Part shown: positions 1 through 64,000 of the stretch, piece after piece | Position numbering within the stretch: the first letter of the stretch is position 1 | Layout: every line of letters starts with the position of its first letter | Assembly (NCBI GenBank): GCA_028717685.1 | Contig: JAQUNI010000001.1 | Location: forward strand, 143,451 to 207,450 | DNA: 64,000 bases | Source: Patescibacteria group bacterium | Lineage (GTDB): Bacteria > Patescibacteriota > JAQUNI01 | Direction: 5' to 3' | Translations under genes and position numbers: made by a program | Notes under the pieces: model-generated | Database searches by the model: none | Told to the model about the DNA's origin: nothing | The model's input: the letters and a program-made list of their open reading frames with translations, nothing else

Positions 1-765
1 CTCGGTGTCTGGCGCGGAAATAATTAAGGGCGTGCGCGCCTCATCAATCAAAATAGAGTCAATTTCGTCAACAATAGCATAACTAAGTTCTCGCTGCACC
101 ATTTGAGAACGCTCCCAGACCATATTATCTCGCAAATAATCAAAGCCAAACTCATTATTCGTGCCATAAGTAACATCGCAAGCATAAGCCTTAGCGCGGG
201 TAACTTCCTCTAAATGAGAATTCACCGCGTCACCCATCTCTACTTGTTCACTAGCGCCGCGCTCCCCTCCCTTACCTTGGTATTGGAAGGCTTTTTCGTG
301 TTGAACACAACCCACCGAGAGTCCAAGTAAATGATAAATCGACCCCATCCATTCGGTATCACGGCGCGCTAAATAATCATTCACCGTAATCACATGCACG
401 CCTTTTCCAGTTAAAGCGTTCAGATAAACAGGCATTGTCGCGGATAAAGTCTTGCCTTCGCCAGTTTTTTGCTCTGCGATCCTGCCTTGATGCAAGACTA
501 TACCCGCTAAAATTTGCACGTCATAAGGCCGCTCCCCCAGACTGCGGCGGCTAGCCTCACGGCAAGCGGCAAAGGCTAAAGGGAGAAGAGTATCTAAATC
601 TTCACCCGCTTTAATTTTCTTTTTCAACTTATCTGTAAAAACGGGGAAATCTTCATCTTTAAATTTTTTGAACTGCGGCTCTAAACGACTCACCTCATCA
701 ACTAATGGCTGCATTTTTTTTAAAACCTTATCGTTAGGGTCGCCGAAAAGTTTAGTGAGAAACAT
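1..765 (-). CDS. secA: Preprotein translocase ATPase SecA, N-terminal part (truncated by window edge)
   Basis: Minus-strand translation from the ATG at 763-765 gives [31 protein letters not shown]...[33 protein letters not shown]. This matches the SecA N-terminal DEAD-like motor and Walker A region. The ORF runs off position 1. Confidence 0.9.
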
Positions 766-780
766 GGAAAAATTAATTTT

Positions 781-960
781 TAATTTCTAATTTTAAATTT
801 CTATTAAATCTTCAATTCTTTTAATCTTCAAACCTCAAATCTTCCTCAAGCTTTTAATCATACCAAATGCAACAAATCTTATTCTGTAAGAAGTTTAAAA
901 ATTGATTCATTAAAAATTTAATAGAAATTATAAATTGAAAATTAGAAATTTATTCTCTAT
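781..960. repeat. Promoter-proximal inverted-repeat element, family A copy 1 (AATTTCTAATTTTCAATTT arms of AGAAATT-type heptamers)
   Basis: The left arm is aatttttaatttctaattttaaatttctattaaat. The right arm, aaaaatttaatagaaattataaattgaaaattagaaatt, is its reverse complement. It lies between the hpf stop and the secA start. Confidence 0.6.
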
Positions 961-964
961 CTGA

Positions 965-1330
965 TTATTTACGCCAACGCCATATCTTCACCCACCTCTT
1001 CCAGCTTCTCTCCTCGCCGCGCTTTTTATCCCGCATCTTGGTTTTAAATTTGCGAATCTCTTGAATCATTTCCTCTCGGCAAATATCAATAGCGGCATAC
1101 AGATCCTGGGCTTCTTCTTTGGTATAAAAACGATTGCCCCTTATTTCCAGCATCACTTCCGCGTAAAAAACATTGCCCTTGCGGTGACGTTTATTGAGCG
1201 CCACTTCTACCCGCGCCAGCTGAATATCATTCAAGAACTTAGCGAGAGACCCGATTTTTTCTTCAATATAACTCTTCATTTTCTCATCCAGATTTAAATT
1301 TTTCGCTCTGACTTTGATTTGCATAGACAA
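965..1330 (-). CDS. hpf: Ribosome hibernation promoting factor / RaiA family protein
   Basis: 121 aa. MSMQIKVRAKNLNLDEKMKSYIEEKIGSLAKFL...VEVALNKRHRKGNVFYAEVMLEIRGNRF is typical of the HPF/YfiA sigma-54 modulation protein family. Confidence 0.8.
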   Translation of the reverse strand: MSMQIKVRAKNLNLDEKMKSYIEEKIGSLAKFLNDIQLARVEVALNKRHRKGNVFYAEVMLEIRGNRFYTKEEAQDLYAAIDICREEMIQEIRKFKTKMRDKKRGEERSWKRWVKIWRWRK

Positions 1331-1375
1331 AAGTTAAAAGTTAAAAGTGAAAAGGTAAAAGTAAATGCTTTTATT
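1331..1375 (-). promoter_or_regulatory. CUUUUAA-type heptamer leader array directly upstream of the hpf start codon
   Basis: The coding strand reads acttttaccttttcacttttaacttttaacttttgtct followed by ATG. There is no Shine-Dalgarno sequence. The same array precedes ftsW, atpB and atpA. Confidence 0.5.
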
Positions 1376-1377
1376 TC

Positions 1378-2334
1378 TTATTCAAATCCAATAAATTGAA
1401 CCTCGGTTTCTAAAATTATTCTGTATTTTTTGTACACTTCTTTTCGCACTAAATCAATTAAATCCAAAACATCTTTGGCTTTGGCTTCTCTCTCATTCAC
1501 AATGAAATTGGCGTGCTGCTCGGAAATTGCCGCTCCCCCCATCGTCTTATTCTTTAAGCCCAGTTTTTCAATCAAACAAGCCGCCTTGATTTCACCATAC
1601 TGAACGCATTCAGATGGCACATTTTTTAAAAACCGTTCTCCTTGCTTTAAAGGAATATTTTTAAAAACCGAACCCGCGCAATTCTTATAAGGATGACGCG
1701 CCCGCACTGCTTTAGTCCTTTCAATCTTTTCTAAAATTCTTTCTTTATCTGGAGCGGGCTCAAAGACAAAGAGAGCGTCTAGAATAATATTGTGATTTTT
1801 TTTAAAGGCACTTTCCCGATAGCCAAATTGACACTCCTTTTGGGTATAAATTTTGACCTGCGAATGCTTCGGATCTAAAACCCAAACGGTCTTGACTTTT
1901 TCACCGATAAAATGTCCAAAGGCGCCCGCATTGCCATAAATCGCGCCGCCCACTGTGCCGGGAATGCCAGAGAGATCCTCCAGACCCGCCAAACCTTGAT
2001 TTAATGATTCTCGGATTAACGCTCCCAAAGCCAAACCCGCGCCACAATGAATTTCTCGGCCGCGGCATTCTAGTTCTTGATTGGCAATTTGAATCACTAA
2101 ACCCCGAAAACCGCTATCAGCCACAAGAACATTGCTCCCGCCTCCCAATGTATAATAAGGCAATTTAAAATCCTGGGCTACATCTACCGCCTTTATTATA
2201 TCCTTTTTGTTTTTAGCCGTAAAAAAATAATCTGCCGGTCCCCCAATTTTAAAAGTAGTATATTTTTTTAAATCTTCACTAATCCTTAAACCAGCTAATT
2301 CTTTTCTTAAACCCTTTGAAAAAATGTCTATCAT
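1378..2334 (-). CDS. murB: UDP-N-acetylenolpyruvoylglucosamine reductase
   Basis: 318 aa. An FAD-binding domain (TLGGGSNVLVADSGFRGLVI) and a MurB C-terminal domain are present. It sits in the dcw cluster context next to murC. Confidence 0.9.
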   Translation of the reverse strand: MIDIFSKGLRKELAGLRISEDLKKYTTFKIGGPADYFFTAKNKKDIIKAVDVAQDFKLPYYTLGGGSNVLVADSGFRGLVIQIANQELECRGREIHCGAGLALGALIRESLNQGLAGLEDLSGIPGTVGGAIYGNAGAFGHFIGEKVKTVWVLDPKHSQVKIYTQKECQFGYRESAFKKNHNIILDALFVFEPAPDKERILEKIERTKAVRARHPYKNCAGSVFKNIPLKQGERFLKNVPSECVQYGEIKAACLIEKLGLKNKTMGGAAISEQHANFIVNEREAKAKDVLDLIDLVRKEVYKKYRIILETEVQFIGFE

Positions 2335-2487
2335 TGACTTTGGAATGAAAAATTGTATAATTCAATAATCCCTTTAAAATAGGGAGGTCGAAGCGCCGCT
2401 ATTTTCTAGTATGCGGAGCTGTGATTCTTAAGTCCGATCAATAATTACAAAACACTTAGCGCCTTTCTGAAACTGGAAAGGGAATAA

Positions 2488-2706
2488 ATGGAGGAAATTG
2501 AAATGGATAACATTGTGGATGCCTATGTTGTATCTACAGTTGGAGGAAAAATAGACTGGTACTATTGCCTAATCAAAGACACAGGGAAAAAAATCCTAGC
2601 CCAGGCAAAGCATCAGCAAACGGAAATCCCAAAGGAAACGAAGGTCAAGATCAAACTTGCCACTAATAATGATACCATGGGGACAATAACGGAAATAGCA
2701 CATTAA
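2488..2706 (+). CDS. Small hypothetical protein (72 aa)
   Basis: An ORF in the murB-murC gap on the opposite strand, with a weak upstream purine-rich stretch (ggaaaggg). No recognisable family. Confidence 0.25.
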   Translation: MEEIEMDNIVDAYVVSTVGGKIDWYYCLIKDTGKKILAQAKHQQTEIPKETKVKIKLATNNDTMGTITEIAH

Positions 2707-2789
2707 GAATAATATGCTCACTACAATGGAAAAAATATGAAATCATCTATCCATTGTGGTAAAATGATCTTTTTTCAAGCCAGGAGATA

Positions 2790-4124
2790 TCATAATCCCT
2801 GGTTTTTTAATACTGTTATCAATCGAGGAGTTAACTGATTGATATCCCCCGCGCCCATAATCATGACTACATCGTTACGACGTATATTCTTCAATAAATA
2901 ATGGATGATTTCTGAAAAATGTTCCGAATAAACCGCTTGGGGGCGTTTTCTGCTTATTTCCCGCGCCAGCTTTTGGCTTAAGACGGTTAAATTCGCTTTA
3001 CTGATTTCATCGCGACCCAAAACACCAAAAATTTTCGTAATCATCACACGATCCGCGTCTTGGAAAGCCTCGCTGAATCCCCGAAACAATTTCTCCGTGC
3101 GCTGAATTTGGTGAGGCTGATAAACACACCAAATTCTTCGCTTGCCATATTTCTGCCGCGCCGCCCTCAAGGTCGCCCGAATTTCCGTCGGATGATGAGC
3201 ATAATCATCTATAACTGTCACTTCTTTATCATATTTAATTTCAAACCTCCGCCAAGCGCCGGTATAGCCATCTAGAGCTTTCAAAATTATTTCTTCTTTT
3301 ATACCTAAAACCTTCCCCACTGCAAAAGCCGCTAAGGCATTTTTGACATTGTGCTCGCCGGTAATTTTTAAAGCATGCTCTATTGCCTTCCGCGGTCCTT
3401 TTTCATAATCAATGATTTTGATTCCTTTCTTAACAATGAAACAATGAAACAATGAAACAATATTACTAACGGCAATCAAAAAACCACCTTGCGGCAATAA
3501 TTTCACAAAATTCTTAAAAGCCGCTTGAATATCTTTTAGGTCTTTATAATAGTCAAGGTGGTCCTCTTCAATGTTTGTAATCACGATAATATCTGGATGA
3601 TAATTCAAAAAAGCTCTTTTGTATTCGTCCGCTTCAATCACTAAATATTTGCTTTCGCCCAAACGCGCGTTCGCATTATTTAACTCTTTTAACTTGCTGC
3701 CAATAATAATTGCGGGGTCTAATCCGGCTTTTAACAATATTAAAGAAATCATTCCGGTGGTTGTGGTTTTTCCGTGGGTGCCGGAAACGCAAAGCGTAAA
3801 ATATTTTTTGGTAAGTTCTCCCAGAGCTTCCGGATAAGTGAGACTTCTAATGCCTCGTGCTTTCGCTTCCCGCAATTCAGAATTATTTTCGGAAATGGCT
3901 AAGTTATAAACCACCAAATTAGTATTTAAAGGCAAATTTCCCTTTTGATGTTTGCCAATCTTGACTTGCGCGCCTAATTTTCTTAAATCCTTTATCGTTT
4001 CCGAATCCGCTAAATCTGAACCCGAAATCTTGTATCCTTTTTCTAAATAAATCCGCGCTAAGCCCGAAATTCCAATCCCGCCAATGCCGATAAAATGGAT
4101 TTTCACTTTTTTCTTTATTGACAT
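2790..4124 (-). CDS. murC: UDP-N-acetylmuramate--L-alanine ligase
   Basis: 444 aa. Contains the N-terminal GIGGIGISGLA motif and the Mur ligase P-loop GTHGKTTTTGMI. It also contains an in-frame 8-bp x3 tandem repeat (aacaatga) at 3431-3460. Confidence 0.92.
   Translation of the reverse strand: MSIKKKVKIHFIGIGGIGISGLARIYLEKGYKISGSDLADSETIKDLRKLGAQVKIGKHQKGNLPLNTNLVVYNLAISENNSELREAKARGIRSLTYPEALGELTKKYFTLCVSGTHGKTTTTGMISLILLKAGLDPAIIIGSKLKELNNANARLGESKYLVIEADEYKRAFLNYHPDIIVITNIEEDHLDYYKDLKDIQAAFKNFVKLLPQGGFLIAVSNIVSLFHCFIVKKGIKIIDYEKGPRKAIEHALKITGEHNVKNALAAFAVGKVLGIKEEIILKALDGYTGAWRRFEIKYDKEVTVIDDYAHHPTEIRATLRAARQKYGKRRIWCVYQPHQIQRTEKLFRGFSEAFQDADRVMITKIFGVLGRDEISKANLTVLSQKLAREISRKRPQAVYSEHFSEIIHYLLKNIRRNDVVMIMGAGDINQLTPRLITVLKNQGL
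3431..3460. repeat. Tandem 8-mer repeat (AACAATGA x3.5) inside the murC coding sequence
   Basis: aacaatgaaacaatgaaacaatgaaacaat is translated in frame as VSLFHCFIV. Related TGAAACA palindromes occur at 18318-18412 and 39801-39850. Confidence 0.7.
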
Positions 4125-4229
4125 ATAATAAAATATGTTCTATATTCAATGGATTGTTTCTATTGTTTTTGTTCTTTGTAATATATCATATATTGAGGGT
4201 ATTTAACTGCGAAGCGGGAGGTATGGATA

Positions 4230-4670
4230 ATGGCAAAAAGACGAAAAATAGAGATATTATTACTGGCGGCTGCAATAATAGGGATATGGGTGTTTAGTCT
4301 TTACCCCGATCCACCCATAAGAAAGCTATCTTACCAAGAAAAAAGATTCGGCATGATCTTAACAGGAAAGAAATATGTGGACTGCCGAAGTAAGCTACAC
4401 ATCACCTATAAAGATTGGGGGGCAGATGGCAATCTGGATGAGGCGGAAAGAAACAAAATCATCAACGGCAATCTAGTAAAGGAAAAGGTCATATTCACCG
4501 AGACGCAAAGTGAGGCTGAAAAAGGAAACGCGGATGTTGGGGAATTTAACCATTTGGGGAATTTTGTCCCTAAGGATCCTCATAAACGCTATGTCTGGAA
4601 CGAATCACCAGAAGGGCAAACATGGCAAGAAAAGTTTGAAAAATTATTAGAAGATTATAATCGACAATAG
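4230..4670 (+). CDS. Hypothetical membrane-anchored protein (146 aa)
   Basis: Has an N-terminal TM helix (IEILLLAAAIIGIWVFSLY). A GGGAGG Shine-Dalgarno sits 12 nt upstream. It is plus-strand, antisense to the surrounding dcw genes. Confidence 0.5.
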   Translation: MAKRRKIEILLLAAAIIGIWVFSLYPDPPIRKLSYQEKRFGMILTGKKYVDCRSKLHITYKDWGADGNLDEAERNKIINGNLVKEKVIFTETQSEAEKGNADVGEFNHLGNFVPKDPHKRYVWNESPEGQTWQEKFEKLLEDYNRQ

Positions 4671-4680
4671 GAGGGACAGA

Positions 4681-5283
4681 ATGCAAAAATGGTTGTTGAT
4701 TCTTTGCTTTGCAGCCGTAGTCATGTTCTGCTTTAAGTTGAACACAGCAATTCAAGAAGAGGAGTTCCGATCGCGCAATCTCCTCAATAAAATGCTGGAT
4801 TTGACAGAAGACGCATCGCGTTATGTCAAACCGACAGAGGGAGATTGGAAATATTTTTCTGATCTCGGCTGGGCATTTATGCCGACTGACGGCAAGAACT
4901 GGGCGTATTGGCGGGACAAGCAAGAAAAGGCGCAATTTTTCACCCTCCTTGACCTTGCTCTGTACAAAAATCAGAACAATTTTTATCTACGCCCTTTCCA
5001 ATATCGCAAGGCATATGCCTTCAATCCCGTAAGTATTGATCGAAAAGAGATTCAGAAAGTTGATAATATTCAAAATGAATATGGGAGAATTTGGATAGAA
5101 GTTCAAGAGCCAGGCAGACTGGTTTTCATTGGTCTCACCAAACCTTTAAAATTCCGTCAACCGCGCAAACTCCATTTGGAGATATCAAATCATTATCTTA
5201 TAGAACGCACAAAAGAATCCGGTGCTTTTTACTGGAAGCCAGTAGGTAAATTAAGTACTAAAACTGAGGCAGAAATTCAATGA
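4681..5283 (+). CDS. Hypothetical secreted protein (200 aa)
   Basis: Has a signal-peptide-like N-terminus (MQKWLLILCFAAVVMFCF). An AGGAGG Shine-Dalgarno sits 8 nt upstream. It is followed by a rho-independent terminator. Confidence 0.55.
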   Translation: MQKWLLILCFAAVVMFCFKLNTAIQEEEFRSRNLLNKMLDLTEDASRYVKPTEGDWKYFSDLGWAFMPTDGKNWAYWRDKQEKAQFFTLLDLALYKNQNNFYLRPFQYRKAYAFNPVSIDRKEIQKVDNIQNEYGRIWIEVQEPGRLVFIGLTKPLKFRQPRKLHLEISNHYLIERTKESGAFYWKPVGKLSTKTEAEIQ

Positions 5284-5290
5284 CTTACAA

Positions 5291-5318
5291 CGCGAGTGTT
5301 CCATCACTCGCTTTTTTT
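5291..5318 (+). terminator. Rho-independent terminator after the plus-strand gene pair
   Basis: A cgcgagtg-ttcca-tcactcgc hairpin followed by TTTTTTT. Confidence 0.6.
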
Positions 5319-5409
5319 ATCCTGCATCTTTTTGAATAATACCAGCCAGCCCAGGTTAAAGGACAGGGTGGATGAATCTGACTACCCTGTCTGACGAAAG
5401 GTGTGGGAT

Positions 5410-6504
5410 TTATTTTTCCAAAATCTCGGAAGCGATCTTTCGAGCCGCATCAAACTTAGCTAAACCTTTAGCTTTCTTTCTCATTGTTTCAAGCTGATTG
5501 GGATTTTTAAATAAACTTGTAATCAAACTAATCAATTTCCGCGAAGTTAAATCTTTTTGTTCTAAAATAATACTCGCCCCTCTTTTTTCAAAAATCTTAG
5601 CATTAGCGAGCTGGTGATCAGAAGCAGCAGACGGCAAAGGGATTAAAATTGACGGCTTAGCGCAAGCCGCAATCTCCGCCAAAGAATTAGCACCGGCGCG
5701 GGAGATGATAAGATCAGCAATAGAATAAGCCAAAGCTATTTTCTCCCCATCTAAATAAGAATAAGACCGATAGTCCCTCATTTTTCCCTTTGCTGGTTCA
5801 AGTCTCTGACTTGAACCGGATTGTACCCCTGTCAAATGAACAATCTGATATCCCTTTAACTTTCCCAATAATTTCCGAATTAAATCGTTAATAAACCGCG
5901 CGCCTTGGCTGCCGCCCATCGCCAAAATAGTTGGCTTGTCTTTCGACAAATGAAAAAAATCGCGCGCCTTTACAGGGTCACCCTTCAAAATTTCCTGCCG
6001 CACAGGATTGCCAGTAAAAATATATTTACCCTGTAAAGACTTGGCAGATAGCTTCTCCGCAGAATGCGCATTAAATCCCAATAAAACTTTACTCGCCAAG
6101 TGCGCCGCGATTCTATTTGCAAGCCCTGGCACCGCATCAGATTCATGGACAATAATTTTTTTATGCAAAATCCAAGCGGCGATTACGACGGGTAGACTCA
6201 CATAACCACCCTTACTAAAAATCACATTGGGCTTAAATCCCAGAATCAAGAAAAAACTTTGAAAAATCCCCGCCGGAATCTTGAAAAAATCAATCAAATT
6301 CCAAAAAGAAAAATAACGCCTGAACTTGCCACAGGCGATTTTTTGAAAAGGGATATGATTTTCTCTCGCTGCTCGCTCCTCGGGATGGTCATCTCCCAGC
6401 CAAAACAATTTCAAATCTTTCCTTTGTCTCACGAGTTCCCGAACCACAGCGACAATAGGAATTGTATGACCGCCCGTACCGCCGCCAGTAAGAAGAATAC
6501 GCAT
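5410..6504 (-). CDS. murG: Undecaprenyldiphospho-muramoylpentapeptide beta-N-acetylglucosaminyltransferase
   Basis: 364 aa. Starts MRILLTGGGTGGHTIPIVAV, with a GT28 N-terminal and C-terminal fold. Adjacent to ftsW. Confidence 0.92.
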   Translation of the reverse strand: MRILLTGGGTGGHTIPIVAVVRELVRQRKDLKLFWLGDDHPEERAARENHIPFQKIACGKFRRYFSFWNLIDFFKIPAGIFQSFFLILGFKPNVIFSKGGYVSLPVVIAAWILHKKIIVHESDAVPGLANRIAAHLASKVLLGFNAHSAEKLSAKSLQGKYIFTGNPVRQEILKGDPVKARDFFHLSKDKPTILAMGGSQGARFINDLIRKLLGKLKGYQIVHLTGVQSGSSQRLEPAKGKMRDYRSYSYLDGEKIALAYSIADLIISRAGANSLAEIAACAKPSILIPLPSAASDHQLANAKIFEKRGASIILEQKDLTSRKLISLITSLFKNPNQLETMRKKAKGLAKFDAARKIASEILEK

Positions 6505-6588
6505 TGATAACGAATTACGAATTTCGAATCACGAATTACGGAAAACCAATTTATAACCGTGATTCGTAATTCTTAATTCGTGAATCGA
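6505..6588. repeat. ATTCGTAATTCG-type heptamer and inverted repeats in the murG-ftsW spacer
   Basis: cgaattacgaatttcgaatcacgaattacg ... gtgattcgtaattcttaattcgtgaatcg. This is the same motif family as the in-frame repeats in atpB and the giant gene. Confidence 0.55.
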
Positions 6589-7680
6589 CTACACTGTCTG
6601 TTTTGAGATATTTGTCAAAATCCCTACCGCGACCAAAGAAATCACCATAGCAGATCCGCCATAACTAATCAAGGGCAAAGGAACCCCCGTTAAAGGGATT
6701 AAACCACTTAAAGCCAGAATATTCATAAAAGCCTGAAAACAAAGCCAAGAAGTGATCCCGCCAGCAAGCAACCGACCAAAGCTATCAGGACTCCCACGCG
6801 CAATCTTAAAACCTTGGTAAGTTAAAAAAGAAAAAATAAACACTAAAAAGGAAACCCTGAGGAAGCCCAGCTCCTCACAGATGACCGCAAAAATAGAATC
6901 TCCGGCGACCTCGGGTAAATAACTATATTTCTGTCTAGACTGGCCAAAACCCAAACCCCATAACCCTCCCGAACCTTCCGCAATTAGAGCTTGATTTAAA
7001 TGGTAGCCAATCCCCTGGGGATCCGTTTCGGGATTGCGGAAAACAACAAAACGATTCATCCTATAAGGCGCAATCACAATCAGAAGCCAAAAAGTTAAAG
7101 CCAAGATACCGCCAATCATCGCTAAATGAGAGAAGCGGGCGCCGGCTAGATAGAAAACAATCACAGAGGTGAGTAAAATAATAGATAAAGTGCCTAGGTC
7201 TGGTTGCAACACAATTAAAAAACTCACCACCCCCAAAATAGCTAAAAAGGGCAGAAAACCATATTGGAAATGGGGGACCTGCTCGCGTTTTTTTGAAAGC
7301 CAAGTAGCCAGATAGATGACAAAGGTGAGTTTAAGTAATTCTGTGGGTTGAAAAGAGAAATGACCGGCTCCAATCCAGCGCCGCGCTCCCTTAAAACCCA
7401 ATCCGATTCCAGGAATAAACACTAAAATTAAAAGGATCAAAGAAATAATTAAAGCGAGAAAAGCCCATTTTTGCCACTTGTGATAATCAATTTTCGCAAA
7501 GATGAGCCAAGCGATAAAACCTAAAAGCGCACCAAAAAAAAATTGGTGGCGCAGATAATAAGCATTGTTGCCGAATCTTTCATAAGACAAAACAGAGCTT
7601 GCGGAACCAATCATCACCAGTCCAAAAATCACCAAGGCGAAAACAGTAATAATCAAGGAATAATTCGGTTTGTGCATCAA
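6589..7680 (-). CDS. ftsW: SEDS-family peptidoglycan glycosyltransferase FtsW/RodA
   Basis: 363 aa, polytopic membrane protein with an FtsW/RodA C-terminal signature (GIPLPLISYGGSAMV). Located upstream of murG in the dcw order. Confidence 0.85.
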   Translation of the reverse strand: MMHKPNYSLIITVFALVIFGLVMIGSASSVLSYERFGNNAYYLRHQFFFGALLGFIAWLIFAKIDYHKWQKWAFLALIISLILLILVFIPGIGLGFKGARRWIGAGHFSFQPTELLKLTFVIYLATWLSKKREQVPHFQYGFLPFLAILGVVSFLIVLQPDLGTLSIILLTSVIVFYLAGARFSHLAMIGGILALTFWLLIVIAPYRMNRFVVFRNPETDPQGIGYHLNQALIAEGSGGLWGLGFGQSRQKYSYLPEVAGDSIFAVICEELGFLRVSFLVFIFSFLTYQGFKIARGSPDSFGRLLAGGITSWLCFQAFMNILALSGLIPLTGVPLPLISYGGSAMVISLVAVGILTNISKQTV

Positions 7681-7725
7681 ATCAAAGTTAAAAGTTAAAA
7701 GTGCAAAGTTAAAAGTTCAGTTCAA
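7681..7725 (-). promoter_or_regulatory. CUUUUAA-type heptamer leader array upstream of ftsW
   Basis: The coding strand reads gaacttttaactttgcacttttaacttttaactttgatttg followed by ATG. Confidence 0.45.
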
Positions 7726-7770
7726 AATTTTAAATTTATTCCTTAAACTTTAAACTAGTAACTGCCTGCC

Positions 7771-7822
7771 CGCTCACGCGCTTCGCCAGCAGGCTTGTGA
7801 GCAGGCGGGTAACTTTGGACTT
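7771..7822. repeat. GC-rich palindromic repeat, family D (CTGCCTGCCCGCTCAC...GTGAGCAGGCGGG)
   Basis: A second copy lies at 59655-59740. Both are in intergenic spacers of dcw genes. Confidence 0.55.
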
Positions 7823-7890
7823 TGAATTTTTAACTTGAAACTCTTCTTCTATAATAAAAATGAGCCACTTAACTATTCCGTCTATATCCC

Positions 7891-8859
7891 TCATTTCTCT
7901 ATTTCCTTCCTCGTCAACAACCCTGATTGCGCCCCGTAGTCTTTGAGCACGCTGGCGCCATTTTTCACTCCCCACAAAAGCGCTGTCCTTATGTCTTTAC
8001 CCAAAGCAATAGCTCCCAAAAAGGCGGCAGAAAAGGCATCGCCAGCGCCCGTCGTATCCGCAACCTTACTCGCTTTTATCGCCTCTTGAAAGTTTAGTTC
8101 TTTACCATCATAAGCCGATGCTCCTCTGGCCCCTTCTGTGATAACCACGATCTTGGGACCCCAAGAAAAAAGTTCGCGCGCAATATTACCAGCAAGCAAA
8201 GAAAAATTTTTATTCTTGCTTAAAACAAGCTCAATCGCCTCATCCAAAGTTAAAATTAAAATTTCCACATTACGCAAGATCTCTCGCAACCCTTCATACC
8301 CTGAAGACAATTGCGCCAACCCAGGATTAAAGTAAATTTTCATTTTCTTCTTTGCCGCCAAATCTGTTATATCCCTCAACAACTTTAACCATTCGCCAGT
8401 GAGGGAAGAAATGTAGATCCATTTGCTCGCAAATCTTTTACGTCCCAGATTTAAATTATTGCTTGCATTTTTGTCCACAAACACAACATGATCTCCGCCG
8501 CCCTTCTCATCTATAATAACCACGGAGAGATCAGTCCTCTCTTTTCTATCCCAAGAAATGAGCGTCCCGGAAACTTTCGCGGCTTTAAGATTTTTCTTAA
8601 TCTTCAGACCATCCAAGTCGCGGCCCAAGTTCACCCGGCAAGCTACGCGCAAACCTAATTTTGCTAATCCTACCGCCACATTGCAAGCTCCACCTCCAAA
8701 ATTATCATAAGTATGCAGAACCGGAATTTTGGCGCCATATTCAAAACCCAAAAGCTTATTCGCCAATGGATCATGATTGGTGGTAATTAGCTTGCCTGCT
8801 GCGGTGCGGATCACGATATCGCGGGTTGAGCCGCCAAAAGTTACCACATCGTAGTGCAT
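7891..8859 (-). CDS. PfkB-family carbohydrate or nucleoside kinase (ribokinase-like)
   Basis: 322 aa. Has an N-terminal GG motif and the C-terminal TTGAGDAFSAAFL anion-hole motif characteristic of PfkB kinases. Confidence 0.8.
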   Translation of the reverse strand: MHYDVVTFGGSTRDIVIRTAAGKLITTNHDPLANKLLGFEYGAKIPVLHTYDNFGGGACNVAVGLAKLGLRVACRVNLGRDLDGLKIKKNLKAAKVSGTLISWDRKERTDLSVVIIDEKGGGDHVVFVDKNASNNLNLGRKRFASKWIYISSLTGEWLKLLRDITDLAAKKKMKIYFNPGLAQLSSGYEGLREILRNVEILILTLDEAIELVLSKNKNFSLLAGNIARELFSWGPKIVVITEGARGASAYDGKELNFQEAIKASKVADTTGAGDAFSAAFLGAIALGKDIRTALLWGVKNGASVLKDYGAQSGLLTRKEIEK

Positions 8860-8996
8860 AAATTTAAAATTAATCCTTCAACAAATTTCAGGATTAATGC
8901 TGAGCAAAGCCGAAGCATTAACCCTTCAGCAAAGTTCAAAAATAATATTGAACAAAGCCGAGGTATTAAAGTTTCTTTAGGAGTATTCAATCGCGA

Positions 8997-9105
8997 ACCC
9001 CGTTACAGAACTTCGTTCTCTAACCCCATCTAGAAATTTATTTCTAACGGGGCTGACGGTTTTCGCTGACCCCATTAAATGTTTACTATCCAACGGGGTG
9101 AATAA
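8997..9105. repeat. Family B palindromic unit cluster (degenerate CCCCGTTAGAAAT...ATTTCTAACGGGG)
   Basis: gaaccccgttacagaacttcgttctctaaccccatctagaaatttatttctaacggggctgacgg...ccaacgggg. It lies between the gpmI stop and the PfkB kinase start. Confidence 0.5.
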
Positions 9106-9138
9106 AATTTACAAAGATGAGAGCCACGGGAGTGTGGA

Positions 9139-10725
9139 TTATTTCAGCAATACTTCCAGAAGATTGATTCCCGTCATCTCTTTAGGTTTGGGGATGTCCA
9201 GGAACGCTAAAACTGTGGGCGCGATATCGGAAATTAGCCCTAAAGGATAACTCCCGTCAATATAATCAAGTGCGCTCTCTCTCCCCTTGCCTTTTAAATC
9301 TTCAGCAATCAAAATGACAGGCACGGGGTTACTACTATGTTTTGTCTCGGTGGTACCGGTCTTAAGATCTAATAATTCTTCCGCATTTCCATGATCTGCG
9401 GTTATAATAAGAGCGCCGCGCTGCGCTAAAACCTCATTCACAATTTGCTCTAAGCATTTATCCATGAACTCAACCGCTGAAATAGTAGCGGTTAAGTTCC
9501 CCGTATGACCCACCATATCTGGATTGGCAAAATTCACTACTATAAAGTCATATTTCTTTGCTTTCAATTCTTGGATAATACGCTTCGTTACCTCCGGAGC
9601 ACTCATCTGGGGTATTTCGGCATAATTTTTATTCCTTGGGGAGGGGATCAACACATAATCCTCACCCGGCCAGGGTTTTTCATATCCGCCATCAAAAAAA
9701 TAAGTTACATGGGCATATTTCTCAGTTTCAGCAATATGCATCTGGAAAAGTCCTGCCCGGCTTAATGTTTCCGCTAAAGTCATTTTTATTTTTTCCTCCT
9801 GAAAAGCCACATGAGATGGACAATTTTTACTATAAGCTGTCATGCCTACAAAAAACAAATCACGGATTTGTTTACCGCGTTCAAACTTTTTGAAATCATC
9901 TTCTATAAAAGCGCTGGTAATTTCGCGCGCCCGATCTGCCCGATAATTAAAAAAGATTAAAGCATCATGATCTTGCACTAATCCGACCGGTTTGTCATTT
10001 TTATCCACGATAACCAAGGGCTCAATATTTTCATCAAAAATATTTTGAGCGTAATAAGATTTAATTTCCTCATAAAAATTCTGTATCTTTTTGCCTTGCC
10101 CTTGCGCCATCATCCCATAGGCCTTCTCTACCCTATCCCAATGATTATCGCGGTCCATTGCAAAAAAACGGCCGCAGAGAGTAGCCACCTTCCCAATTTT
10201 TAAAGTGTGAATTTGGGAATCCAAAATTTTTAGATAAGAAAGACCGGCCTGCGGAGCAGTATCGCGCCCATCTAAAAAAGCGTGAATAAAAACGTCTTTA
10301 ACATCTTCCCCTTTAACTAGCTCCAAGAGGGCAAAGAGATGATCCATATAACTATGCACACCGCCAGAGCTCAATAACCCCATTAAATGCAAACGGGAAT
10401 TATTCTTTTTGACATGTTCTATTGCTTCCAAAAAAGCAGGAATTTTAAAAAATGAACCGTCTTCAATAGCGTTATTAATCTTAGGCAAGTCCTGTAAAAT
10501 GAGCCGTCCCGAACCTAAATTTAAATGCCCAACTTCGGAGTTGCCCATTTCCTGCCAAGGCAAACCAACAGCCTCCCCTGACGCTTGCAATGTGGCGGCG
10601 GGGAATGTTTTAGCAAGATCATTAAAAACAGGGGTCTGCGCTTCCCTCACAGCGTTCACCCGCGTCGGCGGACCAATGCCCCAACCGTCTAAGATAATTA
10701 AAACTACGGGACGATACTTTTTCAT
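9139..10725 (-). CDS. gpmI: 2,3-bisphosphoglycerate-independent phosphoglycerate mutase
   Basis: 528 aa. Starts MKKYRPVVLIILDGWGIG and contains a metalloenzyme domain with conserved Ser/His/Asp residues. Confidence 0.92.
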   Translation of the reverse strand: MKKYRPVVLIILDGWGIGPPTRVNAVREAQTPVFNDLAKTFPAATLQASGEAVGLPWQEMGNSEVGHLNLGSGRLILQDLPKINNAIEDGSFFKIPAFLEAIEHVKKNNSRLHLMGLLSSGGVHSYMDHLFALLELVKGEDVKDVFIHAFLDGRDTAPQAGLSYLKILDSQIHTLKIGKVATLCGRFFAMDRDNHWDRVEKAYGMMAQGQGKKIQNFYEEIKSYYAQNIFDENIEPLVIVDKNDKPVGLVQDHDALIFFNYRADRAREITSAFIEDDFKKFERGKQIRDLFFVGMTAYSKNCPSHVAFQEEKIKMTLAETLSRAGLFQMHIAETEKYAHVTYFFDGGYEKPWPGEDYVLIPSPRNKNYAEIPQMSAPEVTKRIIQELKAKKYDFIVVNFANPDMVGHTGNLTATISAVEFMDKCLEQIVNEVLAQRGALIITADHGNAEELLDLKTGTTETKHSSNPVPVILIAEDLKGKGRESALDYIDGSYPLGLISDIAPTVLAFLDIPKPKEMTGINLLEVLLK

Positions 10726-10740
10726 AGATGATTAACAAAA

Positions 10741-10905
10741 AAATAATCTAAAACATCTCTGAAAATTTCTAATTTTCAATAAATCAATTTTTAAACCTCT
10801 CACAGAATAAAGTTTATTGTATTTGATTTGATTAAAGGCTTGATGGGGATTTGAGATTTGAAAATTAAAAGAATTAAAAATTTAATAAAAATTGAAAATT
10901 AGAAA
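10741..10905. repeat. Family A inverted-repeat element, copy 2, upstream of gpmI
   Basis: The left arm is tgaaaatttctaattttcaataaatcaattttt. The right arm is aaaatttaataaaaattgaaaattagaaattagaaatt. Confidence 0.6.
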
Positions 10906-12198
10906 TTAGAAATTATTTATCTGTTCCTCAATTTCCATCAGCCGATTATACTTACAAATCCTCTCACTCCGAGAAAGGGAGCCGGTCTTGATTTGTCCTG
11001 CCCGTGTCCCCACGGCTAAATCAGCGATAAAAGTATCGCAAGTTTCACCTGAACGATGAGAAATAATCGTGTCAAAATTATTTTTTTGGGCTTCTCTAAT
11101 ACAATCCAAGGTTTCCGTTAAAGTGCCGATTTGATTTAACTTGATTAAAATTGCATTTGCTGCCTTTTCTTGAATCGCTCGCTTTAATCTCTGAAGGTTG
11201 GTCACTAAAAGATCATCGCCAATAATTTGAACTTTCTCTCCTAATTTCTGCACAAGCGAAATCCAGCCTTGCCAATCATCTTCAGCTAAACCATCTTCAA
11301 TGACGGAAATCGGATACTTTTCCACCCATTCACAATAAAGACCGACCATCTGATCGCTGGAGAGAGACAAGCCTTCATTTTTAAAAAGATAGCTTCCTTG
11401 CTCAAAGAAAGAGCTTGCCGCCACATCTAAACCCAAAACAAAATCCACAGGCATTTTAAAACCGCCTCTCGCCATTGCTTCAACAACAAGCTCTACCGCC
11501 TGCTGATTAGAATCCAGATTAGGCGCCAATCCTCCCTCGTCGCCCACATTAGTATTATACCCTTTCTCTTTACACAGTTCGCGCAAACAATGAAAAACTT
11601 CGCTGCCCATTCTCACCGCTTCAGTAAAACTCCCTGCCCCTGCTGGAACCGCCCAAAACTCCTGAAAGGATAAACGATTATCCGCATGTTTCCCGCCTTC
11701 TAAAAGATTGAAACAGGGCATCGGCAAATCTTCGGAAATTGGTTTAATTATAAAACTATCTTTATTGTTGCTCGGCACAGATGAAAGTTTGCGAATCCAT
11801 TGCCAAAGTTCTAATTTTTGCATTTGAGCGGCAACACGGGCAACACCCAAAGAGACAGAAAGAATCGCATTTGCCCCCAAACGGGATTTATTCTCCGTGC
11901 CATCCAGCCCCATCATCCGCTCGTCAATCTCTTTCTGTTTTACAACATCCATACCCTTTAAGGCTTCTAAGATTTCATTATTGACATTCTTGCAAGCTGT
12001 AAGCACCCCTTTACCTAAATATCTTTTCGGGTCATTGTCCCGTAATTCCCACATCTCAAACTTACCCGTCGAAGCTCCCGAGGGTACCGCGGCTTTTGCT
12101 TTCAAACCATTATCTAAAACAATTTTTGTTTCAATTGTCGGCTCGCCGCGGGAATCTAAGATCTCCCGGGCTTTAATGGTTTTTATTTTAGAGGACAT
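10906..12198 (-). CDS. eno: Enolase (phosphopyruvate hydratase)
   Basis: 430 aa. Starts MSSKIKTIKAREILDSRGEPTIE. The full enolase N- and C-domains are present. Confidence 0.95.
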   Translation of the reverse strand: MSSKIKTIKAREILDSRGEPTIETKIVLDNGLKAKAAVPSGASTGKFEMWELRDNDPKRYLGKGVLTACKNVNNEILEALKGMDVVKQKEIDERMMGLDGTENKSRLGANAILSVSLGVARVAAQMQKLELWQWIRKLSSVPSNNKDSFIIKPISEDLPMPCFNLLEGGKHADNRLSFQEFWAVPAGAGSFTEAVRMGSEVFHCLRELCKEKGYNTNVGDEGGLAPNLDSNQQAVELVVEAMARGGFKMPVDFVLGLDVAASSFFEQGSYLFKNEGLSLSSDQMVGLYCEWVEKYPISVIEDGLAEDDWQGWISLVQKLGEKVQIIGDDLLVTNLQRLKRAIQEKAANAILIKLNQIGTLTETLDCIREAQKNNFDTIISHRSGETCDTFIADLAVGTRAGQIKTGSLSRSERICKYNRLMEIEEQINNF

Positions 12199-12235
12199 AA
12201 ATTAAATTTAAAATTCAAAACTAAAAATGAAAAAT

Positions 12236-12345
12236 TATCATCGCTTTGCGAGATCTCGCGAAGCGAGACAATGCAAAATTTTAAAAATTTTTATCATTTT
12301 TACATTTTAATTTGTCATTTTGATTTTTAATTTTTACACTTTACA
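12236..12345. repeat. Family C palindrome (TCGCTTYGCGAGATCTCGCGAAGCGA) plus TCATTTT heptamer tail
   Basis: A 26-bp perfect palindrome centred on AGATCT. A near-identical 60-bp copy lies at 59580-59650, and a partial copy at 56286-56320. Confidence 0.6.
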
Positions 12346-14145
12346 TTATAATTTAAATTCCCTATCCTCCACCAAATCGGTCTTAAATTCACGCGCGGCT
12401 CCATTCCAGTCAATTTTCACATTTAACTCGTGATCTACTGTCCCTGCCTGTTTCTGGGCATAAAGAGAATAAGCTTGCTCAGTTATTCTAATCGGCAGTT
12501 TGTATTCTAAAGTGACCGACTCGGTCGTTTTTGGTTCTGTGACTTTAAAAAAGGAAAACACAGTCTTGCCTAATTCTTCATAGGTCGCGGGTTCGCTTTC
12601 ATTGCCGGAAATATTGATTAATTCCGCTCCTTTGGGCACATAAACGCGCGCATAGGTGCGGTAGCGCGTTGACCGCCAGTTAAATTCGCCAATGTGATTG
12701 TAAGTCATTGTAAGGCGCGCGATAGGATTTCCTTTCCCATCCCAATTCACCTCATAATCAATAGTGCGCTTTACAAAGGGGTCGCTTTTAAGGCTCGCTA
12801 AATTGCAATCAACATACAAGAAATAATCGCTAGGCGTTTCCTTTATCCGCCCATCCCAATCAGATAAAGCAATTATTTTCTGCAAGGCAGGGTCATTAAG
12901 ATAAACTAACGCATGCTTTTCACTAAATCCCTGGACAACAATATTAAAGAGTTCCAATAATTTATCCTTGGGCAAAGTTAATGCCCGAGCAATGAGAATC
13001 TCGCCAAAATCGCTAATAATACCTTTACGCTGCGTTTTATCCTCAAATTTATAAAAATTCTTTTCCACGTGAAATTCCAATTGGTCAGTAAAATTTTCGC
13101 TGGTGAACTCATAAGGATAATCGGGGACCTTCACCGACCCCGTCAATTGCAAAATCTTCTCAATGAACGTAGGAGTAATAGCGATGACGCCATCCAATGC
13201 TTCCCCTCCCCCTTCTAATTTATAAAACCACTCCGCTTTTTCGGCGGCTACAGAAAAATCAGGGGACCAGTTGGAATCACGAAAATACCATTCAAATCTT
13301 TTATTATAATCTTGAAAAGGCTTCGGCGTCTCAATTTCACTAGTATACTGTTTATCTAAATTATAAGAATCATCGGTAGTGAAACTCGCAATCTCGCCAT
13401 TTTTCAATTTCAAAATACCATAGGTGCCGATAAAACCACCCGATGGCCTCAACTCCGTATTATTTTGAAACAGAAAAAGATAAGTCTTCTCTTGTGGATA
13501 TCCCAGCATATTGGGTAAAACCTCCGATGCAAGAATAAGTTTATCCACTGTCTTTTGCAATAAGGGCATTTTTCCCTTCATCAAATCAATAGTTCCACCA
13601 ATTTGCGGCAAAAGACCGATAGTGCTAATACTCTCTAAATCCCTTTTTGCTTCTTCTAGTTTATGCTTAGTCTCCTCTAATAAAGGTGTCGATTCAGAAA
13701 GCACCTTCAGACTTTCTCTCTTTTTTTCCTCCCCCGCTTTCTCTAGTGTACTATCCAGAGGATTCAGAACGGTATTGGCAACATTGGCTAGGTTAGCAAG
13801 CGCTCCGCTCAACTCGGAAGCGGAAATAAGCAGGCTGTCTATGGCAACCACCTGATTACCAAGAAGGGGAATTCCTTTATACCAAGCGAGGCGCCCCATC
13901 TTATCGCGGGCGGCAAGGAATTCTTGGTGGGCTAGAGTTAGATGTAAGGAGGCGTCTTTTAAATTGCCCGCGGACAACTCTTCTTCCGCTTTTGCCACAA
14001 AGCTTTTGCCGCGCGAAGCATGGGAGTAGACTGCCCACACCGGCTGACCAAAAACCAAACCCACAATCAAAACAAGGGCTAGAATAACAATAATGAATTT
14101 TAAATTGCGATGTTTGGGTTCTTCTTGAGTTGAAAGAGAAAACAT
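12346..14145 (-). CDS. Membrane-anchored hypothetical protein (DUF4012-like, common in CPR genomes)
   Basis: 599 aa with a single N-terminal TM helix (FIIVILALVLIVGLVF) and a large extracytoplasmic domain. The family assignment is from memory of its architecture and is not verified. Confidence 0.55.
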   Translation of the reverse strand: MFSLSTQEEPKHRNLKFIIVILALVLIVGLVFGQPVWAVYSHASRGKSFVAKAEEELSAGNLKDASLHLTLAHQEFLAARDKMGRLAWYKGIPLLGNQVVAIDSLLISASELSGALANLANVANTVLNPLDSTLEKAGEEKKRESLKVLSESTPLLEETKHKLEEAKRDLESISTIGLLPQIGGTIDLMKGKMPLLQKTVDKLILASEVLPNMLGYPQEKTYLFLFQNNTELRPSGGFIGTYGILKLKNGEIASFTTDDSYNLDKQYTSEIETPKPFQDYNKRFEWYFRDSNWSPDFSVAAEKAEWFYKLEGGGEALDGVIAITPTFIEKILQLTGSVKVPDYPYEFTSENFTDQLEFHVEKNFYKFEDKTQRKGIISDFGEILIARALTLPKDKLLELFNIVVQGFSEKHALVYLNDPALQKIIALSDWDGRIKETPSDYFLYVDCNLASLKSDPFVKRTIDYEVNWDGKGNPIARLTMTYNHIGEFNWRSTRYRTYARVYVPKGAELINISGNESEPATYEELGKTVFSFFKVTEPKTTESVTLEYKLPIRITEQAYSLYAQKQAGTVDHELNVKIDWNGAAREFKTDLVEDREFKL

Positions 14146-14149
14146 TTAT

Positions 14150-14298
14150 GAATAAATTTTTAATTTTCAATTTCTAATTCTTTTAATTTATAAACCATTT
14201 ACCCAATGGAAAATTTAAAATTGCTAATGGGTTTTGAAAATTCATTCATTAAAAATTTAATGAAAATTAAAAATTAGAAATTGAAAATTCTTTATCGT
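14150..14298. repeat. Family A inverted-repeat element, copy 3
   Basis: The left arm is aaatttttaattttcaatttctaattcttttaattt. The right arm is aaaaatttaatgaaaattaaaaattagaaattgaaaatt. The centre is acccaatggaaaat...gctaatgggtt. Confidence 0.6.
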
Positions 14299-14300
14299 CA

Positions 14301-15170
14301 CTAACGAGATACCTGTCTGCTCAATGTCCGTGCCCGCGAGAAATTATTTTCTAATCTTTCTTCCCTTGGCTTCGGCACTCCGAAGTATTTAATAAAATAT
14401 TTCACCGCACTCCTGATATGGATTCGCGCCGCGCGATTGAATAAGGCGGAAAATCCTGATTCAACCGCGCTATCTCGGCGATGGTAATGAATCATTTCGG
14501 CTTCCGGATAATAATAAACCTTCCAACCTTTTTCCCAAAAACGCCGGCACCAATCCATATCTTCAAAATATAAGAAATAACGTTCATCCATTAATCCTAC
14601 GTCTCTAATAGCCGCTAGCCGCACCATCATACAAGCGCCAAAAATCCAATCTACCTCCTGAATCTTCTTGTGATTAATATCTTCCATTAAAAACTTCTGA
14701 AGAGCTTTCTTGGCAAAACCAAAGCGACCTAAAAATGTTCTCCGATAAAGAATGAGTTTCGGGGTAATAAACCTGCGGCAAGAACTCTGCACAGACAAGT
14801 CTGGATTTAAAAGTTTAGGGCCGATTAAAGCGACCTCGGGGCGCTTCTCCATAAACTCTAACATTTTTTCTAAAGCATTGCCTCGCATGATAATGTCTGG
14901 ATTTAAAAAAACCAAATATTTTGCCGTATTGGGCGCGTTATTAATTCCCCAATTAATTGCCGTTCCAAAACCGCTATTATACTGCGAGGCTAGAACCTTA
15001 ATCTCGGGAAAATCCTTCTGCATCATCGCGAAAGATTCATCTTCCGAAAAATTGTCAATCACTAAAATTCTCCTTTCCATCCCGGGATTATTTTTTAAAA
15101 TGGAATCCAAACACTGCCGCAATAACGCAGGGGTTTTATAGTTGATAATGACGATAAAAAAATTATCCAT
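14301..15170 (-). CDS. Family 2 glycosyltransferase
   Basis: 289 aa. Contains IVIINYKTPALLRQCLDSI...VIDNFSEDES, a GT-A fold DxD-type motif. Confidence 0.8.
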   Translation of the reverse strand: MDNFFIVIINYKTPALLRQCLDSILKNNPGMERRILVIDNFSEDESFAMMQKDFPEIKVLASQYNSGFGTAINWGINNAPNTAKYLVFLNPDIIMRGNALEKMLEFMEKRPEVALIGPKLLNPDLSVQSSCRRFITPKLILYRRTFLGRFGFAKKALQKFLMEDINHKKIQEVDWIFGACMMVRLAAIRDVGLMDERYFLYFEDMDWCRRFWEKGWKVYYYPEAEMIHYHRRDSAVESGFSALFNRAARIHIRSAVKYFIKYFGVPKPREERLENNFSRARTLSRQVSR

Positions 15171-15180
15171 AAAATATAAT

Positions 15181-16569
15181 TTACTCTAGAGTTTCTCCTT
15201 TTGGCAAGCTGTCTAGATATTGAGCTGAAACGATTTTAACCCAGCTCCATTTATAACCTAAAGATTTGAATGTCTCTAAATTCTTGATGGGACGCAGATT
15301 ACCATATTCCACCGCATAAATACCAGGGCGACCTTTCGCCTGGACAATAACACCGTCATTTAAAACCATAGGTTTATCCGTGGGATAGCTTGCCATTTCT
15401 TCCTCCGAAATAATCTTAACATCCTTCCAAGAATAGCTATTGGCTTGAAAAACATTCCATTCCGCAATATGGCGGCGTTTGCCATAATCCAAGACATAAA
15501 TCGCCGGATTTTTCTTAGTGCGAATTAAAGTGCCGTCAATTTTTTTGGCTCCCGATTCCGCCGCCGGACCGCCCGCAATGCTCGCAAGTTCTATATCGCT
15601 TATCTTTTTTACATCTCCCATCTTATAACCCAAATCTTTTAAAACTTTCATACTGGCAATATGGCGGCGGCGGTTGTTTTCAATGACATAAATTGCCGGA
15701 CCGCTGCCCCGCACCAATGTTCCGTTGGGATAAGTCATTCGCAATCCTGAATTCGGGTAACCGTCAATTTCGCTTTGGTCCACCGCAATAATCTGACTGT
15801 TGCTATAACCGCGAGCCTTGAAGACAGCCAAATTAGTAATCAACATCTTTTCCACCCGCTCTTCATCTTCATTATATATGGTGAGATAGATCGCTCGCCC
15901 TCCTTGCGCGCGCAAGAGATTGCCGGCAGGATGAGAAAGCAAAAACCAATTTCGCCACCCCTGCCAAAGAAGCACAAAATTGCGGTTGGCGCCGTGATTC
16001 ACGCCATCACCCACCACCGGCGTATAGTTGTAATTCACCGCCGTGGCAATATTTTTTGGCTTAACAATTTCGCCATCTTCGGTCTTCGCCTCTTTTCCTA
16101 CTTGGAAGGTATAATTTTCTGGATATTGAAGATAACGATTGCGAATCTGCCAAGCCGCGGATTCCACTTGTTTTTGAAAACCCTTATACCGTTCATCGCA
16201 GGCTCCGCCGGAAGGACAGGCAAACCCCATGGCATAATCCAGAGCGCGAGCTGACCGCGCCGCCGCGCTTTTAATTAAAGACTGCTCTTTCTGCAGGGTG
16301 GTTAAAAGCCAACAAGTGCTAATTTCATAATCCCTATAAGCATTGGCGATTACTTTTGCCGCGCTCGCGTCTTCCACGGCATAATCAGCCAGACAGCTCC
16401 CCTGCGCTTCCAGAAAGCGCTGCACCTCTTTTTCGGTTCTTAGATTGCAAGAATAAAGCTCATTATCCGACAAAAGGTTATTTTTGTCAAAATCAAAGGC
16501 TAAAACAAGGTTGGGGATAACTAGCGATAATATTCCTAAAATTAAGAAAATCTTTGTTTTTGTAGTCAT
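15181..16569 (-). CDS. Secreted hypothetical protein with three C-terminal ~50-aa repeats
   Basis: 462 aa with a signal peptide (MTTKTKIFLILGILSLVIPNLVLA). The C-terminus carries three repeats of the form G(P)AIYV(I/L)(E/D)xGxRRHI...LGYKW. It is translationally coupled to the upstream GT2 gene through a 10-bp gap. Confidence 0.6.
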   Translation of the reverse strand: MTTKTKIFLILGILSLVIPNLVLAFDFDKNNLLSDNELYSCNLRTEKEVQRFLEAQGSCLADYAVEDASAAKVIANAYRDYEISTCWLLTTLQKEQSLIKSAAARSARALDYAMGFACPSGGACDERYKGFQKQVESAAWQIRNRYLQYPENYTFQVGKEAKTEDGEIVKPKNIATAVNYNYTPVVGDGVNHGANRNFVLLWQGWRNWFLLSHPAGNLLRAQGGRAIYLTIYNEDEERVEKMLITNLAVFKARGYSNSQIIAVDQSEIDGYPNSGLRMTYPNGTLVRGSGPAIYVIENNRRRHIASMKVLKDLGYKMGDVKKISDIELASIAGGPAAESGAKKIDGTLIRTKKNPAIYVLDYGKRRHIAEWNVFQANSYSWKDVKIISEEEMASYPTDKPMVLNDGVIVQAKGRPGIYAVEYGNLRPIKNLETFKSLGYKWSWVKIVSAQYLDSLPKGETLE

Positions 16570-16775
16570 TGTTTTTAAAAAAATGAAACTAAACTTAAGC
16601 GGATAAGCGAGAATATTCGCCTAAAGAATACTCTTGTTTGCACATTCCAATCATAACAAAAAAAAGAGGAAAGGTCAAAAATGGAATTAGGAATAATAAA
16701 AAATGGCTTAATAAAGAATAAGCCATTGAAATTCTACGCCCTTCTTAAGAGGGTGGAATGCACACCTAGCCATCT

Positions 16776-16910
16776 TTATCCTCCGTGTAATATCGCCTTT
16801 GCGAAGTCATCTCCTAAAGAACTCAACATTCCAGGAAATTTTATGCAAATATAGGCAACAGCCGCGATAAAAATTATGATAACAAATCCGATAATAATTT
16901 TCTTCCGCAT
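16776..16910 (-). CDS. Small hydrophobic peptide (44 aa), not in the ORF track
   Basis: MRKKIIIGFVIIIFIAAVAYICIKFPGMLSSLGDDFAKAILHGG, preceded by a strong Shine-Dalgarno (aaaggaggtatattATG). Confidence 0.4.
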   Translation of the reverse strand: MRKKIIIGFVIIIFIAAVAYICIKFPGMLSSLGDDFAKAILHGG

Positions 16911-16989
16911 AATATACCTCCTTTTAGGCACTCTCGCTGATTCAGGTCTCCCAAGCCCATAATATGCAAGTCAACAATCAATTCTTAAT

Positions 16990-17274
16990 CTATCGCTTTA
17001 CCTTTTTTCCGGATGAAAGCCGCGGCGATTCAATTTTTCCGCCCAATTCTTCATAAATTTTAGCAATCGGGCGACCGGGGTTAGTATCATTAAAAGTAAT
17101 ATAAATATCTTCTTCCAGTTCAAAACGAAGCTGGATACCATTATATGACATCTTTGCTTTCTTGCCATTGACAAAACAACCCTTTTCATCAATATGGACT
17201 GTGATTTCAGAGACTGGGAAACTGCCCACAGCAATTCGTTGTGCCTTAAAAGTCGCCTCAAACATCATTCGCAC
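16990..17274 (-). CDS. Hypothetical protein (94 aa)
   Basis: An ORF with good coding context between the small peptide and the GT2 gene. Its stop lies 6 bp from the following GT2 stop-proximal region. Confidence 0.4.
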   Translation of the reverse strand: MRMMFEATFKAQRIAVGSFPVSEITVHIDEKGCFVNGKKAKMSYNGIQLRFELEEDIYITFNDTNPGRPIAKIYEELGGKIESPRLSSGKKVKR

Positions 17275-17283
17275 CTCCCTTAA

Positions 17284-18279
17284 TCACTCAAAAAAACTTC
17301 TGACCTCTCTTGCTTTAACCCTGCGATTTGCCATAATCGCCCGCCGCTTTTTAAAGGCGTGCGGAAGTTGCTTCACTAATTTTAAAAAAGAACCAAACAA
17401 GCGGGGTTCGCGCAATAAAACATAACCCCAGCGCTTCAACTCATACCATAAGATAAAAGGCGAATCTAATAAATAATGCCGCAGAAAATCGTTTTTAACA
17501 AGCATCAAGCTATGATTCTTAAAAGAAAAGTATTTCGCGCGGAAAGAATGCTTTTTCTTCTCTCGCAAAAAATCTTTACCTTTTGCCTGTTCGCCTAAGC
17601 CTGTGCCGCGCTCGTGGTAGGCGATAGCGCGAGGCGCATAGACGCATTTCCAGCCGTATAGATTCATGCGCCACGAGAGATCAATGTCTTCTTTATAATT
17701 TTCAAAATCGCAGTCAAAATATTCGCCGAAGATTCGCACGTCTTGAAGCGCTTTTTTCCGAAAGACAGGCAAAGCGCCTGAAACGCCAAAAACTTGCTCT
17801 TCTTTCCTATATTGCCCCGCGTCAGCTTCACCGTGCCCGCGGTCAATCACGCGGCGGCTTTTAAAAATTTTAAAACCTGTGGAGTCAATAATGTCAGTCT
17901 TTGTTCCATCCTCTTTCATTTGCAATAGTTTACCCGCCAAAGCGCCGACGCGGTCATCCTTCTCCATCACTCCAACCGCGCGCGCAACAAAATCATCTTC
18001 CAAAATGATATCGGGATTCATACAGATCACATATTGACCAGAAGCCTGTCTGATTCCCATATTATGACCCTCGGCATAACCTAGGTTTCTCTTATTGTCA
18101 ATAATCTTAATTTCGCGGAAAATTTTCCGCACAAAATCCACCGAATGATCTTCGGAGCCGTTATCAATAAACACGATTTCCAAATTCGGATAAGTCTGTT
18201 CCAAAACCGAATCAAAAGCTTGCTTTAGATATTTCTTACTGTTCCAACCCAAGAGATTGATGGTGACTTTGGGGTTCAT
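17284..18279 (-). CDS. Family 2 glycosyltransferase
   Basis: 331 aa. Contains VTINLLGWNSKKYLKQAFDSVLEQTYPNLEIVFIDNGSED. Confidence 0.8.
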   Translation of the reverse strand: MNPKVTINLLGWNSKKYLKQAFDSVLEQTYPNLEIVFIDNGSEDHSVDFVRKIFREIKIIDNKRNLGYAEGHNMGIRQASGQYVICMNPDIILEDDFVARAVGVMEKDDRVGALAGKLLQMKEDGTKTDIIDSTGFKIFKSRRVIDRGHGEADAGQYRKEEQVFGVSGALPVFRKKALQDVRIFGEYFDCDFENYKEDIDLSWRMNLYGWKCVYAPRAIAYHERGTGLGEQAKGKDFLREKKKHSFRAKYFSFKNHSLMLVKNDFLRHYLLDSPFILWYELKRWGYVLLREPRLFGSFLKLVKQLPHAFKKRRAIMANRRVKAREVRSFFE

Positions 18280-18317
18280 AGAATTCTAATAAGAAAATGC
18301 ATTAAAGAAGTATGTAT

Positions 18318-18412
18318 AATTCAATCATTGTTTCATTGTTGTTTTATTTTAGCAATGAAACAATGGAGCGAGGGCGAAGCCCGAGCGAGAACAATGAAAC
18401 AATGATTCTGTA
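18318..18412. repeat. TGAAACA-motif inverted repeats (caatcattgtttcattgttg...caatgaaacaatg...aacaatgaaacaatgattc)
   Basis: Same motif as the murC in-frame 8-mer repeat and as 39801-39850. Confidence 0.55.
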
Positions 18413-18414
18413 AA

Positions 18415-19896
18415 TTATTCTTTAGAAATATAAGATGGCGGCTGGTCTATAACTGCCAAAAGGTAAATAGTCAATACGATATGCGCAATCCCGAAACTAG
18501 ACATTAAAAATGGCGAGGTGCCGCCTACAATTAAGAGCGCGATTAAACCCGACAAAAAACCCAGAATGAGCGCTTTTTGCTCTTTTCCTAAATCAAATTT
18601 AAACCAGAGTAGTTTCAAGCCTTTGAAAAATATGCCTAAGATCACGAGACCCCAAAAAGCAAAACCAATAACCCCCCATTTCACGAGCATATCAAGATAT
18701 CCCAATTCAAAAGAATAAGGATCCGCCACCTCGGCCTCGGTGCGATAGACGGGGAAATAGGTTCCAAAACCCGTGCCCCAAAAAGGATGGCGCAGAATAG
18801 AGCCGCCCAAAACCCGCACTTGGGAAACGCGCTCTCCTACCGAAATAGGGTCCTTTTCCACACTTACGCTCGTAGCTAAACGATTAAAGAAAAAATTGGA
18901 AAAAGAGAGATGGAAAAGACCTTGAAAAACAATCTCGGAAATTAAAAACAGAACAATAGCGCCGACTAAAAGTTTAAACCTTTGTTTCCACGATAACCAG
19001 AATAAGAGGAATAGAAGAGCGCCGATAATACCCACCCAAAAACCCCGCGTGTAACTCGCGACAATAGCTAGATACACGAATAAAATAGAAACTAAAACGA
19101 GGTTTCTAATATTCTTGCTTAAGGATGTCGCTCGCGAACGACATCCTAAATGACCGCGAATAAGAATAAAACTGACTAAGAGCAAAAGTCCGATCTGGAT
19201 AAAGACGCCATTGCCTGTAAAAAGCCTGTAAGCTCCGTCCGGCATAATCCCGATCTTCCCGCCATAAAACATCCTAGACAATAAGACCTGTTTTAAAAAC
19301 CAAATATTGATAATACCTAAAGCGGCTAAGAAATATAATAGGGTAAAAATAAAACTCACGGCGACAATAGAAACTAAATAAACTTTGATGAGCTTTTGAC
19401 CTTCAGAATATTTAGGCAAAACGGTAAGTAAAAGAAAAAATAGGATATAAAACAAAAATCCGTTAGCGTCTTTCAGAATATACTCCAAAGGAAAACCATA
19501 AATCCAGCCCAAGAGCCCCCAAAAAATTGGAAAAAAGAAAAAGAGAACTACTAAGGGCTTCGTAAATTTACTCTCTGCTAAAGGCGCCAGACTCACTTTT
19601 TTTCTGTAAATATAGAAAAGCCAAACTAAAATCAAAATTGCAAAAAAGGCGACGCGGATTGAAATTGGTCCTTTGAAATCAAGCCATCTGCCGCCGGCAC
19701 CGCCCAAAACCAATTCCGCAATAAAGACATGCAAAGCATAATCTAATCTGCGCCAAGCCAAAACGAAAAAAACCAAAGCAGTAATAATACTCAAAGGCAA
19801 AATCAAAAATTTCCAGGCGAAGACATTAGCTAAAATTGCTAATATAAAGGCGGTACCCAGAACAAAGATGAGAATTTTATTCAAATGATGAAACAT
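18415..19896 (-). CDS. Polytopic membrane protein, O-antigen ligase/polymerase (Wzy/WaaL)-like
   Basis: 493 aa with about 12 predicted TM helices and a large periplasmic loop, located within a glycosyltransferase locus. Confidence 0.5.
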   Translation of the reverse strand: MFHHLNKILIFVLGTAFILAILANVFAWKFLILPLSIITALVFFVLAWRRLDYALHVFIAELVLGGAGGRWLDFKGPISIRVAFFAILILVWLFYIYRKKVSLAPLAESKFTKPLVVLFFFFPIFWGLLGWIYGFPLEYILKDANGFLFYILFFLLLTVLPKYSEGQKLIKVYLVSIVAVSFIFTLLYFLAALGIINIWFLKQVLLSRMFYGGKIGIMPDGAYRLFTGNGVFIQIGLLLLVSFILIRGHLGCRSRATSLSKNIRNLVLVSILFVYLAIVASYTRGFWVGIIGALLFLLFWLSWKQRFKLLVGAIVLFLISEIVFQGLFHLSFSNFFFNRLATSVSVEKDPISVGERVSQVRVLGGSILRHPFWGTGFGTYFPVYRTEAEVADPYSFELGYLDMLVKWGVIGFAFWGLVILGIFFKGLKLLWFKFDLGKEQKALILGFLSGLIALLIVGGTSPFLMSSFGIAHIVLTIYLLAVIDQPPSYISKE

Positions 19897-19899
19897 AGA

Positions 19900-20028
19900 A
19901 AAATTTTCAATTTTCAGTTTCTAATTTCTATTAAATTTTTAATGAAATAATTTTTAAACAATAAAAAACTACAGCTTAGGAATTAAAAATTAGAAATTTA
20001 ATAAAAATTAATAATTGATCATTGAAAA
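19900..20028. repeat. Family A inverted-repeat element, copy 4
   Basis: The left arm is attttcaattttcagtttctaatttctattaaattttt. The right arm is aattaaaaattagaaatttaataaaaatt. Confidence 0.55.
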
Positions 20029-21360
20029 TTAATCTAAAATCTCTACCAACTTCTTGGTCAAACTTTTGCGTTCAAACTTTATCAACTCACCGTCCGTTAA
20101 TTCATACCTTAATATTCCTCCCCTCTGCCATTCGGAAAACAATTCCCAAAGTTTCTTTTTAATCCCCGCGATGTCCTGCGGTTCTATAATCTCGCCCACT
20201 CCCAGTTGAGTCAAAAAATCACGACAAGCTCCTTGCGGGATAAGAGCTAAAATGGGTTTGCGGGCGCGAAGATGCTCAAAAACCTTGCCGTGGATGTATG
20301 ATGAACGACCGCGCATTGGTCTGTCCACAAGCAAAAGAACATCTGAAATCAAACGATATTGGACAGCCTCTATATGCGGCTTTAAACCCAAAACCTTTAC
20401 CCGCGTACCCAAGCCCGTCCTATGAGCCATCTTTTTCTCTTCCAAAGTTAAATTCCCCAAGAAAAAAACTTGCGTTTTGGCTTTCATCTCGGGGTGTTCT
20501 AAAAAAAGTTCTTTTAATGCCTGCAGAAAATAACGTGGCGTGTTTCCAGGATGCGAATAATAAAAAGCCCCCGTGTGAGAAATAATAAAGTATTTCTCCA
20601 ACCTTTTGAACTTATCCAAATCTCTTTCCGCCAAGATAAAATCCTGCTCGTCATAACCATTGAAAAGGAGTGTGATTTTATCCCTATACTTCTTAAAATA
20701 CTCCCCGACATCTGGCGACGTCACTAAAATTTGATCACAATTCTTGACCACCGCGGTTTCCAAAATTTTTTCTAAGAAAAGGCGAGCAGGGGAGTGGGTT
20801 AAGACTGGTTCCAAGGAATCCAGACACCACCCGTCGCGGAAATCAGCGATCCACTTTACATAAGTGCATCTTTTTAAAAATAAACCGAGCAGGTGAGAGG
20901 TAGCGGGCGGAAAAGAGGACACTACATACTCTACCCTATATTTTTTAATAATCCAAAGGGCGTAAAAAAAAGCAAAAACTAACCAAGTAATCTTGGAATC
21001 CGGGAATAAAAACCAAGTTTTGATGAATTGTTTAATCCTGGCTTGCCAAAAATTGTTCTTAATTTCCGAATAGCCAGCAATATTTTGATTACTTCCTCCC
21101 CCTTCTTTGACTACTAAATTACGCAATTCCCCTGCCCGATACACCAAGGCCTCTTTATCCTCGCGACGTTTTTTCCTGTCCAATCTCTTTGCTAAAGTAA
21201 AGCTCTTCATCCGATCGTAGCGCCGCGAGAAATAAGAAGTAGTTAAAACAATCGGGCACACACCAAAATCCGGCAAATACTTTACGAATTTTTCAATTCT
21301 CTGCGTGCCGGCGTTATTGACTGGAGGATAGTAGTAGGCGAGAAATAAAATATTTTTCAT
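20029..21360 (-). CDS. Glycosyltransferase (GT4/GT-B-like)
   Basis: 443 aa. Starts MKNILFLAYYYPPVNNAGTQRIEKFVKYL, with a C-terminal GT-B half. Confidence 0.7.
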   Translation of the reverse strand: MKNILFLAYYYPPVNNAGTQRIEKFVKYLPDFGVCPIVLTTSYFSRRYDRMKSFTLAKRLDRKKRREDKEALVYRAGELRNLVVKEGGGSNQNIAGYSEIKNNFWQARIKQFIKTWFLFPDSKITWLVFAFFYALWIIKKYRVEYVVSSFPPATSHLLGLFLKRCTYVKWIADFRDGWCLDSLEPVLTHSPARLFLEKILETAVVKNCDQILVTSPDVGEYFKKYRDKITLLFNGYDEQDFILAERDLDKFKRLEKYFIISHTGAFYYSHPGNTPRYFLQALKELFLEHPEMKAKTQVFFLGNLTLEEKKMAHRTGLGTRVKVLGLKPHIEAVQYRLISDVLLLVDRPMRGRSSYIHGKVFEHLRARKPILALIPQGACRDFLTQLGVGEIIEPQDIAGIKKKLWELFSEWQRGGILRYELTDGELIKFERKSLTKKLVEILD

Positions 21361-21361
21361 A

Positions 21362-21517
21362 AGGTGTAAAAATAATTTCCAATTTTCAATTACTAATTTC
21401 TATTAAATTTTCAATTACTTAATTTTTAAACTATTTGCCCCGTTTGGAAATTTTTCATTTCTAACGGCGTTTGAAAATTGATTCATTAAAAATTTAATGA
21501 AAATTAAAAATTAGAAA
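21362..21517. repeat. Family A inverted-repeat element, copy 5, with a family B palindromic core
   Basis: The left arm is aatttccaattttcaattactaatttctattaaatttt. The right arm is aaaaatttaatgaaaattaaaaattagaaattaaaaatt. The core is ccccgtttggaaatttttcatttctaacggcg. Confidence 0.6.
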
Positions 21518-22675
21518 TTAAAAATTTTCACTAATACTTACTGAACTTCTTATAAAATCTTTTGTTATCTTCTCCCAATTAAACTCCGCTTTCACCCTCC
21601 GACGCCCTGCTTCTCCCATCTTCTTCCTTAAATTCTCGTCTTCCAAAAGCTGAATCACCTTGAAAGCTAAATCCTTAGGGTTTTCTGGGTCAACCAAAAA
21701 TCCTGTTTCGCCATCAATAATGGCTTCAGGTATGCCGCCTGATCTGCCGCCAATTACGGGACAACCGCAGGCATTCGCCTCCAAAAAAACCATCCCAAAA
21801 CCTTCCACGTCCTCGCGAATCTGCCTAGAAGGCATCAAAAAAATATCTGCTAAATTGTAAAGGCGGGGTAAATCCGCATCCCGCACAAAACCAATAAACT
21901 CCACCGCTTCTTGAATTCTAGGATCGGAACTTTTTTCTACCATTGCACGCAACCTTGCTTCATCCGGCCCCTTGCCTCCTATAAGATAAATGGTGTTGGG
22001 GAATTTTTCCAAAATCGCGGGCAAAGCGCGAATCACCAAATCAAAACCCTTGCGGCTGACGAGCCGCGAAACCGAAAGAAGAATTTTTTTTTCGGGAGGA
22101 ATATGATATTTTTTCTTCACCTCTGCCGTTGCCAAACCAGACCGGAAACAGCTACCGTCCACTCCCGGATAAATCACGCTAATCTTTTCCGCTGGCAAAC
22201 CCAAAAGTGACATTTCTTCTTTGGTAAAATTGCTGTTCGCGATCCCGCCGGCAGCCTCTTTGTAAATTATCTTCACTAAATAACGCAAAAAACGCGATTT
22301 CCGCATCGCTAAAATATCCAAACCATAAGCCCAGACAAAATAGGGAAGACCCAAAAGCTTTTTTAAAACCCACGCCGCAAGGTAGGAAGCAAAACCATGG
22401 GCGGCTTGCACAAATTCCACTTTCTCTTTTAAGGCAATCCAAAGGCTAAAAAAGGGGGAAACAAGCCATTTTGGTTTGGAAAAACGCGTCTCTAATCCTC
22501 TTCTATAAATCGGATAATTCTGCCATCGGTCAAAATCCCGGCCGAATTCTCTCCTTTTATTCGTTAAGACCACCACTTTCCCTTTTGGCAATCTTTTAAT
22601 GATATTATGCAAACACAACTCAATACCCCCCGTAGCCGGACAAAAAATGGTCGTGATGAATAAATTTTTCCGCAT
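21518..22675 (-). CDS. Family 4 (group 1) glycosyltransferase
   Basis: 385 aa. Contains EGFGMVFLEANACGCPVIGGRSGGIPEAI, a canonical GT4 EX7E region. Confidence 0.85.
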   Translation of the reverse strand: MRKNLFITTIFCPATGGIELCLHNIIKRLPKGKVVVLTNKRREFGRDFDRWQNYPIYRRGLETRFSKPKWLVSPFFSLWIALKEKVEFVQAAHGFASYLAAWVLKKLLGLPYFVWAYGLDILAMRKSRFLRYLVKIIYKEAAGGIANSNFTKEEMSLLGLPAEKISVIYPGVDGSCFRSGLATAEVKKKYHIPPEKKILLSVSRLVSRKGFDLVIRALPAILEKFPNTIYLIGGKGPDEARLRAMVEKSSDPRIQEAVEFIGFVRDADLPRLYNLADIFLMPSRQIREDVEGFGMVFLEANACGCPVIGGRSGGIPEAIIDGETGFLVDPENPKDLAFKVIQLLEDENLRKKMGEAGRRRVKAEFNWEKITKDFIRSSVSISENF

Positions 22676-22847
22676 AAAAAAATGGCTTCAAGATTAACGA
22701 GATAAAAAATCCATTTTTGAAAATATCTATATTTTTGCCTAATAATACAATAAATACAAAAAAATTGCAATCTATTTGACCTATTATTGCAATTAGAGAA
22801 ATGCTTCAAAAAAAATTGATCAGCAATAGGGGACTAGTTCCTCTCCC

Positions 22848-23549
22848 CTACGCCTTGCTAATTTTAATTTTTGCAAAAGTCCTTTCTTGCTCCGCAATCA
22901 CCTCTTGACGGCGCAAAAGCTCTAAAAGCGCCAAAAAACTCACAATCTGCCCTAACCTATCCCCCGTCTTGTTCAGGCTTCCCAGGGTCACTTTCATTCG
23001 GCTCTCCAAGCACATTTTAATAAAATCAATTTTTTCCCGAACGGAAATACTTTTTCTTAAAGTTCCCTCCTCTAACTTCTCCTCTTCCTCTAAAAAATGC
23101 TCGATCATATTAGCATAAATATTGGCTAAGCGGCTGGCTGAAAATTTTAATGGCGGGGAAAAACAAACCTTACGCGAAAACCAAACATTACGGATTAGGC
23201 TGTACTCTCCCCTACTCTCTAATTTTTTGAGCTCCCCTGCTAAAAATTTGTATTTTTGATAAATATTAAGCCTCTGTTTCAATTCCTCAATATCTTCCTC
23301 TTCTTCGTTCGTCAATTCCAAATCAGGCAGAATTTCTTTGGATTTTAATAAAAGCAATCTCGCCGCTACGACTAAAAACTCCGAGAGTTGCTCGGGATTC
23401 ACTTTGCGATTCTCAATGTAGGCTAAATATTGATCCGCTATCTTGGCTAAAGAAATGTCTGTAATCTTCAGCCTTTCATCTTCAATCAACTGCAGCAGCA
23501 AATCTAGCGGACCTTGAAATTTCTCCAGCTGAAAATGGTATGGGCGCAT
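22848..23549 (-). CDS. scpA: Segregation and condensation protein A
   Basis: 233 aa. Starts MRPYHFQLEKFQGPLDLLLQLIEDERLKITDISLAKIADQYL, the ScpA N-terminus. Confidence 0.85.
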   Translation of the reverse strand: MRPYHFQLEKFQGPLDLLLQLIEDERLKITDISLAKIADQYLAYIENRKVNPEQLSEFLVVAARLLLLKSKEILPDLELTNEEEEDIEELKQRLNIYQKYKFLAGELKKLESRGEYSLIRNVWFSRKVCFSPPLKFSASRLANIYANMIEHFLEEEEKLEEGTLRKSISVREKIDFIKMCLESRMKVTLGSLNKTGDRLGQIVSFLALLELLRRQEVIAEQERTFAKIKISKA

Positions 23550-23585
23550 TGATATTTATCCCCCACCAATTGGTATAGATAGAGG

Positions 23586-24077
23586 TTATCTTGCTTTTGA
23601 AAACAAACCCTCAACTGGCTTTTCAATCTTGCGGTAAACCGAAGCGGTAATTTTGATTGCTTCTTCAAAACTACCAGCGTTTAAAATAATCTTTTTATTT
23701 TTAAGCAATAATTTATCAATGTAGGTTTTCTGTTTATAAAGCGAACCGAAGGGAACAAGGGTACCGGCTTTTTTGGTGATCTTCATTTTAATCTGCGCCT
23801 CACTGGCAATTTTCAGCTTCTGGCAAGCCCGCTCGCCCATTTTCTTCCGCTCGGCATTAATAAGTTTTTTGAGCCTCATAATATCCAAACGACGGTTTCC
23901 TGGCACTACCGCGAATATAAATTCCGTATCTGCCCGTACCAGTAAAGTTTTGGCAATCTCTTTTAAATCCGCGCGCAAGGTTTGGGCAAGGTCAAATGTC
24001 GTATAAACGGTTTTATGCGGCATTAACTTATAAACCGCCTTTGATTTTTTTAGAAAATTTTCTAGACGTTTGAGCAT
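23586..24077 (-). CDS. Hypothetical protein, possibly a YbaK/ProX-type aminoacyl-tRNA deacylase fold
   Basis: 163 aa. The assignment rests on weak overall similarity from memory only. Confidence 0.35.
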   Translation of the reverse strand: MLKRLENFLKKSKAVYKLMPHKTVYTTFDLAQTLRADLKEIAKTLLVRADTEFIFAVVPGNRRLDIMRLKKLINAERKKMGERACQKLKIASEAQIKMKITKKAGTLVPFGSLYKQKTYIDKLLLKNKKIILNAGSFEEAIKITASVYRKIEKPVEGLFSKAR

Positions 24078-24084
24078 AGATGTA

Positions 24085-24245
24085 TGATTAAAATTATTCT
24101 AATTGACCTAATTATTCTAATTATTCTAAAAAATGACCAATGTCCAAGCACCAATGAATCAATTAATAACAGAATTAGGTAATTGGGATTTAGTTATTAG
24201 GATTTATTTAGGTTAATTAGAACAATTAGAATAATTAGAATAATT
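24085..24245. repeat. Family E nonamer array element (AGAATAATT / AGGTTAATT units in inverted arms)
   Basis: aattattctaattgacctaattattctaattattctaa ... ttaggttaattagaacaattagaataattagaataatt. A second copy is at 40455-40590. Confidence 0.6.
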
Positions 24246-24246
24246 T

Positions 24247-25644
24247 TTATTTCACAATCTTTAAATGTAATTCCCTCAGTTGTTTAGTGTCCACTTCATT
24301 CGGCGCGTCCATCACTGCCGTTGTCCCCTTTCCTGTGGTAGGAAACGGAATCATCTCCCGAATGTTTTTTTCAGCCATTAACACCATTAAAAGCCGATCC
24401 AGCCCAGCGGCAATCCCCCCGTGCGGCGGGACGCCATATTCAAAAGATTGCAACAGATGCCCAAACCTTTCCTCAATATCCCCGCTCTTGTAGCCTAAAA
24501 GTTCAAAAACGCGCTTCAAAATTTTGGGGTCAGTAGTGCGGATTGATCCTCCAAAAACCTCATTGCCGTTTAAAGCTAAATCATATTGCAACGCCCTAAT
24601 CCGAGCCAAATCTTTCCCCTCTTTTAATAGGTCTAAATCCGCGGTGTGAATAGCGGTAAAAGGGTGATGTTGCGGTCCCCAAGCTTTTTCCTCTTTGTGA
24701 TATTCAAACATCGGGAAGTCGTAAATCCAAGCAAAAGCCATTTTGCCGCTCTCGGGATCGCGCCGCAAATCCGGCTTGTCAGATTTATATTTCTTCATTG
24801 CCTCTTGGTAAGGAATGCGCGGAAAAGGAATTTCCTGGATTTCCTTTTTAAGAACACCCTCTGTGAAGCCAATCATTAATTCTTCAGTCAAATTCAAAAT
24901 ATCTTCTTGGTCGCAAAAAGACATCTCAATATCTAATTGCGTAAATTCCAGCAAACGATCCGCCCTTAAATCTTCATCCCTAAAACAGCGCGGAAATTGA
25001 AAATATTTTTCCACGCCTGCAACCATCAAAAGCTGCTTGTATTGCTGGGGGGACTGGGGAAGAGCGTAAAATTTCCCAGGGTGCAAACGGCTTGGCACTA
25101 AAAAATCCCGCGCGCCTTCCGGCGTAGATTTGGTCAGAATCGGAGTTTCAATCTCCAAAAATCCCTTTTTCTTTAAAAAGGCGCGGATATAATCTACGGC
25201 TTTTGCCCGCTTTTTAAGAATCTTTAGCACCCTCTCTCTGCGCATATCCAGATAACGATATTTCAGCCGCAAATCCTCTTTCACCTCTCTGCCATCATCT
25301 GTCACCTCAAAAGGCAGGGTCCGGCTTGCGGACAGAATATGAATCGCGCTCGCTTCTACTTCAATCTCGCCCGTTTTTAAATTCGGATTAACTAACTTTT
25401 CCGGCCGCCTGTTCACCTTGCCCTTTACCTGCAATACAAACTCCGGCCGCGCGCCTTCCGCAATTTTGTGCGCCTCTCTTGATACCTCCGGATTCACAAC
25501 TACCTGCACCAATCCTTCTTTATCGCGCAAATCTAAAAAAATTAATTTTCCGTGGTCTCGCCGAGCGTGCACAAAGCCAGCTAAAGTTACTTCTTTGCCT
25601 TCCTCTTTTTTAGACAATAATCCGCAATAATGATCTTTAAGCAT
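24247..25644 (-). CDS. aspS: Aspartyl-tRNA synthetase, short form lacking the bacterial GAD insertion (likely non-discriminating)
   Basis: Has an OB-fold N-terminus and class II motifs, with FTQLDIEMSF diagnostic of AspRS. The ORF extends to 25767, but MLKDHYCG at 25644 is preceded by ggtataatcatt and a purine-rich stretch. Confidence 0.85.
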   Translation of the reverse strand: MLKDHYCGLLSKKEEGKEVTLAGFVHARRDHGKLIFLDLRDKEGLVQVVVNPEVSREAHKIAEGARPEFVLQVKGKVNRRPEKLVNPNLKTGEIEVEASAIHILSASRTLPFEVTDDGREVKEDLRLKYRYLDMRRERVLKILKKRAKAVDYIRAFLKKKGFLEIETPILTKSTPEGARDFLVPSRLHPGKFYALPQSPQQYKQLLMVAGVEKYFQFPRCFRDEDLRADRLLEFTQLDIEMSFCDQEDILNLTEELMIGFTEGVLKKEIQEIPFPRIPYQEAMKKYKSDKPDLRRDPESGKMAFAWIYDFPMFEYHKEEKAWGPQHHPFTAIHTADLDLLKEGKDLARIRALQYDLALNGNEVFGGSIRTTDPKILKRVFELLGYKSGDIEERFGHLLQSFEYGVPPHGGIAAGLDRLLMVLMAEKNIREMIPFPTTGKGTTAVMDAPNEVDTKQLRELHLKIVK

Positions 25645-25763
25645 AATGATTATACCCCTCTCCTTGCCAAGGGGAGATTTAGGAGGGGTCTTTATCATTT
25701 TTATTTTACCATAAAAAAAAATCTTTGAAAATAAAAAAGAGGCAATGCAAATTGCCTCAAGTT

Positions 25764-26048
25764 TCAAGAAAATAAATCCTCAATCTTCTTTTTCACTTCA
25801 TCAATATTACCCATGCAATAGAAGCAGGATTTAAAGAGTGATTCATGTTTTTCAAAATCTGAATTTGTCTTCAATTTTTCTATAACATTATCCTTATCGG
25901 AATAAATTCGACAGAAAGCGCCGTCTGAATTACCCCATTGGAAAAGAACCATGTCATTATCTCTAAGATTTATAGCAACTTCTACCAACTGGTTGACAAC
26001 TAAAATTTTTACAGCCATTTTAATCTCCTTTATGATAAATATCTCCAA
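25764..26048 (-). CDS. Hypothetical protein (94 aa)
   Basis: ORF only. It overlaps the aspS N-terminal extension by 4 nt if the long start is used. Confidence 0.35.
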   Translation of the reverse strand: MEIFIIKEIKMAVKILVVNQLVEVAINLRDNDMVLFQWGNSDGAFCRIYSDKDNVIEKLKTNSDFEKHESLFKSCFYCMGNIDEVKKKIEDLFS

Positions 26049-26307
26049 TAACCCAGCTTCTAGTTAGACTAACGAAGATGCCTTTTGTATCATTATAGAT
26101 AAAAAATCATACTACAAAATAAAGGACAATAAACAATCCTAACAATAATTCGTAATTTTGTCAAATAAAAAATCACTACAAGATTGACTGCAAGGTTTAA
26201 TAAAGCAGGGATAATAATTATGGATCCAATAGGAGGAAATAGGCTAATCTACGAAGGGACTATATAAAAAGCAAATCTCACATTAAAATTAATGTGAGTT
26301 TTTTATC

Positions 26308-26347
26308 TTTAAAAAACTAACCCTTAAGGGCGAGGGTTAGTCTTCCA
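26308..26347 (-). terminator. Terminator hairpin downstream of the giant gene (32-bp direct repeat, copy 1)
   Basis: The minus strand reads ctaaccctcgcccttaagggttag followed by TTTTTT. The 32 bp at 26316-26347 are identical to 30582-30613. Confidence 0.6.
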
Positions 26348-26464
26348 TGCGCACTTTAAGGCGGATTTTAATTAGCGGATTTGTTGTTTTAATTAAGGAT
26401 AGACCAGTATTTTCGGACTCTAATAACTGCCAATCTGCCAGAAGAAGGTGGCATCTTAATATCT

Positions 26465-29400
26465 TTAATCTTCGCCTTTCTTTTCTCCCCCTTCTTTGAT
26501 TATCCACCAATTAAATTCCGTATCTTCTGACACTTCTTCCAGAGCAGAAACGGTAAAACTTTTCTCGCCCACTTCAGACAAATAAATAAATGTGGAAGAT
26601 AGTGGGGTTATACCAATAAATGAATCTTTGGTTACTTCCTCATTCTCAAAAACTGCGTCTTTTTTTCCTGCTTCAATAACACCTGTGCCTGTGATTATAT
26701 TGGTTATCTTACCTACAACCTCTAAATCACCTTTCACCACCACTTTCGGTTCGGGCACAGTGTCATTTGCTTCCCCGGGATTCAATTCCAGAATGCCAGT
26801 TTCCGAGAGAATCCTGCCCGAAACAAGCTTTAGCTCCCCTTTCACCTTTACATTCCCGTCCTTATCTACCGCGAAGTTCTCGCTATTAATCTCTAAGCCT
26901 GTGGCAGCATCCAGAACAAGGTATTTGTTGGGGTCGCCGATTATTACTTTGTCCTCCACAATCTTTACAATCTGCTGTAAATTCTGTGTTTCTTCTTCTA
27001 GTTCTTGAATCCTGGCGGTATTCGCTTGGTTGGATTCCATTACTGTTAAAATAGAGGCGCTTAAAGTGTTTAATTGATTGGAGACATTCTCCAGATTGCT
27101 CAAACTGTCTACTAGGGTTTGGAGGGTGCTTTGCAGTGATTCTAGATCAACTTGCTCGGAAGAAGCCCCCTCTACCATTTGTGCTGGCGCTGTGTCAGCA
27201 TCATTTTCCGTAATTTGTGATTCGTAATTCGTAATTCGGGTCTCCAGATCCTGAATCCTTGATTCTTGATCTTTGATTCTTGATTCTAAAGACAGAATTC
27301 CTGATTCCTGATTCCCTATCCCTAATTCCAAGCCAGTGAGACGCGAGGTCGTGTCGCCCGCGGAAATACCAAGTTCATTCTGCACTAATTGCATATTATC
27401 ATCTATGACCGATAGCTTTTGCTGCTGCTCCTTGAGCACCTCATTCTGATAAAGGGAGATCCGTTCATATTTGATTGCGTCAGGTCTGCCTTGCTCGTCA
27501 TATATTACAAGGTTAGAAAGGCCTAAAGCGTCAAATTCTTCGGCAATAAAGCCGACATCCCTCTTTCCTGTTGCTTTATCAATAAAGGAGGTAGGTCTTG
27601 CTTCTAGAATCTTGGTAAAGTCATCTTGCAGGGTCTGCACATCATCTTTGTATCGCAAAGAGGAAGTAGAACGGTAGACACTGCCCGTGGTCGTATCAAT
27701 AAACATATTGGCGGCGGAAGCGGAAGTGTCTATATTTGCAATGACAAACTTGGTGCCAGGGGCGCTCGTGCCGATACCGATCGCGCCCGTGGAGGTAATC
27801 ACGAAGGCGGGCGTTGCCCCACCTAAAGTAGCAGCAGTTTCAATCTTGAATTTATCGCTATCGCTGTCATCAACTCCCACGGAGAATTTAGTAGAATCAG
27901 CAATTTTAAAGTCTAAAATAGGATCACCAGAAGCTTTATTTAAAGAAAGAAGATTGTCTGGCGTGCTCGTCCCGATGCCGACGTTTCCGCTCATTATGGA
28001 CATCCCGCCTTGATAGATATGATTAGTTGACACAACATTCATTTCAGATTTGCCAGAGGTCATTACTTGGTGTGTGCCACCACTCCAATTCCAAGACACG
28101 GCGACAAACAAACCATTGCCATAGGTTACTGACATCCACCAATTTGATTCGGGCGCGGTTCTAGTTGTCCAGGTGATGCCATCGGGTGAAGTCATTACTC
28201 GGTTAGTGTCAGTTAGACCAACGGCGACAAACAAACCATTGCCATAGGTTACTGAATTCCAAGAATCTGCTACTGCGGTTCTAGCTGTCCAGGTGATACC
28301 ATCAGGCGAAGTCATTACTCGGTGTGTGCCACTGTGACCAACTGCCACAAACAAACCATTGCCATAAGTTACTGCATACCACGTATTTGCTTCGGCTGCG
28401 GTTCTAGCTGTCCAGGTAATGCCATCGGGCGAAGTCATTACCCGGTTGGTGCCATTATAAGCGACGGCGACAAACAAACCATTGCCATAGGTTACTGAAT
28501 ACCACGAATTTGCTTCGGGCGCGGTTCGGGCTGTCCAAGTGATGCCGTCAGGCGAAGTCATTACTCGGTGTGTGCCGCTGTAAGCAACTGCGACAAACAA
28601 GCCATTGCCATAAGTTACTCCTTCCCATTTATTTGCTTCGGCCGCGGTTCGGGCTGTCCAAGTGATGCCATCAGGAGAAGTCATTACTCGGTGTGTGCCA
28701 GTTTCAGCGACTGCCACGAATAAACCATTGCCATAAGTGACCCAATTCCACCCATTTGCTTCGGCTGCAGTTCGGGCTGTCCAGGTGATGCCATCGGGCG
28801 AAGTCATTACTCGGTTGGTGCCATTATAAGAGACGGCGACAAACAAGCCATTGCCATAAGCTACCCCATTCCACGTATTTGCTTCGGTCGCGGTTCGGGC
28901 TATCCAGGAAGTTCCTTTGGATATGATGTTGCCAACAACTTCTAACTTCTCGCCTGGTGTTGTCGTCCCCACCCCAAGCCTGTTATTCGTGTCATCCCAG
29001 TAAAAATTAGCGTTATCTTGAGCCAGCGCGCCTGCGGCATCAGTGAAAACCACCGAGCCTTGGGTAAAACCAGGGGTAATGGTGCCGATAACATTGCCAT
29101 AGATTGTGCCGTCAACCTCTAAAACATCCTCTACATAGAGGTCTCCGTCTCCTGTGGCATAATTCACTGTTCCGCCATTGCCAATAAAGACGTTGCGGTT
29201 AAACCAAGCGTCTTGATGGACGCGCAGAGTGCCTGCTGTTTCCACATCCCCTGTTTTGCCGTTAACAATAAATTTGTCATCGTCTATGTAGATTCCGCCA
29301 TTTGCCTCTAGAATGCCGGTGAGCTTGGTCTGACCATCTACGGTAAGATTATTGTAAAGATGGGCATCTTTAATCACAATCAGTTCTTGACCGACTTTTA

Positions 29401-30409
29401 CATTACCTGCTACATCAAGCTTATGCTGGGGGTATTTAGTGCCAATGCCTACTTGATCATTAGTAGTATCAACATAGAGAGCCTTTGTTCCGACCGTGAA
29501 GTTGCCCCCAACATCCACACTCTTTTGCAATTCAGTTGACCCTTTAACTTCAATACCACTACCAAAATATACTTTCCCAAGCAGGCTCAAGTCCTGTGAT
29601 GTGCTGGCACCGTTAGTGGTAACATTCTGTAAATTGATATTATTGGAAGAGGCATTAGAGACTATCTTGGGGATAGAGTCGCCTAAAACAATCTCTGAAG
29701 ATGGATGGGATTCCGATGTTTGTTCCGTAGGGGAAGAGGCTTGCGGTTTAATCTTGCTGTTTAAGGCTAGATCGTCTGTTTGAAGATTATGGATTATGGA
29801 TCCTGTATTTTGGTCAACATTTTTTAGTAAACTACTAAATACTTTTAATGGGAAATATCCTCTTTCCGCAGAAACACCTCTCACAAAAACCAGAGTATTG
29901 GCGAAAAGGACTATGAGGATCAAAAGAGTTAAGAAAACGGGTCTAAAACGAGGAGGCGGAACAACAAATCTGGACCAAAAGGACAACGATGGTTTTAGGT
30001 TTTTCAGGATTTTATTCTTGAAAACGGATTTGAAGCGGAGCAATGTGGAAGATGATTCAGATTGGGGGGATAACAATAATTTCAGGTCTTCAAAAACTTT
30101 GAAGCTCTTGATTGGCGCCTTTACCCTGTTAGACAGTAACCCCCTTAAAGCCTCTGGTCTCTTACGGAATAAACATCTAATGGAGCCAGGGCAGTTTGTT
30201 AGCCCCGTTAGAAATAAATTTCTAAACGGGGTTAGAGAACAAGGTTCTCTAACGGGGTTTACTGACCCTAACGGTTTACAGGTGAAACCGAGAGCAAGAC
30301 ATCGGGAGCGTATCTTAAACATAAGATGAGAATATTTTTTATGAATACAAAACCCACCCCTTGAAAACAGAGAAATAATTTTTGAAACTATAGGGCTTTT
30401 TGTTTGCAT
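26465..30409 (-). CDS. Giant cell-surface protein. Layout: N-terminal signal anchor, ~7 Asp-box-like beta-propeller repeats, GIGT tail-fibre-like motifs, Peptidase_S74-like intramolecular chaperone domain, C-terminal coiled coil
   Basis: 1314-aa ORF. It contains repeats of ~40 aa (NRVMTSPDGITWTARTAAEANxWxxVTYGNGLFVAV), GIGT motifs (VGIGTKYPQHKLDVAGNV, IGIGTSAPGTKFVIA), a chaperone-like segment (SLRYKDDVQTL...GFIAEEFDALGLSNLVIYDEQG) and heptad-rich ESRI repeats. A family B repeat at 30203-30258 lies inside the 5' end of the ORF, so the true start is probably downstream, for example TTG 29987 or TTG 29923 just before the VFLTLLILIVLFANTLVFV anchor. Confidence 0.7.
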   Translation of the reverse strand: MQTKSPIVSKIISLFSRGGFCIHKKYSHLMFKIRSRCLALGFTCKPLGSVNPVREPCSLTPFRNLFLTGLTNCPGSIRCLFRKRPEALRGLLSNRVKAPIKSFKVFEDLKLLLSPQSESSSTLLRFKSVFKNKILKNLKPSLSFWSRFVVPPPRFRPVFLTLLILIVLFANTLVFVRGVSAERGYFPLKVFSSLLKNVDQNTGSIIHNLQTDDLALNSKIKPQASSPTEQTSESHPSSEIVLGDSIPKIVSNASSNNINLQNVTTNGASTSQDLSLLGKVYFGSGIEVKGSTELQKSVDVGGNFTVGTKALYVDTTNDQVGIGTKYPQHKLDVAGNVKVGQELIVIKDAHLYNNLTVDGQTKLTGILEANGGIYIDDDKFIVNGKTGDVETAGTLRVHQDAWFNRNVFIGNGGTVNYATGDGDLYVEDVLEVDGTIYGNVIGTITPGFTQGSVVFTDAAGALAQDNANFYWDDTNNRLGVGTTTPGEKLEVVGNIISKGTSWIARTATEANTWNGVAYGNGLFVAVSYNGTNRVMTSPDGITWTARTAAEANGWNWVTYGNGLFVAVAETGTHRVMTSPDGITWTARTAAEANKWEGVTYGNGLFVAVAYSGTHRVMTSPDGITWTARTAPEANSWYSVTYGNGLFVAVAYNGTNRVMTSPDGITWTARTAAEANTWYAVTYGNGLFVAVGHSGTHRVMTSPDGITWTARTAVADSWNSVTYGNGLFVAVGLTDTNRVMTSPDGITWTTRTAPESNWWMSVTYGNGLFVAVSWNWSGGTHQVMTSGKSEMNVVSTNHIYQGGMSIMSGNVGIGTSTPDNLLSLNKASGDPILDFKIADSTKFSVGVDDSDSDKFKIETAATLGGATPAFVITSTGAIGIGTSAPGTKFVIANIDTSASAANMFIDTTTGSVYRSTSSLRYKDDVQTLQDDFTKILEARPTSFIDKATGKRDVGFIAEEFDALGLSNLVIYDEQGRPDAIKYERISLYQNEVLKEQQQKLSVIDDNMQLVQNELGISAGDTTSRLTGLELGIGNQESGILSLESRIKDQESRIQDLETRITNYESQITENDADTAPAQMVEGASSEQVDLESLQSTLQTLVDSLSNLENVSNQLNTLSASILTVMESNQANTARIQELEEETQNLQQIVKIVEDKVIIGDPNKYLVLDAATGLEINSENFAVDKDGNVKVKGELKLVSGRILSETGILELNPGEANDTVPEPKVVVKGDLEVVGKITNIITGTGVIEAGKKDAVFENEEVTKDSFIGITPLSSTFIYLSEVGEKSFTVSALEEVSEDTEFNWWIIKEGGEKKGED
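30203..30258. repeat. Family B palindromic unit (CCCCGTTAGAAAT-aaa-ATTTCTAAACGGGG + TTAGAGAAC-aa-GGTTCTCTAACGGGG)
   Basis: Two adjacent perfect hairpins. Copies or relatives lie at 48381-48427, 8997-9105, 21436-21470 and 56204-56240. Confidence 0.65.
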
Positions 30410-30581
30410 TTTGGGAGATATGAATTCCGTATCGGTTTCTAGCTTTTATACTAAAAAATTGAGAGAGTAAGTCTCTACTGAAAATCTCCTAGTAGATTTA
30501 CTGGTTTAAGTACATTACTATTATATAATACCTCCCCCCACTCGTTTTTACAAGAATGTTATCCACAAAGTAATATAAAAG

Positions 30582-30613
30582 ACTAACCCTTAAGGGCGAG
30601 GGTTAGTCTTCCA
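30582..30613 (-). terminator. 32-bp direct repeat copy 2 (same hairpin), downstream of the FG-GAP/L,D-transpeptidase gene
   Basis: actaacccttaagggcgagggttagtcttcca is identical to 26316-26347. On the minus strand the hairpin is followed by tcttttat. Confidence 0.5.
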
Positions 30614-30868
30614 CCGCGTTTTAGTTTGAATTTTTTAGGCGCGGACTGCCTCTCATTTTTAGGCAGCGACGCCTGTTAAATTTTACGGTGGCGGAGAAAC
30701 CACGTCTTTCGCGTTCCCGACGTCACCGTAAAATTATTCTATGCACTCTTTCATCTTAATAAATACATCAAATTTTTGTTTCTTAATTTTTAATTTTTAA
30801 CTAATTTTTATTTACTTAATTTTTATTGTTATTATAAATAAAACAATAATTCAATAACTAAATAAAAA

Positions 30869-32455
30869 TTAGTCTTGAACAATTACCGGCGTTCCTATTG
30901 CCGCCCAATCGTAAAGCTGTTTAGCCGGTCCCACACCGAGGCGCACGCAGCCATGAGAAACGCGCACACCTAAATGATTAGCCCCTTCCTTATAACCGCC
31001 CGGCCATTCGGGCAATTCATGAATGCCATGACCTTTAGTAGTAAAAGCCATCCAATAGGGCATATATAACCCATATTTAGAAGACCAGGCGCGCGGATTT
31101 TTACTTAAAATGTGAAAATTACCCAAGGGAGTGCCCATACCAGGCCGACCTGTAGATACCTTAGTGTCTAAAAATATTTTCTCTCCTTCATAAGCCTTCA
31201 AATTTTGCTCTGAAATGTCAATCACAATCTTCTTTAAACCATTGAAATTGTAGTTCAAAGCAGGCAAGATAATAATTTCCGCAATATGATCGCCATCTAA
31301 ATCTGCCGCCGCCAGGTTCACCCCGCCATTAAAATTCTTTTCAAAAGGATAATAACTGTAACCAGTCTGGTTCATCGCTTGGGAGCTAACGCCACTCACC
31401 AGACTTGGTTCCTTAAGATTACCTCCCACCCCCTCCTTTCTCCCCGCTCCGGGCAAGGGGAGAGCCGCTCCCATTCTCTCTTTTTCAGAATCAGTATCTT
31501 CTTGCGCGATTTTCACCCCGCCGATATTATAAGGGGAACTCTTCTGAATCTCGCCCAAGTGATTGAACGCCCGCACATGCGGCGCGCCGCCCGGACCAGC
31601 GCCAGCCAAAATCTCACTCTTGCCGTCAAAATTCAAATCCGCCGCGGCGATATCCACGCCGCCCTTGAAACCTTGATCAAAGGCGATGAAGCTGGATTCT
31701 AAAAGGCCATTACTCTTATATACTTTAATCTGGGCTTTATCCTGACGCGCGGCAGAAACGATAATCTCCGGAAGTTTATCTCCGTCCACATCCGCCGCGG
31801 CGATATCCACGCCACCCTTGAAGTCGCGCGGAAAAGGATAAAGGACAAAATCAGTCCGCGTACCATTTCCTTTAAAAACACGCACCTCGGAGCGCGTACC
31901 CTGCCCTCGCGAAACCAAAATTTCCGCATTATGATCGCCGTCTAAATCCGCAAGGGCAATGTGCACGCCGCCCCGAAACGCCGCTGGTTCTCCAAAAAAA
32001 TCCGCTAAAACAGTTTTGTTTAGGTCTGCCTTGTAAACCTTGATATGGGCGCTCTCGCGGGAAGCAACCGCCACCGCAATTTCATCCTTTTGGTCGCCAT
32101 TAACATCCCCACAAGCCACATCAACGCCTCCCAAAAATTCTGCGTCAAAAGGATAGATTACATAATTGGTCTTTTTGCCTCGATAGTCATAAACGCGCAC
32201 TTCGCTTCTCCGACCCGGTCCTGAACCAATCACAATTTCCTTATGACCATCACCATTTAGATCCCCCACGCAAACCGAAACCCCGCCGCGGAAATCATTT
32301 TCAAATAAATTAAAATCCTGGCCTTGTTTAAGGTCCACAGCTTTGAAAATACGACCGAGACCAAAATAATCGCGAGCCTCTACACTTTTTAATGGCCCAA
32401 AAATCATTCCTGACATTAAAACTGCCGTAAAAATTATTGTTTTTGTTTTTGTCAT
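30869..32455 (-). CDS. Secreted FG-GAP repeat beta-propeller protein fused to a C-terminal L,D-transpeptidase (YkuD) catalytic domain
   Basis: 528 aa with a signal peptide. Six or more FG-GAP-like repeats are present (GDLNGDGHKEIVIGSG, ADLDGDHNAEILVS, ADVDGDKLPEIIVSA, ADLNFDGKSEILAGAG, ADLDGDHIAEIIIL). The C-terminal HGIHELP...GVRVSHGCVRL contains the LDT active-site His and Cys motif. Confidence 0.8.
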   Translation of the reverse strand: MTKTKTIIFTAVLMSGMIFGPLKSVEARDYFGLGRIFKAVDLKQGQDFNLFENDFRGGVSVCVGDLNGDGHKEIVIGSGPGRRSEVRVYDYRGKKTNYVIYPFDAEFLGGVDVACGDVNGDQKDEIAVAVASRESAHIKVYKADLNKTVLADFFGEPAAFRGGVHIALADLDGDHNAEILVSRGQGTRSEVRVFKGNGTRTDFVLYPFPRDFKGGVDIAAADVDGDKLPEIIVSAARQDKAQIKVYKSNGLLESSFIAFDQGFKGGVDIAAADLNFDGKSEILAGAGPGGAPHVRAFNHLGEIQKSSPYNIGGVKIAQEDTDSEKERMGAALPLPGAGRKEGVGGNLKEPSLVSGVSSQAMNQTGYSYYPFEKNFNGGVNLAAADLDGDHIAEIIILPALNYNFNGLKKIVIDISEQNLKAYEGEKIFLDTKVSTGRPGMGTPLGNFHILSKNPRAWSSKYGLYMPYWMAFTTKGHGIHELPEWPGGYKEGANHLGVRVSHGCVRLGVGPAKQLYDWAAIGTPVIVQD

Positions 32456-32624
32456 TTTTATTTTTATTTGCCTCGCCGTAGTCAGCCAGAGGCGGACGAA
32501 GCTCGCCTTCGCTTAAAGCTTTAGGCGGAGCAAGGCGGGTTTTACCTCGCCGAAGCACACAAAGTGCGTAGACGGGTTTAGTCCTCTTTTAGAAAGCTAT
32601 TTTGGCTTTCTTTGAGTAAGACTT

Positions 32625-32663
32625 TAAAAAGCTCGCCGGGGATAAAACCCCTTAAGCGAGCTC
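32625..32663 (-). terminator. Hairpin plus T-tract on the minus strand (agctcgcc-GGGGataaaaCCCC-ttaa-gcgagct)
   Basis: The minus strand reads agagctcgcttaaggggttttatccccggcgagct followed by ttttt. There is no protein gene immediately upstream on the minus strand. Confidence 0.4.
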
Positions 32664-32879
32664 TTTGTACTTGACTGCTTTTATTATATCATATTATGGA
32701 TTTTGAGTCAATAGTTTTCTTGCTAAAATTCAAAAAATGTATTTTAATTAGATTATCACATCAATCATAAATTCCACCTTAAAGTACGAATCGCGCTTCA
32801 AAAGAAAATTTTGGGATATCTTTTAGCTTTGAATCATCGTTCTTTACCCAAACTTTATATATAGTAATCAGGAGCTAAT

Positions 32880-33344
32880 TTGATGGAAATTGGATATGAA
32901 GGAGGAAGGATAAATATGTTAAATTCTGAAGTCGCTGAAAGGTTATTGTTTATTGGTATGAATGAAGAATTAAAAAAGAAGGTGTTTTTACTAAAAAACC
33001 TTCTGGAGGAAATTGCTCAAAAGCTGGGAGGAGAGGTATTTCCAGCAATCCAAATAGTGGAAGAGAAAAAGTTTCTTGATTACGAAATTAGGATTAAAGC
33101 GAGAACAGCGCTTTTTTCACGGCTCATTACTATTGCCAGGGCATATTTTCTGCATGGTTTTAGCGGTGACGATGGAAAATGGACCGACCTTAGAGTCGCT
33201 TTCAGAAAAGATAGGTGCCCTCAATCCATCTTTTCACAGCTAGAGCTAGAAATGAATAAAGAAACTGTGGATCGGCACCCCATCAAGGTAGAATATGTTG
33301 ACTACAAAAAAGACCAAAAGGAAGGCTTTTTTAGAAAACTTTAA
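32880..33344 (+). CDS. Hypothetical protein (154 aa)
   Basis: A plus-strand ORF with a Shine-Dalgarno (aggagctaatttgATG), followed by a bidirectional terminator. Confidence 0.5.
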   Translation: MMEIGYEGGRINMLNSEVAERLLFIGMNEELKKKVFLLKNLLEEIAQKLGGEVFPAIQIVEEKKFLDYEIRIKARTALFSRLITIARAYFLHGFSGDDGKWTDLRVAFRKDRCPQSIFSQLELEMNKETVDRHPIKVEYVDYKKDQKEGFFRKL

Positions 33345-33432
33345 ATTATATTTATTCTACCTCTGCGGCGCGAAGCTCATTTTACCCATAAGGGAAGAAC
33401 TTTACTTCCCTTACCTATCCTTACTATAAATA

Positions 33433-33466
33433 AAAAGCCCCTCTTGATTTCCAGGGCTTTTTTTAT
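33433..33466. terminator. Bidirectional rho-independent terminator
   Basis: An aagccc-ctcttgatttcc-agggctt hairpin is flanked by aaaaa on one side and ttttttt on the other. It serves the plus-strand gene ending at 33344 and the minus-strand ATPase operon ending at 33478. Confidence 0.6.
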
Positions 33467-33477
33467 TTTCCAGAACA

Positions 33478-33780
33478 TTAATAACCTAACAATAATTGAA
33501 TCCTCTCCCCCTCTCCTTCCAAAACCTGCCCCTCTCTTTCCACGCGCGTCGTTCCTCGCATATGCATTGGCTTCATATTTTCAAAATGCAAATCAATAAA
33601 TAAATTTCCATCCTGATCTAATGAAGGATGGGCGTGGAAGCGCGGGTAAAAACCAGCGCCAAGCCGGCGCACATATCCTAATTCTCTGCTTCTTGGATCA
33701 CGCAGGGGCTGATAGCCCAAACGGCGCATAAGGTTAGGAATGTTTTCTCTAATTTTTTCTTTAGATATTTCAATACGCAT
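33478..33780 (-). CDS. Hypothetical 100-aa protein encoded at the distal end of the V/A-ATPase operon
   Basis: ORF 10 nt downstream of the atpD stop. No recognisable family. Confidence 0.4.
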   Translation of the reverse strand: MRIEISKEKIRENIPNLMRRLGYQPLRDPRSRELGYVRRLGAGFYPRFHAHPSLDQDGNLFIDLHFENMKPMHMRGTTRVEREGQVLEGEGERIQLLLGY

Positions 33781-33790
33781 AATTTTAAGA

Positions 33791-34414
33791 TTAGGCTTGC
33801 GCCGCGATCATAGCTTTTACTTTCATCAGCCGCGTCAAATTCCCTCTCTCTTGTTCATCTAATTTCATTGTAATCTCGCGGATCGCGGACTGCAAATTTG
33901 GCACTAAAACATATTCCAAAGAATTTACTCTCCGCCGCGTTTTCTCAATCTCGCGGCTAAGCATTAAAATCGCTTTTTCAGTCTGCGCCAAGCGGACCAT
34001 TTTTTCTAAAGAAGTCTCAAATCCTTTCAAACTTGTATCCAATTCCGCGACAGTATCCAAATAACCATAGCAAATCGGTTCTCCTTCCTTTTGAACCTCA
34101 AAAAGCGGCACTTTGATATTCATTATATTCTTCTCGCTTGTTTGCAGGGAAAGCTTCATCTTGGACAACATCAAAGCCGCCTCTAGGCTTTGGGCTGGCA
34201 TTTCCGCGGCGGCGAAAGCAAAAGACAAAAAAGCTTCGCTCAATGATTTTTCTACCGCTTCGCGAACATCCTTGGCTTCGCGGACTACCTGCATAAAATC
34301 TTTCATTAGTCCGTCCCGTTTCTCTTTTAATAATTTATGCCCTCTTTGCGCGACTTTGAGCCGCTTTTTCAATTTAAGCAGCTCCACGCGCGTGGGGTTG
34401 ATTTTGACTTGCAT
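33791..34414 (-). CDS. atpD: V/A-type ATP synthase subunit D
   Basis: 207 aa. Starts MQVKINPTRVELLKLKKRLKVAQRGHKLLKEKRDGLMKDF, the canonical V-type D subunit N-terminus. Confidence 0.85.
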   Translation of the reverse strand: MQVKINPTRVELLKLKKRLKVAQRGHKLLKEKRDGLMKDFMQVVREAKDVREAVEKSLSEAFLSFAFAAAEMPAQSLEAALMLSKMKLSLQTSEKNIMNIKVPLFEVQKEGEPICYGYLDTVAELDTSLKGFETSLEKMVRLAQTEKAILMLSREIEKTRRRVNSLEYVLVPNLQSAIREITMKLDEQERGNLTRLMKVKAMIAAQA

Positions 34415-34507
34415 TATTTTAGAACCCCTCCCCGCCCGCAGGTCTTGAGAGGGAGAAATTATTATCCCCTTCTGGTCTCAAGGGAGTTAGGAGGAGAAAA
34501 GAGGGAG

Positions 34508-35935
34508 TTATCTCTTAAAATACTTCTCAATCATTTCCGGCTTCACTCTCTTTAACTCGGACTGCGGTAAAATAGACAAAAGTTCCCAGCCCAAACTCAA
34601 TGTTTGAATAATGTCACGATCCTCATATTCACCTTGGCGGACGAATTTGTCTTCAAAGAGAGAGGCAAACTTTAAATATTTTTTATCGGTTTCATCCAAA
34701 CTCTCTTCGCCCAAAATCACGGCTAATTCTTCCACTTCCTTACCGCGGGCATAAGAAGCGAATAACTGATTTAAAACACCGGAATGATCCTCGCGGGTTT
34801 TACCTTCGCCGATTCCTTTGTCTTTAAGCCGGGAAAGGGAAGGTAAAACATCCACGGGCGGAAAAATCCCCTTGCGGTGCAATTCGCGGCTAAACATAAT
34901 TTGGCCTTCGGTAATGTAACCGGTTAAATCGGGCACGGGATGGGTTTTGTCGTCCTCGGGCATGGAAAGGATCGGAATCTGCGTGATGGAACCGGGCTTG
35001 CCTTTAATGCGCCCCGCGCGTTCATAAATTGTAGAAAGGTCGGTATAAAGATAACCCGGATAACCACGCCGACCCGGAATTTCTTTGCGCGCCGCCGAAA
35101 CTTCGCGCAAGGCTTCACAATAATTAGTCAGATCAGACATAATGACTAGTACATCCATTCCCTTTTCAAAAGCCAAATATTCAGCGCAGGTTAAAGCCAT
35201 TCTGGGCGTTGCAATCCGCTCCACCACGGGATCATTAGCAAGGTTAATAAACAGCACCGAACGCTCAATCGCTCCGGTTTTCTTAAAATCATTTTGAAAA
35301 AAATTCGCCTCATCAAAAGTGATACCCATCGCCACAAACACCACCGCAAACTTCGTCTCTTTTCGGTCTTTATTCCGTGATTCGTGATTCGTGATTCGTG
35401 ATTCGGTATGCCGTAAATCCCAGCGCATCTTTGCCTGCCTCGCGATTTGAGCCGCAAGGCGCGCGTGCGGCAGACCAGCGCCCGAAAAAATAGGCAGTTT
35501 CTGACCACGCACCAGCGTGTTCATGCCGTCAATCGTGGAAACGCCGGTTTGAATAAATTCATCGGGATAAGAACGGGCATAAGGATTTAAAGGCAAACCA
35601 TTGATATCTAATTCTTGGTCTGGAATAATTCTAGGTCCGCCATCAATCGGCTTGCCCGCGCCAGAAAACACCCGACCTAGAATATCCTCGGATACCGGCA
35701 GTCTCAAACCTCGTCCCAAGAATTTGACCTTGGTGCCAGCACGCGGCACGCCTTGCGGCGCTTCAAAGAGCTGGATTAAGGTGAGCTCGCGTCCGGCTTC
35801 CAGAACCTTGCCTAGTATTTTGCGACCTTCTTTTGTTTCCACTTCCACTAATTCTTCATACTTTGCGCCTTCAATCTTTTCCAAAATTATTAAAGGTCCC
35901 GCAATTTCTTTCACTGTTTTATAAGCTTTGGACAT
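34508..35935 (-). CDS. atpB: V/A-type ATP synthase subunit B (regulatory), with an in-frame heptamer-repeat insertion
   Basis: 475 aa with a V-type B fold. At 35374-35401 the sequence (gattcgt)x4 is translated as [12 protein letters not shown] inside an approximately 25-aa loop insertion. Confidence 0.92.
35374..35401. repeat. Heptanucleotide tandem repeat (GATTCGT x4) inside the atpB coding sequence
   Basis: gtgattcgtgattcgtgattcgtgattcg. The unit length of 7 means any copy-number change would shift the frame. Confidence 0.8.
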
Positions 35936-35937
35936 AA

Positions 35938-35985
35938 AAATAAAGTTAAAAGTTAAAAGTGAAAAGGTAAAAGCTATTGCACATC
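35938..35985 (-). promoter_or_regulatory. CUUUUAA-type heptamer leader array upstream of atpB
   Basis: The coding strand reads gcaatagcttttaccttttcacttttaacttttaactttatttttATG. Confidence 0.45.
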
Positions 35986-35987
35986 AA

Positions 35988-37739
35988 TTACACCACTTTC
36001 TCTATCTTCTCCCAAACCTTTTTATACTCTGCCTCTATTTTATCTTCGGGAATAAATTTGAGTCGGGCAATATCTTCAATAATTTCCTGCTTAAATAATG
36101 CCTTCAAGTCCAACTCGTTAACTTTGGAAAGCGCTAAATCGTAGAAATCAATAATAATCTTTAACATACCGTATTGTTTAGATAAGGAGGTATAGGTATC
36201 AATTTCATCAAAGGCATTCTGATGCAAAAAGTCTTCCCGAATCATCCGGGCAACGCGCAAGATTAATTGGTCCCGCGAACCTAAAGCGTCAAAACCGACC
36301 AAACGCACAATCTCTTCCAGATTGGCTTCTTCCTGCAAAATTTCCATTGCTCTTTGACGATACTGGTTAAAATCCGCGGCGACATTATTTTTAAAATACT
36401 CCTCTAAATTTTCAGTGTATAAAGAATAGCTGGTCAGCCAATTAATCGCTGGGAAATGGCGCTTGTAGGCGAGCGCTGAATCCAAAGCCCAAAAAACCTT
36501 GGTAACCCGCAAAGTGTTTTGCGTCACCGGTTCAGAAAAATCGCCGCCCGGCGGCGAGACCGCGCCAATCACGGACAAAGAGCCAACGCGCTTCTCCGAT
36601 CCTAAACACTCCACGCGGCCAGCGCGTTCATAAAACGCCGCCGTCCGCGTGCCGAGATACGCAGGATAACCTTCTTCACCGGGCATCTCCTCCAGCCGTC
36701 CTGACATTTCCCGCAAAGCCTCGGCCCAGCGCGAAGTGGAATCCGCGGTAAGCGCGACTTTGTAACCCATATCACGATAATATTCAGCGATGGTAATCCC
36801 GGTGTAAATAGACGCTTCGCGCGCCGCCACAGGCATATTAGAAGTATTGGCAATCAAAATCGTGCGCTCCATTAATTGTCTTCCCGATTTCGGATCTTTC
36901 AATTCCGGAAATTCAATCAAAACATCGGTCATCTCATTCCCCCGCTCCCCGCAGCCGATAAAAACGATAATCTCCGCATCTGCCCATTTAGCTAACTGAT
37001 GCTGAACCACAGTCTTCCCGGACCCAAAAGGACCCGGCACGCAAGCTGTGCCGCCTTGGGCAAGCGGGAAAAAGGTATCAATCACTCTCTGTCCTGAAGC
37101 CATTAAAGTATCAATGGGTAAATTTTGTTTCACCGGCCGCGGAATCCGAATCGGCCAACGCTGCAACATTGTAATCTCTTGTTCGCCTTGCGCTGTTTTA
37201 ATCTTCGCGACAATATCTTCCACTTTGGATTGACCAGCCTTTATTGCCGTGATTTTCCCCCGCGCACCCTGAGGCACCATAATTTTATGCATAATCAAGG
37301 AGGTTTCTTGAACCGTACCTAGAATATCGCCTTCCTTCACAACATCCCCTTCCTTTTTTACAGGCTTAAAATCCCATTCCTTTTCGCGGTCAATCCCCGG
37401 TACTTCCATACCCCTCGCAATAAAAGCGCCAGACTTGGCAAAAATCAAATCTAATGGTCTTTGAATGCCGTCATAGATGGCTTTAATCATTCCCGGTCCC
37501 AGTTCCACAGACAAAGGTCTGCCAGTTGTCTCCACTAACTCTCCCGGTCCAACACCGGCGGTGTCCTCATATACTTGAATGGAGGCTTGGTCTTGGTTTA
37601 AGCCAATAATCTCGCCGATTAATTTTTTCTCCCCCACTTTGACCACATCAAACATCCGCGCATTAGGGATGCCTTCGGCGATCACAAGCGGACCGGAAAC
37701 TTTAACAATGATTCCCTGTTTATTTTCTAAATTAGACAT
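35988..37739 (-). CDS. atpA: V/A-type ATP synthase subunit A (catalytic)
   Basis: 583 aa. Contains the Walker A motif GPFGSGKT and the non-homologous region typical of V/A-type A subunits. Confidence 0.92.
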
Positions 37740-37740
37740 A

Positions 37741-37790
37741 GTTTAAAAAAGCTAAAAATTAAAAGCGAAAAGCTAAAAGTTAAAATTCTT
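37741..37790 (-). promoter_or_regulatory. Heptamer leader array (AGCTTTT/AACTTTT) upstream of atpA
   Basis: The coding strand reads gaattttaacttttagcttttcgcttttaatttttagcttttttaaactATG. Confidence 0.4.
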
Positions 37791-37794
37791 CTAA

Positions 37795-38124
37795 TTACCT
37801 TTTGGTTACATCAGTCCCGACCGCGCGCAACATCGCATCGTGAATAATTTTAGAAGCAAAACCTTTCGCTCCGGAAGGATCAGGAATAATGGTAATCGCT
37901 GGAAAGGTTTGCTCATTTAATTGTTGAATCATCCCATAAATCTCTTCAGCCAAAGATTCAGGAATAAAAAGAACACCTAAATCATCTTGCGCGATTTGAT
38001 TGAGTCTCGCGCGCGCTTCGGCGCTATCCCTCACCGCGTATGTCTCCATTCCTAAAGCGTGGAAGCCTGCAATAGTTTCTTTTTTACCTATAATGCCAAT
38101 TTTCATATTCCGTGGTGAAATCAC
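37795..38124 (-). CDS. atpF: V/A-type ATP synthase subunit F
   Basis: 109 aa. MKIGIIGKKETIAGFHALGMETYAV matches the F-subunit fold. Confidence 0.7.
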   Translation of the reverse strand: MISPRNMKIGIIGKKETIAGFHALGMETYAVRDSAEARARLNQIAQDDLGVLFIPESLAEEIYGMIQQLNEQTFPAITIIPDPSGAKGFASKIIHDAMLRAVGTDVTKR

Positions 38125-38157
38125 CCGTAGAGACGTTGCACTGCAACGTCTCTACTT

Positions 38158-39129
38158 TTAGTATCCCACCAGCCTGTGAATTTCTGCGGACCCAATCCCA
38201 GCACTCTTCATCACCATAATTTTGTGAATCAGCTTTGTCTCCTCTACCTTTACCTGCCAAAAAGCGAAGACCGGCTCAATGCCCAGAATTTTATTCTGCG
38301 CTTTTTCTAAAATTTCAAATAAAATTCGGCGCGCCGCGAGCTCCAAAGAAAGCAGCCCTTCTTTTTCCACCTGCTCTTCAAGATGTTTAAATTCTGCCTG
38401 CTCTGCGAAATCGTCAATGGACTTAACAAATTTATCTTCATTAGAAATTTTAAACCGCCGCAAGGGAATCAAACCGCCGGGAATAAAATCCGCTTCCTTC
38501 CCTCCCTCACCCCGAATACGAAAATAAATTTTCACATTAAACAAATCAATCTCTCGCCGCAGAAAATCCTTCAAAATCTTAGATTTAATTCGCGCAAGTT
38601 CCCTTATTAAAATCTCAATATATTTACGATCTAAAATCAAATCAATTTCTTGAGGATCTTGATTTTTTTCATAATTTTCAAAAACTTCACGAATCACCCC
38701 ATTCAGATTGTCAGGCAATTCTTTTTTTGTCCCTTCTAAAATCACCTCCCGTAATGTATCCAATTCAATCGTTCCCAAGTTGTTTAATTGCACATTTTCC
38801 CCCTGAAATTTGAGTTTTATTAATGATTTGAGATTAAGAAAATCATACTTGAGCCATAAAAACCGCAAATCCTTATCTCGTGAAAAAAGTTTTAAAATCA
38901 AATCTTTAACCCCCTCTAAACCCTCATTTAAAACAACATCAAAATCTTTAGGGCCTTTAATGTCTCCTAAATACTGACCATAGTGAGTCTCATTGAAAAC
39001 ATGCAAAGCCTCCTCGGCGTTCTTCGCTTCAATCATTCTCTCAAAATCATTTTGATCCAAAAATTCCGACTCCAAAGTCTTCAAATAAGAAACGAGGTAA
39101 GCATTGTGGGTATGGTTTTGAGGAAACAT
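38158..39129 (-). CDS. atpC: V/A-type ATP synthase subunit C (d-subunit homolog)
   Basis: 323 aa, helical. Assigned from its position between E and F in the canonical operon. Confidence 0.65.
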   Translation of the reverse strand: MFPQNHTHNAYLVSYLKTLESEFLDQNDFERMIEAKNAEEALHVFNETHYGQYLGDIKGPKDFDVVLNEGLEGVKDLILKLFSRDKDLRFLWLKYDFLNLKSLIKLKFQGENVQLNNLGTIELDTLREVILEGTKKELPDNLNGVIREVFENYEKNQDPQEIDLILDRKYIEILIRELARIKSKILKDFLRREIDLFNVKIYFRIRGEGGKEADFIPGGLIPLRRFKISNEDKFVKSIDDFAEQAEFKHLEEQVEKEGLLSLELAARRILFEILEKAQNKILGIEPVFAFWQVKVEETKLIHKIMVMKSAGIGSAEIHRLVGY

Positions 39130-39210
39130 CTTCCTATAACGTGTAACCTCTAAACTTGTAACGCAAGAGTCCTTCTTGAATTACAAGTTTCTGGTTTCAG
39201 ATTACACGCG

Positions 39211-39801
39211 TTACTGAAATAAAATCTTCGCTACTTCACTTTCTAATTCCTGCCGCTTTTCTGCCATCAGATGGTCAAAAATATAATCTTCTTCCATAAA
39301 ATCGCTGGCCGCGATAAAACCGCCTTGACCATTCACTATCTTACTGGATAGCTTAAAACTGGAATGCTTTGGCACTAATTTTGCCAAAACCGATTGACTA
39401 TTCGCAGTCGGGATAATTTTCACTTTTTCCCCGCCCAAATGCTTGCGGACGTTTTTCAAAAACATTTCTAAAAGCTTCTGTCGCGCCACAGGCTCTTGTT
39501 TAGTTAAAGATTCTAAAGCACGGCTAAAAACTTCATCAATTAATGCTTGCTTTTTGCGTAAAAGATTATTCTTTGCTTCCCAGATGGCTTGGATCCTCAT
39601 CTGCTCTCTCAAAGCCTCCTGTAAATGCTTCATCTCTGCGGTAAAAACGCGATATCGCTCTTGGATTCTCTGCTTCACCTCATCCCTCATCTTTTGCGCC
39701 TCTTCTTTGGCTCCGGCTAAAATTTGCTCGGCTTCTTTCGCGCCTTCCGCTAAAATTTTCTCTTTGATGATTTCTAAAGACATCAAAATCCATTGCTTCA
39801 T
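39211..39801 (-). CDS. atpE: V/A-type ATP synthase subunit E
   Basis: 196 aa with an N-terminal long coiled coil (IIKEKILAEGAKEAEQILAGAKEEAQKMRDEVKQRIQE). Confidence 0.7.
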   Translation of the reverse strand: MKQWILMSLEIIKEKILAEGAKEAEQILAGAKEEAQKMRDEVKQRIQERYRVFTAEMKHLQEALREQMRIQAIWEAKNNLLRKKQALIDEVFSRALESLTKQEPVARQKLLEMFLKNVRKHLGGEKVKIIPTANSQSVLAKLVPKHSSFKLSSKIVNGQGGFIAASDFMEEDYIFDHLMAEKRQELESEVAKILFQ

Positions 39802-39900
39802 TGTTTCACCGTTTCATTGTTGAAAATCCGACAATGAAACAACCTCTCGCCTTTAACTAAAGATAAAAGAGTGAAAACAATGTAACAATAGCCTGTTACT

Positions 39901-40371
39901 TTATCCAATCTTAATCCCGTTTATCAGTAAGATTGTAGCCAGTAGTCCTAGAACCGCATAGGTTTCCACCATCGCCGCCATAATCACGCCCTTGCCTGCC
40001 GTAGATTCATCCTTCGTAATCATATGCAATCCGGCAACAGAAACGCGCGCCTGATAAATCGCCGAAATCAGACCACCTATGGCAACAGGAAGGCAGGACA
40101 AAAGTATTTGCCAGCCAATGGCAGTAGGAACTTCAAGGGGATTGCCAGCCAAAAGACCGACTTTTAAAAGCACCCAAAAACAACCCAAAAAACCATAAAT
40201 CCCCTGCGTAGCTGGCAATGCCTGAAGGAGTAAAACCTTACCAAAGATTTCACTCTTTTGACCGGTAACGCCTGCCCCGGCCTCTCCAGCCATACCTACC
40301 CCCAAAATAGAACCGATCCCTGCTAAAATAACCGAGGCTGCTGCTCCGATAATCGCAAGAACAAGACCCAT
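39901..40371 (-). CDS. atpK: V/A-type ATP synthase proteolipid subunit K (c-ring), with a candidate Na+-binding signature
   Basis: 156 aa with four TM helices. It has PATQGIY (T-Q-x-x-Y) in helix 2, Q in ISAIYQ in helix 3, and MVETYAV (E) in helix 4. Confidence 0.8.
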   Translation of the reverse strand: MGLVLAIIGAAASVILAGIGSILGVGMAGEAGAGVTGQKSEIFGKVLLLQALPATQGIYGFLGCFWVLLKVGLLAGNPLEVPTAIGWQILLSCLPVAIGGLISAIYQARVSVAGLHMITKDESTAGKGVIMAAMVETYAVLGLLATILLINGIKIG

Positions 40372-40454
40372 AAATTTAGGACGAATTTATGTCGGGGAAA
40401 TTTATTTGTATTTAACTAATCTTCCCACATAAATCCGCTATTAAACTTTATAAA

Positions 40455-40590
40455 TTTCTAATTCCTAATTGACCTAATTAACCTAAACAATAACTAATGA
40501 TTAATGCCAAAATGTCTAAATATTTGGTCATTCTGAAATTGGTCATTGGACATTATTTAGAATAATTAGAATAATTAGAACAATTAGGTT
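40455..40590. repeat. Family E nonamer array element, copy 2 (between atpI and atpK)
   Basis: ctaattgacctaattaacctaaac ... ttagaataattagaataattagaacaattaggttaatt. It uses the same 9-mer units as 24085-24245, in reversed order. Confidence 0.6.
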
Positions 40591-42541
40591 AATTCCCCTT
40601 TATCTTCGTAAACCTATATTCCCTCTTGAGCGGCTTAAACATCCTCCCTCCGCCTTCCATAAACTTCGGAAAAAATTCCACGAACTGCAGACGCGCGGAA
40701 TGAATAAAGCCGCCTAAAATGTTAATCCCCATATTGAAAAGATGCCCGCCAATCAAAATCGGAATCATCACCAGCACGCCTACATAAGGAACCATATCGC
40801 GAAAAAGCAAAGCGATCACATTAATCACTAACCCGATAATACTGGTGGTTAAACCTAAAGCCAGAAGCCGTGAATATGACAAGATATCCGAAAGCATCCC
40901 TACGACTTTATAAAGCGACAAAAGACCGCTAGTAAACTTCAAAAAGATATTCTTTTTCTGATACCCTTGGGTCAAAACTAAAATTGCAGCGAAACCAATC
41001 ACGGTATAGCCCCCGATTTTAGCCAAAGATGGAAAAAATAATTTCGTGATTCCAAAAAAAATAATCGCCAAGATCGCCCACACCCAAATAAAATCCCCTA
41101 ATAGGGCTTCCTTAATCCTTTTTTTTGATAAAAGATATTTCACATTCACCATCCGCGCAAACCAAGATTGCAACAACCCAAATAACAAAGAAATAATCAT
41201 AATTTGCAAAGGACTTTTAATCGGATCAATAACCTGCAGGGAAAGAAGAAAATCGCGCAAGCTTGATGCTGGGAGATCTATTAAGCTGATGCTGAAATAG
41301 GCTCCGTAAAGCACCCCAACGATGATTGTGGTAATACTGCAATAAATCATTAATTTAAAAAGGCGCTTCACCCCCTCTGACAACTTCAAATATTTCACCG
41401 CTGCCACACTGGCAATCAAAAGGACAATGCCATAACCAGCATCGGAAAGGCACATCCCAAAAAATATCGCGAAAAAGAAGGATAAATAAGGGGTGGGGTC
41501 TAATTCATTATATTCTGGAAGGCCGTAGATTCGGGTTACGGATTCAAAGGGCTCCATAAGGTTTCTATTAGCCACAATCACTGGCACCCGTTCACCCTTT
41601 TCTTTCTCTGTCTTTTCTAAATAAACACCAGGAAATTTTGGAGGCAAAATTCGCTGTAATCTTTTAAAACCAAAGCTGGAAGTCCAGCCAGAAATAAAAC
41701 TCATATAGCGCGTATCTTCTATCCAACCTGTTGTATCTTTCACTTTCTTCTTATTCTGCCAGTAATCATAAACCATTTTGACCTTTCTTTCCTCGCGGCT
41801 TGCCCGCTTGATTTGCTTTAAGACATCTCTTTTTAATTTATGAATTTCTTCCAGCCTTTCTTCTATTTTTTGAATCTCCGCGGCGGGCGTATTCTCGCAA
41901 GGCAAAACAACAATGCTAAAACCCGTGCTTTGTAAATCGCGCAAAAAGGTCTCTTCATTTTTCTTGAGGTATGTGATCACCAGATAATAATCCTTGACCT
42001 CCTCTTTGACTTTGCGAATATTCACCTCGCCATCCACCACCTTTTTTAAATTGGATAAAGCTTGCGCCGGAAGAACACCCAAGATTGATTTGGTTCTTCC
42101 AGTTTCCAAATCCGCCCGCATCAAACCTAAAGTCTGCCACGGCCTTAAGATCTCCATTTTTTCTATCTGTTCTTTTTCCTCTATTTGCAACCTGACCAAA
42201 TCATTATCCCATTTTTTAAGATCATTCACTAACTTTGAATAATCAAAACTTCGGCAAATTTTTTCAAAATCCTGGTGGGAAAATTCTAGCGGACCAGCCA
42301 AAAATTTTTTGATTCCCGTTAGCGCCCCTTCTTTTTCTTTCACCACGCGCTCCTTAAAAAGATCCAAGACAAAATCCAATTCCGCAAGCAATAAATCAAT
42401 TTCGTGCTCACTAGATGGTTCTTCTTTTTTTGTCCGCACATCCACAACTTCCACATCTCCCCTTTCCTGCAAATAAGAAAGGAGCGCGCTCTTCTGGTGT
42501 TTACGAACCACGATATTAAATTTTTGCATCGGAATGATCAT
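40589..42541 (-). CDS. atpI: V/A-type ATP synthase subunit I (a-subunit)
   Basis: 650 aa with an N-terminal soluble coiled-coil domain and a C-terminal region of about 7 TM helices. Confidence 0.8.
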   Translation of the reverse strand: MIIPMQKFNIVVRKHQKSALLSYLQERGDVEVVDVRTKKEEPSSEHEIDLLLAELDFVLDLFKERVVKEKEGALTGIKKFLAGPLEFSHQDFEKICRSFDYSKLVNDLKKWDNDLVRLQIEEKEQIEKMEILRPWQTLGLMRADLETGRTKSILGVLPAQALSNLKKVVDGEVNIRKVKEEVKDYYLVITYLKKNEETFLRDLQSTGFSIVVLPCENTPAAEIQKIEERLEEIHKLKRDVLKQIKRASREERKVKMVYDYWQNKKKVKDTTGWIEDTRYMSFISGWTSSFGFKRLQRILPPKFPGVYLEKTEKEKGERVPVIVANRNLMEPFESVTRIYGLPEYNELDPTPYLSFFFAIFFGMCLSDAGYGIVLLIASVAAVKYLKLSEGVKRLFKLMIYCSITTIIVGVLYGAYFSISLIDLPASSLRDFLLSLQVIDPIKSPLQIMIISLLFGLLQSWFARMVNVKYLLSKKRIKEALLGDFIWVWAILAIIFFGITKLFFPSLAKIGGYTVIGFAAILVLTQGYQKKNIFLKFTSGLLSLYKVVGMLSDILSYSRLLALGLTTSIIGLVINVIALLFRDMVPYVGVLVMIPILIGGHLFNMGINILGGFIHSARLQFVEFFPKFMEGGGRMFKPLKREYRFTKIKGN

Positions 42542-42593
42542 AAAATCTGATTAATTTAGGCCACGAAGATAGTTAAGCAAGAATTAAAATTCT

Positions 42594-42923
42594 CTAAATT
42601 TCGTTTAAAATTTTCTCTACTACAAAATCCGCCGCTGTTTCAGTTTTACCCTGCGCCTTCGCGGCGATACTTCCGACCTCCTTCTCATTATCTTCTAAAA
42701 TTTCTTTTTCTATCTTCTTTGCTTCTTCAGCCGCGGTTTTTAAAACCTGCTCTTTTTGTTTTAAAAAGTTTTCTTCTTCTCTCTTTATTGCTACTTCTGA
42801 CTCTAAGCGCCCCCTCTCTAAAATCTTTTCTTTTTCTTTGTGCGCCCTTTCTACTATTCTCTGCGCTTCGGCTTCTACTTTTTTAATTTCTTTCAAGGTT
42901 TGTGTTGACGACATTGGTTTCAA
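42594..42923 (-). CDS. atpH: V/A-type ATP synthase subunit H/G-like small coiled-coil subunit
   Basis: 109 aa, all alpha-helical and charged. It is the first gene of the operon, as in ahaH. Confidence 0.5.
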   Translation of the reverse strand: MKPMSSTQTLKEIKKVEAEAQRIVERAHKEKEKILERGRLESEVAIKREEENFLKQKEQVLKTAAEEAKKIEKEILEDNEKEVGSIAAKAQGKTETAADFVVEKILNEI

Positions 42924-43054
42924 AAATTAGCCAAAATAAAAAAATTCTTAAGAAAAAGACATTCAATGCCTAGTTTACTCTAAATTGCAGAAAAAGCAAG
43001 AGATAAATTGTGGATAATCTAAATAAAAAAACCGCCTTCTTATAAAAGGCGGGG

Positions 43055-43555
43055 TTAATCTCTGTATCGTGCCCGATCTGGGACTAATTGAACTAGGCAT
43101 CCTGGAATTTCCCAAAAATTCCTTTTGCTAGCATATCCCGCGTCAAAAGCATCAATTAAGATATGGAAGCAATAAGCAATAATTGGCCAGAAGCTATGGG
43201 TCAAGAACCATGCGCCCAGTATGATAAGCGTAGCCATTGGCCAAGTGTGAAAGAGATTCGCTTTTTTACCCTCGCTCTTAATCCAAGCTTGCCTAAAAGG
43301 AATTTTATCTTGCTTGCGAATCCTTAATGCTATTTTCACTCGTTTCCAGTGGAAAAGATGATCCACGTCCACCAGAACGCCTAGGCAAAAAATAATTGTC
43401 ACAACCCGTGCAGAGTGCCATCCGAAACTTAAAGTCGTTGCCAAATTGTTTAACCAATAAGCCACAAAAACGAAAGTAGTACCTACTATATGTGTTCTCG
43501 AGCTAGCCATTTCATAACCTCCTTCACTATTCTGAACAACAAGAAAACGCGCCAT
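43055..43555 (-). CDS. Hypothetical integral membrane protein (possibly DUF457/YdjM-like metal-dependent membrane hydrolase)
   Basis: 166-aa ORF with 4 TM helices and His/Asp-rich loops. The likely start is MASS.. at the internal Met. Confidence 0.35.
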   Translation of the reverse strand: MARFLVVQNSEGGYEMASSRTHIVGTTFVFVAYWLNNLATTLSFGWHSARVVTIIFCLGVLVDVDHLFHWKRVKIALRIRKQDKIPFRQAWIKSEGKKANLFHTWPMATLIILGAWFLTHSFWPIIAYCFHILIDAFDAGYASKRNFWEIPGCLVQLVPDRARYRD

Positions 43556-43743
43556 ACCATACCATGATTAAAGTACTATTATCTAAAGAGCAATATTTTA
43601 TTTAACCATAAAATCAAAAATAAATCAAGAGTTTGCAACTAATAATTTACTTGCTATCCTAAACATTACAATCTAATATAGAATTGGAGGGAAACGATCT
43701 TTTCAAAATTACGCTACCCCTTACAAGGGATGGGAGGAAATCT

Positions 43744-44979
43744 ATGCCAGACAAGTATAGAACAGAAATTATTGATCCGGGCGACCAAGCTTCACATCTT
43801 GCCCACGAAGTCTGCGTCCAAAGCTACTCTAATTGTCCAGCGGTCATTATTATTCCGCACCAACCGGGGAATTTTCGCGGACCAGTCGGTTTTCTTTGGA
43901 AGCCGCACATCCTGGAAGCGATGGCGAGAAACAGGGTTGATCCCCAAAGCGAGGCATTAACCCATTGGGAAATGCTCCAAGAGGTGGAAAATGACGGCGC
44001 TGGCGGCAAACCCCAATTTTTCACGCTGCTGGGAATACCTGAATTCTTTCAACGTCTGGGCTTCGAGATTATCACAATGACTGCCGATGATTTCGCCCGC
44101 TCTGGAAGATTTCCCGCAGTGATGGTGAATGAAATAAACGCGAAAAGGATTACCGCGGAAAACTTCCCTCTCTTTAAAGCCACAATGGAAGGATACGGCG
44201 AGGCGCTGAAACAATCTGGACTTGTGAATATCACCGGCGAAATTGCTATAATGAAACACAGCATCACTGCTTTCTGCGACACGAGATCTTCAGCAGAATT
44301 TATTCTCACTTGGGGAGGCACTTGTATCGGCTTAGCCCACCGTGATCTCTTGACTGATGGGTCGGAAATCAAGCCCGGAATGCCGATTGTCGGATTCTGG
44401 GAGCCGGGCTACCGTTGCAACGGCGGCACATTCTTCACCAACTTAATCCTAAAAAAATTCGGACCGGAGATACAAAGAATCAAAGATAATCCGCGAGCTC
44501 TGGACTTTATCGCCAATTTAACCATACCTTCCAGAAGTTACGCCCGCACTATTACACGTATCGCGGGCTGGTATCCGGACGGAAGTATCGGCAAGCCGCT
44601 AGCTAAGATTTACGGCATTGCCCATATCACCGGCGGCGGGGTCTGGAAAAAATTTGGCGAGTTGCTGCCCGAAGGCGTTGGAGCGAATCTTGACTCTATG
44701 CCCGAACCTGCCGAGGTTTTAAGACAAGGTCAGGAACTTTCTTGGGATCTTCCGGATTTAAGACTCACGGACAGACAAGCCTATGGCACGCTCCACGGCG
44801 GTTGCGGTATGCTTATTATATGCGCAAAAAATGACGCGGAAAAAATTATCGCGGAGGCAAAAAAAGATATAATCCGCGCAGAAGTGGTTGGCGAAACAAC
44901 AATATCGCCGGACAGAGAGGTAATTATTCACTCACGTTTCAAGGAAGGCGGAATCCTTTCTTCAAAAGATCGGGAATAA
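43744..44979 (+). CDS. AIR-synthase-related (PurM-like) family protein
   Basis: ITGEIAIM and GIAHITGGGV resemble PurM-superfamily motifs. The start is assigned to the ATG at 43744 with a GGGAGG Shine-Dalgarno 6 nt upstream. The ORF track begins at TTG 43684. Confidence 0.5.
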   Translation: MPDKYRTEIIDPGDQASHLAHEVCVQSYSNCPAVIIIPHQPGNFRGPVGFLWKPHILEAMARNRVDPQSEALTHWEMLQEVENDGAGGKPQFFTLLGIPEFFQRLGFEIITMTADDFARSGRFPAVMVNEINAKRITAENFPLFKATMEGYGEALKQSGLVNITGEIAIMKHSITAFCDTRSSAEFILTWGGTCIGLAHRDLLTDGSEIKPGMPIVGFWEPGYRCNGGTFFTNLILKKFGPEIQRIKDNPRALDFIANLTIPSRSYARTITRIAGWYPDGSIGKPLAKIYGIAHITGGGVWKKFGELLPEGVGANLDSMPEPAEVLRQGQELSWDLPDLRLTDRQAYGTLHGGCGMLIICAKNDAEKIIAEAKKDIIRAEVVGETTISPDREVIIHSRFKEGGILSSKDRE

Positions 44980-44992
44980 AAAACACTATATA

Positions 44993-45020
44993 GGAAGAGT
45001 TTAATTCTCTTCCTTTTTTT
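44993..45020 (+). terminator. Rho-independent terminator after the PurM-like gene
   Basis: A ggaagagtttaattctcttcc hairpin followed by ttttttt. Confidence 0.6.
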
Positions 45021-45294
45021 GTAGAAATATAAATGGCATTACAAAAAATTGTCTTTAACATAAAAGGCTTGCTCGAAATAGCAAGCCAGCTAAAAAAATA
45101 CTATCTCCTAATATCTAGGTTATGTCTTTTTTACAGGTTCTCTTTTTATTTCAGGACAGGGCCATTTCCCGCAATACAAACCGCCAATTAAATCTTGATC
45201 TTCAGTATGAATAAAACTCAAAACTACAATTTAAAAAATTTTCATTTTAAATCATAGTTTTGAATTTGCAATTTGAGTTTTGAATTTTCAATAG

Positions 45295-45368
45295 TGCGCG
45301 CGGAGGGAATCGAACCCCCGACCGTCTCCTTAAAAGGGAGCTGCTCTACCTAACTGAGCTACGCGCGC
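45295..45368 (-). tRNA. tRNA-Lys (anticodon UUU)
   Basis: The minus strand reads gcgcgcgTAgctcagttaggtagagcAgctccCTTTTAAggagacggtcgggggttcgattccctccgcgcgcA. It folds as a cloverleaf with a T-loop TTCGATT. CCA is not encoded. Confidence 0.85.
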
Positions 45369-45469
45369 TCGCAACGAAAAAACAAATATAAAAAATGATT
45401 TTGACTTCCCGATTATATACAAAAAATCCCCCCTTGTCAAAACTTTTGCATTTAAAAAGGAAGGAGGAC

Positions 45470-45979
45470 TTAGTCTTTTTCTCTACGCCAAAGGATAAAA
45501 CCCGAAATCAACATCAAGACTGCCGGCGCTAAAAACCACCACATCCGATAGTCAATAATATAAGATGAGAGACGAGAAAAAGTTAAAATTTGAATCTCTA
45601 ATTCTGAATTTAAGAATAAACTTAAAATGGATAAAAGCATCGCGGCAAGCAAAAAACCGTAAATGCCAGACATCACTAAATTGACCATTCCCTTTTTGCC
45701 GGAACTTGCGGCTAAATATTCCGCCCAAAGTGCCAACAGAACCATTATTACTAAAAACAAGCCTATTTTGAGTGCGGGAGATGCCCAAATCCCGTAACTT
45801 TCAATATTCAAAACATTATTCAAACAGCTGACAACTTTATTCCCGACCTCATTCACTACCACGAAACTAATGTAACTGGAAACAAAAAGCACCACGATTT
45901 GCCCTTTCCGGAAAATAAAACCATAACCAGCGCCGATCGCTAAAAATAAAATTAGTCCAAAATCCCAAGTAGAAAACAT
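45470..45979 (-). CDS. Small 4-TM membrane protein (CvpA-like)
   Basis: 169 aa. The hydrophobic profile and length resemble the CvpA family. This is a weak call. Confidence 0.35.
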   Translation of the reverse strand: MFSTWDFGLILFLAIGAGYGFIFRKGQIVVLFVSSYISFVVVNEVGNKVVSCLNNVLNIESYGIWASPALKIGLFLVIMVLLALWAEYLAASSGKKGMVNLVMSGIYGFLLAAMLLSILSLFLNSELEIQILTFSRLSSYIIDYRMWWFLAPAVLMLISGFILWRREKD

Positions 45980-46098
45980 AAGTTTTTTTGCCCGCAGAAT
46001 AATAGAAGGCGGACCTGCCCACCGAAGCTGAATAGTAGCACCGGTGGGTTTTTGTTTTTATTTGAATTTAATCAACCTTTTAGTATTATACCACTTTT

Positions 46099-47247
46099 TT
46101 AGAAAAAATTCCAAAATCCCTTATCTTTATCCACATTCGCCGTTTCGCCTCCCTCGTTCTCCAGTTCTCTAAGGAGCGCTCTTTCCCGCCGCGAAAGATG
46201 CCTCGGCACAATTACGTTAACCTTAACCAATTGATCGCCGCGGCCACGACCGCCAAGATGAGGAATGCCTTTTTCGGAAAGCTTAAAGATCTTGCCCGAT
46301 TGGGTTCCCGCTGGAATTTTTAATTTCACCGCGCCATCATAGGTCTTAACCCTCACTTCCCCGCCTAAAGCGGCTTGAGTAAAAGAAATATTTAAGGCGG
46401 TTAAAACATCGTCTCTTTGACGCTCAAAATAACTAGAAGGTTTAATATGAATATTTAAATAAAGATCGCCGGAAGCCGCGCCGCGCACCCCCGCCTCGCC
46501 TTTGCCTTCCACCTTAATTGTTTCGCTGTCGCGCACTCCCGCTGGTATCTCCACAACAATCCTCTCCTCATCCACCACCCGACCCGTGCCCGAGCAGCGC
46601 GCGCAGGGATGATTCACTTTTTTTCCTTCCCCTCCACATTCAGGGCAGGGAGACACTTGGGAAAAATTCCCCAAGAAAGTCTGCCGCGTAATCCTCACCT
46701 GCCCCGTTCCTTTACAACGGGGACATTCTGTAACCTTGCTCCCCGGCTCTGCGCCGCGACCGTGGCAACGGCTGCATACTACCTCTTTGCGCAAGCGCAT
46801 TGTCTCCCGCGAGCCCGTAAAGACTTTTCCAAAATCTAATTCCAAATCCGCTTGAATGTCCGCGCCGCGCCCTCCCTGCCTCTCGCGCCGGCGGCTCCCG
46901 CCAAAACCGAACATATCCGAAAAGATATCGCCTAAATCAAAATCTGCAAAATTCGCGTTAGAACCTTGGCTACGAAAATTATTAAAATCAAAGCCTGAAA
47001 AACCAGAAAAGCCAGCGCCTCCGCCCGAGGCTCCGGCTTCGCCAAAAGTAGTGCCGAATTGGTCATACTGGGCGCGCTTCTTCGGATTTCCCAAAACCTG
47101 ATAGGCTTCATTTAGTTCCTTAAACTTAGCCTCATTGCCTCCATCTTTATCCGGATGATGCTGGTGCGCCAATTTTCGAAAGGCTTTTTTAATTTCTTCT
47201 TGGGTGGCGCTTTTAGAAACGCCGAGAGTAGAATAGTAGTCTTTCAT
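46099..47247 (-). CDS. dnaJ: Molecular chaperone DnaJ
   Basis: 382 aa. Has a J-domain (DYYSTLGVSKSATQEEIKKAFRKLAHQHHPDK), a G/F region and four CxxCxGxG zinc-finger repeats. Confidence 0.93.
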   Translation of the reverse strand: MKDYYSTLGVSKSATQEEIKKAFRKLAHQHHPDKDGGNEAKFKELNEAYQVLGNPKKRAQYDQFGTTFGEAGASGGGAGFSGFSGFDFNNFRSQGSNANFADFDLGDIFSDMFGFGGSRRRERQGGRGADIQADLELDFGKVFTGSRETMRLRKEVVCSRCHGRGAEPGSKVTECPRCKGTGQVRITRQTFLGNFSQVSPCPECGGEGKKVNHPCARCSGTGRVVDEERIVVEIPAGVRDSETIKVEGKGEAGVRGAASGDLYLNIHIKPSSYFERQRDDVLTALNISFTQAALGGEVRVKTYDGAVKLKIPAGTQSGKIFKLSEKGIPHLGGRGRGDQLVKVNVIVPRHLSRRERALLRELENEGGETANVDKDKGFWNFF

Positions 47248-47250
47248 AGT

Positions 47251-47350
47251 TTGTAATCAGTAATTGGTAATTAGTAACTAGTAATTCCGCAGACCAAATG
47301 TAGTTATCCCCAATTACTGATTACTGATTACTAGTTACTAATTACTAATT
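47251..47350. repeat. 100-bp near-palindrome built from TTACTRA heptamers, in the DUF296-dnaJ spacer
   Basis: The left arm is gtaatcagtaattggtaattagtaactagtaatt. The right arm is aattactgattactgattactagttactaattactaatt. Confidence 0.7.
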
Positions 47351-47760
47351 CAAATCTCCAACAATTTCAATCCAATCTCCTCCGAATATTTTCTAGAAAT
47401 TTCAGCGTCCCATTTGCGCACGACGATTTCGCAAGTGGCGGCGACGCGGGCTTCTTTCAAATGTCCGCCGAAAACTTGCATCACGGCGTTCCCTAAAGCA
47501 ATATGGGCATGCAAACCCCCAGCCGTGATAGTCGCCACTAAATTAACAATCTCTAATGGTTCATTAAATTCTTTTTCACTATATTCTTTTTTATCCACAC
47601 GGTAATGGGCAAGCTTAGCATAATCCACCGCCCCTAAACCCCAAAGAATGCCGCTTGCTATTTTTTCTTTTTTTAAAAAATCTTCTACGGTCTTCACAAT
47701 TTCTTCTCCCCGCTCTAATCTCAAAAGATATTCATTTTTAAAAACCTTTTTAATCCTCAT
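47350..47760 (-). CDS. PPC/DUF296-domain protein
   Basis: 136 aa. GLGAVDYAKLAHY ... HAHIALGN matches the DUF296 pattern from memory. Confidence 0.45.
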   Translation of the reverse strand: MRIKKVFKNEYLLRLERGEEIVKTVEDFLKKEKIASGILWGLGAVDYAKLAHYRVDKKEYSEKEFNEPLEIVNLVATITAGGLHAHIALGNAVMQVFGGHLKEARVAATCEIVVRKWDAEISRKYSEEIGLKLLEI

Positions 47761-47809
47761 AAATATATATAAAGACAGAAACAGTTAAAATAAGAGGTGA
47801 AGCCCAAGT

Positions 47810-48094
47810 TCACCTCTCCTCCTCCTTCTTTTGGACCTCAAAAGAGCGCAAAATACCTACAGGGGCTAATCCAGATATTGCACCATTGACCTTTAGCTTG
47901 CCGTCTACTTCAGTCATTTCAAAACTAAATTCCTGGCCATTCTCTAAAGCTTTGAGGTCAAATTTGAGCTTCAAGTCCCTGGGGTCAACGATTTCCATAG
48001 TTCCGGTCAACCTTTGATTATCACGATCAATGGTGACCTCAAAAACCGTTCCTGCCTTTTCTTTCCTCACATTGATCTTTTCTCCACCAAACAT
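47810..48094 (-). CDS. Hypothetical protein (94 aa)
   Basis: An ORF between dnaK and the DUF296 gene in the heat-shock operon. Confidence 0.35.
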   Translation of the reverse strand: MFGGEKINVRKEKAGTVFEVTIDRDNQRLTGTMEIVDPRDLKLKFDLKALENGQEFSFEMTEVDGKLKVNGAISGLAPVGILRSFEVQKKEEER

Positions 48095-48380
48095 TCAAAT
48101 CACCTCTATTTTCTTTAATGGCCAGATTGTAGGATAAATAATTTTAAAATTAAAAATAGCCAATACCTCTCCATAACCAAAACCGCCCCACTAATCCCAT
48201 AACTTAATGGTTTTGGTTTTGGCAAGTACACCCCGCAAGATATTTTGTCCGCGGGGGCGAGGCCCATTTTCAAGAAGATTTTTTCATCTTCTCATTCCTT
48301 CTCGCTAATCTCTAGAGAATTAGCGAGAAGGTATACGAAAAGATAATCTTCCACTAAGTAAGGCAATAAAGAACGATTTA

Positions 48381-48427
48381 CCCCATTAGAAATAAACCGG
48401 GATTAGGAACAAAGTTCTCTAACGGGG
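48381..48427. repeat. Family B palindromic unit abutting the dnaK stop codon
   Basis: ccccattagaaataaaccgggattaggaacaaagttctctaacgggg. Confidence 0.55.
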
Positions 48428-48428
48428 T

Positions 48429-50393
<1,965 letters not shown>

Positions 50394-50415
50394 CTAATTT
50401 TATGTTATCAATTGA

Positions 50416-50460
50416 TCTAGAACGTGTTCTAGAAGATTCACCTTTTAGAACACCTTCTAG
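50416..50460 (-). promoter_or_regulatory. Candidate operator upstream of dnaK: inverted repeat TCTAGAAC-GT-GTTCTAGA plus a second TAGAACACCTTCTAG copy
   Basis: An imperfect 18-bp palindrome at 50416-50433 with a related half-site repeat at 50445-50460. It is not CIRCE. Confidence 0.45.
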
Positions 50461-50499
50461 CCCCGCATCCTCCGAAAAATGAAGATTCGGGGCTTTTAT

Positions 50500-50946
50500 T
50501 TAGTTTTCATTCTCTTTCACCTTGATGGCGATTTTCTTTGCTTCTGGCTTCTCCACCTTTGGCAAAGTAATCTTCAAGATGCCGTTCTCATAATCCGCCT
50601 CTGCTGTCTCACTCTCCACTGAAGTGGGAAGAGCGACAGCGCGGTAGAAGCTTCCGTAGCGCACCTCTTTACGATAATAATCCTTCTTCTTTTCCTCCTC
50701 TTTACTATCGATTTTGCCTTTAATTATAAGCGTGTCATCCTCTACAGAGATATCTACTTTTTCCGGCTCAATGCCTGGCAGAGCTGTTTCCACGACTACC
50801 TCCTTATCAGTCTGATAAACATCCACAGCAGGAATAAACTCTTTCACTTCTGAAAAACGCGGGCAGCAATCCTCACTCCAAGCATCTTCCATCATATCCC
50901 GCATACTGAATAGATCGCGCATCGGTGATAATTTCATGATTGTCAT
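50500..50946 (-). CDS. Hsp20/alpha-crystallin family small heat-shock protein
   Basis: Has an ACD domain (VDVYQTDKEVVVETALPGIEPEKVDISVEDDTLIIKG...GSFYRAVALP). Start MTIMKLSP with a strong Shine-Dalgarno (aaggaggtgattaatATG). Confidence 0.85.
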   Translation of the reverse strand: MTIMKLSPMRDLFSMRDMMEDAWSEDCCPRFSEVKEFIPAVDVYQTDKEVVVETALPGIEPEKVDISVEDDTLIIKGKIDSKEEEKKKDYYRKEVRYGSFYRAVALPTSVESETAEADYENGILKITLPKVEKPEAKKIAIKVKENEN

Positions 50947-51020
50947 ATTAATCACCTCCTTTCTTATTGAATTATGAATTAGGAATAAAATAATTTCCAA
51001 TATTCCTAATTCATAATTCC

Positions 51021-51608
51021 CTATTCAACCTTAACCCTCGCTGGCCGAATAACTTTACCATTCAAGTTATACCCTTTTTGCAAAACCCCCACAATCCGGC
51101 ATTCCTTATTCCCTTCTTGCTTTCCTGCTTCATCAGTTTCTTTCTTTTCCACGGCTTCGCAAGTATAGGGATCAAATTTATCCCCTGCCTTGAGCTCAAT
51201 TTCCCGCAAACCTTCAGATTCTAAAATATTTTGGAAATGATTCTTAATATGTTTAATCCCCTCTACCCAGCTTGTTTTTTCCCAACCCTTGGGCGTATGC
51301 TTTAATGCCTCTTCCATGTGATCCAGAATCGACAGTATCTTTAATAATAATTCTTCATTGGCAAACTTGATTAAATCTAAATTCCTTTTTTCCATTCTTT
51401 TCCGATAATTTTCAAAATCCGCTCTTTCCCTCTGCCAACCCGCCAGATTTTCCTCTGCCATTTTTTTGCATTTCTCCAGCTCTTTGTTGGGGTCCTTTGA
51501 TTGTTGTGTTTTATCCTTCAGGTCTGAAGACCCTTCGGGCCGTTCAGGCTCTGAAGAGCCCTCAGGCTCAAAGAGATCTGAACGATCTTTGTGCTTTGAT
51601 TCTTTCAT
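51021..51608 (-). CDS. grpE: Nucleotide exchange factor GrpE
   Basis: 195 aa with the GrpE coiled coil and C-terminal beta domain (RERADFENYRKRMEK ... GVLQKGYNLNGKVIRPARVKV). Confidence 0.9.
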   Translation of the reverse strand: MKESKHKDRSDLFEPEGSSEPERPEGSSDLKDKTQQSKDPNKELEKCKKMAEENLAGWQRERADFENYRKRMEKRNLDLIKFANEELLLKILSILDHMEEALKHTPKGWEKTSWVEGIKHIKNHFQNILESEGLREIELKAGDKFDPYTCEAVEKKETDEAGKQEGNKECRIVGVLQKGYNLNGKVIRPARVKVE

Positions 51609-51771
51609 TATTAATTTATGAATTGTGAATTGTGAATCCCACCTACGCCCTTCGGGCTTCCACCTTCGCTGAAGCTTCGGCGGACAGGTCGGTGGGCAGG
51701 CATGAATTAGGGATTGAATTTTATAATTTATTATTCCTGATTCCTTATTCCTACTTCCTGATTCCTAACTA

Positions 51772-52551
51772 TTAACTAAATAATTCTAAAATCTGATCTC
51801 CAAATCCCACCATCAACATTCCGCTTATGGTCGCGCCGCCCAAAAATTTAGTAACATAGTCTAAAATAGAAATATTGCGCGCGTAATGCATTCTTTTCGG
51901 ACCAATCAGAGCGATAATCCCTTTTTCACCCGAGGGCAGCTCAAAATGAGACACCATTAAAGCACATTCTTGAGCCTCGCAAAAAGGATTTTCCCCTCCG
52001 ATATATACCTCCAAATCTTGATCCTCGGATCTCGCTAAAACTTTAATATTCTCGTCTAAAAGATCAACCATTTGCGCCATTTCAGAAACTGATTCGGGGC
52101 GCGCGAATTCCGGCTCATTTAAAAGGCGTGAAAGTCCCGAATCAAAAACTAAATCTTCGCCCAGAATGCTTGTGAGAGCGACATTCCCCGTGAGTTTGGC
52201 TAAAAGCTTTGTCAAGTGGTGAAAGAGTTTCGCGTTTGCCGCCCTGGTCTTTAATAGTTCTAGAGCCAATTTCTTCTGCTCTTTACGGGACAAATTTCTA
52301 TCCTGCATTAAATAGTCAATAAAATAGCGATAACCCTTGTCGGTCGGAATGCGTCCCGCGGATGTGTGCGGCTGGAGAATCAAGCCCTTTTTTTCTAGTG
52401 CAACCATTTCATTGCGCATCGTCGCGGTTGAAATATCAAAATGAAATTTTTTGACAATCCTTTCTGAAGAAACAGGCAAAGCGGTCTCCACGTATTCGCG
52501 AATAATCGCTTTTAAGATTTTATTTTGTCTGTCTGAAATTTTAATCTTCAT
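51772..52551 (-). CDS. hrcA: Heat-inducible transcription repressor HrcA (short form)
   Basis: 259 aa with a winged-helix N-terminus (MKIKISDRQNKILKAIIREYVETALPVSSERIVKK), upstream of grpE-dnaK. Confidence 0.85.
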   Translation of the reverse strand: MKIKISDRQNKILKAIIREYVETALPVSSERIVKKFHFDISTATMRNEMVALEKKGLILQPHTSAGRIPTDKGYRYFIDYLMQDRNLSRKEQKKLALELLKTRAANAKLFHHLTKLLAKLTGNVALTSILGEDLVFDSGLSRLLNEPEFARPESVSEMAQMVDLLDENIKVLARSEDQDLEVYIGGENPFCEAQECALMVSHFELPSGEKGIIALIGPKRMHYARNISILDYVTKFLGGATISGMLMVGFGDQILELFS

Positions 52552-52609
52552 AGGATAATATTCTTATTATTTATTTTCCTTTTCTTTAGTTCAAGACTTA
52601 TCCACAGGA

Positions 52610-52636
52610 TTAGCACTCACACTTCCTAACTGCTAA
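52610..52636. promoter_or_regulatory. Degenerate CIRCE-like half element
   Basis: TTAGCACTC-acacttcct-AACTGCTAA. The left arm is perfect and the right arm matches 6 of 9. Confidence 0.4.
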
Positions 52637-52654
52637 TTCCATTATATACCCCTA

Positions 52655-52681
52655 TTAGCACTTGTCAAGTAGGAGTGCTAA
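52655..52681. promoter_or_regulatory. CIRCE operator (HrcA binding site) upstream of hrcA
   Basis: TTAGCACTT-gtcaagtag-GAGTGCTAA matches the CIRCE consensus TTAGCACTC-N9-GAGTGCTAA at 17 of 18 positions. Confidence 0.85.
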
Positions 52682-52782
52682 TGTAGTTTCAAAAGTTAAA
52701 AAAACAAAAGGCAAAAATGGGAAAAATTCTATTAAAAAATCCCATTGGAATAACCAGTGGGTTTGGTTTTTATCTATATCTA

Positions 52783-53763
52783 TTATTTCAAAAGCGCATT
52801 TAATTCGTCGTCAGTGAGTTGTGTCGGCGGCACATTCTGGGGATTGACGCCACCATTTTGCAAGGTGGTCGCGGCCGTATCATAAAACCACTCGGGGACA
52901 CCAGCTAAAAATCCGGGTTTTTGCCATTCCTCTTCGCTGAAGTCTAAGGTGATGCCTTTCTTGGCTGCCTCTGCTTTACGAATTTTTTCGATTAACCCCC
53001 GAAGATCAAAAGTCTTCGCTTGATTGGTAATAATATTGACATGGTCCGAAGACAAGCGCACGATCACGAGATCAACGTGGACATATGCGCGCAAGAATCC
53101 AGGCAAACTCGTGTTATCCGTGTGCACCAAAATCACGCGCACCTTATATTTGCCGCGGCTGCAGACCCACTCACGCGTGGTTTTTTCTTTCTTTAATATC
53201 TTCCATTCTTCAGGCATTAGTTTTGTGCGCTTTTCCTCCTCGCGGTAATAGGCCTCAAAAATTTGTAAAACAATCCGCGCGGCGGCTTTTAAATCCTCTT
53301 GATAGCACTTATTTAAATTCATAATGATCCCTGAAAGACCAAAGGCGCGATCTAAAGGGTCTTCGGAAAGTGTACCCTTGCCCTCTAAATCATCGCGCTT
53401 AGCATAAGCTAAAATTTTCTTGAGAGCTGGATCATCCTGCACGCCCAGGTAAGAAGCCACGATTTCGCTCACACATTGCACCACCTTTTCCCCTTTGCGC
53501 TCCCTGTGATGATCAAAAATTCCTTCCCCGACGTCAATTAAAATATAGCCCTCTTTTCCCAGATCTTCTGCTTTTTTATCTTCCGGAAGATTAGTCCAAA
53601 ATTCCACTTGCGCCTCTTTGACTCCTGGGAATTTCTCCTCCCCAAATCTTTTTAATAAAAACAAAGCCAGCAGGGTATCCGGCTGGAGTTTAGGATAGAG
53701 GATAATTGTATGATATTTTTTATTCATATCTGATCCAATGTTATTGTGAAGAAAAGTAAACAT
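52783..53763 (-). CDS. Hypothetical protein (326 aa) with a D-x-H ... DHH-like motif
   Basis: ILIDVGEGIFDHHRE hints at a DHH phosphoesterase-like metal site. No confident family. Confidence 0.4.
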   Translation of the reverse strand: MFTFLHNNIGSDMNKKYHTIILYPKLQPDTLLALFLLKRFGEEKFPGVKEAQVEFWTNLPEDKKAEDLGKEGYILIDVGEGIFDHHRERKGEKVVQCVSEIVASYLGVQDDPALKKILAYAKRDDLEGKGTLSEDPLDRAFGLSGIIMNLNKCYQEDLKAAARIVLQIFEAYYREEEKRTKLMPEEWKILKKEKTTREWVCSRGKYKVRVILVHTDNTSLPGFLRAYVHVDLVIVRLSSDHVNIITNQAKTFDLRGLIEKIRKAEAAKKGITLDFSEEEWQKPGFLAGVPEWFYDTAATTLQNGGVNPQNVPPTQLTDDELNALLK

Positions 53764-53816
53764 TTCTCTTTACGCTCCTTCATAATCACATTGTACCACA
53801 TTTAGGAAAAAATGTT

Positions 53817-53880
53817 TTGGGGTCTGACATAAATGGTTACAATTACAGATAATTCTCATCAATTATGTATGTCAGACCCC
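53817..53880. repeat. Long-loop hairpin (13-bp arms, ggggtctgacata / tatgtcagacccc) downstream of the 285-aa gene
   Basis: Perfect 13-bp inverted repeat separated by 38 bp, followed on the minus strand by aaaacatttttt. Confidence 0.55.
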
Positions 53881-53886
53881 GGGAAG

Positions 53887-54744
53887 CTAAATTAGTTCCA
53901 CTCCTTTCACTTCCCATCCTTCCTTGCCATCTTCTATGATCTCCTTAAAGATAAAGGAGTCAGTCGACTTGGTGGTACGAAATCCACCATTTGGAGGCAG
54001 AGAAGAATAATGTATTTTACAGCACCATAACTCTCCGCCTTGACGCACTACTGCGCAGCCGACACCTTTACTTTCAGTGAAATAGTCAACTATTCCAAAA
54101 CCATCGTTGGTTAACTTTTCACTATAGTTATAGTGGGGAATGTGACGATCGTCATTTACGCTACCCTTGTGGTCAACCACTTCGTCCCACGTAAGGTGAG
54201 TATATTCAGGAGCCTCATCAAGAACCTGATATTTGAACCTGTCAATTATAACTTGATCAAGACCAACCCAAGGCGCAAAGTAAGGGTTAACTATTGCCGG
54301 TTTTCCATTTTGTTTTACGACCTCCCCACTATAGAGAAGTTGATAACGGAGATAAATACGATAGTCCTGGGACGCAAGGGATACTTGAAAAAATTGGAAT
54401 CCTCCCTTGCCAAGTTTTGCAACCACATATATCTGATTCTTGGGCCACTTGGTAAAGCCTTTGGGAGGCTTACCAATAGTAGACACTGGAAAACGATATG
54501 TGATAGAGTTACCTTCCTGTAATCCTTGGAGAAGTCCAAATGTTGGCGCTTCCTCCTCTTCATCCCTATGTGCGCAGAAGCTTTCCAGGTGATATTTATG
54601 TGGCACTCTGATAACCAGGTCAAGTTTTGTATTAGGCGGTAAAGTACCTATAAGACCTTGCCTGCCAATACTCATATCTTGACCATTTCTCTCTACCGCG
54701 ATCTCCGCATCAGCAACACCGATTCTGAAATTCAACATATTCAT
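53887..54744 (-). CDS. Hypothetical protein (285 aa) with a near-consensus sigma-70 promoter and strong Shine-Dalgarno
   Basis: ataggaggtttctaATG. A promoter TTGACT-17-TATAAT lies about 95 nt upstream. Confidence 0.5.
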   Translation of the reverse strand: MNMLNFRIGVADAEIAVERNGQDMSIGRQGLIGTLPPNTKLDLVIRVPHKYHLESFCAHRDEEEEAPTFGLLQGLQEGNSITYRFPVSTIGKPPKGFTKWPKNQIYVVAKLGKGGFQFFQVSLASQDYRIYLRYQLLYSGEVVKQNGKPAIVNPYFAPWVGLDQVIIDRFKYQVLDEAPEYTHLTWDEVVDHKGSVNDDRHIPHYNYSEKLTNDGFGIVDYFTESKGVGCAVVRQGGELWCCKIHYSSLPPNGGFRTTKSTDSFIFKEIIEDGKEGWEVKGVELI

Positions 54745-54839
54745 TAGAAACCTCCTATGCGAAACTTATAGTTGACACCCAACTAGACACGACTGAGAAT
54801 AATAAACAAAAAAAGAACCATCTAAATCTATGAAACTGG

Positions 54840-54868
54840 ATTATATCATATCTGTCGTAAAAAGTCAA
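54840..54868 (-). promoter_or_regulatory. Sigma-70-type promoter (TTGACT -17 bp- TATAAT) for the 285-aa gene
   Basis: The minus strand reads ttgactttttacgacagatatgatataat. Confidence 0.5.
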
Positions 54869-55001
54869 TAGTTTTAGCATCCCCAATACGTTATTTTTGC
54901 TGAAATAAGCCAAAAATGGCTATTTTTAACCCTGAATTCCGCCCTCTTCCTGACAAGTGGGGTTATTTGTATAGACGCAAAATTTCGTGCCCCCTCCTCA
55001 A

Positions 55002-55031
55002 GAAAAAAGAGACCGCTTTTAAAAGGTCTCT
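55002..55031 (-). terminator. Rho-independent terminator after the ECF sigma factor gene
   Basis: The minus strand reads agagaccttttaaaagcggtctct followed by tttttt. Confidence 0.6.
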
Positions 55032-55037
55032 TATAGA

Positions 55038-55577
55038 TTAGACATAGCCACAACTTCTGGCATACCCTACCAGCAGATCTCGCAGGAGTTGACGTCCTCT
55101 GTGCAATCTGGACATCACTGTGCCTACGGGACATTTAAGAATCTCTGCAGTCTCTTTATATGTATGTCCATATAGAGAAAGGATAATCGCTTCACGACAA
55201 TATTCCGGAAGCGCTTTGATGACTGATGAAACTTCATCATAAAACATATCATACAAAACTTCATCTTCCGGCGTCTTTTCATTAATCAGCTCACCCTCTC
55301 TTTCCGCTTTGTCTATATCCACCTTTTCGGGTTCTCTTCCTTGTTCACGATAACTATTGATAAATAAATTCTGCAAAATTTTTGACAGCCACGCCTTCAT
55401 ATTCGTCCCTTTCTTAAATTTATCAAAGAACTGCCAAGCCCTAAGAAGGGTCTCCTGCGTCAAATCCTCGGCGTCCATCTCGTTTCTCGCCATTCGCAGA
55501 GCATTCTGATAGATATAATTCATCCAAGGCAGGATGAGCTCTGCAGACTTATCTGGCGTTAAAGTGTTATCAGCCAT
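55038..55577 (-). CDS. ECF-type RNA polymerase sigma factor (sigma-70 family, regions 2 and 4)
   Basis: 179 aa. Region 2 is DAEDLTQETLLRAWQFFDKFKKGTNMKAWLSKILQNLFINSYR. Region 4 (HTH) is HTYKETAEILKCPVGTVMSRLHRGRQLL. Confidence 0.85.
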   Translation of the reverse strand: MADNTLTPDKSAELILPWMNYIYQNALRMARNEMDAEDLTQETLLRAWQFFDKFKKGTNMKAWLSKILQNLFINSYREQGREPEKVDIDKAEREGELINEKTPEDEVLYDMFYDEVSSVIKALPEYCREAIILSLYGHTYKETAEILKCPVGTVMSRLHRGRQLLRDLLVGYARSCGYV

Positions 55578-55678
55578 CTTTTCCCCTCCCTTACTCCAGA
55601 AAAATTAATAGCTTCAGTATGTTCTGATGGTCATATATTTTCGCTCACTTCCGGAGCAACTAAGAATACCAAGCTCTT

Positions 55679-55954
55679 TTAAAAAATCCATTTCCTCAAG
55701 AAATAGATCACTGGCGAATAAAGCACTAGCGCGACCATAAGCACAATAAAGGTTTGATAGAGGCGATGATGCGCCGCTCTATCCGAATAAAGGCGCAAGG
55801 TGTTGCGAATAGTATGCTTTATCCACCAACTGCCCACATATAAAGAGAGAATCAACCCAGCGTATTTTACGCTGGATAGGATTAACCGCGCGCATATTGC
55901 CGGCAGTTCATTGAAAAAAAGAACGAATGAGAATAGAAATATTTTCTTTTTCAA
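55679..55954 (-). CDS. Small 2-TM membrane protein (91 aa) upstream of the ECF sigma gene
   Basis: ORF with two hydrophobic helices. An anti-sigma role cannot be established. Confidence 0.3.
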   Translation of the reverse strand: MKKKIFLFSFVLFFNELPAICARLILSSVKYAGLILSLYVGSWWIKHTIRNTLRLYSDRAAHHRLYQTFIVLMVALVLYSPVIYFLRKWIF

Positions 55955-56007
55955 AACAAAAGACCCTCCTTAATATTAGAATCTGAAATCTGGAATTTAT
56001 AATCTCG

Positions 56008-56079
56008 TACCGCCACGGGGATTTGAACCCCGGTTACTGGGCTGAGAACCCAGTGTCCTAACCACTAGACGATAGCGGC
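56008..56079 (-). tRNA. tRNA-Glu (anticodon CUC)
   Basis: The minus strand reads gccgctaTCgtctagtggttaggacActgggTTCTCAGcccagtaaccggggttcaaatccccgtggcggtA. It folds as a cloverleaf with two G-U pairs in the acceptor stem. CCA is not encoded. Confidence 0.8.
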
Positions 56080-56140
56080 AAAAATAGAAATCATTATAAA
56101 TTAAGATAATTTTATCAAATTCAGTTTGAGCACATTTACA

Positions 56141-56334
56141 AATTTTGTTCTCAAATTTTCAATTCTCAATTTTTAATTTTCATTAAATTTTTAATGAATA
56201 AATTTTCAAACCCCGTTAGAAATGATAAATTTCTAAACAGGGCAAACAGTTTAAAAATTAAGTAATTGGAAATTTAATAGAAATTGTCTCGCTATGCGAG
56301 ATCTGGCGAAGCCAGAAAAATTAGAAATTAAAAA
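56141..56334. repeat. Family A inverted-repeat element, copy 6, with family B and C cores
   Basis: The left arm is aaattttcaattctcaatttttaattttcattaaattttt. The cores are ccccgttagaaatgataaatttctaaacaggg and tgtctcgctatgcgagatctggcgaagcca. The right arm is aaaattagaaattaaaaatt. Confidence 0.55.
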
Positions 56335-57621
56335 TTATTTTCTAGACCATTCTTCGTTCTGCCTCACGAGCAGTTCCCGCGCGCGCAAGGGTTCAAACAT
56401 TATGTCTTTAACAATCTTTTCCATCCGCATTGCCTGCGAACCCTTTACGAGAATAATATCATTAGGTTTTAAAATATTCTCAATATCCTCCAAAACCTCG
56501 TCAGTGTAATTATATTCAACGATTCTCTCTTCCGTCATTCCAGCCCGCCGCGCTTCATCCGAAGCAAAATTCGCTCGGTCGCCGACCGTGATTAAAAGGT
56601 CAGCCATTGAACGGGCAACCCGCCCCACCTCTCTGTGACCTCTTTCTGTTTCTGTCCCCAGCTCCAGCATATCGCCCAAAATTGCCACTCTTCTCCTTCC
56701 GGCGGGCGCAACTTCCGCTAACGCGCGCAAAGCGGCGATCATAGAGACAGGCGCGGCATTATAAGTATCGTCAATAATTAAACTATTTTTGATCCCGGGG
56801 AGCATGCGCATTCTGCCTGCTGGCGCTTGAAAATGTTTCAGGCTTTCCGAAATCTTAATCAAATTCATTTTAAAATAAATCCCAACGGCGGCGGCGGCGA
56901 GCGCGGCATAAATCTGATGCCGACCCAAAACTTTTGGCAAATGCACCGGCACACTATTGCCTTTGTAGTTTAATTTGAAGCCTAACCCCCCTTGATTGGA
57001 GATGACACGAATATCTGAAGCCACTATTTCTTCTCGCAAAGGACTTTCCTCATCCTTTAACAGGCCATATTTTAGAATCGGCGACCGACCCTTCATTTCC
57101 GCCACGCGGGGATCATCTCGGTTCAAAACAACAAGACCATCAGCCGCGACTCCCTTGACTAACTTTTCCTTCTCGTCCCGAATCGCTTCTTGCGACGCGA
57201 AAAATTCCAGATGTGAAGGACCAACGGCAGTAACTACGGCGACGTCAGGCCGCGCGATATTCACCAAATAACCAATATCTCCAGGTCGATCCGCGGCCAT
57301 TTCTAAAACTAAAATTTCCGGATATTTTTTGGTCTTGATTAAAACGAGCCGCAAAGCCTGCCCCAAAACATTAAGCCAAGCGCCGATGTTCCTCGCGGGC
57401 GCTTTCACGCCGATAATGGCGAATGGCACTCCCAATTCATTATTATAATTCTCCGCGCTTTTGCGTACCCGTCCAGGAAAGGCGGCGGCAAGGACTGTAT
57501 AGATAGCGTCTTTGGTGGATGTTTTTCCCACGCTGCCAGTCACCGCCACGATCTTGGGGCGGTGTTTTTTCAAGATTTTCCGAGCAGATAAAGCGAGAAT
57601 TTTTTGAAGGAAAGTTTTCAT
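56335..57621 (-). CDS. murF: UDP-N-acetylmuramoyl-tripeptide--D-alanyl-D-alanine ligase
   Basis: 428 aa with a Mur ligase P-loop (VTGSVGKTSTKD) and C-terminal domain. Confidence 0.9.
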   Translation of the reverse strand: MKTFLQKILALSARKILKKHRPKIVAVTGSVGKTSTKDAIYTVLAAAFPGRVRKSAENYNNELGVPFAIIGVKAPARNIGAWLNVLGQALRLVLIKTKKYPEILVLEMAADRPGDIGYLVNIARPDVAVVTAVGPSHLEFFASQEAIRDEKEKLVKGVAADGLVVLNRDDPRVAEMKGRSPILKYGLLKDEESPLREEIVASDIRVISNQGGLGFKLNYKGNSVPVHLPKVLGRHQIYAALAAAAVGIYFKMNLIKISESLKHFQAPAGRMRMLPGIKNSLIIDDTYNAAPVSMIAALRALAEVAPAGRRRVAILGDMLELGTETERGHREVGRVARSMADLLITVGDRANFASDEARRAGMTEERIVEYNYTDEVLEDIENILKPNDIILVKGSQAMRMEKIVKDIMFEPLRARELLVRQNEEWSRK

Positions 57622-57782
57622 AACTCTAAATTTTTATTTCTTAATTTTTAATTTTTAATTTTTAACTAATATTTATTTGCTTATTGATTTATTGCATTGC
57701 CAGGGTCAAATAATTCAATAAGACATTAAAACAATAAAAATCAGCTAAAAATTAAGAAATAAAAATCAAAAATTAAGCATTC
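57622..57782. repeat. Family A inverted-repeat element, copy 7
   Basis: The left arm is aaatttttatttcttaatttttaatttttaatttttaac. The right arm is gctaaaaattaagaaataaaaatcaaaaattaag. Confidence 0.55.
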
Positions 57783-59543
57783 CTACTCCGAAGGAGGAAT
57801 TTGATAGTAGTTTACCAAAAACTGCGCCAGCTCTTTGAAAACCGGCGCCGCGGTATTCACGCCGTCCGCCCGAAAATTCGGTCCCGATTTTGGATTATCA
57901 AATTTCACTAAAATTAAAAATTTAGGATCTTCAATCGGACCATAACCGATAAAAGAAGTAATCACTTTTTCAGAATCATAACCCCTTTCACTTTTCAACG
58001 GCACCTGCGCTGTTCCCGTTTTGCCTGCCAAATAATATCCAGGCACTCTTCCGGTCTTAGCATAACCGTTATCCACGGAACTGACAAGCATTGCTGAAAT
58101 AGTGGCGGCGGTCCCTGGTTTTAACGCTTGCCGCACAATTTTAGCGGGAATCTTTTCCCGCGTTTCGGTGCCATCAGGATTATGATGAATAATCTCTTTA
58201 ACAATATGAGGGGTAACCAAATTCCCGTTCCCCGCCATTGCCGCTGTCGCGTTGGCAAGTTCAATAGGCGTAACGGCAATCCCTTGGCCATAGCCGATTG
58301 TTGCCAAATTAGATTCCCGCCAAAGCTGGGGGTTGCTTAGTTCTGTGTTCGCCTCGCTGTCCAAATCAATGCCGCTCAATTCATTAAAGCCAAGTTTAAG
58401 AAGACCATTATACAGCCTCTCCGCTCCTAAATGTTCGTTCACAAACACCATCCCCGTGTTAATGGATTTCTCCAAAACATTAGTCATTGTTTGAACGCCG
58501 TAACTTTTATTGTCATAGTTATGAATGGTGTAGCCGCCTATATTGGCCGCGCCCGTATCAGTATAGGTTGTGTCCGGAGCGACAACGCCTTCATCCAGCG
58601 CGACGGCCATACAAATTGGTTTAAAGGCCGAGCCTGGCTCATAATGTTCAAAAATTGCCGCGTTGTTAAAAACATTGATGTCTTTAACCTCCGCGTATTT
58701 ATTATTATCGTATGTCGGATAATTAGTCATTGCCAAGATCTCCCCGTCTTGAGGATTCATCACGATAATAGAAGCGGAATCCGCGCCCCATTTCTCTGTC
58801 GCACTTTTTAACTCGGCTTCCGCCTTATACTGGATGGCGCGATCCAAAGTGAGAATTAAATCATCACCATTTACCGCGGGTTTAATTTCCTTTTTCCCAA
58901 TAGAAATCCACCGCCCAGCCACATCCCTCTCGGCTTCTAAATGACCAGATTTTCCCGCTAACCTCTGCTCATAATAGCCTTCTACGCCATAACGGCCTTT
59001 TTTTTGGTCGCCATCATACCCGACGAATCCCAAAATATGAGCCGCGAGTCCACCTTCTGGATAGATGCGCCAAGACTCTCTGGTGAAGCCAATGCCCTTT
59101 AAATCTAACTTCTTGATCTCTTCTACCTTTTCATCTGTAACTTTATTTTTTAAAGGTTCATATAAATCGTCTTCTTTAGAGACACGCTCCAGAATAACCT
59201 TTTCATCCATTTCTAAAATAGGAGCGAGCTTTTTGGCAAAATCATCAGGATTTTTGATTTGTTTAGGAATAGTGTAAACCAAATTTAATTTTTGATTGGA
59301 AGCAAGAGGATAGAGGGCGTCTGAATATTTGTCTTGAACAAAAATCTGGCCCCGTTCCGGAGTAAGACTGGCCACGACTTGATGTTGATCTTGCGCTAAA
59401 GCCGCGTAAAAGCTGTGATTTACCACTTGCACCACAAAAAGACGGAAGATGATTAAACCCGTAATTAAAAAAACGACCGCAAGCAGAATATCTATGCGAA
59501 TGTCATGTCTTTTGTGATGCTTTTTGTTTCTATGCTTATACAA
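57783..59543 (-). CDS. ftsI: Penicillin-binding protein 2 / FtsI (peptidoglycan D,D-transpeptidase)
   Basis: 586 aa with an N-terminal TM, a dimerisation domain, and a transpeptidase domain carrying the SAFKP (SxxK), SxN and KTGT motifs. Confidence 0.9.
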   Translation of the reverse strand: MYKHRNKKHHKRHDIRIDILLAVVFLITGLIIFRLFVVQVVNHSFYAALAQDQHQVVASLTPERGQIFVQDKYSDALYPLASNQKLNLVYTIPKQIKNPDDFAKKLAPILEMDEKVILERVSKEDDLYEPLKNKVTDEKVEEIKKLDLKGIGFTRESWRIYPEGGLAAHILGFVGYDGDQKKGRYGVEGYYEQRLAGKSGHLEAERDVAGRWISIGKKEIKPAVNGDDLILTLDRAIQYKAEAELKSATEKWGADSASIIVMNPQDGEILAMTNYPTYDNNKYAEVKDINVFNNAAIFEHYEPGSAFKPICMAVALDEGVVAPDTTYTDTGAANIGGYTIHNYDNKSYGVQTMTNVLEKSINTGMVFVNEHLGAERLYNGLLKLGFNELSGIDLDSEANTELSNPQLWRESNLATIGYGQGIAVTPIELANATAAMAGNGNLVTPHIVKEIIHHNPDGTETREKIPAKIVRQALKPGTAATISAMLVSSVDNGYAKTGRVPGYYLAGKTGTAQVPLKSERGYDSEKVITSFIGYGPIEDPKFLILVKFDNPKSGPNFRADGVNTAAPVFKELAQFLVNYYQIPPSE

Positions 59544-59579
59544 GATAAAATCAAAATTTAAAAATCAAAATGTAAAATG

Positions 59580-59740
59580 ATCATCGCTTCGCGAGATCTC
59601 GCGAAGCGAGACAATGTAAAATTTTAAAAATTCTTTTCATTTTAACATTTTAAACTGCCTGCCCGCTCACAAGCTTCGCGGGAGTGCGAGGCGGGCGGGT
59701 CATTTTGATTTTTGCCTGCCTGGCGGCAGACAGGATTTTT
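59580..59740. repeat. Family C palindrome copy 2 immediately followed by family D palindrome copy 2
   Basis: atcatcgcttcgcgagatctcgcgaagcgagacaatgtaaaattttaaaaatt ... ctgcctgcccgctcacaagcttcgcgggagtgcgaggcgggcggg ... gcctgcctggcggcagacagg. Confidence 0.6.
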
Positions 59741-59745
59741 GCATT

Positions 59746-60114
59746 TTAATTTTTTATTAAAGCTACAACCGTGCCTTCGGAAGAGATATAAACAACCTTC
59801 TGAAGCGGCACCATATTTAATTTTTTAACCCCCTCTTCCACATTCCGCACGGATTGCAACTCTGCCGCGCGTAATTCTAATTCACGATTCTCTTCTTTCA
59901 AATTATCAAGTCTATCTTCTAAATCTTTAATCTCATAGCCCTTCGTAGCTATTTGATTGGCTTGAGTGAGATAGAAAAGACTGATTAGACACAAAAGAAT
60001 AATCGTCACAAAACACAAAGTAACCGGCCCAATTTTGATCTTCCCCCTAATTGCTTTTTTTCTTTTTCCTCTTTGAATATCACCGCTCTTGGAAAGTGTA
60101 AGAAAACGCGCCAT
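59746..60114 (-). CDS. ftsL: Cell division protein FtsL-like (septum formation initiator family)
   Basis: 122 aa with a single TM helix (IGPVTLCFVTIILLCLISLFYL) followed by a coiled coil. Located between rsmH and ftsI. Confidence 0.6.
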   Translation of the reverse strand: MARFLTLSKSGDIQRGKRKKAIRGKIKIGPVTLCFVTIILLCLISLFYLTQANQIATKGYEIKDLEDRLDNLKEENRELELRAAELQSVRNVEEGVKKLNMVPLQKVVYISSEGTVVALIKN

Positions 60115-60149
60115 TTTTCAAATCTTGACTAATCCCCCTTTTTCTTTGA

Positions 60150-61085
60150 TTAGCCAACAATTTTTTCCGCGACGCGCAAAAGTGCGCTTCGCGATCGTGG
60201 ATTTTGTTTAATCTCTCTAATTTCTGGCTTAGTTGGTTTTTTATTTAAAATTTTGATTTGCGACAAATGGCCACAAATGCATTGCGGCACTTCTGGCGGA
60301 CAAAGACAGCCGCGGCTCTCGGTGCGGAAAAAATTTTTCACTATTCTATCCTCCAAAGAATGAAAAGAGATAATCACGAACCTTCCTCCCCGCTCTAAAA
60401 TCTCTAAAGACTGCGGCAGCACTATGCGCAGATTTTCTAATTCATTATTCACGGCGATTCTCAAGGCTTGAAAAATCTTGGTTGCCGGATGAATCCTGCC
60501 TTTTTGAAAAGATGCCACTTTCAAAATAATCTTAACTAAATCTTGTGTTGTTCCTATCTTCTGCGCTTTGCGTGCTTCTACAATCAGACGGGCAATTTCG
60601 CGCGCTTTCCGCTCTTCTCCATATACGCGCAAAATCCGCGCCAAATCTTCTTCATTATAATGATTCACGATATAAGCGGCGGTAATCCCCGTCTCTTCGC
60701 CATGCCGCATATCTAATGGCTCATCTTTCAAAAACGAAAAGCCACGGTCTGAAGACTCAAGTTCAAGAGAAGATAGACCCAAATCCAGCAACACACCTTG
60801 CGCATTTTTAAAATGATGCTCCTCTACAACTTTTTTTAAATCGGCAAAGTTACCCTGGACCAAAACGGCGCGCCCGCCAAATTCTTTTAGATTCTCGCGC
60901 GCGATTTTGATACTCGCCGCGCTCCAATCAATACCAAGTAATTTTCCCTCCGGGCCAGTGCGCTCTAAAATAGCTCGCGCGTGGCCCGCTCCCCCTATGG
61001 TGCAGTCAATGAAGTTTTGATTGGATTTTGGATTTAAATATTTAATTACTTCCTCTAATAAAACTGGTGTATGAACTATATTCAT
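60150..61085 (-). CDS. rsmH: 16S rRNA (cytosine1402-N4)-methyltransferase
   Basis: 311 aa. Contains the MraW signature (IDCTIGGAGHARAIL ... GVLLDLGLSSLELE). Confidence 0.92.
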   Translation of the reverse strand: MNIVHTPVLLEEVIKYLNPKSNQNFIDCTIGGAGHARAILERTGPEGKLLGIDWSAASIKIARENLKEFGGRAVLVQGNFADLKKVVEEHHFKNAQGVLLDLGLSSLELESSDRGFSFLKDEPLDMRHGEETGITAAYIVNHYNEEDLARILRVYGEERKAREIARLIVEARKAQKIGTTQDLVKIILKVASFQKGRIHPATKIFQALRIAVNNELENLRIVLPQSLEILERGGRFVIISFHSLEDRIVKNFFRTESRGCLCPPEVPQCICGHLSQIKILNKKPTKPEIREIKQNPRSRSALLRVAEKIVG

Positions 61086-61255
61086 CTTGAGGACAATTTT
61101 TAATTTCTAATTTTCAATTTTCATTAAATTTCTATTTACTTAATTTTTAAACAAATAAAGATCAAACTCTCATAATCTGCTTACCGTAAAATCTAAGGGT
61201 TTAGAAATTATTTCATTAAAAAATTTAATAGAAATTAGAAATTGAAAATTAGAAA
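61086..61255. repeat. Family A inverted-repeat element, copy 8
   Basis: The left arm is aatttttaatttctaattttcaattttcattaaattt. The right arm, aaatttaatagaaattagaaattgaaaattagaaatt, is its reverse complement. Confidence 0.65.
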
Positions 61256-61687
61256 TTATACTCCTAATTCTCCCATCGCCTCCGCGATCTCGGTTGAGTC
61301 TTTCTCTGTCACTGCCTTGTATTTATTCCAAAGCTCTGCGTCCCAAATTTCCAAACGGTTATACAGACCGGCGATGACGGCTTGTTTCCCAAGCCGCGCG
61401 TAGCGGCGCAAATAATCCGGGATCAGAACCCGCCCCTGCTTATCCATTTTGACGTCCATCGCGCCGGCAAGCATCAGGCGGCTGAACGCGCGCGACTTTG
61501 CTTGGCTTATAGGGAGGCTCGCCAACTTCTCGGCAAGTTTCGTCCATTCTTCTTGACCGTACAAAAAGAGACAATTATCAAGACCTCGCGTCACCACGGC
61601 TCCGCTTGCTAACTTTTTCCGAAATTTTGCTGGGACAGCCAAACGACCCTTAGTATCTAAACTATGACTGTATTCGCCGATAAACAT
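61256..61687 (-). CDS. mraZ: Transcriptional regulator MraZ
   Basis: Start MFIGEYSHSLDTKGRLAVPAKFRK with two SpoVT/AbrB-like repeats. The ORF track extends 41 codons upstream, but the canonical MraZ start is used. Confidence 0.85.
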   Translation of the reverse strand: MFIGEYSHSLDTKGRLAVPAKFRKKLASGAVVTRGLDNCLFLYGQEEWTKLAEKLASLPISQAKSRAFSRLMLAGAMDVKMDKQGRVLIPDYLRRYARLGKQAVIAGLYNRLEIWDAELWNKYKAVTEKDSTEIAEAMGELGV

Positions 61688-62039
61688 TATAAAACAACTG
61701 ACCCCAAATATTTTGGCTTTCCTTTTTTGGCGAGCGCAAAATACTTCGGATCTCCCCCTATATACTCTCGTCATTGCGAGGAATCCGCCCTCAAGCGGAC
61801 GACGAAGCAATCTCCTCGCATGAAAGTCTATTTAGTTAAATTTTTATATTTTTATTCTTAAGTGGGTTTATCCACCTTTGACCTGACTTTTCCCCACTTT
61901 TGTCCACAGTTCCCCACAACAAAGTTATTATACACCATTTTAATGTTCCCGCCAACCATTGCAAACCACTCTTCCTTTTGGCTTATTTAAAAGAAAAAAT
62001 AAGATAATCTCAAAATTTATCCACAGTTTTTTAAAACCC

Positions 62040-62345
62040 TCCCCCTGCCCGAGGGGGAGATGGAGGGGGTGGGAGCTTCAGAACCCCACCTTACCTCCCC
62101 TTTGAAAGGGGAGGGTTCAATCTTATAATTGTTGGCTCCATAGTCCTGAGTGTGAACGAAGGCTGTGGAGCCAACGAACAAAAAATTTTTCCAAATAAAA
62201 AATCCTCACCAATCTGCGAAAGGACTATTCCCCCACCTTTTAATAAAAAGGCGAAGGGGAGGAGAGAGATTTTTTCTGCGTCCAAAAAGGACACAGAAAG
62301 TCCATTCGCAGGTTGGTGAGGACAAGATGTTAGCTCCGGCAAGAG
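62040..62345. other. Hairpin-dense noncoding region (candidate structured RNA or composite palindromic element)
   Basis: ccccc-tgcccga-ggggg; ggtggg..cccacc; cctcccc-tttgaaa-ggggagg; gttggctcca...tggagccaac; and 17-bp arms cctcaccaatctgcgaa / ttcgcaggttggtgagg separated by about 90 bp. ORFs overlap in all frames. Confidence 0.45.
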
Positions 62346-62798
62346 AGGTGGTGTTTCCGTATAATTTACGTTTTTGAAACCATAAATGGTAAATTCCAGG
62401 ATTTTTTAAACACACCTTCAAACCGTTAAATGAGCTTGCTTGGAAATCTTGATTTGATTCTCAAACAAGCTTGCTCAAAAAAAATTGAAGGAATGGATAA
62501 ACAGACGAATTATACAGATCATTTCGTTTATCCATTCCTCCTGCAGATAGATTTTGGTTTACCACCAAAAATTTATCTGCCTTGTTTTCTCTATCACTCC
62601 GCCTTTATAGGCGAAATATAGAGTAAATAAAAATGCCAAACATGCCACCACAATAATCACCTCCTCTTACAGTTAGTTTTACTACTCAACAACCGAAACT
62701 TTATTGACAGACCTCAACTAAATCTTGGAAATTTTTCCAAAGCTTGGTTGAAGGACTGACGCGAAGAAAAAAATGTGCATCAGTCCGGGTACTTTATC

Positions 62799-63347
62799 CT
62801 ACGCTTGGGCAAAAATGATGGCAGGTCTCCGCTCATAGACCCAACCGCTTCTTACCCTAGAAAGATCGTCCGGGTTTACCTCATGGACATATTGCCCGTC
62901 TGAAGTTGAAACCATATATATCTTCAGCTCTTTGAGCTTTTCGATGTCTCCATCCTCAAGCTTGTAGTATTTTTCCCTATACGCCATGGAAGAATAATCC
63001 GATTCCTTGTCTAAGAATTCGGCAATCTTCTCTTTTTGTACATCAGGCGTGGAATAAACTTCTATCCTGTTGTTATCATGCCTATCTCTCCAATACGGAG
63101 TTGATATACTATAGAGATACACCCTATATCTAAGCACTAGCTTGCCCTTGTCGGGCGAATACCACAATTTCCCCATATCAGTAGCATGTGGGGCGGCATG
63201 GAATGCATTGAACTCATACGAATCCTTGTCGACAGTCTGCTCAATAAGATAACTTTTACATTCCTCCCAGCTATGATCAGAATGTATAGTTTTTGATGAC
63301 GGGTTAAGAGCGTCCTCGACATAATGTGAATAAATCCCAACAATCAT
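62799..63347 (-). CDS. Hypothetical protein (182 aa)
   Basis: An ORF of reasonable length with no recognisable family. Confidence 0.4.
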   Translation of the reverse strand: MIVGIYSHYVEDALNPSSKTIHSDHSWEECKSYLIEQTVDKDSYEFNAFHAAPHATDMGKLWYSPDKGKLVLRYRVYLYSISTPYWRDRHDNNRIEVYSTPDVQKEKIAEFLDKESDYSSMAYREKYYKLEDGDIEKLKELKIYMVSTSDGQYVHEVNPDDLSRVRSGWVYERRPAIIFAQA

Positions 63348-63571
63348 TTCTTTTCTCCTCGGTCATTTCTGACCTTTCAAAAACCTTAAACCTTTTCTTT
63401 CTTCCACCCCGTGAAAAGCCATACCTTCAAATCAGGCCATTACCCTCTTTCTGGCAGGGACGGAAAGATAAAATTAAGGGCAAATATTAATCGCTCCAAG
63501 CGACCAAGGTGGGGCAAAGACTTTCCCCCTGACAAGGGGGAATAAGAAGGGGGTTATAACCCCTCCTGCAC

Positions 63572-63601
63572 CTCCCCTTGTCAGGGGAGGAATCTTTTTT
63601 C
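63572..63601 (+). terminator. Plus-strand hairpin plus T-tract (cctcccc-ttgtca-ggggagg then aatctttttt)
   Basis: Preceded by the complementary hairpin ccccc-tgacaa-ggggg and by gggggttataacccc. No plus-strand CDS lies upstream. Confidence 0.4.
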
Positions 63602-64000
63602 GCCGCACTTTGGTTGCTTGGAAATAATATTTGGTTTTAAAGAACACACAACCCCTCTTTTATCTCCCCTTATCAGGGGAGAAACTCTTAACTAGGACGA
63701 TGTAGACGAGAAACAGGCGTAATAAATATTTTGGCCCTCTCCTCTACATCGTTCTATTTACTATGAACCCAATGTGGTTCATAACTAAACTGCACCCAAC
63801 GTAGCATAGATCGTCTTCTTATTAACGAGAAAGAATTCATACTTCTAAGTCTCTTTCTCCCTTCCTTGCAATAACATTTGGAAAGAAACTTGGAAGTGAG
63901 GACCAGTATTTCTCTGGTCCGAAAGTTTAGCTTAGCGCAAGCCTGCCTGATGCCACACGGCATCTCTCCCAAAGTTACCGGGGTCTAGTATTTGACCCCC

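Follow-up and report, generated by a model that had tools for sequence, protein, structure and literature searches.

Inverted heptamer repeats at gene junctions of a Patescibacteria bacterium: probable miniatures of a selfish element resembling rRNA intervening sequences

Inverted repeats built from AGAAATT-type heptamers stand in front of several genes in the 64-kb stretch of Patescibacteria DNA analysed here (the window), which raises the question of whether they serve these genes or are parasites lodged between them. A first-pass annotation had listed eight copies as one family and offered three readings: a promoter, a regulatory 5'-UTR hairpin, or a MITE with a target preference. The eight loci are real and lie where the annotation placed them (Table 1). 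The pattern RAAATTNRAAATTNRAAATT, with at most one mismatch, gives 25 matches compared with 0.11 expected from shuffles, all of them within the eight loci, left arms matching on the - strand and right arms on the + strand. Loci 1-6 and 8 form one family, to which the 12 full arms and one partial arm found with an nhmmer arm profile are confined. The copy at 57622-57782 (copy 7) represents an AAAAATT-type sister subfamily that the profile does not recognise, so that the proposed single family holds for seven of the eight loci. The eight loci are likely to be ORF-less, internally deleted miniatures of a selfish element of the Patescibacteria (CPR) that resembles the intervening sequences (IVS) of rRNA genes.

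Anatomy of the repeats and their full-length relatives

Each arm consists of eight 7-nt units spanning about 56-58 nt, namely four AATTTYY heptamers, an ATTAAAT hinge and three inner units ending AAAC. These measurements replace the earlier estimates of 30-35 bp for the arms and 60-100 bp for a variable core, the loops of the window copies being about 10-80 nt long. The hinge, inner arms and cores, none of which is repetitive, are common to several copies in both orientations. The core of copy 1 (about 50 nt) recurs reversed in copy 2, and copies 5 and 6 have the same loop in opposite orientations, with a nested ccccgtt..aacgggg hairpin noted in that of copy 5. The outer arm of copy 6 is interrupted by a nested 30-nt GC-rich hairpin repeat (56286-56315).

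Table 1. Location and arms of the eight elements in the window (Y and X arms match the 5' and 3' ends, respectively, of the full-length element)
Copy	Position	Strand	Gap occupied	Arms
1	775..950	-	S30AE/HPF-like gene and secA	X type 775-838; Y type 888-950, with ORF-start remnant ATGAATCAATTTTTAAAC on the - strand
2	10741..10914	+	enolase and gpmI; partly decayed	good X arm 10850-10914, overlapping enolase stop codon 10906-10908; Y half ~10762-10800, degenerate, ATG mutated to ATA
3	14155..14290	-	GT2 and DUF4012 genes	full Y 14223-14290; partial 14155-14179
4	19902..20030	+	443-aa GT4-like gene and Wzy-like gene	Y type 19902-19961, ~10 ORF codons retained; 19970-20030, last heptamer holding the upstream stop
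5	21374..21527	-	GT4/GT1 gene and 443-aa gene	X type 21374-21439; Y type 21461-21527
6	56153..56336	+	murF and tRNA-Glu	Y type 56153-56219; X type 56242-56336
7	57629..57781	.	ftsI and murF	57629-57698 and 57712-57781, 76% complementary; AAAAATT/AAGAAAT heptamers; both missed by the family arm profile
8	61094..61257	-	mraZ and rsmH	X type 61094-61154; Y type 61192-61257, overlapping mraZ stop codon

The same architecture was found in at least 120 metagenome contigs. On other Patescibacteria contigs an ORF of about 125 aa, assigned to PF05635 (23S-rRNA intervening-sequence protein, S23p; "four helix bundle", Avd-like), lies between these same arms. At four such loci (L116, L119, L163 and L126) arms and hinge enclose ORFs scoring 52-59 bits on PF05635, for which the cut-off is 33.8. 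A further ORF-bearing example occupies a dprA|topA junction, and PF05635-type ORFs are present in 14-15 of 120 metagenome loci selected by the pattern. One exact ORF recurs on many contigs, always in the dprA|topA context; identical copies at several sites were not found.

The full-length element measures about 500 bp. Its 5' part comprises about four AATTTYY heptamers, the ATTAAAT hinge and TTTYA followed by ATG; in its 3' part the ORF ends in GTT TAA and is followed by a short 3' segment, then by the hinge ATTTAAT and four RRAAATT heptamers. Set side by side with these ends, the Y arms of the window are identical to the 5' end of the ORF through codon 6 (ATG AAT CAA TTT TCA AAC), and the X arms to GTT TAA, the last codon and stop, plus the 3' segment. 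Since only the first six codons and the last codon with its stop are retained, the window copies are read as internal-deletion miniatures. The 64-kb window holds no ORF-bearing copy, and ORF-less miniatures also outnumber ORF-bearing copies overall. The MITE reading of the first-pass annotation is upheld in part: the copies are short, multi-copy, non-coding inverted repeats derived from a longer element that bears an ORF. Their termini are shared with that element, but its PF05635 ORF has no known transposase activity, and no transposase family was matched among the window ORFs scanned. With Rfam covariance models only two tRNAs reached the gathering score, and no match with E <= 1 overlapped any copy.

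Other intergenic gaps of the window hold six further families of heptamer-array palindromes together with related 8-/9-mer ones. Period-7 self-similarity was detected in 22 window regions, compared with at most three regions for each other period from 4 to 12.

Occupied junctions and their turnover

The elements lodge in stop-to-start gaps of a few nucleotides between tightly packed, mostly co-directional genes, including genes inside operons. All host genes of the eight copies are on the - strand, and the tight junctions occupied include those within the mraZ-rsmH-ftsL-ftsI-murF (dcw) operon. No rRNA gene is present in the window, all copies lying between protein-coding genes or beside tRNA-Glu. 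In five of the eight copies the upstream stop codon is inside the outermost heptamer, and the distance to the upstream stop is similar to that to the downstream start. Across genomes, no more than 4 nt separated the stop codon from the beginning of the arm in 11 of 16 cases, and in 11 of 14 the distance from the end of the arm to the start codon was 5-13 nt. The earlier statement that copies are always directly 5' of gene starts needs qualification: copy 6 ends 74 nt from tRNA-Glu and not beside a start codon, and the degenerate start-proximal half of copy 2 stops 36 nt short of the gpmI ATG, outside the 5-25 nt previously given.

Of 465 co-directional junctions 78 held an element, as did 8 of 65 divergent and 2 of 56 convergent ones, so nearly all elements are at junctions with a gene start (86/530), as a target preference would have it. 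ORF-less copies are randomly oriented to the genes (about 16:14), whereas all 14 ORF-bearing copies face the same way as the genes on both sides. A target-site duplication was not detectable: across 18 elements, the longest word that the two flanks of an element had in common averaged 4.94 nt, compared with 5.18 +/- 0.19 nt after permutation of the flanks. The sole suggestive case is a word of about 9 nt at copy 5, which is flanked on both sides by TTA(G)TGAAAA.

Comparison with close relatives, a check that the first-pass annotation had proposed, did reveal presence/absence differences. When the window is compared with two sister genomes (L083 and L208), identity is 93% for genes and 90% for an ordinary spacer, in contrast to 53-66% for element-bearing spacers, the same level as for unrelated control pairs (53-62%). 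At the same sites these genomes have empty junctions, different elements or unalignable ones. L208 has no element at the copy 5 site, the two genes there overlapping at ATGA; conversely, it holds an element at a site that is empty in the window (15171-15180), and in L083 the copy 7 site is filled by a non-homologous AAAATGC-type element. More distant relatives have junctions of 8-22 nt or overlapping genes at element sites, for example 8 nt only at the copy 3 junction in L211 (76% identity), 18 nt at the copy 8 junction in L085 (65% identity) and an overlap of the copy 4 genes in L212. Arms within the window resemble each other (similarity score 34.8) more than they do the arms at the same sites of the sister genome (13-28). 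Gain, loss and replacement of the elements far outpace change in the adjacent genes and in ordinary spacers.

Possible roles for the host and other explanations

The elements are taken to be neither promoters nor gene-specific regulators. They would be co-transcribed with the host operon, and in the transcript the arms are predicted to fold into a long imperfect AU-rich stem, which would leave only about 5-18 nt between the upstream stop and the downstream start. Toleration by the host may be due to this folding. Predicted hairpins were more stable than those of shuffled sequences in seven of eight copies (z = -3.2 to -6.5); copy 2 is the exception (z = -0.8, no better than shuffles). Judging from rRNA intervening sequences, RNase III probably cleaves the stem. 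The hairpin suggested previously is plausible as a structural feature, but its part as a gene-specific attenuator or thermosensor is not supported, given the random orientation, the unconserved orthologous sites and the lack of covariation.

A more general host function was also considered, in which the elements have been co-opted as intercistronic RNA elements, either as RNase III processing or stability sites or as stop-start bridges for coupled translation, with the A-rich arm 5-13 nt before the ATG acting as an SD-independent ribosome landing pad. The rarity of elements at convergent junctions (2/56) or the constant arm-to-start spacing could mean that the elements act in this way at gene starts and are not purely parasitic, and the distances from arm to stop and arm to start are constant across unrelated genomes. 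Insertion into spacers of about 10 nt would, however, equally yield this geometry. The predicted hairpins are in keeping with such a role, as is the cleavage by RNase III of the analogous IVS stem in Coxiella (PMC4990558). At L126 a short copy that ends just before an ATG is preceded by a TATAAT-like box, an arrangement that would place this copy in a 5' UTR. The scarcity of Shine-Dalgarno sequences also fits; their absence from the host genes, noted earlier, was confirmed but is not specific to the elements, as an SD-like motif precedes only 15 of 57 window genes (26%) and the absence is therefore a genome-wide trait. Against a host function, the sites are not conserved between genomes with 93%-identical genes, and relatives cope with the short or overlapping junctions described above. 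Neither has the stem been maintained by compensatory change: arm pairing (86.5%) was below that of all 500 shuffles (89.2%), C:G pairs are avoided, only 2 compensated cells were found compared with 19.7 expected, and an element's own arms are no more complementary than arms from different elements. Co-option is considered unlikely.

The heptamer arrays might instead be double-stranded DNA sites for an abundant host protein, such as a nucleoid-organising factor or an S23p pentamer on the chromosome, the palindrome being secondary. Variation within the heptamer falls on positions 6 and 7, the AATTT core being invariant; each of the two arms consistently has its own kind of word (TTGAAAA-type or TTAGAAA-type), a difference that pairing does not explain; and arrays co-occur with PF05635 ORFs across phyla. 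Yet the words differ completely between families and phyla and individual sites turn over rapidly, and this reading appears improbable.

An outward-facing promoter or UP-like A-tract array driving the downstream gene would suit AT-rich arms with phased A-tracts immediately 5' of start codons, and some bacterial palindromic repeats, such as Correia elements, do carry promoters. No sigma-70-like match was found on the coding strand within copies 2-5, however, while good matches occur in element-free spacers at 22770-22742 (a spacer conserved in L208) and 16678-16650, and the total of 37 matches is not above that in shuffles (30.9 +/- 4.5). With copies also inside the dcw operon and the sites of relatives empty, this proposal is very improbable. 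No more credible is in-place slippage of simple-sequence repeats followed by hairpin-templated palindrome formation, with no mobility and likeness by convergence. In many bacteria the long simple-sequence repeats are most commonly heptanucleotides, for which slippage has been proposed as the cause, the window has many different heptamer words and arrays also occur in frame within genes. Here, however, the units are imperfect and fixed in number (most often four) with crisp ends, a conserved hinge and inner arm adjoin every array, the architecture recurs across the metagenome contigs and the inner arms represent the start and the end of an ORF. For the AGAAATT family, a slippage origin is largely refuted by the shared non-repetitive segments.

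Relation to known repeats and intervening sequences

As selfish-element miniatures, the window copies share with MITEs their short, non-coding, multi-copy form, terminal inverted repeats, derivation by internal deletion of a longer ORF-bearing element and presence/absence differences between close relatives. They differ in having no detectable target-site duplication and a parent ORF that encodes a four-helix-bundle protein and no recognised transposase. REP/REPIN elements are mobilised by RAYT, REPINs having no target duplications, and the Correia elements of Neisseria have 26-bp repeats, a TA duplication and stems that are RNase III substrates. Both resemble the present elements as intergenic, hairpin-forming palindromic repeats co-transcribed in operons, as is presumed here; unlike for REP/REPIN, no RAYT or IS200-like gene was seen at the loci examined and the architecture is one of heptamer arrays. 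Rickettsia palindromic elements are repeats tolerated in frame within conserved genes. Similarly, a (CGAATCA)4 array contributes 19 aa in frame to V-ATPase subunit B, although such in-gene arrays are single arms of other heptamer families and no whole AGAAATT-family copies.

The closest comparison is with the 23S rRNA IVS of Coxiella, a 428-nt selfish element whose inverted-repeat stem is cut by RNase III and whose loop carries an S23p ORF, the ATG of this ORF being directly preceded by tandem GACAGAT heptamers (PMC4990558). IVS bearing S23p occur in rRNA genes of Coxiella burnetii, Leptospira, Brucella and Xanthomonas and are regarded as selfish, and the ORF is prone to deletion, as by 176 bp in one Coxiella strain (PMC4990558). 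The likeness covers terminal inverted repeats forming a stem (predicted here), a PF05635/S23p ORF in the loop in host-transcript sense (here in the full-length relatives only), tandem heptamers immediately 5' of the ORF start, and ORF deletion with sporadic presence among strains or close relatives. In contrast to the rRNA IVS, the present elements lie outside 23S rRNA helices, their arms are eight heptamers long, ORF-less miniatures are in the majority, and excision by RNase III, known for the Coxiella IVS, is assumed here by analogy.

Intergenic heptanucleotide arrays, often directly 5' of start codons and differing in sequence and length between close relatives, have been described as GGGAATC repeats in Xanthomonas and STRR in cyanobacteria (PMC4692102) and as TAACTGA repeats in Beggiatoaceae, Cyanobacteria and Bacteroidetes (PMC4679880). 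Convergent (inverted) pairs number 70-75 in Xanthomonas. In both papers the arrays are discussed as simple-sequence repeats or G-quadruplex motifs, with no mention of S23p or IVS, whereas the arrays studied here form the defined ends of a discrete element that has a hinge, inner arms and, in its full-length form, an ORF. Among 13 plasmid PF05635 ORFs from Cyanobacteriota, Bacteroidota, Spirochaetota (Treponema), Chloroflexota and Bacillota, period-7 arrays were present at 21 of 26 flanks and were usually inverted, no other period scoring equally; as noted, the words are not shared between families or phyla.

It is tentatively suggested, as a possibility that we would not yet favour, that PF05635 genes with inverted heptamer arrays constitute one widespread, hitherto unrecognised class of selfish elements in CPR, cyanobacteria, Bacteroidota, spirochaetes and Chloroflexota. 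The rRNA IVS would then occupy one niche of this class, and its miniatures and solo arms may be the source of many heptanucleotide arrays at start codons, including cyanobacterial STRR (e.g., CCCCAAT) and those of TAACTGA and GGGAATC type. The conserved periodic C-opposite-A and G-opposite-U mismatches of the stem might in that case be the feature by which the pentameric protein recognises a folded single strand of DNA or RNA.

Anatomy and genomic setting of the repeat family

The AGAAATT-type repeat family is real and statistically clear. All eight copies listed in the first-pass annotation were found at their loci and match its description, and the three-heptamer pattern RAAATTNRAAATTNRAAATT has 25 matches in the window against 0.11 expected. 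These matches are confined to the eight loci, where every left-arm match is on the - strand and every right-arm match on the + strand. An arm profile search recovered 12 full arms and one partial arm from copies 1-6 and 8; copy 7 belongs to a related AAAAATT-type subfamily, and one half of copy 2 has decayed. The arm is built of eight 7-nt units, namely four AATTTYY units, an ATTAAAT hinge and three inner units with an AAAC end. The inner units exist in two versions, Y (TTTTAAT GAATCAA TTTTCAA) and X (TTCCAAT TACTTAA TTTTTAA), giving each element a polarity. The element ends are crisp, and no duplicated word is common to the flanks.

Nearly all window genes are on the - strand. Pfam supports the identities of secA, gpmI, the DUF4012 gene, the Wzy-like gene, the GT4 gene, murF, ftsI, rsmH and mraZ, which places copies 6, 7 and 8, together with the heptamer palindrome between 59544 and 59745, within the conserved dcw gene cluster. 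The source bacterium belongs to the Patescibacteria (CPR); its RsmH is only 57% identical to that of the closest GTDB representative, and near relatives (94% protein identity) carry the source names Parcubacteria or 'Candidatus Doudnabacteria'.

Period-7 self-similarity was detected in 22 window regions, while other periods from 4 to 12 gave at most three each; these regions occupy 16 of the 50 gaps of at least 30 nt (about 22 by eye). Array density averages 0.73 per 10 kb in CPR-labelled loci, about tenfold that in Chloroflexota or other phyla (0.06-0.07), and peaks in the window at 3.44. The other window families use the words CTTTTAA, CGAATTA (also CGAATCA), GTAATCA (also GTAATTA), GGAATCA and AAAATGT (also AAAATCA), and an 8-mer CATTGTTT and a 9-mer AATTATTCT were also seen in the further gaps. 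Some of these arrays are single and abut a start codon on its 5' side. In Nostoc flagelliforme (L225), a four-helix-bundle gene is likewise flanked by CGAATTA. Roughly one-third to one-half of the intergenic gaps in the window hold such an element, and the elements make up about 5% of its DNA in a supposedly streamlined CPR genome. They also break short-read assemblies. An exact look-up of one window protein yielded only Logan contigs of 1.5 kb that terminate in the repeats.

Heptamer elements, arrays and associated small repeats (window positions unless another location is stated)
Feature	Position	Unit, setting or remark
Copy 1	775-950	
Copy 2	10741-10914	
Copy 3	14155-14290	
Copy 4	19902-20030	
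Copy 5	21374-21527	GT4/GT1 gene, 443-aa gene; third small repeat in loop (~21440-21460)
Copy 6	56153-56336	murF, tRNA-Glu; GC-rich hairpin at 56286-56315; third small repeat in loop (~56220-56241)
Copy 7	57629-57781	ftsI, murF
Copy 8	61094-61257	mraZ, rsmH
Intergenic array or palindrome	1331-1377	
Intergenic array or palindrome	6505-6588	
Intergenic array or palindrome	7681-7890	nested GC-rich hairpin
Intergenic array or palindrome	12199-12345	nested GC-rich hairpin
Intergenic array or palindrome	18280-18414	nested GC-rich hairpin
Intergenic array or palindrome	24078-24246	
Intergenic array or palindrome	35936-35987	
Intergenic array or palindrome	37740-37794	
Intergenic array or palindrome	39802-39900	
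Intergenic array or palindrome	40372-40588	
Intergenic array or palindrome	47248-47349	
Intergenic array or palindrome	51609-51771	nested GC-rich hairpin
Intergenic array or palindrome	59544-59745	nested GC-rich hairpin
Third small repeat	8860-9138	hairpins
Third small repeat	48095-48428	hairpins
Array inside gene	27207-27288	GGAATCA, AGAATCA, CGAATTA; 1314-aa ORF (26465-30409)
Array inside gene	35367-35416	(CGAATCA)4 and flanks; V-type ATPase subunit B (34508-35935)
Nostoc flagelliforme	5' and 3' of ORF	(ATTCGTA)4 and (TTACGAA)4, respectively
Planktothrix	at PF05635 ORFs	CCCCAAT and CGTAAAT arrays
Euhalothece	at PF05635 ORF	(ACTGGTC)13

Short GC-rich hairpin repeats (for example gtctcgcttcgcgagatctcgcaaagcgat and cgcctgctcac..gtgagcgggcaggcag) are nested in several of these AT-rich elements and occur also in the relatives L083, L084 and L208. 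Hairpins are also formed by a third recurrent small repeat, ccccgttagaaat...atttctaacgggg, of which the spacer at 8860-9138 has more copies than its orthologue in L208. In L084 (8990-9200) the tRNA-Glu(CTC) gene 3' of murF is split in the anticodon region by an insert that holds a second complete tRNA-Glu(CTC) with a flanking GC-rich hairpin repeat; ARAGORN called only the inner tRNA.

Heptamer arrays were also seen inside genes. The array in V-type ATPase subunit B adds about 19 residues in frame; alignment to the Enterococcus hirae subunit places them in a loop of this enzyme, which is highly conserved elsewhere. The three adjacent arrays in the 1314-aa ORF are translated in frame into a 7-residue-periodic stretch, LESRIKDQESRIQDLETRITNYESQITEN. 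In three other CPR genomes (L006, L007 and L035, at ~10168-10217) heptamer arrays with three different words encode RsmH residues ~57-72, and these RsmH proteins are just 0-2 residues longer than that of the window.

Lodging at gene junctions and rapid turnover

At least 120 metagenome contigs contain the arm-plus-hinge pattern, frequently as two convergent occurrences spaced by 87-137 nt. Elements were present in 78 of 465 co-directional junctions, in 8 of 65 where the genes diverge and in 2 of 56 where they converge, and their geometry at these junctions is constant across genomes. In 11 of 16 cases the stop codon of the upstream gene is no more than 4 nt away from the first heptamer, and it is often a TAA completed by the AA of AATTT; the last heptamer is followed by the start codon after 5-13 nt in 11 of 14. 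The polarity of ORF-less elements relative to genes is random, with ratios of about 4:3 for window copies and 12:11 for metagenome copies.

The elements are gained, lost and replaced quickly. In comparisons of the window with L083 and L208, whose genes are ~93% identical to its own, the ordinary ScpA-GT4 spacer retains 90% identity, whereas all element-bearing spacers fall to 53-66%, no better than unrelated control pairs (53-62%). The first-pass annotation had proposed looking for presence or absence in relatives, and empty, filled and replaced sites were all found, in L083, L208 and more distant relatives. L208 has no element at the copy 5 site, its two genes there overlapping at ATGA; conversely, the 10 nt at window 15171-15180 are empty and L208 has an element there (11390-11597), although this pair did not yield a clean insertion junction. 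Where the window has copies 3, 4 and 5, and also between DUF4012 and enolase, relatives at 65-76% identity have 8, 16 or 22 nt or a gene overlap. Arms score 34.8 in similarity among themselves in the window and only 13-28 against same-site arms of the sister genome, and sister genomes have a subfamily of their own.

One such difference involves whole genes. L208 carries LDcluster4-like and NAPRTase genes (~2.3 kb, 14507-17068) at a place occupied in the window by one AAAATGT-type palindrome (12199-12345), the 3' half of which follows the extra genes in L208. This difference suggests that genes have been gained or lost at the elements, and they flag places where the gene content of relatives differs.

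Pairing of the arms and regulatory readings

A 5'-UTR hairpin was among the functions suggested previously, and seven of the eight copies are indeed predicted to form a long hairpin better than shuffled sequences, but no sign of selection for pairing was detected. Complementarity between an element's own arms does not exceed that between arms of different elements. Among 19 elements, 6 of 76 pairs of hinge-equidistant heptamers are identical (23.2 +/- 3.6 when partners are permuted), standard pairs reach 86.5%, beneath all 500 shuffles (89.2 +/- 0.5), and compensated cells number 2 against 19.7 +/- 5.2. A structured RNA under selection was therefore rejected. A known RNA family was likewise rejected, since no Rfam model matched the copies, either at the gathering score or with E <= 1.

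The two arms differ systematically in the words that they use. AATTTTC on one arm stands opposite AATTTCT on the other in 16 of the 19 two-armed elements, including window copies 1, 4, 5 and 8, and because the arms use different words, C faces A and G faces U once per heptamer of the stem, each heptamer thus having five A-U pairs and a tandem wobble/mismatch. C:G at the variable position adjacent to the hinge was seen in only 1 of 19 elements. Each of the two words is found on X arms in some elements and on Y arms in others, which a single asymmetric ancestor does not explain. Possible reasons for this avoidance of perfect complementarity are that long perfect palindromes are unstable, that the two ends are differentiated or that the folded strand carries a recognition feature.

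Neither a promoter function nor gene-specific regulation is supported. The attenuator idea finds no backing: element-bearing spacers are no more alike than control pairs, polarity is random and the arms do not covary. The promoter reading was rejected on a blank sigma-70 consensus scan of the coding strand within copies 2-5; sigma-70-like coding-strand sites were found in the element-free spacers 22770-22742 (conserved in L208) and 16678-16650. Longer element-free spacers were seen to contain classical GC-stem and T-tract terminators and TTGACA/TATAAT-like promoters. Shine-Dalgarno sequences are absent beside the elements, as had been noted, but this is not special to the adjacent genes; the trait is genome-wide, with an SD-like 4-5-mer at -22 to -4 of only 15 of 57 called start codons in the window.

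A PF05635-bearing parent element and its relation to rRNA intervening sequences

By sequence comparison, the family can be traced to an element bearing a PF05635 gene. At four loci (L116, L119, L163 and L126) the same heptamers and hinge surround a 124-128-aa ORF that scores 52-59 bits (cut-off 33.8) on PF05635, the 23S rRNA intervening-sequence protein family, and tblastn identified 14 to 15 such ORFs among 120 pattern-selected loci. The same search found none in the window, and no ORF remnants in the loops of its copies at E < 1e-3. The ORF starts within the Y inner arm and stops within the X inner arm; the window copies match full-length elements as far as the end of ATG AAT CAA TTT TCA AAC and resume at GTT TAA AAATTAAG, copy 4 retaining about ten ORF codons. 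Matching both ORF ends, they are internal-deletion derivatives. In all 14 cases, the ORF-bearing copy runs in the same direction as the genes on either side, compatible with putative expression of the ORF by read-through transcription.

The ORF family comprises more than 2,200 clusters at 90% identity under the source name 'four helix bundle protein', and the named sources among its best matches are Patescibacteria. The ORF also matches the five-chain PDB entry 2RLD (E = 4e-13). Homology between PF05635 and the Avd protein of diversity-generating retroelements has been reported (PMC10053308), which makes a nucleic-acid-handling role plausible. In the relative L087, a PF05635 ORF lies between arms of a different heptamer family. 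The presence of an identical ORF at several genomic sites was not borne out, one such ORF (P0212) always lying between dprA and topA.

The 23S intervening sequence (IVS) of Coxiella is a 428-nt selfish element with an inverted-repeat stem cut by RNase III, an S23p ORF in its loop and, directly 5' of the ATG, tandem GACAGAT heptamers that vary among strains (PMC4990558). The window elements share the architecture of rRNA IVSs but miss their defining location, lying outside rRNA. The earlier label of MITE-like is roughly right, but a classical cut-and-paste MITE was rejected, since there is no target duplication and the scanned window ORFs include no transposase. A viral origin was rejected on only two matches among the IMG/VR contigs searched. 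The elements are probably a variant of the IVS-type selfish element, and an extension to heptamer repeats across phyla is both plausible and testable. Such elements would be co-transcribed with the host operon, and may be tolerated as the predicted stem would bring stop and start to ~5-18 nt apart; by analogy with IVSs, the stem is probably cleaved by RNase III.

A tblastn search of 72,556 plasmids matched the ORF in 30 records, mainly Nostoc and other cyanobacteria, and also Bacteroidota, Treponema, Chlorohelix and Monoglobus. Period-7 arrays (at least 15 of 21 self-matches, a level never reached by other periods from 4 to 11) are present in 21 of the 26 flanks of 13 inspected plasmid ORFs and are usually inverted. 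Plasmid ORFs with heptamer flanks split operons between RND adaptor and permease (efflux), hsdS and hsdR, cas2 and cas1, and helicase and methylase. Operon-splitting ORFs were seen in an Anabaena cylindrica plasmid (L227), Monoglobus (L236), Chondrinema (L233), and Chlorohelix and Dolichospermum (L231 and L226), the operons split in other phyla including defence operons.

Papers on heptamer arrays in Xanthomonas, Nostoc and Beggiatoaceae do not mention S23p or IVSs. In our literature search no paper described heptamer palindromes of CPR bacteria, and only the Coxiella IVS note linked four-helix-bundle/S23p genes with heptamer arrays. The nature and mobility of rRNA IVSs and their S23p ORF have been in question since the early 1990s, and the origin of heptanucleotide arrays in cyanobacteria, Xanthomonas and Beggiatoaceae is an equally long-standing question. 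One architecture, inverted heptamer arrays around a PF05635 ORF together with gene-less miniatures, joins the two, and the large number of protein clusters and the abundant insertion differences between related genomes make both testable by comparative genomics and simple biochemistry.

Follow-up and report, generated by a model that had tools for sequence, protein, structure and literature searches.

The heptamer arrays directly upstream of the hpf, ftsW, atpB and atpA start codons in this patescibacterial DNA are not a special class of leader; they are part of a genome-wide population of 7-base repeats. We propose, tentatively and at somewhat less than even likelihood, that they are the start-proximal arms of STRR-like heptad elements, kept as unstructured U-rich leaders that permit initiation independent of a Shine-Dalgarno (SD) sequence. 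A role of the arrays in translation is plausible but unproven. The analysis concerns a 64-kb window, by which we mean the whole stretch of DNA that was analysed, and its relatives; the V-ATPase A and MurC proteins of the window match those of a Patescibacteria-group metagenome-assembled genome identically, and the nearest relatives are labelled Doudnabacteria or Parcubacteria.

Four arrays next to start codons

Tandem Repeats Finder (TRF) detects period-7 arrays at four sites of the window with 4.6-5.6 copies each (Table 1), and a probe search and direct reading of the DNA likewise bear out the four upstream arrays that had been described from the sequence alone. Pfam assigns Ribosomal_S30AE to hpf, FtsW/RodA to ftsW and ATPase B and A domains to the other two genes, which encode the V/A-type subunits B and A and not F-type atpB and atpA. 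On the coding (minus) strand, the repeat unit is an imperfect N-N-C-T-T-T-T, and all four arrays are in the sense orientation and end 4-7 nt before the ATG. The probe AAAGTTAAAAGT has 57 matches in the window at two or fewer mismatches, compared with 20.6 +/- 5.1 in shuffled sequences, of which 0 of 100 reached 57. All seven exact matches lie within the hpf, ftsW and atpB arrays, and the atpA array is matched only at one or two mismatches.

The T-T-T core (positions 4-6) is present in 21 of 21 units and C3 in 19 of 21, while position 7 is T or G in 20 of 21 and T never occurs at position 2, which is filled by A, G or C. Only positions 1, 2 and 7 vary, around a nearly invariant C-U-U-U core at 7-nt spacing. 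The arrays are heterogeneous (78-88% matches, five unit variants per array), rich in U (49-56%) and poor in G (6-9%). The hpf and atpB leaders share an identical 32-nt string.

Table 1. Window positions of the four heptamer arrays and of the elements that accompany the ftsW array
Feature	Position	Strand	TRF copies	TRF matches	Units or sequence	Location
hpf array (one-armed)	1329..1362	-	4.9	85%	TACTTTT ACCTTTT CACTTTT AACTTTT AACTTTT	53-nt murB->hpf spacer (1325-1377); 4-nt gap to hpf ATG at 1324
ftsW array	7684..7717	-	4.9	85%	AACTTTT AACTTTG CACTTTT AACTTTT AACTTTG	3' arm of pfkB->ftsW hairpin; 6-nt gap to ftsW ATG at 7677
GC-rich mini-palindrome	7763..7809	-			CCCGCCTGCTCAC...GTGAGCGGGCAGG	nested between ftsW heptad arms
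ftsW hairpin 5' arm	7810..7837	-			CAAGTTA AAAATTC AAAGTCC AAAGTTA	complementary to 7684-7717 array
atpB array (one-armed)	35942..35973	-	4.6	88%	AGCTTTT ACCTTTT CACTTTT AACTTTT AACTTTA	52-nt atpA->atpB spacer (35936-35987); 6-nt gap to V-ATPase B ATG at 35935
atpA array (one-armed)	37747..37785	-	5.6	78%	AACTTTT AGCTTTT CGCTTTT AATTTTT AGCTTTT	55-nt atpF->atpA spacer (37740-37794); 7-nt gap to V-ATPase A ATG at 37739

Shine-Dalgarno use and the heptad repeat population

The sequence-only reading held that the four array genes lack an SD, and the four leaders indeed have no anti-SD complementarity, with a duplex energy of 0 for CCUCC anti-SD pairing 4-12 nt upstream. It also assigned strong SDs to hsp20, the 285-aa gene and the plus-strand genes, and these are present (AGGAGGTGA at hsp20 and TAGGAGGTT at the 285-aa gene). 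The sharp contrast that it drew between the two groups is overstated, as a strong SD (duplex energy of -7 kcal/mol or better) occurs in only 16 of the 56 genes of the window, none of them one of the four, and 25 genes have no SD at all. Approximately 70% of the genes lack a strong SD whether an array is present or not. Because 31 genes have neither an array nor a strong SD, the array is dispensable for SD-less initiation, which argues against the proposal that the arrays are a special SD-replacing class. Two further observations argue in the same direction: other SD-less genes carry start-proximal arrays of different units (GAAAATT, CGTAATT, AATTACT or a 9-mer), and the ftsW array turns out to be the arm of a hairpin. 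The leader of hsp20 combines a heptad hairpin with a strong SD. GGAGG is found within -20..-1 of 11 genes compared with 1.2 expected, and this excess before starts suggests, only indirectly, that the host has a canonical anti-SD.

The intergenic DNA of the window displays autocorrelation peaks at lag 7 and lag 14 that are absent from coding DNA. Arrays with a 7-9-nt period occupy 16 of the 35 tandem spacers, and long, stable hairpin folds occur in 20 of the 35. Inverted array pairs are the rule and many different units coexist, including a palindromic family of ~150 nt (TTTCTAA/TTTTCAA) with at least seven copies in the window. Neither a terminal inverted repeat with target duplication nor an associated transposase was identified for the heptad elements. 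Heptad arrays are also found in frame inside genes, in coding loops, which points to a general repeat-generating process. Assemblies of the lineage break inside a heptad array.

The start-proximal arms vary in composition. Some are A-rich or base-paired up to the AUG, for example at murG and in the GAAAATT family, and the atpI->atpK spacer contains a 9-mer hairpin with no array directly before the atpK start. The one-armed start-proximal arrays detected in loci of the lineage are U-rich on the sense strand in nine of nine cases; one one-armed leader in L213 is A-rich. In diverse metagenomes, NNCTTTT-type repeats abut start codons 25 times in the sense and 24 times in the antisense orientation, so a global sense-strand bias of the repeat does not hold. 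In the window, the array genes all lie on one strand, and a transcription-strand bias is therefore inseparable from a replication-strand bias.

Transcription, folding and conservation

Are the arrays part of the mRNA? The one-armed arrays fill intercistronic spacers of 52-55 nt within the murB-hpf operon and the V/A-ATPase operon I-K-E-C-F-A-B-D, and for this reason the three arrays are very probably transcribed. In the F->A and A->B spacers, neither a terminator nor a promoter scoring at least 10/12 is matched; their mRNA (minus) strand has no promoter match at all, and the plus strand gives the sole promoter-like match, a weak 9/12. Clear sigma-70-type promoters occur elsewhere in the window, in repeat-free spacers. 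The possibility that the arrays lie outside the transcribed untranslated regions, which had been raised against the original proposal, thus most likely fails. A search with the covariance models of Rfam 15 finds only two tRNAs in the window at gathering score, and the arrays have no match at E <= 1.

The three one-armed spacers are predicted to be unstructured, with minimum free energies (MFE) of -0.5 to -3.7 kcal/mol and z scores of -1.7 to +1.2 (hpf, MFE -3.5 kcal/mol and z -1.7; atpA->atpB, MFE -0.5 kcal/mol and z +1.0; atpF->atpA, z +1.2). Fold energies of -0.2 to -0.35 kcal/mol per nt are predicted for most other spacers of the window, and the ~150-nt pfkB->ftsW hairpin has a predicted fold of -55.7 kcal/mol (z -4.7). 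The ftsW upstream hairpin also exists in L089 and L090, the latter with a different GC-rich insert at the place of the mini-palindrome. A hairpin between co-transcribed genes is thus predicted at ftsW, and at hpf and atpA in relatives, but not at the three one-armed arrays of the window.

The atpA and atpB arrays are conserved among relatives in both length and sequence. The F->A spacer has a constant length of 55 nt in the window and in L081, L082, L083 and L084; in L085 it has 54 nt, lacking one base of the degenerate unit with which the array begins at its 5' edge. The A->B spacer is 52 nt with an identical array in the window, L083, L084 and L085. Between the window and L083, the two arrays together differ by one change in 73 nt, against 11-13.5% divergence at fourfold sites (binomial P = 0.0003-0.002), a roughly tenfold lower rate of change, although the comparison of array with non-array positions within the spacers is not significant alone (Fisher p = 0.09). 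Five other spacers of the ATPase operon are replaced outright between the same two genomes, at ~13% fourfold-site divergence. An array of the same type still precedes atpB in L086, and arrays precede ftsW in L089 and L090, despite saturated synonymous divergence. Close relatives have strongly different hpf leaders, with two arms in L212 and L216; the atpA array, too, has a partner arm in L087 and L088, where it forms the 3' side of a hairpin. In L083, ~5 kb downstream of atpA, there is a gene for a Y1 transposase (Y1_Tnp).

The arrays are not phase-variable in the assemblies compared. The earlier suggestion that they could be phase-variable spacers is contradicted by their heterogeneous units and by the same atpA and atpB array lengths in close assemblies, apart from the 1-nt shorter atpA spacer of L085. 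Copy number does vary at ftsW among distant relatives, with 5, 4 and 3 units.

Explanations and related repeat systems

The reading that we tentatively prefer begins with a lineage-wide population of repeats resembling STRR and LSSR, which fill most same-strand gene spacers, usually as two inverted arms that form a hairpin. CTTTTAA-type arrays would represent the U-rich arm nearest the start codon, with the partner arm retained at ftsW and the proximal arm standing alone at hpf, atpB and atpA. Within polycistronic mRNAs, the one-armed arrays would provide a G-poor, structure-free, U-rich stretch directly 5' of the AUG, onto which the 30S subunit could load without SD pairing, either via S1 or another OB-fold protein or because nothing needs melting. 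SD-less initiation would be the common mode in this genome, and the arrays would persist because they keep the initiation region of internal cistrons open, having originated by slippage or inverted duplication of repeats rather than by selection for a dedicated signal. The suggestion that the arrays are SD-independent enhancers is retained in part: their location in the SD position, sense orientation, U-richness, predicted lack of structure in three of four cases and slow evolution are consistent with it.

The arrays may instead be neutral or selfish repeat DNA, that is, functionless half-hairpin leftovers of dispersed palindromic heptad elements, an account that we consider doubtful but possible. 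Slippage, inverted duplication and ectopic conversion would have generated the arrays, insertion into very short spacers would have placed them next to starts, and they would be tolerated because SD-less initiation is the default. Much of the repeat landscape is in line with this account, including the period-7 signal of many unrelated units throughout intergenic DNA, the multicopy ~150-nt family, the arrays within coding loops, the assembly breaks within an array and the unbiased metagenome orientation. At the loci themselves, the two-armed hpf and atpA leaders of relatives, the turnover of elements in five ATPase spacers at such low divergence and the 32-nt hpf/atpB identity, which suggests conversion, also favour it. 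However, neutral leftovers would not be expected to change ten times less than fourfold sites at atpA and atpB, to outlast synonymous saturation at orthologous positions, to vary non-uniformly within units with the CTTT core intact or to retain the U-rich start-proximal arm in nine of nine detected cases. The regular core raises another explanation, which we regard as unlikely, namely tandem docking of a sequence-selective single-strand OB-fold protein (for example, a cold-shock-domain protein), one per heptad, that opens the leader or exerts post-transcriptional control. Units recur every 7 nt exactly, single-strandedness is predicted for three of the four arrays, and the conserved C3, T4-6 and T/G7 resemble the site of Bacillus subtilis CspB, which binds one heptanucleotide (consensus GTCTTTG/T; PMC1904285) with a cytosine pocket at position 3, preferring T2, T4 and T6 and either G or T as the last base. 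Binding of Csp and S1 has also been suggested for the analogous TAACTGA repeats (PMC4679880). Nonetheless, position 2 of the arrays is not the preferred T, many other heptad units of this genome do not fit the motif, the downstream genes have no common functional theme, and neither an rpsA (S1) nor a csp gene is found in the 64-kb window. It is similarly improbable that the NNCUUUU heptads form a docking platform, with one cold-shock-domain or S1 OB-fold per heptad, for a dedicated SD-independent pathway of initiation or regulation that serves internal cistrons of a CPR lineage and in which the two-armed hairpins are the masked, switchable form.

Three other explanations place the function in mRNA decay, in the DNA or in copy number. 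The AU-rich single-stranded arrays could be RNase E/Y-type cleavage sites and the long heptad hairpins RNase III sites or barriers to 3'-exonucleases, which would uncouple cistron abundances within an operon, such as those of A3B3 and the single-copy F and D subunits. The ATPase genes flanked by the arrays are precisely those of the two catalytic subunits with high stoichiometry, long stable hairpins are frequent in tandem spacers, and transcript stabilisation has been suggested for the cyanobacterial STRR hairpins (PMC2670836), but K, the most abundant subunit, has no array directly before its start, and the stoichiometric logic is absent for ftsW, hpf and secF (in L089), which makes a processing role quite unlikely. 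A DNA-level element, through which AT-rich heptads bind a nucleoid-associated or regulatory protein or act as promoter UP-like or curved DNA, is very unlikely. It is compatible with the start-adjacent repeats in both orientations in diverse genomes and has a precedent in the TTTTGAT heptad repeats of the Vibrio cholerae ctxAB promoter, described as recruiting transcriptional regulators (10.1101/2021.05.14.444153), yet the arrays are internal to conserved operons, the one-armed ones show strand polarity, and promoter-like hexamers are absent from the F->A and A->B spacers and reside in repeat-free ones. Finally, switching of expression by copy number is an extremely improbable account. Tandem repeats upstream of genes are able to slip in principle, as the ftsW copy numbers would allow, but the conserved spacer lengths, the suppression of slippage by imperfect, heterogeneous units and the location of the arrays between cistrons rather than between promoter elements all oppose it.

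Translation start and operon expression are essentially unstudied in CPR/Patescibacteria, and a literature search turned up no publication on intergenic repeats or SD use in CPR. In so small a genome, junk DNA ought to carry a cost. The sharp motif (C-U-U-U at 7-nt spacing) provides short, defined sequences suited to in vitro S1/Csp binding and initiation tests. Even if neutral, the repeats are of practical concern because they disrupt short-read assembly in this lineage and are inserted into coding loops.

The arrays partially resemble several known systems. S1-dependent, SD-independent initiation regions, reviewed in PMC4679880, are A/U-rich, and S1 has a loosely sequence-specific preference with no known 7-nt periodicity. 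Like such regions, the arrays are U-rich, G-poor and located directly 5' of an SD-less AUG, and three of the four lack significant predicted structure. REP/BIME, Correia and MITE-like elements are dispersed intergenic palindromes of ~80-200 nt that are co-transcribed with genes; the ftsW hairpin and the ~150-nt TTTCTAA/TTTTCAA family are comparable with them, but the arms here are built of tandem 7-9-nt units. Phase-variable 5' repeats, such as the AGAT repeats of Moraxella uspA2 (as cited in PMC4679880) and those mentioned for Haemophilus (PMC12721329), also lie between upstream sequence and start codon, whereas the present arrays have heterogeneous units and no copy-number polymorphism among close relatives. 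The period-7 signal fits the LSSR, among which heptanucleotide units are, according to a citation of Mrazek et al. 2007 in PMC4679880, the commonest class of long repeat in many prokaryotes and are attributed to polymerase slippage. As characterised there, however, LSSR are a statistical class without implied position or function, whereas the atpA and atpB arrays are imperfect, positionally conserved and stable in length among close relatives.

The two closest systems are themselves heptamer repeats. In marine Beggiatoaceae, 2-6 direct, forward TAACTGA heptamers lie a few nucleotides before SD-less starts, also within operons, and binding of S1 or Csp was proposed for them without experimental test (MacGregor 2015, PMC4679880). 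The present arrays are likewise forward direct heptamers 4-7 nt before SD-less starts, but their unit is a pyrimidine-rich NNCTTTT with T or G at position 7, and many units and inverted pairs are usual here, whereas Beggiatoaceae have one dominant unit and rare inverted pairs (one indirect repeat). The cyanobacterial STRR are dispersed intergenic 7-bp units that often form hairpins between co-transcribed genes, as at hupS-hupL of Nostoc/Anabaena, where they have been suggested to stabilise transcripts or to couple translation (PMC2670836). The same intercistronic heptamer-hairpin architecture is seen at ftsW and, in relatives, at hpf and atpA. The present repeats differ from STRR in the AT-rich units of many sequences, in the three of four arrays that are one-armed and unstructured, in a density that is very high for so small a genome (arrays in 16 of the 35 tandem spacers) and in a host that is not a filamentous cyanobacterium. 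On our best reading, the arrays are a further case of the heptamer repeats known from cyanobacteria and Beggiatoaceae, and they extend the STRR/TAACTGA puzzle to a third, very distant lineage, the Patescibacteria, with a streamlined genome of ~0.7 Mb.

Heptad arrays within a larger repeat population

The heptad arrays proposed for the hpf, ftsW, atpB and atpA leaders were borne out by direct sequence reading and by Tandem Repeats Finder (TRF). The genes of the window lie almost all on the minus strand, on which the array unit reads N-N-C-T-T-T-T. All 21 units of the window share the T-T-T core and 19 have the C, with variation otherwise confined to positions 1, 2 and 7 (chi-square p = 0.006, subject to a mild register-selection bias). 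A 12-nt array probe with up to two mismatches matches the window 57 times, compared with 20.6 +/- 5.1 matches in dinucleotide shuffles; all seven exact matches fall within the hpf, ftsW and atpB arrays, and the atpA array is matched only with one or two mismatches. By Pfam, the genes that follow the arrays are hpf (Ribosomal_S30AE), FtsW/RodA and, from an ATPase of the V/A rather than the F type, subunits B and A.

The four arrays are a subset of a much larger repeat population in the window. Intergenic autocorrelation peaks at lags 7 (0.338) and 14 (0.319) over a baseline of about 0.29, and coding DNA displays period 3 only. TRF detects dozens of 7-, 8- and 9-nt arrays, many with unrelated units (e.g. 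ACGAATT, AATTACT, ATTCCTG, AAAATTA, TAATTAGAA and AACAATGA). Read on the mRNA strand, most spacers are built from a pair of inverted arrays, which fold into a long hairpin from the stop codon nearly to the following start. Among 35 same-strand spacers of 40-320 nt, 20 fold much more stably than their shuffles (z <= -3), 16 are strongly periodic and 12 are both. At ftsW, the array forms the 3' arm of a hairpin (5' arm, 7810-7837; fold energy, -55.7 kcal/mol; z, -4.7). The other three arrays (hpf, atpB and atpA) have a single arm, and their spacers rank among the least structured of the window (MFE -0.5 to -3.7 kcal/mol, z -1.7 to +1.2).

A dispersed palindromic family of about 130-180 nt, with arms of TTTCTAA/TTTTCAA and TTGAAAA/TTAGAAA heptads and a conserved ATTAAATTTTTAATGAAT core, occurs at least seven times in 64 kb; it recurs in relatives at the orthologous GT2->DUF4012 spacer, and the related loci L083, L089 and L090 carry it in both orthologous and non-orthologous spacers. 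Other intercistronic hairpins have arms of tandem 7-, 8- or 9-nt units (CGTAATT, AATTACT, TAATTAGAA, CATTGTTT and GGAATTA) and, where folded, reach z -3.9 to -7.5, except for one at 51609-51771 that is periodic with z -1.3. GC-rich mini-palindromes of two types, CCCGCCTGC...GCAGGCGGG and TCTCGCTTCGCGAGATCTCGCGAAGCGA, are nested within the AT-rich heptad hairpins; related inserts (CCTGCCTGCCGGCAGGCAGG) are present in the relatives L086 and L090, and these mini-palindromes resemble a second element that inserts independently.

Perfect or near-perfect in-frame 7- and 8-nt tandem arrays also lie inside coding sequences, at 35376-35405 (V-ATPase B), 27209-27329 (a 1314-aa ORF) and 3432-3461 (murC). 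In V-ATPase B, (AATCACG)x4.3 encodes part of a loop that is hypervariable in L083, L085 and L086, and three different heptads encode ESRIKDQESRIQDLETRITNYESQ in the 1314-aa ORF. It seems that these peptide insertions were created by the same repeat process as the intergenic arrays. The 1314-aa ORF (26465-30409), whose only Pfam match is a weak EPTP hit, additionally contains a 123-nt (41-aa) tandem repeat at 28098-28908 (6.6 copies, 82% identity).

Heptad arrays and hairpin elements of the window
Feature	Position	Strand	TRF, period 7	Gap to ATG (ATG position)
hpf array	1329-1362	minus	4.9 copies, 85% matches	4 nt (1324)
ftsW array	7684-7717	minus	4.9 copies, 85% matches	6 nt (7677)
atpB array	35942-35973	minus	4.6 copies, 88% matches	6 nt (35935)
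atpA array	37747-37785	minus	5.6 copies, 78% matches	7 nt (37739)
TTTCTAA/TTTTCAA family	781-964			
TTTCTAA/TTTTCAA family	10780-10905			
TTTCTAA/TTTTCAA family	14146-14300			
TTTCTAA/TTTTCAA family	19897-20028			
TTTCTAA/TTTTCAA family	21361-21517			
TTTCTAA/TTTTCAA family	56140-56334			
TTTCTAA/TTTTCAA family	61086-61255			
Other hairpin	6505-6588			
Other hairpin	47248-47349			
Other hairpin	24078-24246			
Other hairpin	40372-40588			
Other hairpin	18280-18414			
Other hairpin	39802-39900			
Other hairpin	50947-51020			
Other hairpin	51609-51771			
GC-rich mini-palindrome (ftsW hairpin)	7763-7809			
GC-rich mini-palindrome	about 12255-12290			
GC-rich mini-palindrome	about 56290-56320			
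GC-rich mini-palindrome	about 59590-59700			

Initiation signals and operon context

The sequence-only reading held that the arrays replace Shine-Dalgarno (SD) sequences. None of the four leaders has complementarity to the canonical anti-SD, and the statement that these genes lack an SD therefore stands. SDs are likewise absent from all nine array-preceded genes, compared with 16 of the remaining 47 genes that have one (Fisher p = 0.048). The arrays do occupy the SD position, but replacement is an overstatement because 31 genes of the window have neither an array nor a strong SD. A strong SD (-7 kcal/mol or better) precedes only 16 of 56 genes, and 25 of 56 lack any SD; the corresponding share among random internal ATGs is 28%. 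SD-less initiation is thus the norm in this genome and does not require arrays; hsp20 combines a heptad hairpin with a strong SD. The observation behind the sequence-only reading is confirmed, and its interpretation is partly supported.

Two circumstances had been named as counting against that interpretation, namely a canonical anti-SD in the 16S rRNA and arrays located outside the transcribed 5' UTRs. The former probably applies to the host, given that GGAGG is enriched upstream of starts (11 genes at -20..-1, compared with 1.2 expected); the window itself contains no 16S gene. The latter most likely does not apply, given the transcription expected from the operon context. The V/A-ATPase operon, ordered I-K-E-C-F-A-B-D, holds two of the four arrays, and arrays fill the atpF->atpA (F->A), atpA->atpB (A->B) and murB->hpf spacers, the last of which is 53 nt long. 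A consensus scan of the F->A and A->B spacers yielded no terminator match and, on the mRNA strand, no promoter match, its sole promoter-like match being weak (9/12) and on the opposite strand, and a promoter or terminator role was rejected on this basis. The arrays are therefore very probably transcribed within polycistronic mRNAs.

Clear sigma-70-type promoters and intrinsic terminators are found elsewhere in the window, in repeat-free spacers. A sigma-70-like promoter (TTGACA...TATAAT) at about 52630-52700, upstream of hrcA (51772-52551) and flanked by two CIRCE-like inverted repeats (TTAGCACTC-N9-...GTGCTAA), heads an hrcA-grpE-hsp20-dnaK-orf94-PCC-dnaJ cluster. The possibility that the arrays supply stop codons in all three frames was also checked and is not consistently borne out. 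The search of known RNA families yielded none at the arrays.

Arrays in relatives and beyond the lineage

The source of the window is a metagenome-assembled genome of the Patescibacteria (CPR), present in the metagenome runs SRR22315506 and SRR22315509. Its V-ATPase A and MurC match proteins encoded on a 722-kb contig without a difference, and its nearest relatives bear the labels Doudnabacteria or Parcubacteria LiPW_72. The ATPase operon was compared with those of L083 and L084 (97% atpA identity), L085 (96%), L087 and L088 (88%) and L086 (83%), the mur/fts cluster with L089, L090 and L091, and hpf with L212 to L216; hairpin orthologues numbered three for ftsW and two for hpf. V-ATPase A homologues among the matches listed in a genome-contig scan have at most 67% identity and belong to unrelated phyla.

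Spacer length is stable among close relatives. For the F->A spacer, a length of 55 nt is shared by the window, L083, L084 and the assemblies L081 and L082, which stem from two independent read sets; L085 has 54 nt. The A->B spacer, always 52 nt long, contains one and the same array in the window, L083, L084 and L085. With the genomes sampled, this stability excludes phase variation, and the earlier suggestion of phase-variable spacers was wrong. In the comparison of the window with L083, the operon's fourfold-degenerate sites, a neutral yardstick that may be imperfect for AT-rich DNA, differ by 11-13.5%, compared with 1 of 73 array positions (P = 0.0003-0.002). The contrast within spacers, with changes at 1/73 array and 3/34 non-array positions, is suggestive only (Fisher p = 0.09). 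Five other ATPase operon spacers have been swapped for different repeat elements between the same two genomes, and the unit family of the atpI->atpK spacer varies between close relatives. The ATPase K (c-ring) gene of L085 (2708-3178) has a fourfold-site identity of 0.42 to window 39901-40371, compared with about 0.85 for its neighbours, which indicates a putative recombination patch in which the flanking repeat spacers were replaced too. Both the L081 and the L082 contig, taken from public short-read assemblies made independently, break off within the atpA->atpB array at ~window 35944. Short contigs are the general pattern in this lineage, whose assemblies the repeats appear to fragment.

At saturated synonymous divergence, a same-type array still adjoins atpB in L086, and the ftsW hairpin, (CAAAGTT)n/(AACTTTG)n, is kept in L089 (4 units) and L090 (3 units), compared with 5 units in the window. 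The atpA leader of L087 and L088 is a full two-armed hairpin, and hpf leaders are two-armed in L212 and L216, consist of a different 8-mer in L213 and L214, and have no array in L215. Judged by these sequences, one-armed and two-armed forms evidently interconvert. A 32-nt string is identical between the hpf and atpB leaders of the window, and this identity suggests possible ectopic conversion. The hpf gene (965-1324) lies between murB and secA in only part of the lineage; in L089 (12904-12969) and L090 (12721-12823), it is absent and secA directly follows murB, with a (TTTTTGA)n leader.

Beyond the lineage, at least 120 metagenomic contigs contain an exact copy of the 17-mer CTTTTAACTTTTAACTT. 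These contigs represent highly diverse organisms (flank GC 0.21-0.68), and the 17-mer frequently has an inverted (AAAAGTT)n arm as its partner. It adjoins candidate start codons in both orientations equally (25 vs 24, by crude ORF calls), so that no universal sense-strand rule holds and a universal sense-strand signal is unsupported. Heptad arrays beside SD-less starts are a widespread phenomenon.

Possible roles and known systems

What could the one-armed arrays do? We tentatively favour the view that they originate as start-proximal arms of elements resembling the cyanobacterial STRR repeats and would act as G-poor, structure-free, U-rich leaders. Such leaders may be retained because they would leave the start region of an internal cistron accessible, so that 30S subunits could load without an SD. 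A polarity scan of the lineage's loci detected nine one-armed arrays no more than 45 nt from a start, L089 secF and secA included, and each is U-rich on the mRNA strand; the scan missed one A-rich one-armed leader, in L213. The start-adjacent arm of two-armed elements is U-rich in eight cases and A-rich in three. The main rival, which we consider rather unlikely, is that the arrays are functionless half-hairpins left behind by the repeat-generating process. In-frame heptad arrays in coding loops, such as that in the hypervariable V-ATPase B loop, speak for it, and the near-invariance of the operon arrays is to be set beside them.

Apart from open leaders and half-hairpins, the arrays might be a sequence-selective docking platform for OB-fold proteins, which is improbable. 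Bacillus subtilis CspB binds one heptanucleotide with the consensus GTCTTTG/T and has a cytosine pocket at position 3 (PMC1904285). The window unit agrees with this consensus at 5/7 positions, a lead only, and no csp or rpsA gene was found among the ~56 ORFs scanned with Pfam. Still less probable is a role as RNA processing or stability signals. A protein site at the DNA level is very improbable, and phase variation, given the stable spacers, has a nearly negligible chance.

Our search turned up no paper dealing with repeats of this type, or with SD use, in CPR bacteria. Related repeats are known elsewhere, and among the long SSRs of prokaryotes heptanucleotides form the most frequent class according to Mrazek 2007, as cited in PMC4679880. 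The cyanobacterial STRRs have units of 7 bp and can fold into hairpins, as they do between hupS and hupL, with proposed roles in transcript stability or translational coupling and an unsettled function (PMC2670836). TTTTGAA heptamers near start codons in Nostoc have been implicated, inconclusively, in recF and recO expression (10.1101/2022.06.06.494920). In marine Beggiatoaceae, TAACTGA repeats lie a few nucleotides upstream of SD-less start codons, with S1, Csp or CsrA as proposed binders only (PMC4679880). The window's heptad repeats belong to a known but mechanistically unsolved kind; their phylum is new and their density unusually high.

Follow-up and report, generated by a model that had tools for sequence, protein, structure and literature searches.

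A two-gene insertion encoding orphan, predicted membrane-anchored proteins between murG and murC in a small Doudnabacteria-like subclade

The order of the dcw genes in model bacteria is among the most stable gene orders known (PMC8871954). In the window (the whole stretch of 64,000 nucleotides that was analysed), the dcw genes are present as a fragment only, ftsW-murG ... murC ... murB, adjoining glycolysis genes, and two genes on the opposite strand, here called A and B, lie between murG and murC. The locus raises the question of what these two genes encode, how they came to lie there, and whether they have any part in the synthesis of the cell wall. The genes concerned are the following:

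1378-2334, minus strand: murB, beyond murC (assigned by Pfam)
2790-4124, minus strand: murC, the left flank of the pair (Pfam)
4230-4670, plus strand: gene A, 146 aa, a predicted bitopic membrane protein whose N-terminus carries KRRK; a YPDPPI linker joins the transmembrane helix (residues 7-25) to an ectodomain of ~115 aa
4681-5283, plus strand: gene B, 200 aa, a predicted bitopic membrane protein in which the transmembrane helix (residues 6-24) is followed by a juxtamembrane helix reaching about residue 48; its aromatic-rich ectodomain is predicted as all-beta
5410-6504, minus strand: murG, the right flank, convergent with B (Pfam)
6589-7680, minus strand: ftsW, beyond murG (Pfam)

The sequence-only reading had placed two plus-strand reading frames of these lengths at these positions between murG and murC, and both were confirmed. 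In NCBI, where the contig (722,217 bp) belongs to a Patescibacteria MAG, their products carry the names PHW01_00785 and PHW01_00790 and are annotated as hypothetical. When reading frames were picked greedily across the window, 53 of 58 were found on the minus strand, and a plus-strand unit such as A-B is unusual here.

In a collection of 5.8 billion proteins, four homologues of A and seven of B were found, with identities of 55-84%, and the alignments contained 55 invariant columns for A and 70 for B. For A, two of the three pairs had saturated synonymous sites, and the remaining pair gave a dN/dS ratio of 0.35; the ratio was 0.17-0.25 in B, 0.17-0.23 in murG and 0.05-0.08 in ftsW. Given that the values for the pair (0.17-0.35) are close to those of murG, A and B are real genes. 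The opposite reading, that both frames are spurious and noncoding, can draw on their missing annotation and on nothing further; set against the dN/dS values and the conservation of the frames, Shine-Dalgarno (SD) sequences and terminator across genomes, its probability is practically negligible.

The pair carries putative signals of its own for transcription and translation, which are given here together with those of the flanking genes:

4118-4146, plus strand: promoter-like site of the A-B unit, found by pattern match (-35 TTGACA, 17-nt spacer, -10 TATATT; 11 of 12 positions)
4125-4229: divergent intergenic region between murC and A, 105 bp
4213-4185, minus strand: candidate murC promoter, TTCGCA-17-TATGAT
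4216-4221, plus strand: SD sequence of A, GGGAGG, 8 nt ahead of the ATG
4669-4675, plus strand: SD sequence of B, AGGAGGG, overlapping the TAG stop of A and 6 nt ahead of the ATG
5292-5318, plus strand: intrinsic terminator of the A-B unit, GCGAGTG-TTCCAT-CACTCGC followed by T7, with a 7-bp GC-rich stem and a 6-nt loop
5362-5391, minus strand: inverted repeat GACAGGGT...ACCCTGTC, read by eye, lying 3' of the murG stop

The -35 element of the promoter-like site overlaps the start codon of murC (4122-4124, minus strand), and TTGACAT was invariant across all five aligned loci bearing A and B or B. At the SD sequence of A, GGAGGT was kept in L001 and L002, two of the related loci. The predicted anti-SD duplex energies of A and B were -11.6 and -10.7 kcal/mol, which rank second and sixth among the 58 ORFs, whereas murB, murC, murG and ftsW have no SD sequence and a duplex energy of about zero. 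It had been proposed earlier that this style of translation signal, unlike that of the neighbouring genes, suggests, together with the strand, either acquisition or a lineage-specific envelope function. The contrast with the four neighbours stands, but an SD sequence of -6 kcal/mol or better was found in 11 of the 58 ORFs of the window (~19%); strong SD sequences are therefore native to this genome, as the style of a minority of its genes, and do not mark a foreign origin. A reduction of the anti-SD sequence and of SD use has been reported for some of the Parcubacteria (PMC9297842). In L002, A and B overlap by 4 bp, which suggests that the two genes are translationally coupled. The terminator folded with -12.2 kcal/mol (z = -5.16 relative to shuffled sequences) and was kept in L001, where the sole change lies in the loop, in line with the clean terminator of the sequence-only reading. 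The inverted repeat downstream of murG did not fold significantly (z = -1.36) and was not present in L001; that it serves as the murG terminator is a weak possibility.

The opposite strand, the separate promoter and terminator and the strong SD sequences could also be those of recently acquired mobile, phage or defence cargo, and a distant relative of B (in L010) lies among small uncharacterised genes, one of which has a sub-threshold match to DUF5681. The composition of the pair argues against such cargo. The GC content is 0.40 for A and 0.41 for B, GC3 is likewise 0.40 and 0.41, both are similar to those of the neighbours, and the codon-usage z-scores (-0.94 and -0.19) showed no deviation. 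Scans of PHROGs, PADLOC and IMG/VR yielded no relatives of A or B. No integrase gene was seen at the pair, nor any flanking tRNA or repeats; the tRNAs of the window are located only at ~45.3 kb and ~56.0 kb, and the position of the pair was stable across genomes with dS > 0.7 (0.75 or more). A horizontally acquired island was rejected on the ordinary GC content and codon usage, the distance to any tRNA and the lack of phage or defence matches, and recent mobile cargo is, overall, very improbable and close to refuted. With its ordinary composition and no phage, defence or mobility signal, the pair is thus an old insertion that was vertically inherited, and the earlier suggestion of acquisition, taken as recent foreign DNA, was not supported.

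Graded MurG relatives of the window were sampled and their genomic contexts were compared. A and B were found between murG and murC in L001 (MurG 78% identical to that of the window), in L002-L005 and L012 (MurG 68%) and in L013 (MurC 65%). In L016, L018 and L019 (MurG 58, 57 and 59% identical to the window), murG and murC are separated by 13, 13 and 26 bp, respectively, with no gene between them, and neither A nor B was present when the junction was examined. These three loci are among four sister genomes with the neighbourhood of the window, which the three have in common in whole or in part: DUF4012, enolase, iPGM, PfkB, ftsW, murG and murC, after which the order continues with a small antisense gene, murB, and then secA or hpf. 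In a neighbour-joining tree of MurC, the genomes with A and B clustered together (86% bootstrap), the deeper branches being unresolved. A and B together were confined to the subclade with MurG at least 68% identical. Because the sister loci are syntenic and lack the pair, and because the genomes that carry it cluster in the MurC tree, A-B is a lineage-specific insertion confined to a small Doudnabacteria-like subclade. A scan of genome contigs with MurG yielded two loci only, and no paralogues of A or B were found in the window or in the sister loci.

A lineage-specific insertion is what the sequence-only reading had proposed, from the premise that ftsW-murG and murC-murB are normally contiguous, which derives from model bacteria. 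The premise is borne out for murG and murC in L016, L018 and L019, but not across the Patescibacteria, and murC and murB are not contiguous in either the window or the sister genomes, where a small antisense gene (IF-1-like) lies between them. The same reading was to be given up if both genes proved to be of ordinary composition and conserved at this site throughout the phylum; the composition was indeed ordinary, but the conservation extends over a small subclade and not over the phylum. Since the close relatives L016, L018 and L019 have neither gene at the junction, A and B are unlikely to be core machinery.

The intergenic region between murC and A was then compared with the genes on either side. 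Of the 105 bases of this spacer that align between L001 and the window, 101 (96%) were identical, whereas the synonymous p-distance for the same two loci was 0.47 for both A and B and 0.34 for murG. The region had no match in Rfam, and neither strand folded with unusual stability (z = -0.03 and -0.31), so that constrained promoter or operator DNA is more likely here than structured RNA. A riboswitch or leader RNA was considered and was not supported, as both putative 5' leaders fold ordinarily; a search of Rfam with the region and with the whole window returned two tRNAs only. As the insertion of A-B separates murC from ftsW-murG, murC must have its own promoter within 4125-4229, where the candidate on the minus strand is located. 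Transcription is predicted to start at ~4153 on the plus strand and at ~4180 on the minus strand. With this arrangement, murC and A-B could plausibly be under coupled control.

In A, B and every full-length homologue, a single hydrophobic segment of ~19 residues follows a short positive N-terminus (MAKRRK in A and MQK in B), with the charge pattern of an N-in/C-out protein. Both products are accordingly predicted to be membrane-anchored, N-in/C-out, with extracytoplasmic ectodomains, and the membrane anchor that had been assigned to A agrees with its single hydrophobic stretch at residues 7-25. A signal peptide had been assigned to B. When the alignments were inspected, the residues after the h-region of B were NTA, NTT, TQG or GRV, with no conserved small-x-small (AXA-like) cleavage site, and AF2 predicted a single continuous helix from residue 2 to 48. 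On account of the absent cleavage motif and this helix, a signal anchor is more likely for B than a cleaved signal peptide. Trp, Phe and Tyr make up 15.7% of the B ectodomain, which is predicted with low confidence to be all-beta; the AF2 models, built on shallow alignments, were poor (mean pLDDT of 57 for B and 54 for A).

Residues 62-73 of A (DWGADGNLDEAE) form a loop that by eye resembles the calcium loop of an EF-hand. The EF-hand pattern is a 12-residue loop, D1-x-[DNS]3-x-[DNS]5-G6-x-[ILV]8-x-x-x-E12. D62, D66, D70 and E73 were invariant in A and its homologues, and G67 and L69 were mostly retained; relative to the pattern, position 3 is Gly, and position 6 is Tyr in one lineage. No match of A to the EF-hand in Pfam was found.

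No family match was obtained for A, B or their relatives in Pfam, NCBIfam, PHROGs or PADLOC. Profile searches of the PDB sequences with A and B returned only noise (E > 1), and Foldseek searches with the models, which are poor, gave no match at E <= 0.001. Both are new, orphan families.

An alternative is that B belongs to one of the known types of divisome or elongasome protein (FtsQ/DivIB-, MreC- or FtsL/DivIC-like) but has diverged beyond sequence recognition. B is linked to dcw genes, and its layout of an N-in transmembrane helix, a juxtamembrane helix and, in the low-confidence model, a beta-rich ectodomain is similar to the architecture of MreC and, more loosely, of FtsQ. FtsL, FtsB/DivIC and FtsQ/DivIB, too, are single-pass N-in/C-out proteins that combine a juxtamembrane helix with an extracytoplasmic domain, and their genes adjoin mur and fts genes. 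Unlike these proteins, A and B are restricted to a subclade and are not core, are antisense with their own promoter and terminator, and have no sequence or profile similarity to these proteins. FtsQ/DivIB was rejected given that A and B had no match to POTRA (PF08478) or PF03799 at E up to 1, and the B ectodomain, all-beta in the low-confidence prediction, does not resemble a POTRA domain. The topology signal agrees with FtsQ/DivIB, whose gene has the orientation of the dcw cluster around it and in most cases precedes ftsA; the A-B pair likewise lies in a dcw fragment, but antisense and between murG and murC.

MreC consists of a transmembrane helix, a coiled coil and two beta-barrel domains, and its gene lies beside mreB/mreD. 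B is predicted to share the transmembrane helix, after which helical structure extends as far as about residue 48 and is followed by beta strands only; it is shorter (200 aa), however, has no match to PF04085 and is flanked, with A, by murC and murG, then by ftsW, murB and the IF-1-like ORF, with no mreB/mreD beside the pair, and the confidence of the model is too low for a fold comparison. MreC was rejected on the profile and on the flanking genes. FtsL/FtsB/DivIC are proteins of ~100 aa with a transmembrane helix and a leucine-zipper coiled coil; they were rejected given that no match to PF04999/PF04977 was found and that the ectodomains of A and B are 115-170 aa long with beta structure in the low-confidence models. 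When 11 members of the B family were searched with the POTRA, FtsQ_DivIB_C, MreC, DivIC and FtsL profiles, none matched at E up to 10. B is also antisense and missing from close relatives, unlike core divisome genes, and L008, a distant locus with a B homologue, already has a 128-aa gene in the FtsL position. With the PDB and Foldseek searches likewise empty, a diverged protein of known type is distinctly improbable.

The wider B family was analysed with an HMM search of 1.84 billion cluster representatives, which returned six proteins (about five clusters). These comprised one close cluster, P0012 and P0013 (E ~1e-35 and ~1e-33), P0014 (3e-9), P0015 (9e-6) and a marginal, multi-stretch match to a protein of 1,651 aa. 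A metagenome scan with the B profile yielded nothing beyond the loci already known. For A, no relative was found outside the subclade by word-indexed search, by tblastn or by HMM search of all fetched loci; a membrane protein of 150 aa upstream of B in L008 was considered as a homologue of A and proved to be unrelated. Because B is more widely distributed than A, and A occurs in the subclade only, B is the older element, with A as a later, subclade-specific putative partner.

Two of the distant relatives of B were found next to dcw genes. P0013 lies in L009 (MurC 61% identical to the window), where murB-murC is followed after 83 bp by a divergent B, without A. P0012 lies in L008, which belongs to a distant organism (60.6% GC) and has two tRNAs, then B and, after 450 bp and on the same strand, mraZ-rsmH-128aa-ftsI-murE. 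The other two relatives, P0014 (L010, beside RmuC/TGT) and P0015 (L014, beside an M50 protease and ArgRS), are located in unrelated contexts and are the most distant, with 23-24% identity. B thus adjoins dcw genes in three arrangements: with A between murC and murG, after murB-murC (L009), and upstream of mraZ (L008). At least two of these arrangements are independent, and those of the window clade and L009 may go back to one ancestral event. By a rough estimate, reasoned and not computed, which assumes ~15 dcw genes among ~1000 genes, adjacency to dcw genes in at least two of about four lineages would arise by chance with a probability of ~0.5%. This adjacency is the only positive evidence for the function of B.

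The junction of murG and murC is itself variable. In L017 it is occupied by an unrelated antisense ORF for a 77-aa membrane protein, which has an SD sequence and a terminator and whose promoter, again TTGACA-17-TATATT, overlaps the murC ATG; the MurC of L017 is 81% identical to that of L009, which carries B, and L017 and L009 are sister branches of the MurC neighbour-joining tree (100% bootstrap). In L007 (Parcubacteria), a patatin gene (Pfam) lies between murG and murC. In L020 and L021 (MurG 45-46% identical), murG is followed by small uncharacterised genes, GluRS and an M23 peptidase, with no murC. Given the variation seen in L017 and L007, location alone is weak evidence for function. These patescibacterial genes lodged among dcw genes (the IF-1-like gene, the L017 gene and the L007 patatin gene) occupy the same junctions as A-B, and the L017 gene also resembles the pair in its antisense orientation, its promoter over the murC start, its SD sequence and its terminator. 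They differ in that their proteins are unrelated to A and B, and B alone reappears beside dcw genes in another arrangement, in a distant genome.

A junction of this kind would also accommodate generic, fast-evolving surface proteins, for example for the attachment of an episymbiont to its host or for surface remodelling, in a permissive breakpoint of a fragmented dcw cluster. Such proteins would fit the variability downstream of murG across the Patescibacteria (L017, L007, L020 and L021), the antisense IF-1-like gene between murC and murB, the non-dcw contexts of the distant B relatives and the dispensability of both genes in the sister genomes, where they are missing at the junction. They would also fit the rate at which B changes, since between the window and L009 it is 35% identical and MurC 61%, so that B evolves faster. 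Two observations are harder to reconcile with a merely permissive site: B adjoins dcw genes in the window clade, in L009 and, upstream of mraZ, in the distant L008 with its 60.6% GC, and the control region between murC and A is strongly conserved. Generic surface proteins are, on this balance, a serious possibility, although one that falls well short of an even chance.

The preferred account is that A and B form a two-gene operon with a promoter within the murC start region, two SD sequences and its own terminator, which would encode two single-pass N-in/C-out membrane proteins with their folded parts outside the cell. The operon would have been inserted antisense between murG and murC before a small subclade related to Doudnabacteria diversified, in its ancestor, and would since have been inherited vertically under purifying selection. 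Its products would work at the outer face of the membrane as an accessory factor in peptidoglycan synthesis or division, where they might bind wall material or touch the FtsW/PBP synthase, and their expression may be coordinated with that of murC through the shared and conserved divergent promoter region. The descriptive part of this account is held with high confidence. For the functional part, an accessory extracytoplasmic factor in wall synthesis or division, location is the guide, and this role comes near an even chance at best and somewhat below it in our more cautious assessment; we infer from the same arrangement that A and B act as partners. The lineage-specific envelope function next to wall genes that the sequence-only reading had suggested is likewise the best reading in our analysis, with the predicted extracytoplasmic topology and the recurrence of B by dcw genes in its favour and with the role itself drawn from location.

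A broader and improbable proposal is that the murG-murC junction serves as a dedicated antisense slot, loaded with different small envelope proteins in each lineage. The promoter in the first codons of murC would then couple the expression of the cargo to that of murC through overlapping divergent promoters, B would found an unrecognised, fast-evolving family of extracytoplasmic wall or division factors in the Patescibacteria, and A would be its subclade-specific partner.

Hypothetical membrane proteins are plentiful in Patescibacteria, and should the site be no more than a permissive breakpoint, A and B would be one more pair of hypothetical envelope proteins. Even then, the pair would serve to mark this small subclade of Doudnabacteria and would illustrate the decay of dcw gene order in the group. 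Patescibacteria maintain a full peptidoglycan pathway in very small genomes, and their accessory proteins for division and wall growth are largely uncharacterised. As an orphan, outward-facing pair that is under selection and whose B component recurs next to mraZ or murC, A-B would be a concrete candidate for a lineage-specific part of the wall and division machinery of these bacteria.

The downstream side of murG is a recurrent breakpoint of the division and cell-wall (dcw) gene cluster in Patescibacteria. In L017, a locus whose MurC shares 81% identity with the L009 protein (L009 being a relative that carries B, the 200-aa member of the membrane-protein pair A-B), the same murG-murC junction was found to be occupied by an antisense cassette that differs from A-B. 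This cassette encodes an ORF of 77 aa with two hydrophobic segments, and it is equipped with a Shine-Dalgarno (SD) sequence (GAGGT), an intrinsic terminator and a putative promoter (TTGACA-17-TATATT) that overlaps the ATG of murC. In three other Patescibacteria loci, the genes located downstream of murG were unrelated.

L017 6335-6674, antisense: cassette at the murG-murC junction
L007 8074-8982: patatin-like phospholipase gene, just 3' of murG
L020 6125-6379, antisense: 84-aa ORF, just 3' of murG
L021 6269-6748: 159-aa ORF, just 3' of murG

The window was compared with L001, its nearest relative carrying both A and B. The intergenic DNA between murC and A (4125-4229) was 96% identical, and the synonymous sites of the genes flanking this spacer were 34-47% different; the spacer gave no match in Rfam and no stable fold on folding. 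When ftsW (6589-7680) was compared with the region of A, B and murG (4230-6504), the dS values of these neighbouring genes were very uneven (0.28 for ftsW, 0.44 for murG and 0.75 for A and B), and the protein identity was 96% for FtsW and 55-78% for the others. Strand effects, codon selection or recombination are possible explanations for this unevenness.

Inspection by eye of the 146-aa protein A revealed a loop, DWGADGNLDEAE, that resembles an EF-hand calcium-binding loop, and its residues D62, D66, D70 and E73 were invariant across all A homologues. Pfam gave no support for an EF-hand in this loop.

4413-4448: loop of A, residues 62-73

A further antisense ORF was found in the gap between murB and murC.

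2488-2706, plus strand: 72-aa ORF

Its product shared 76% identity with the L001 counterpart and 34% with an ORF of 88 aa in the sister genome L019 that adjoins an IF-1-like (PF01176) gene; one or two IF-1-like genes occupy this spot in the sister genomes. The 72-aa ORF, which Pfam did not recognize, is probably a diverged IF-1/OB-fold paralogue.

Two other modules were identified in the window.

33791-42541, minus strand: V/A-type ATPase operon
26465-32455, minus strand: large surface or cell-wall module

The operon, found here in a Patescibacteria genome, looks complete (subunits I, c, E, C, F, A, B and D). Within the second region, a 1,314-aa protein showed only weak EPTP and Peptidase_S74-chaperone matches, and its gene adjoins one encoding a fusion of an L,D-transpeptidase (YkuD) with FG-GAP repeats; the two proteins form one large surface or cell-wall module.

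Tandem heptamers, (CUUUUAA)n on the mRNA, were observed immediately 5' of the start codons of genes without an SD sequence.

1331-1361, minus strand: hpf leader
7685-7715, minus strand: ftsW leader
35943-35973, minus strand: V/A-ATPase subunit B leader
37749-37786, minus strand: V/A-ATPase subunit A leader

A 17-mer of the repeat occurred 12 times, against 0.07 expected, and period-7 runs were present in 7 of 58 upstream regions, compared with ∼1% of random 45-mers. These repeats may represent a leader or initiation signal that is specific to this lineage and independent of an SD.
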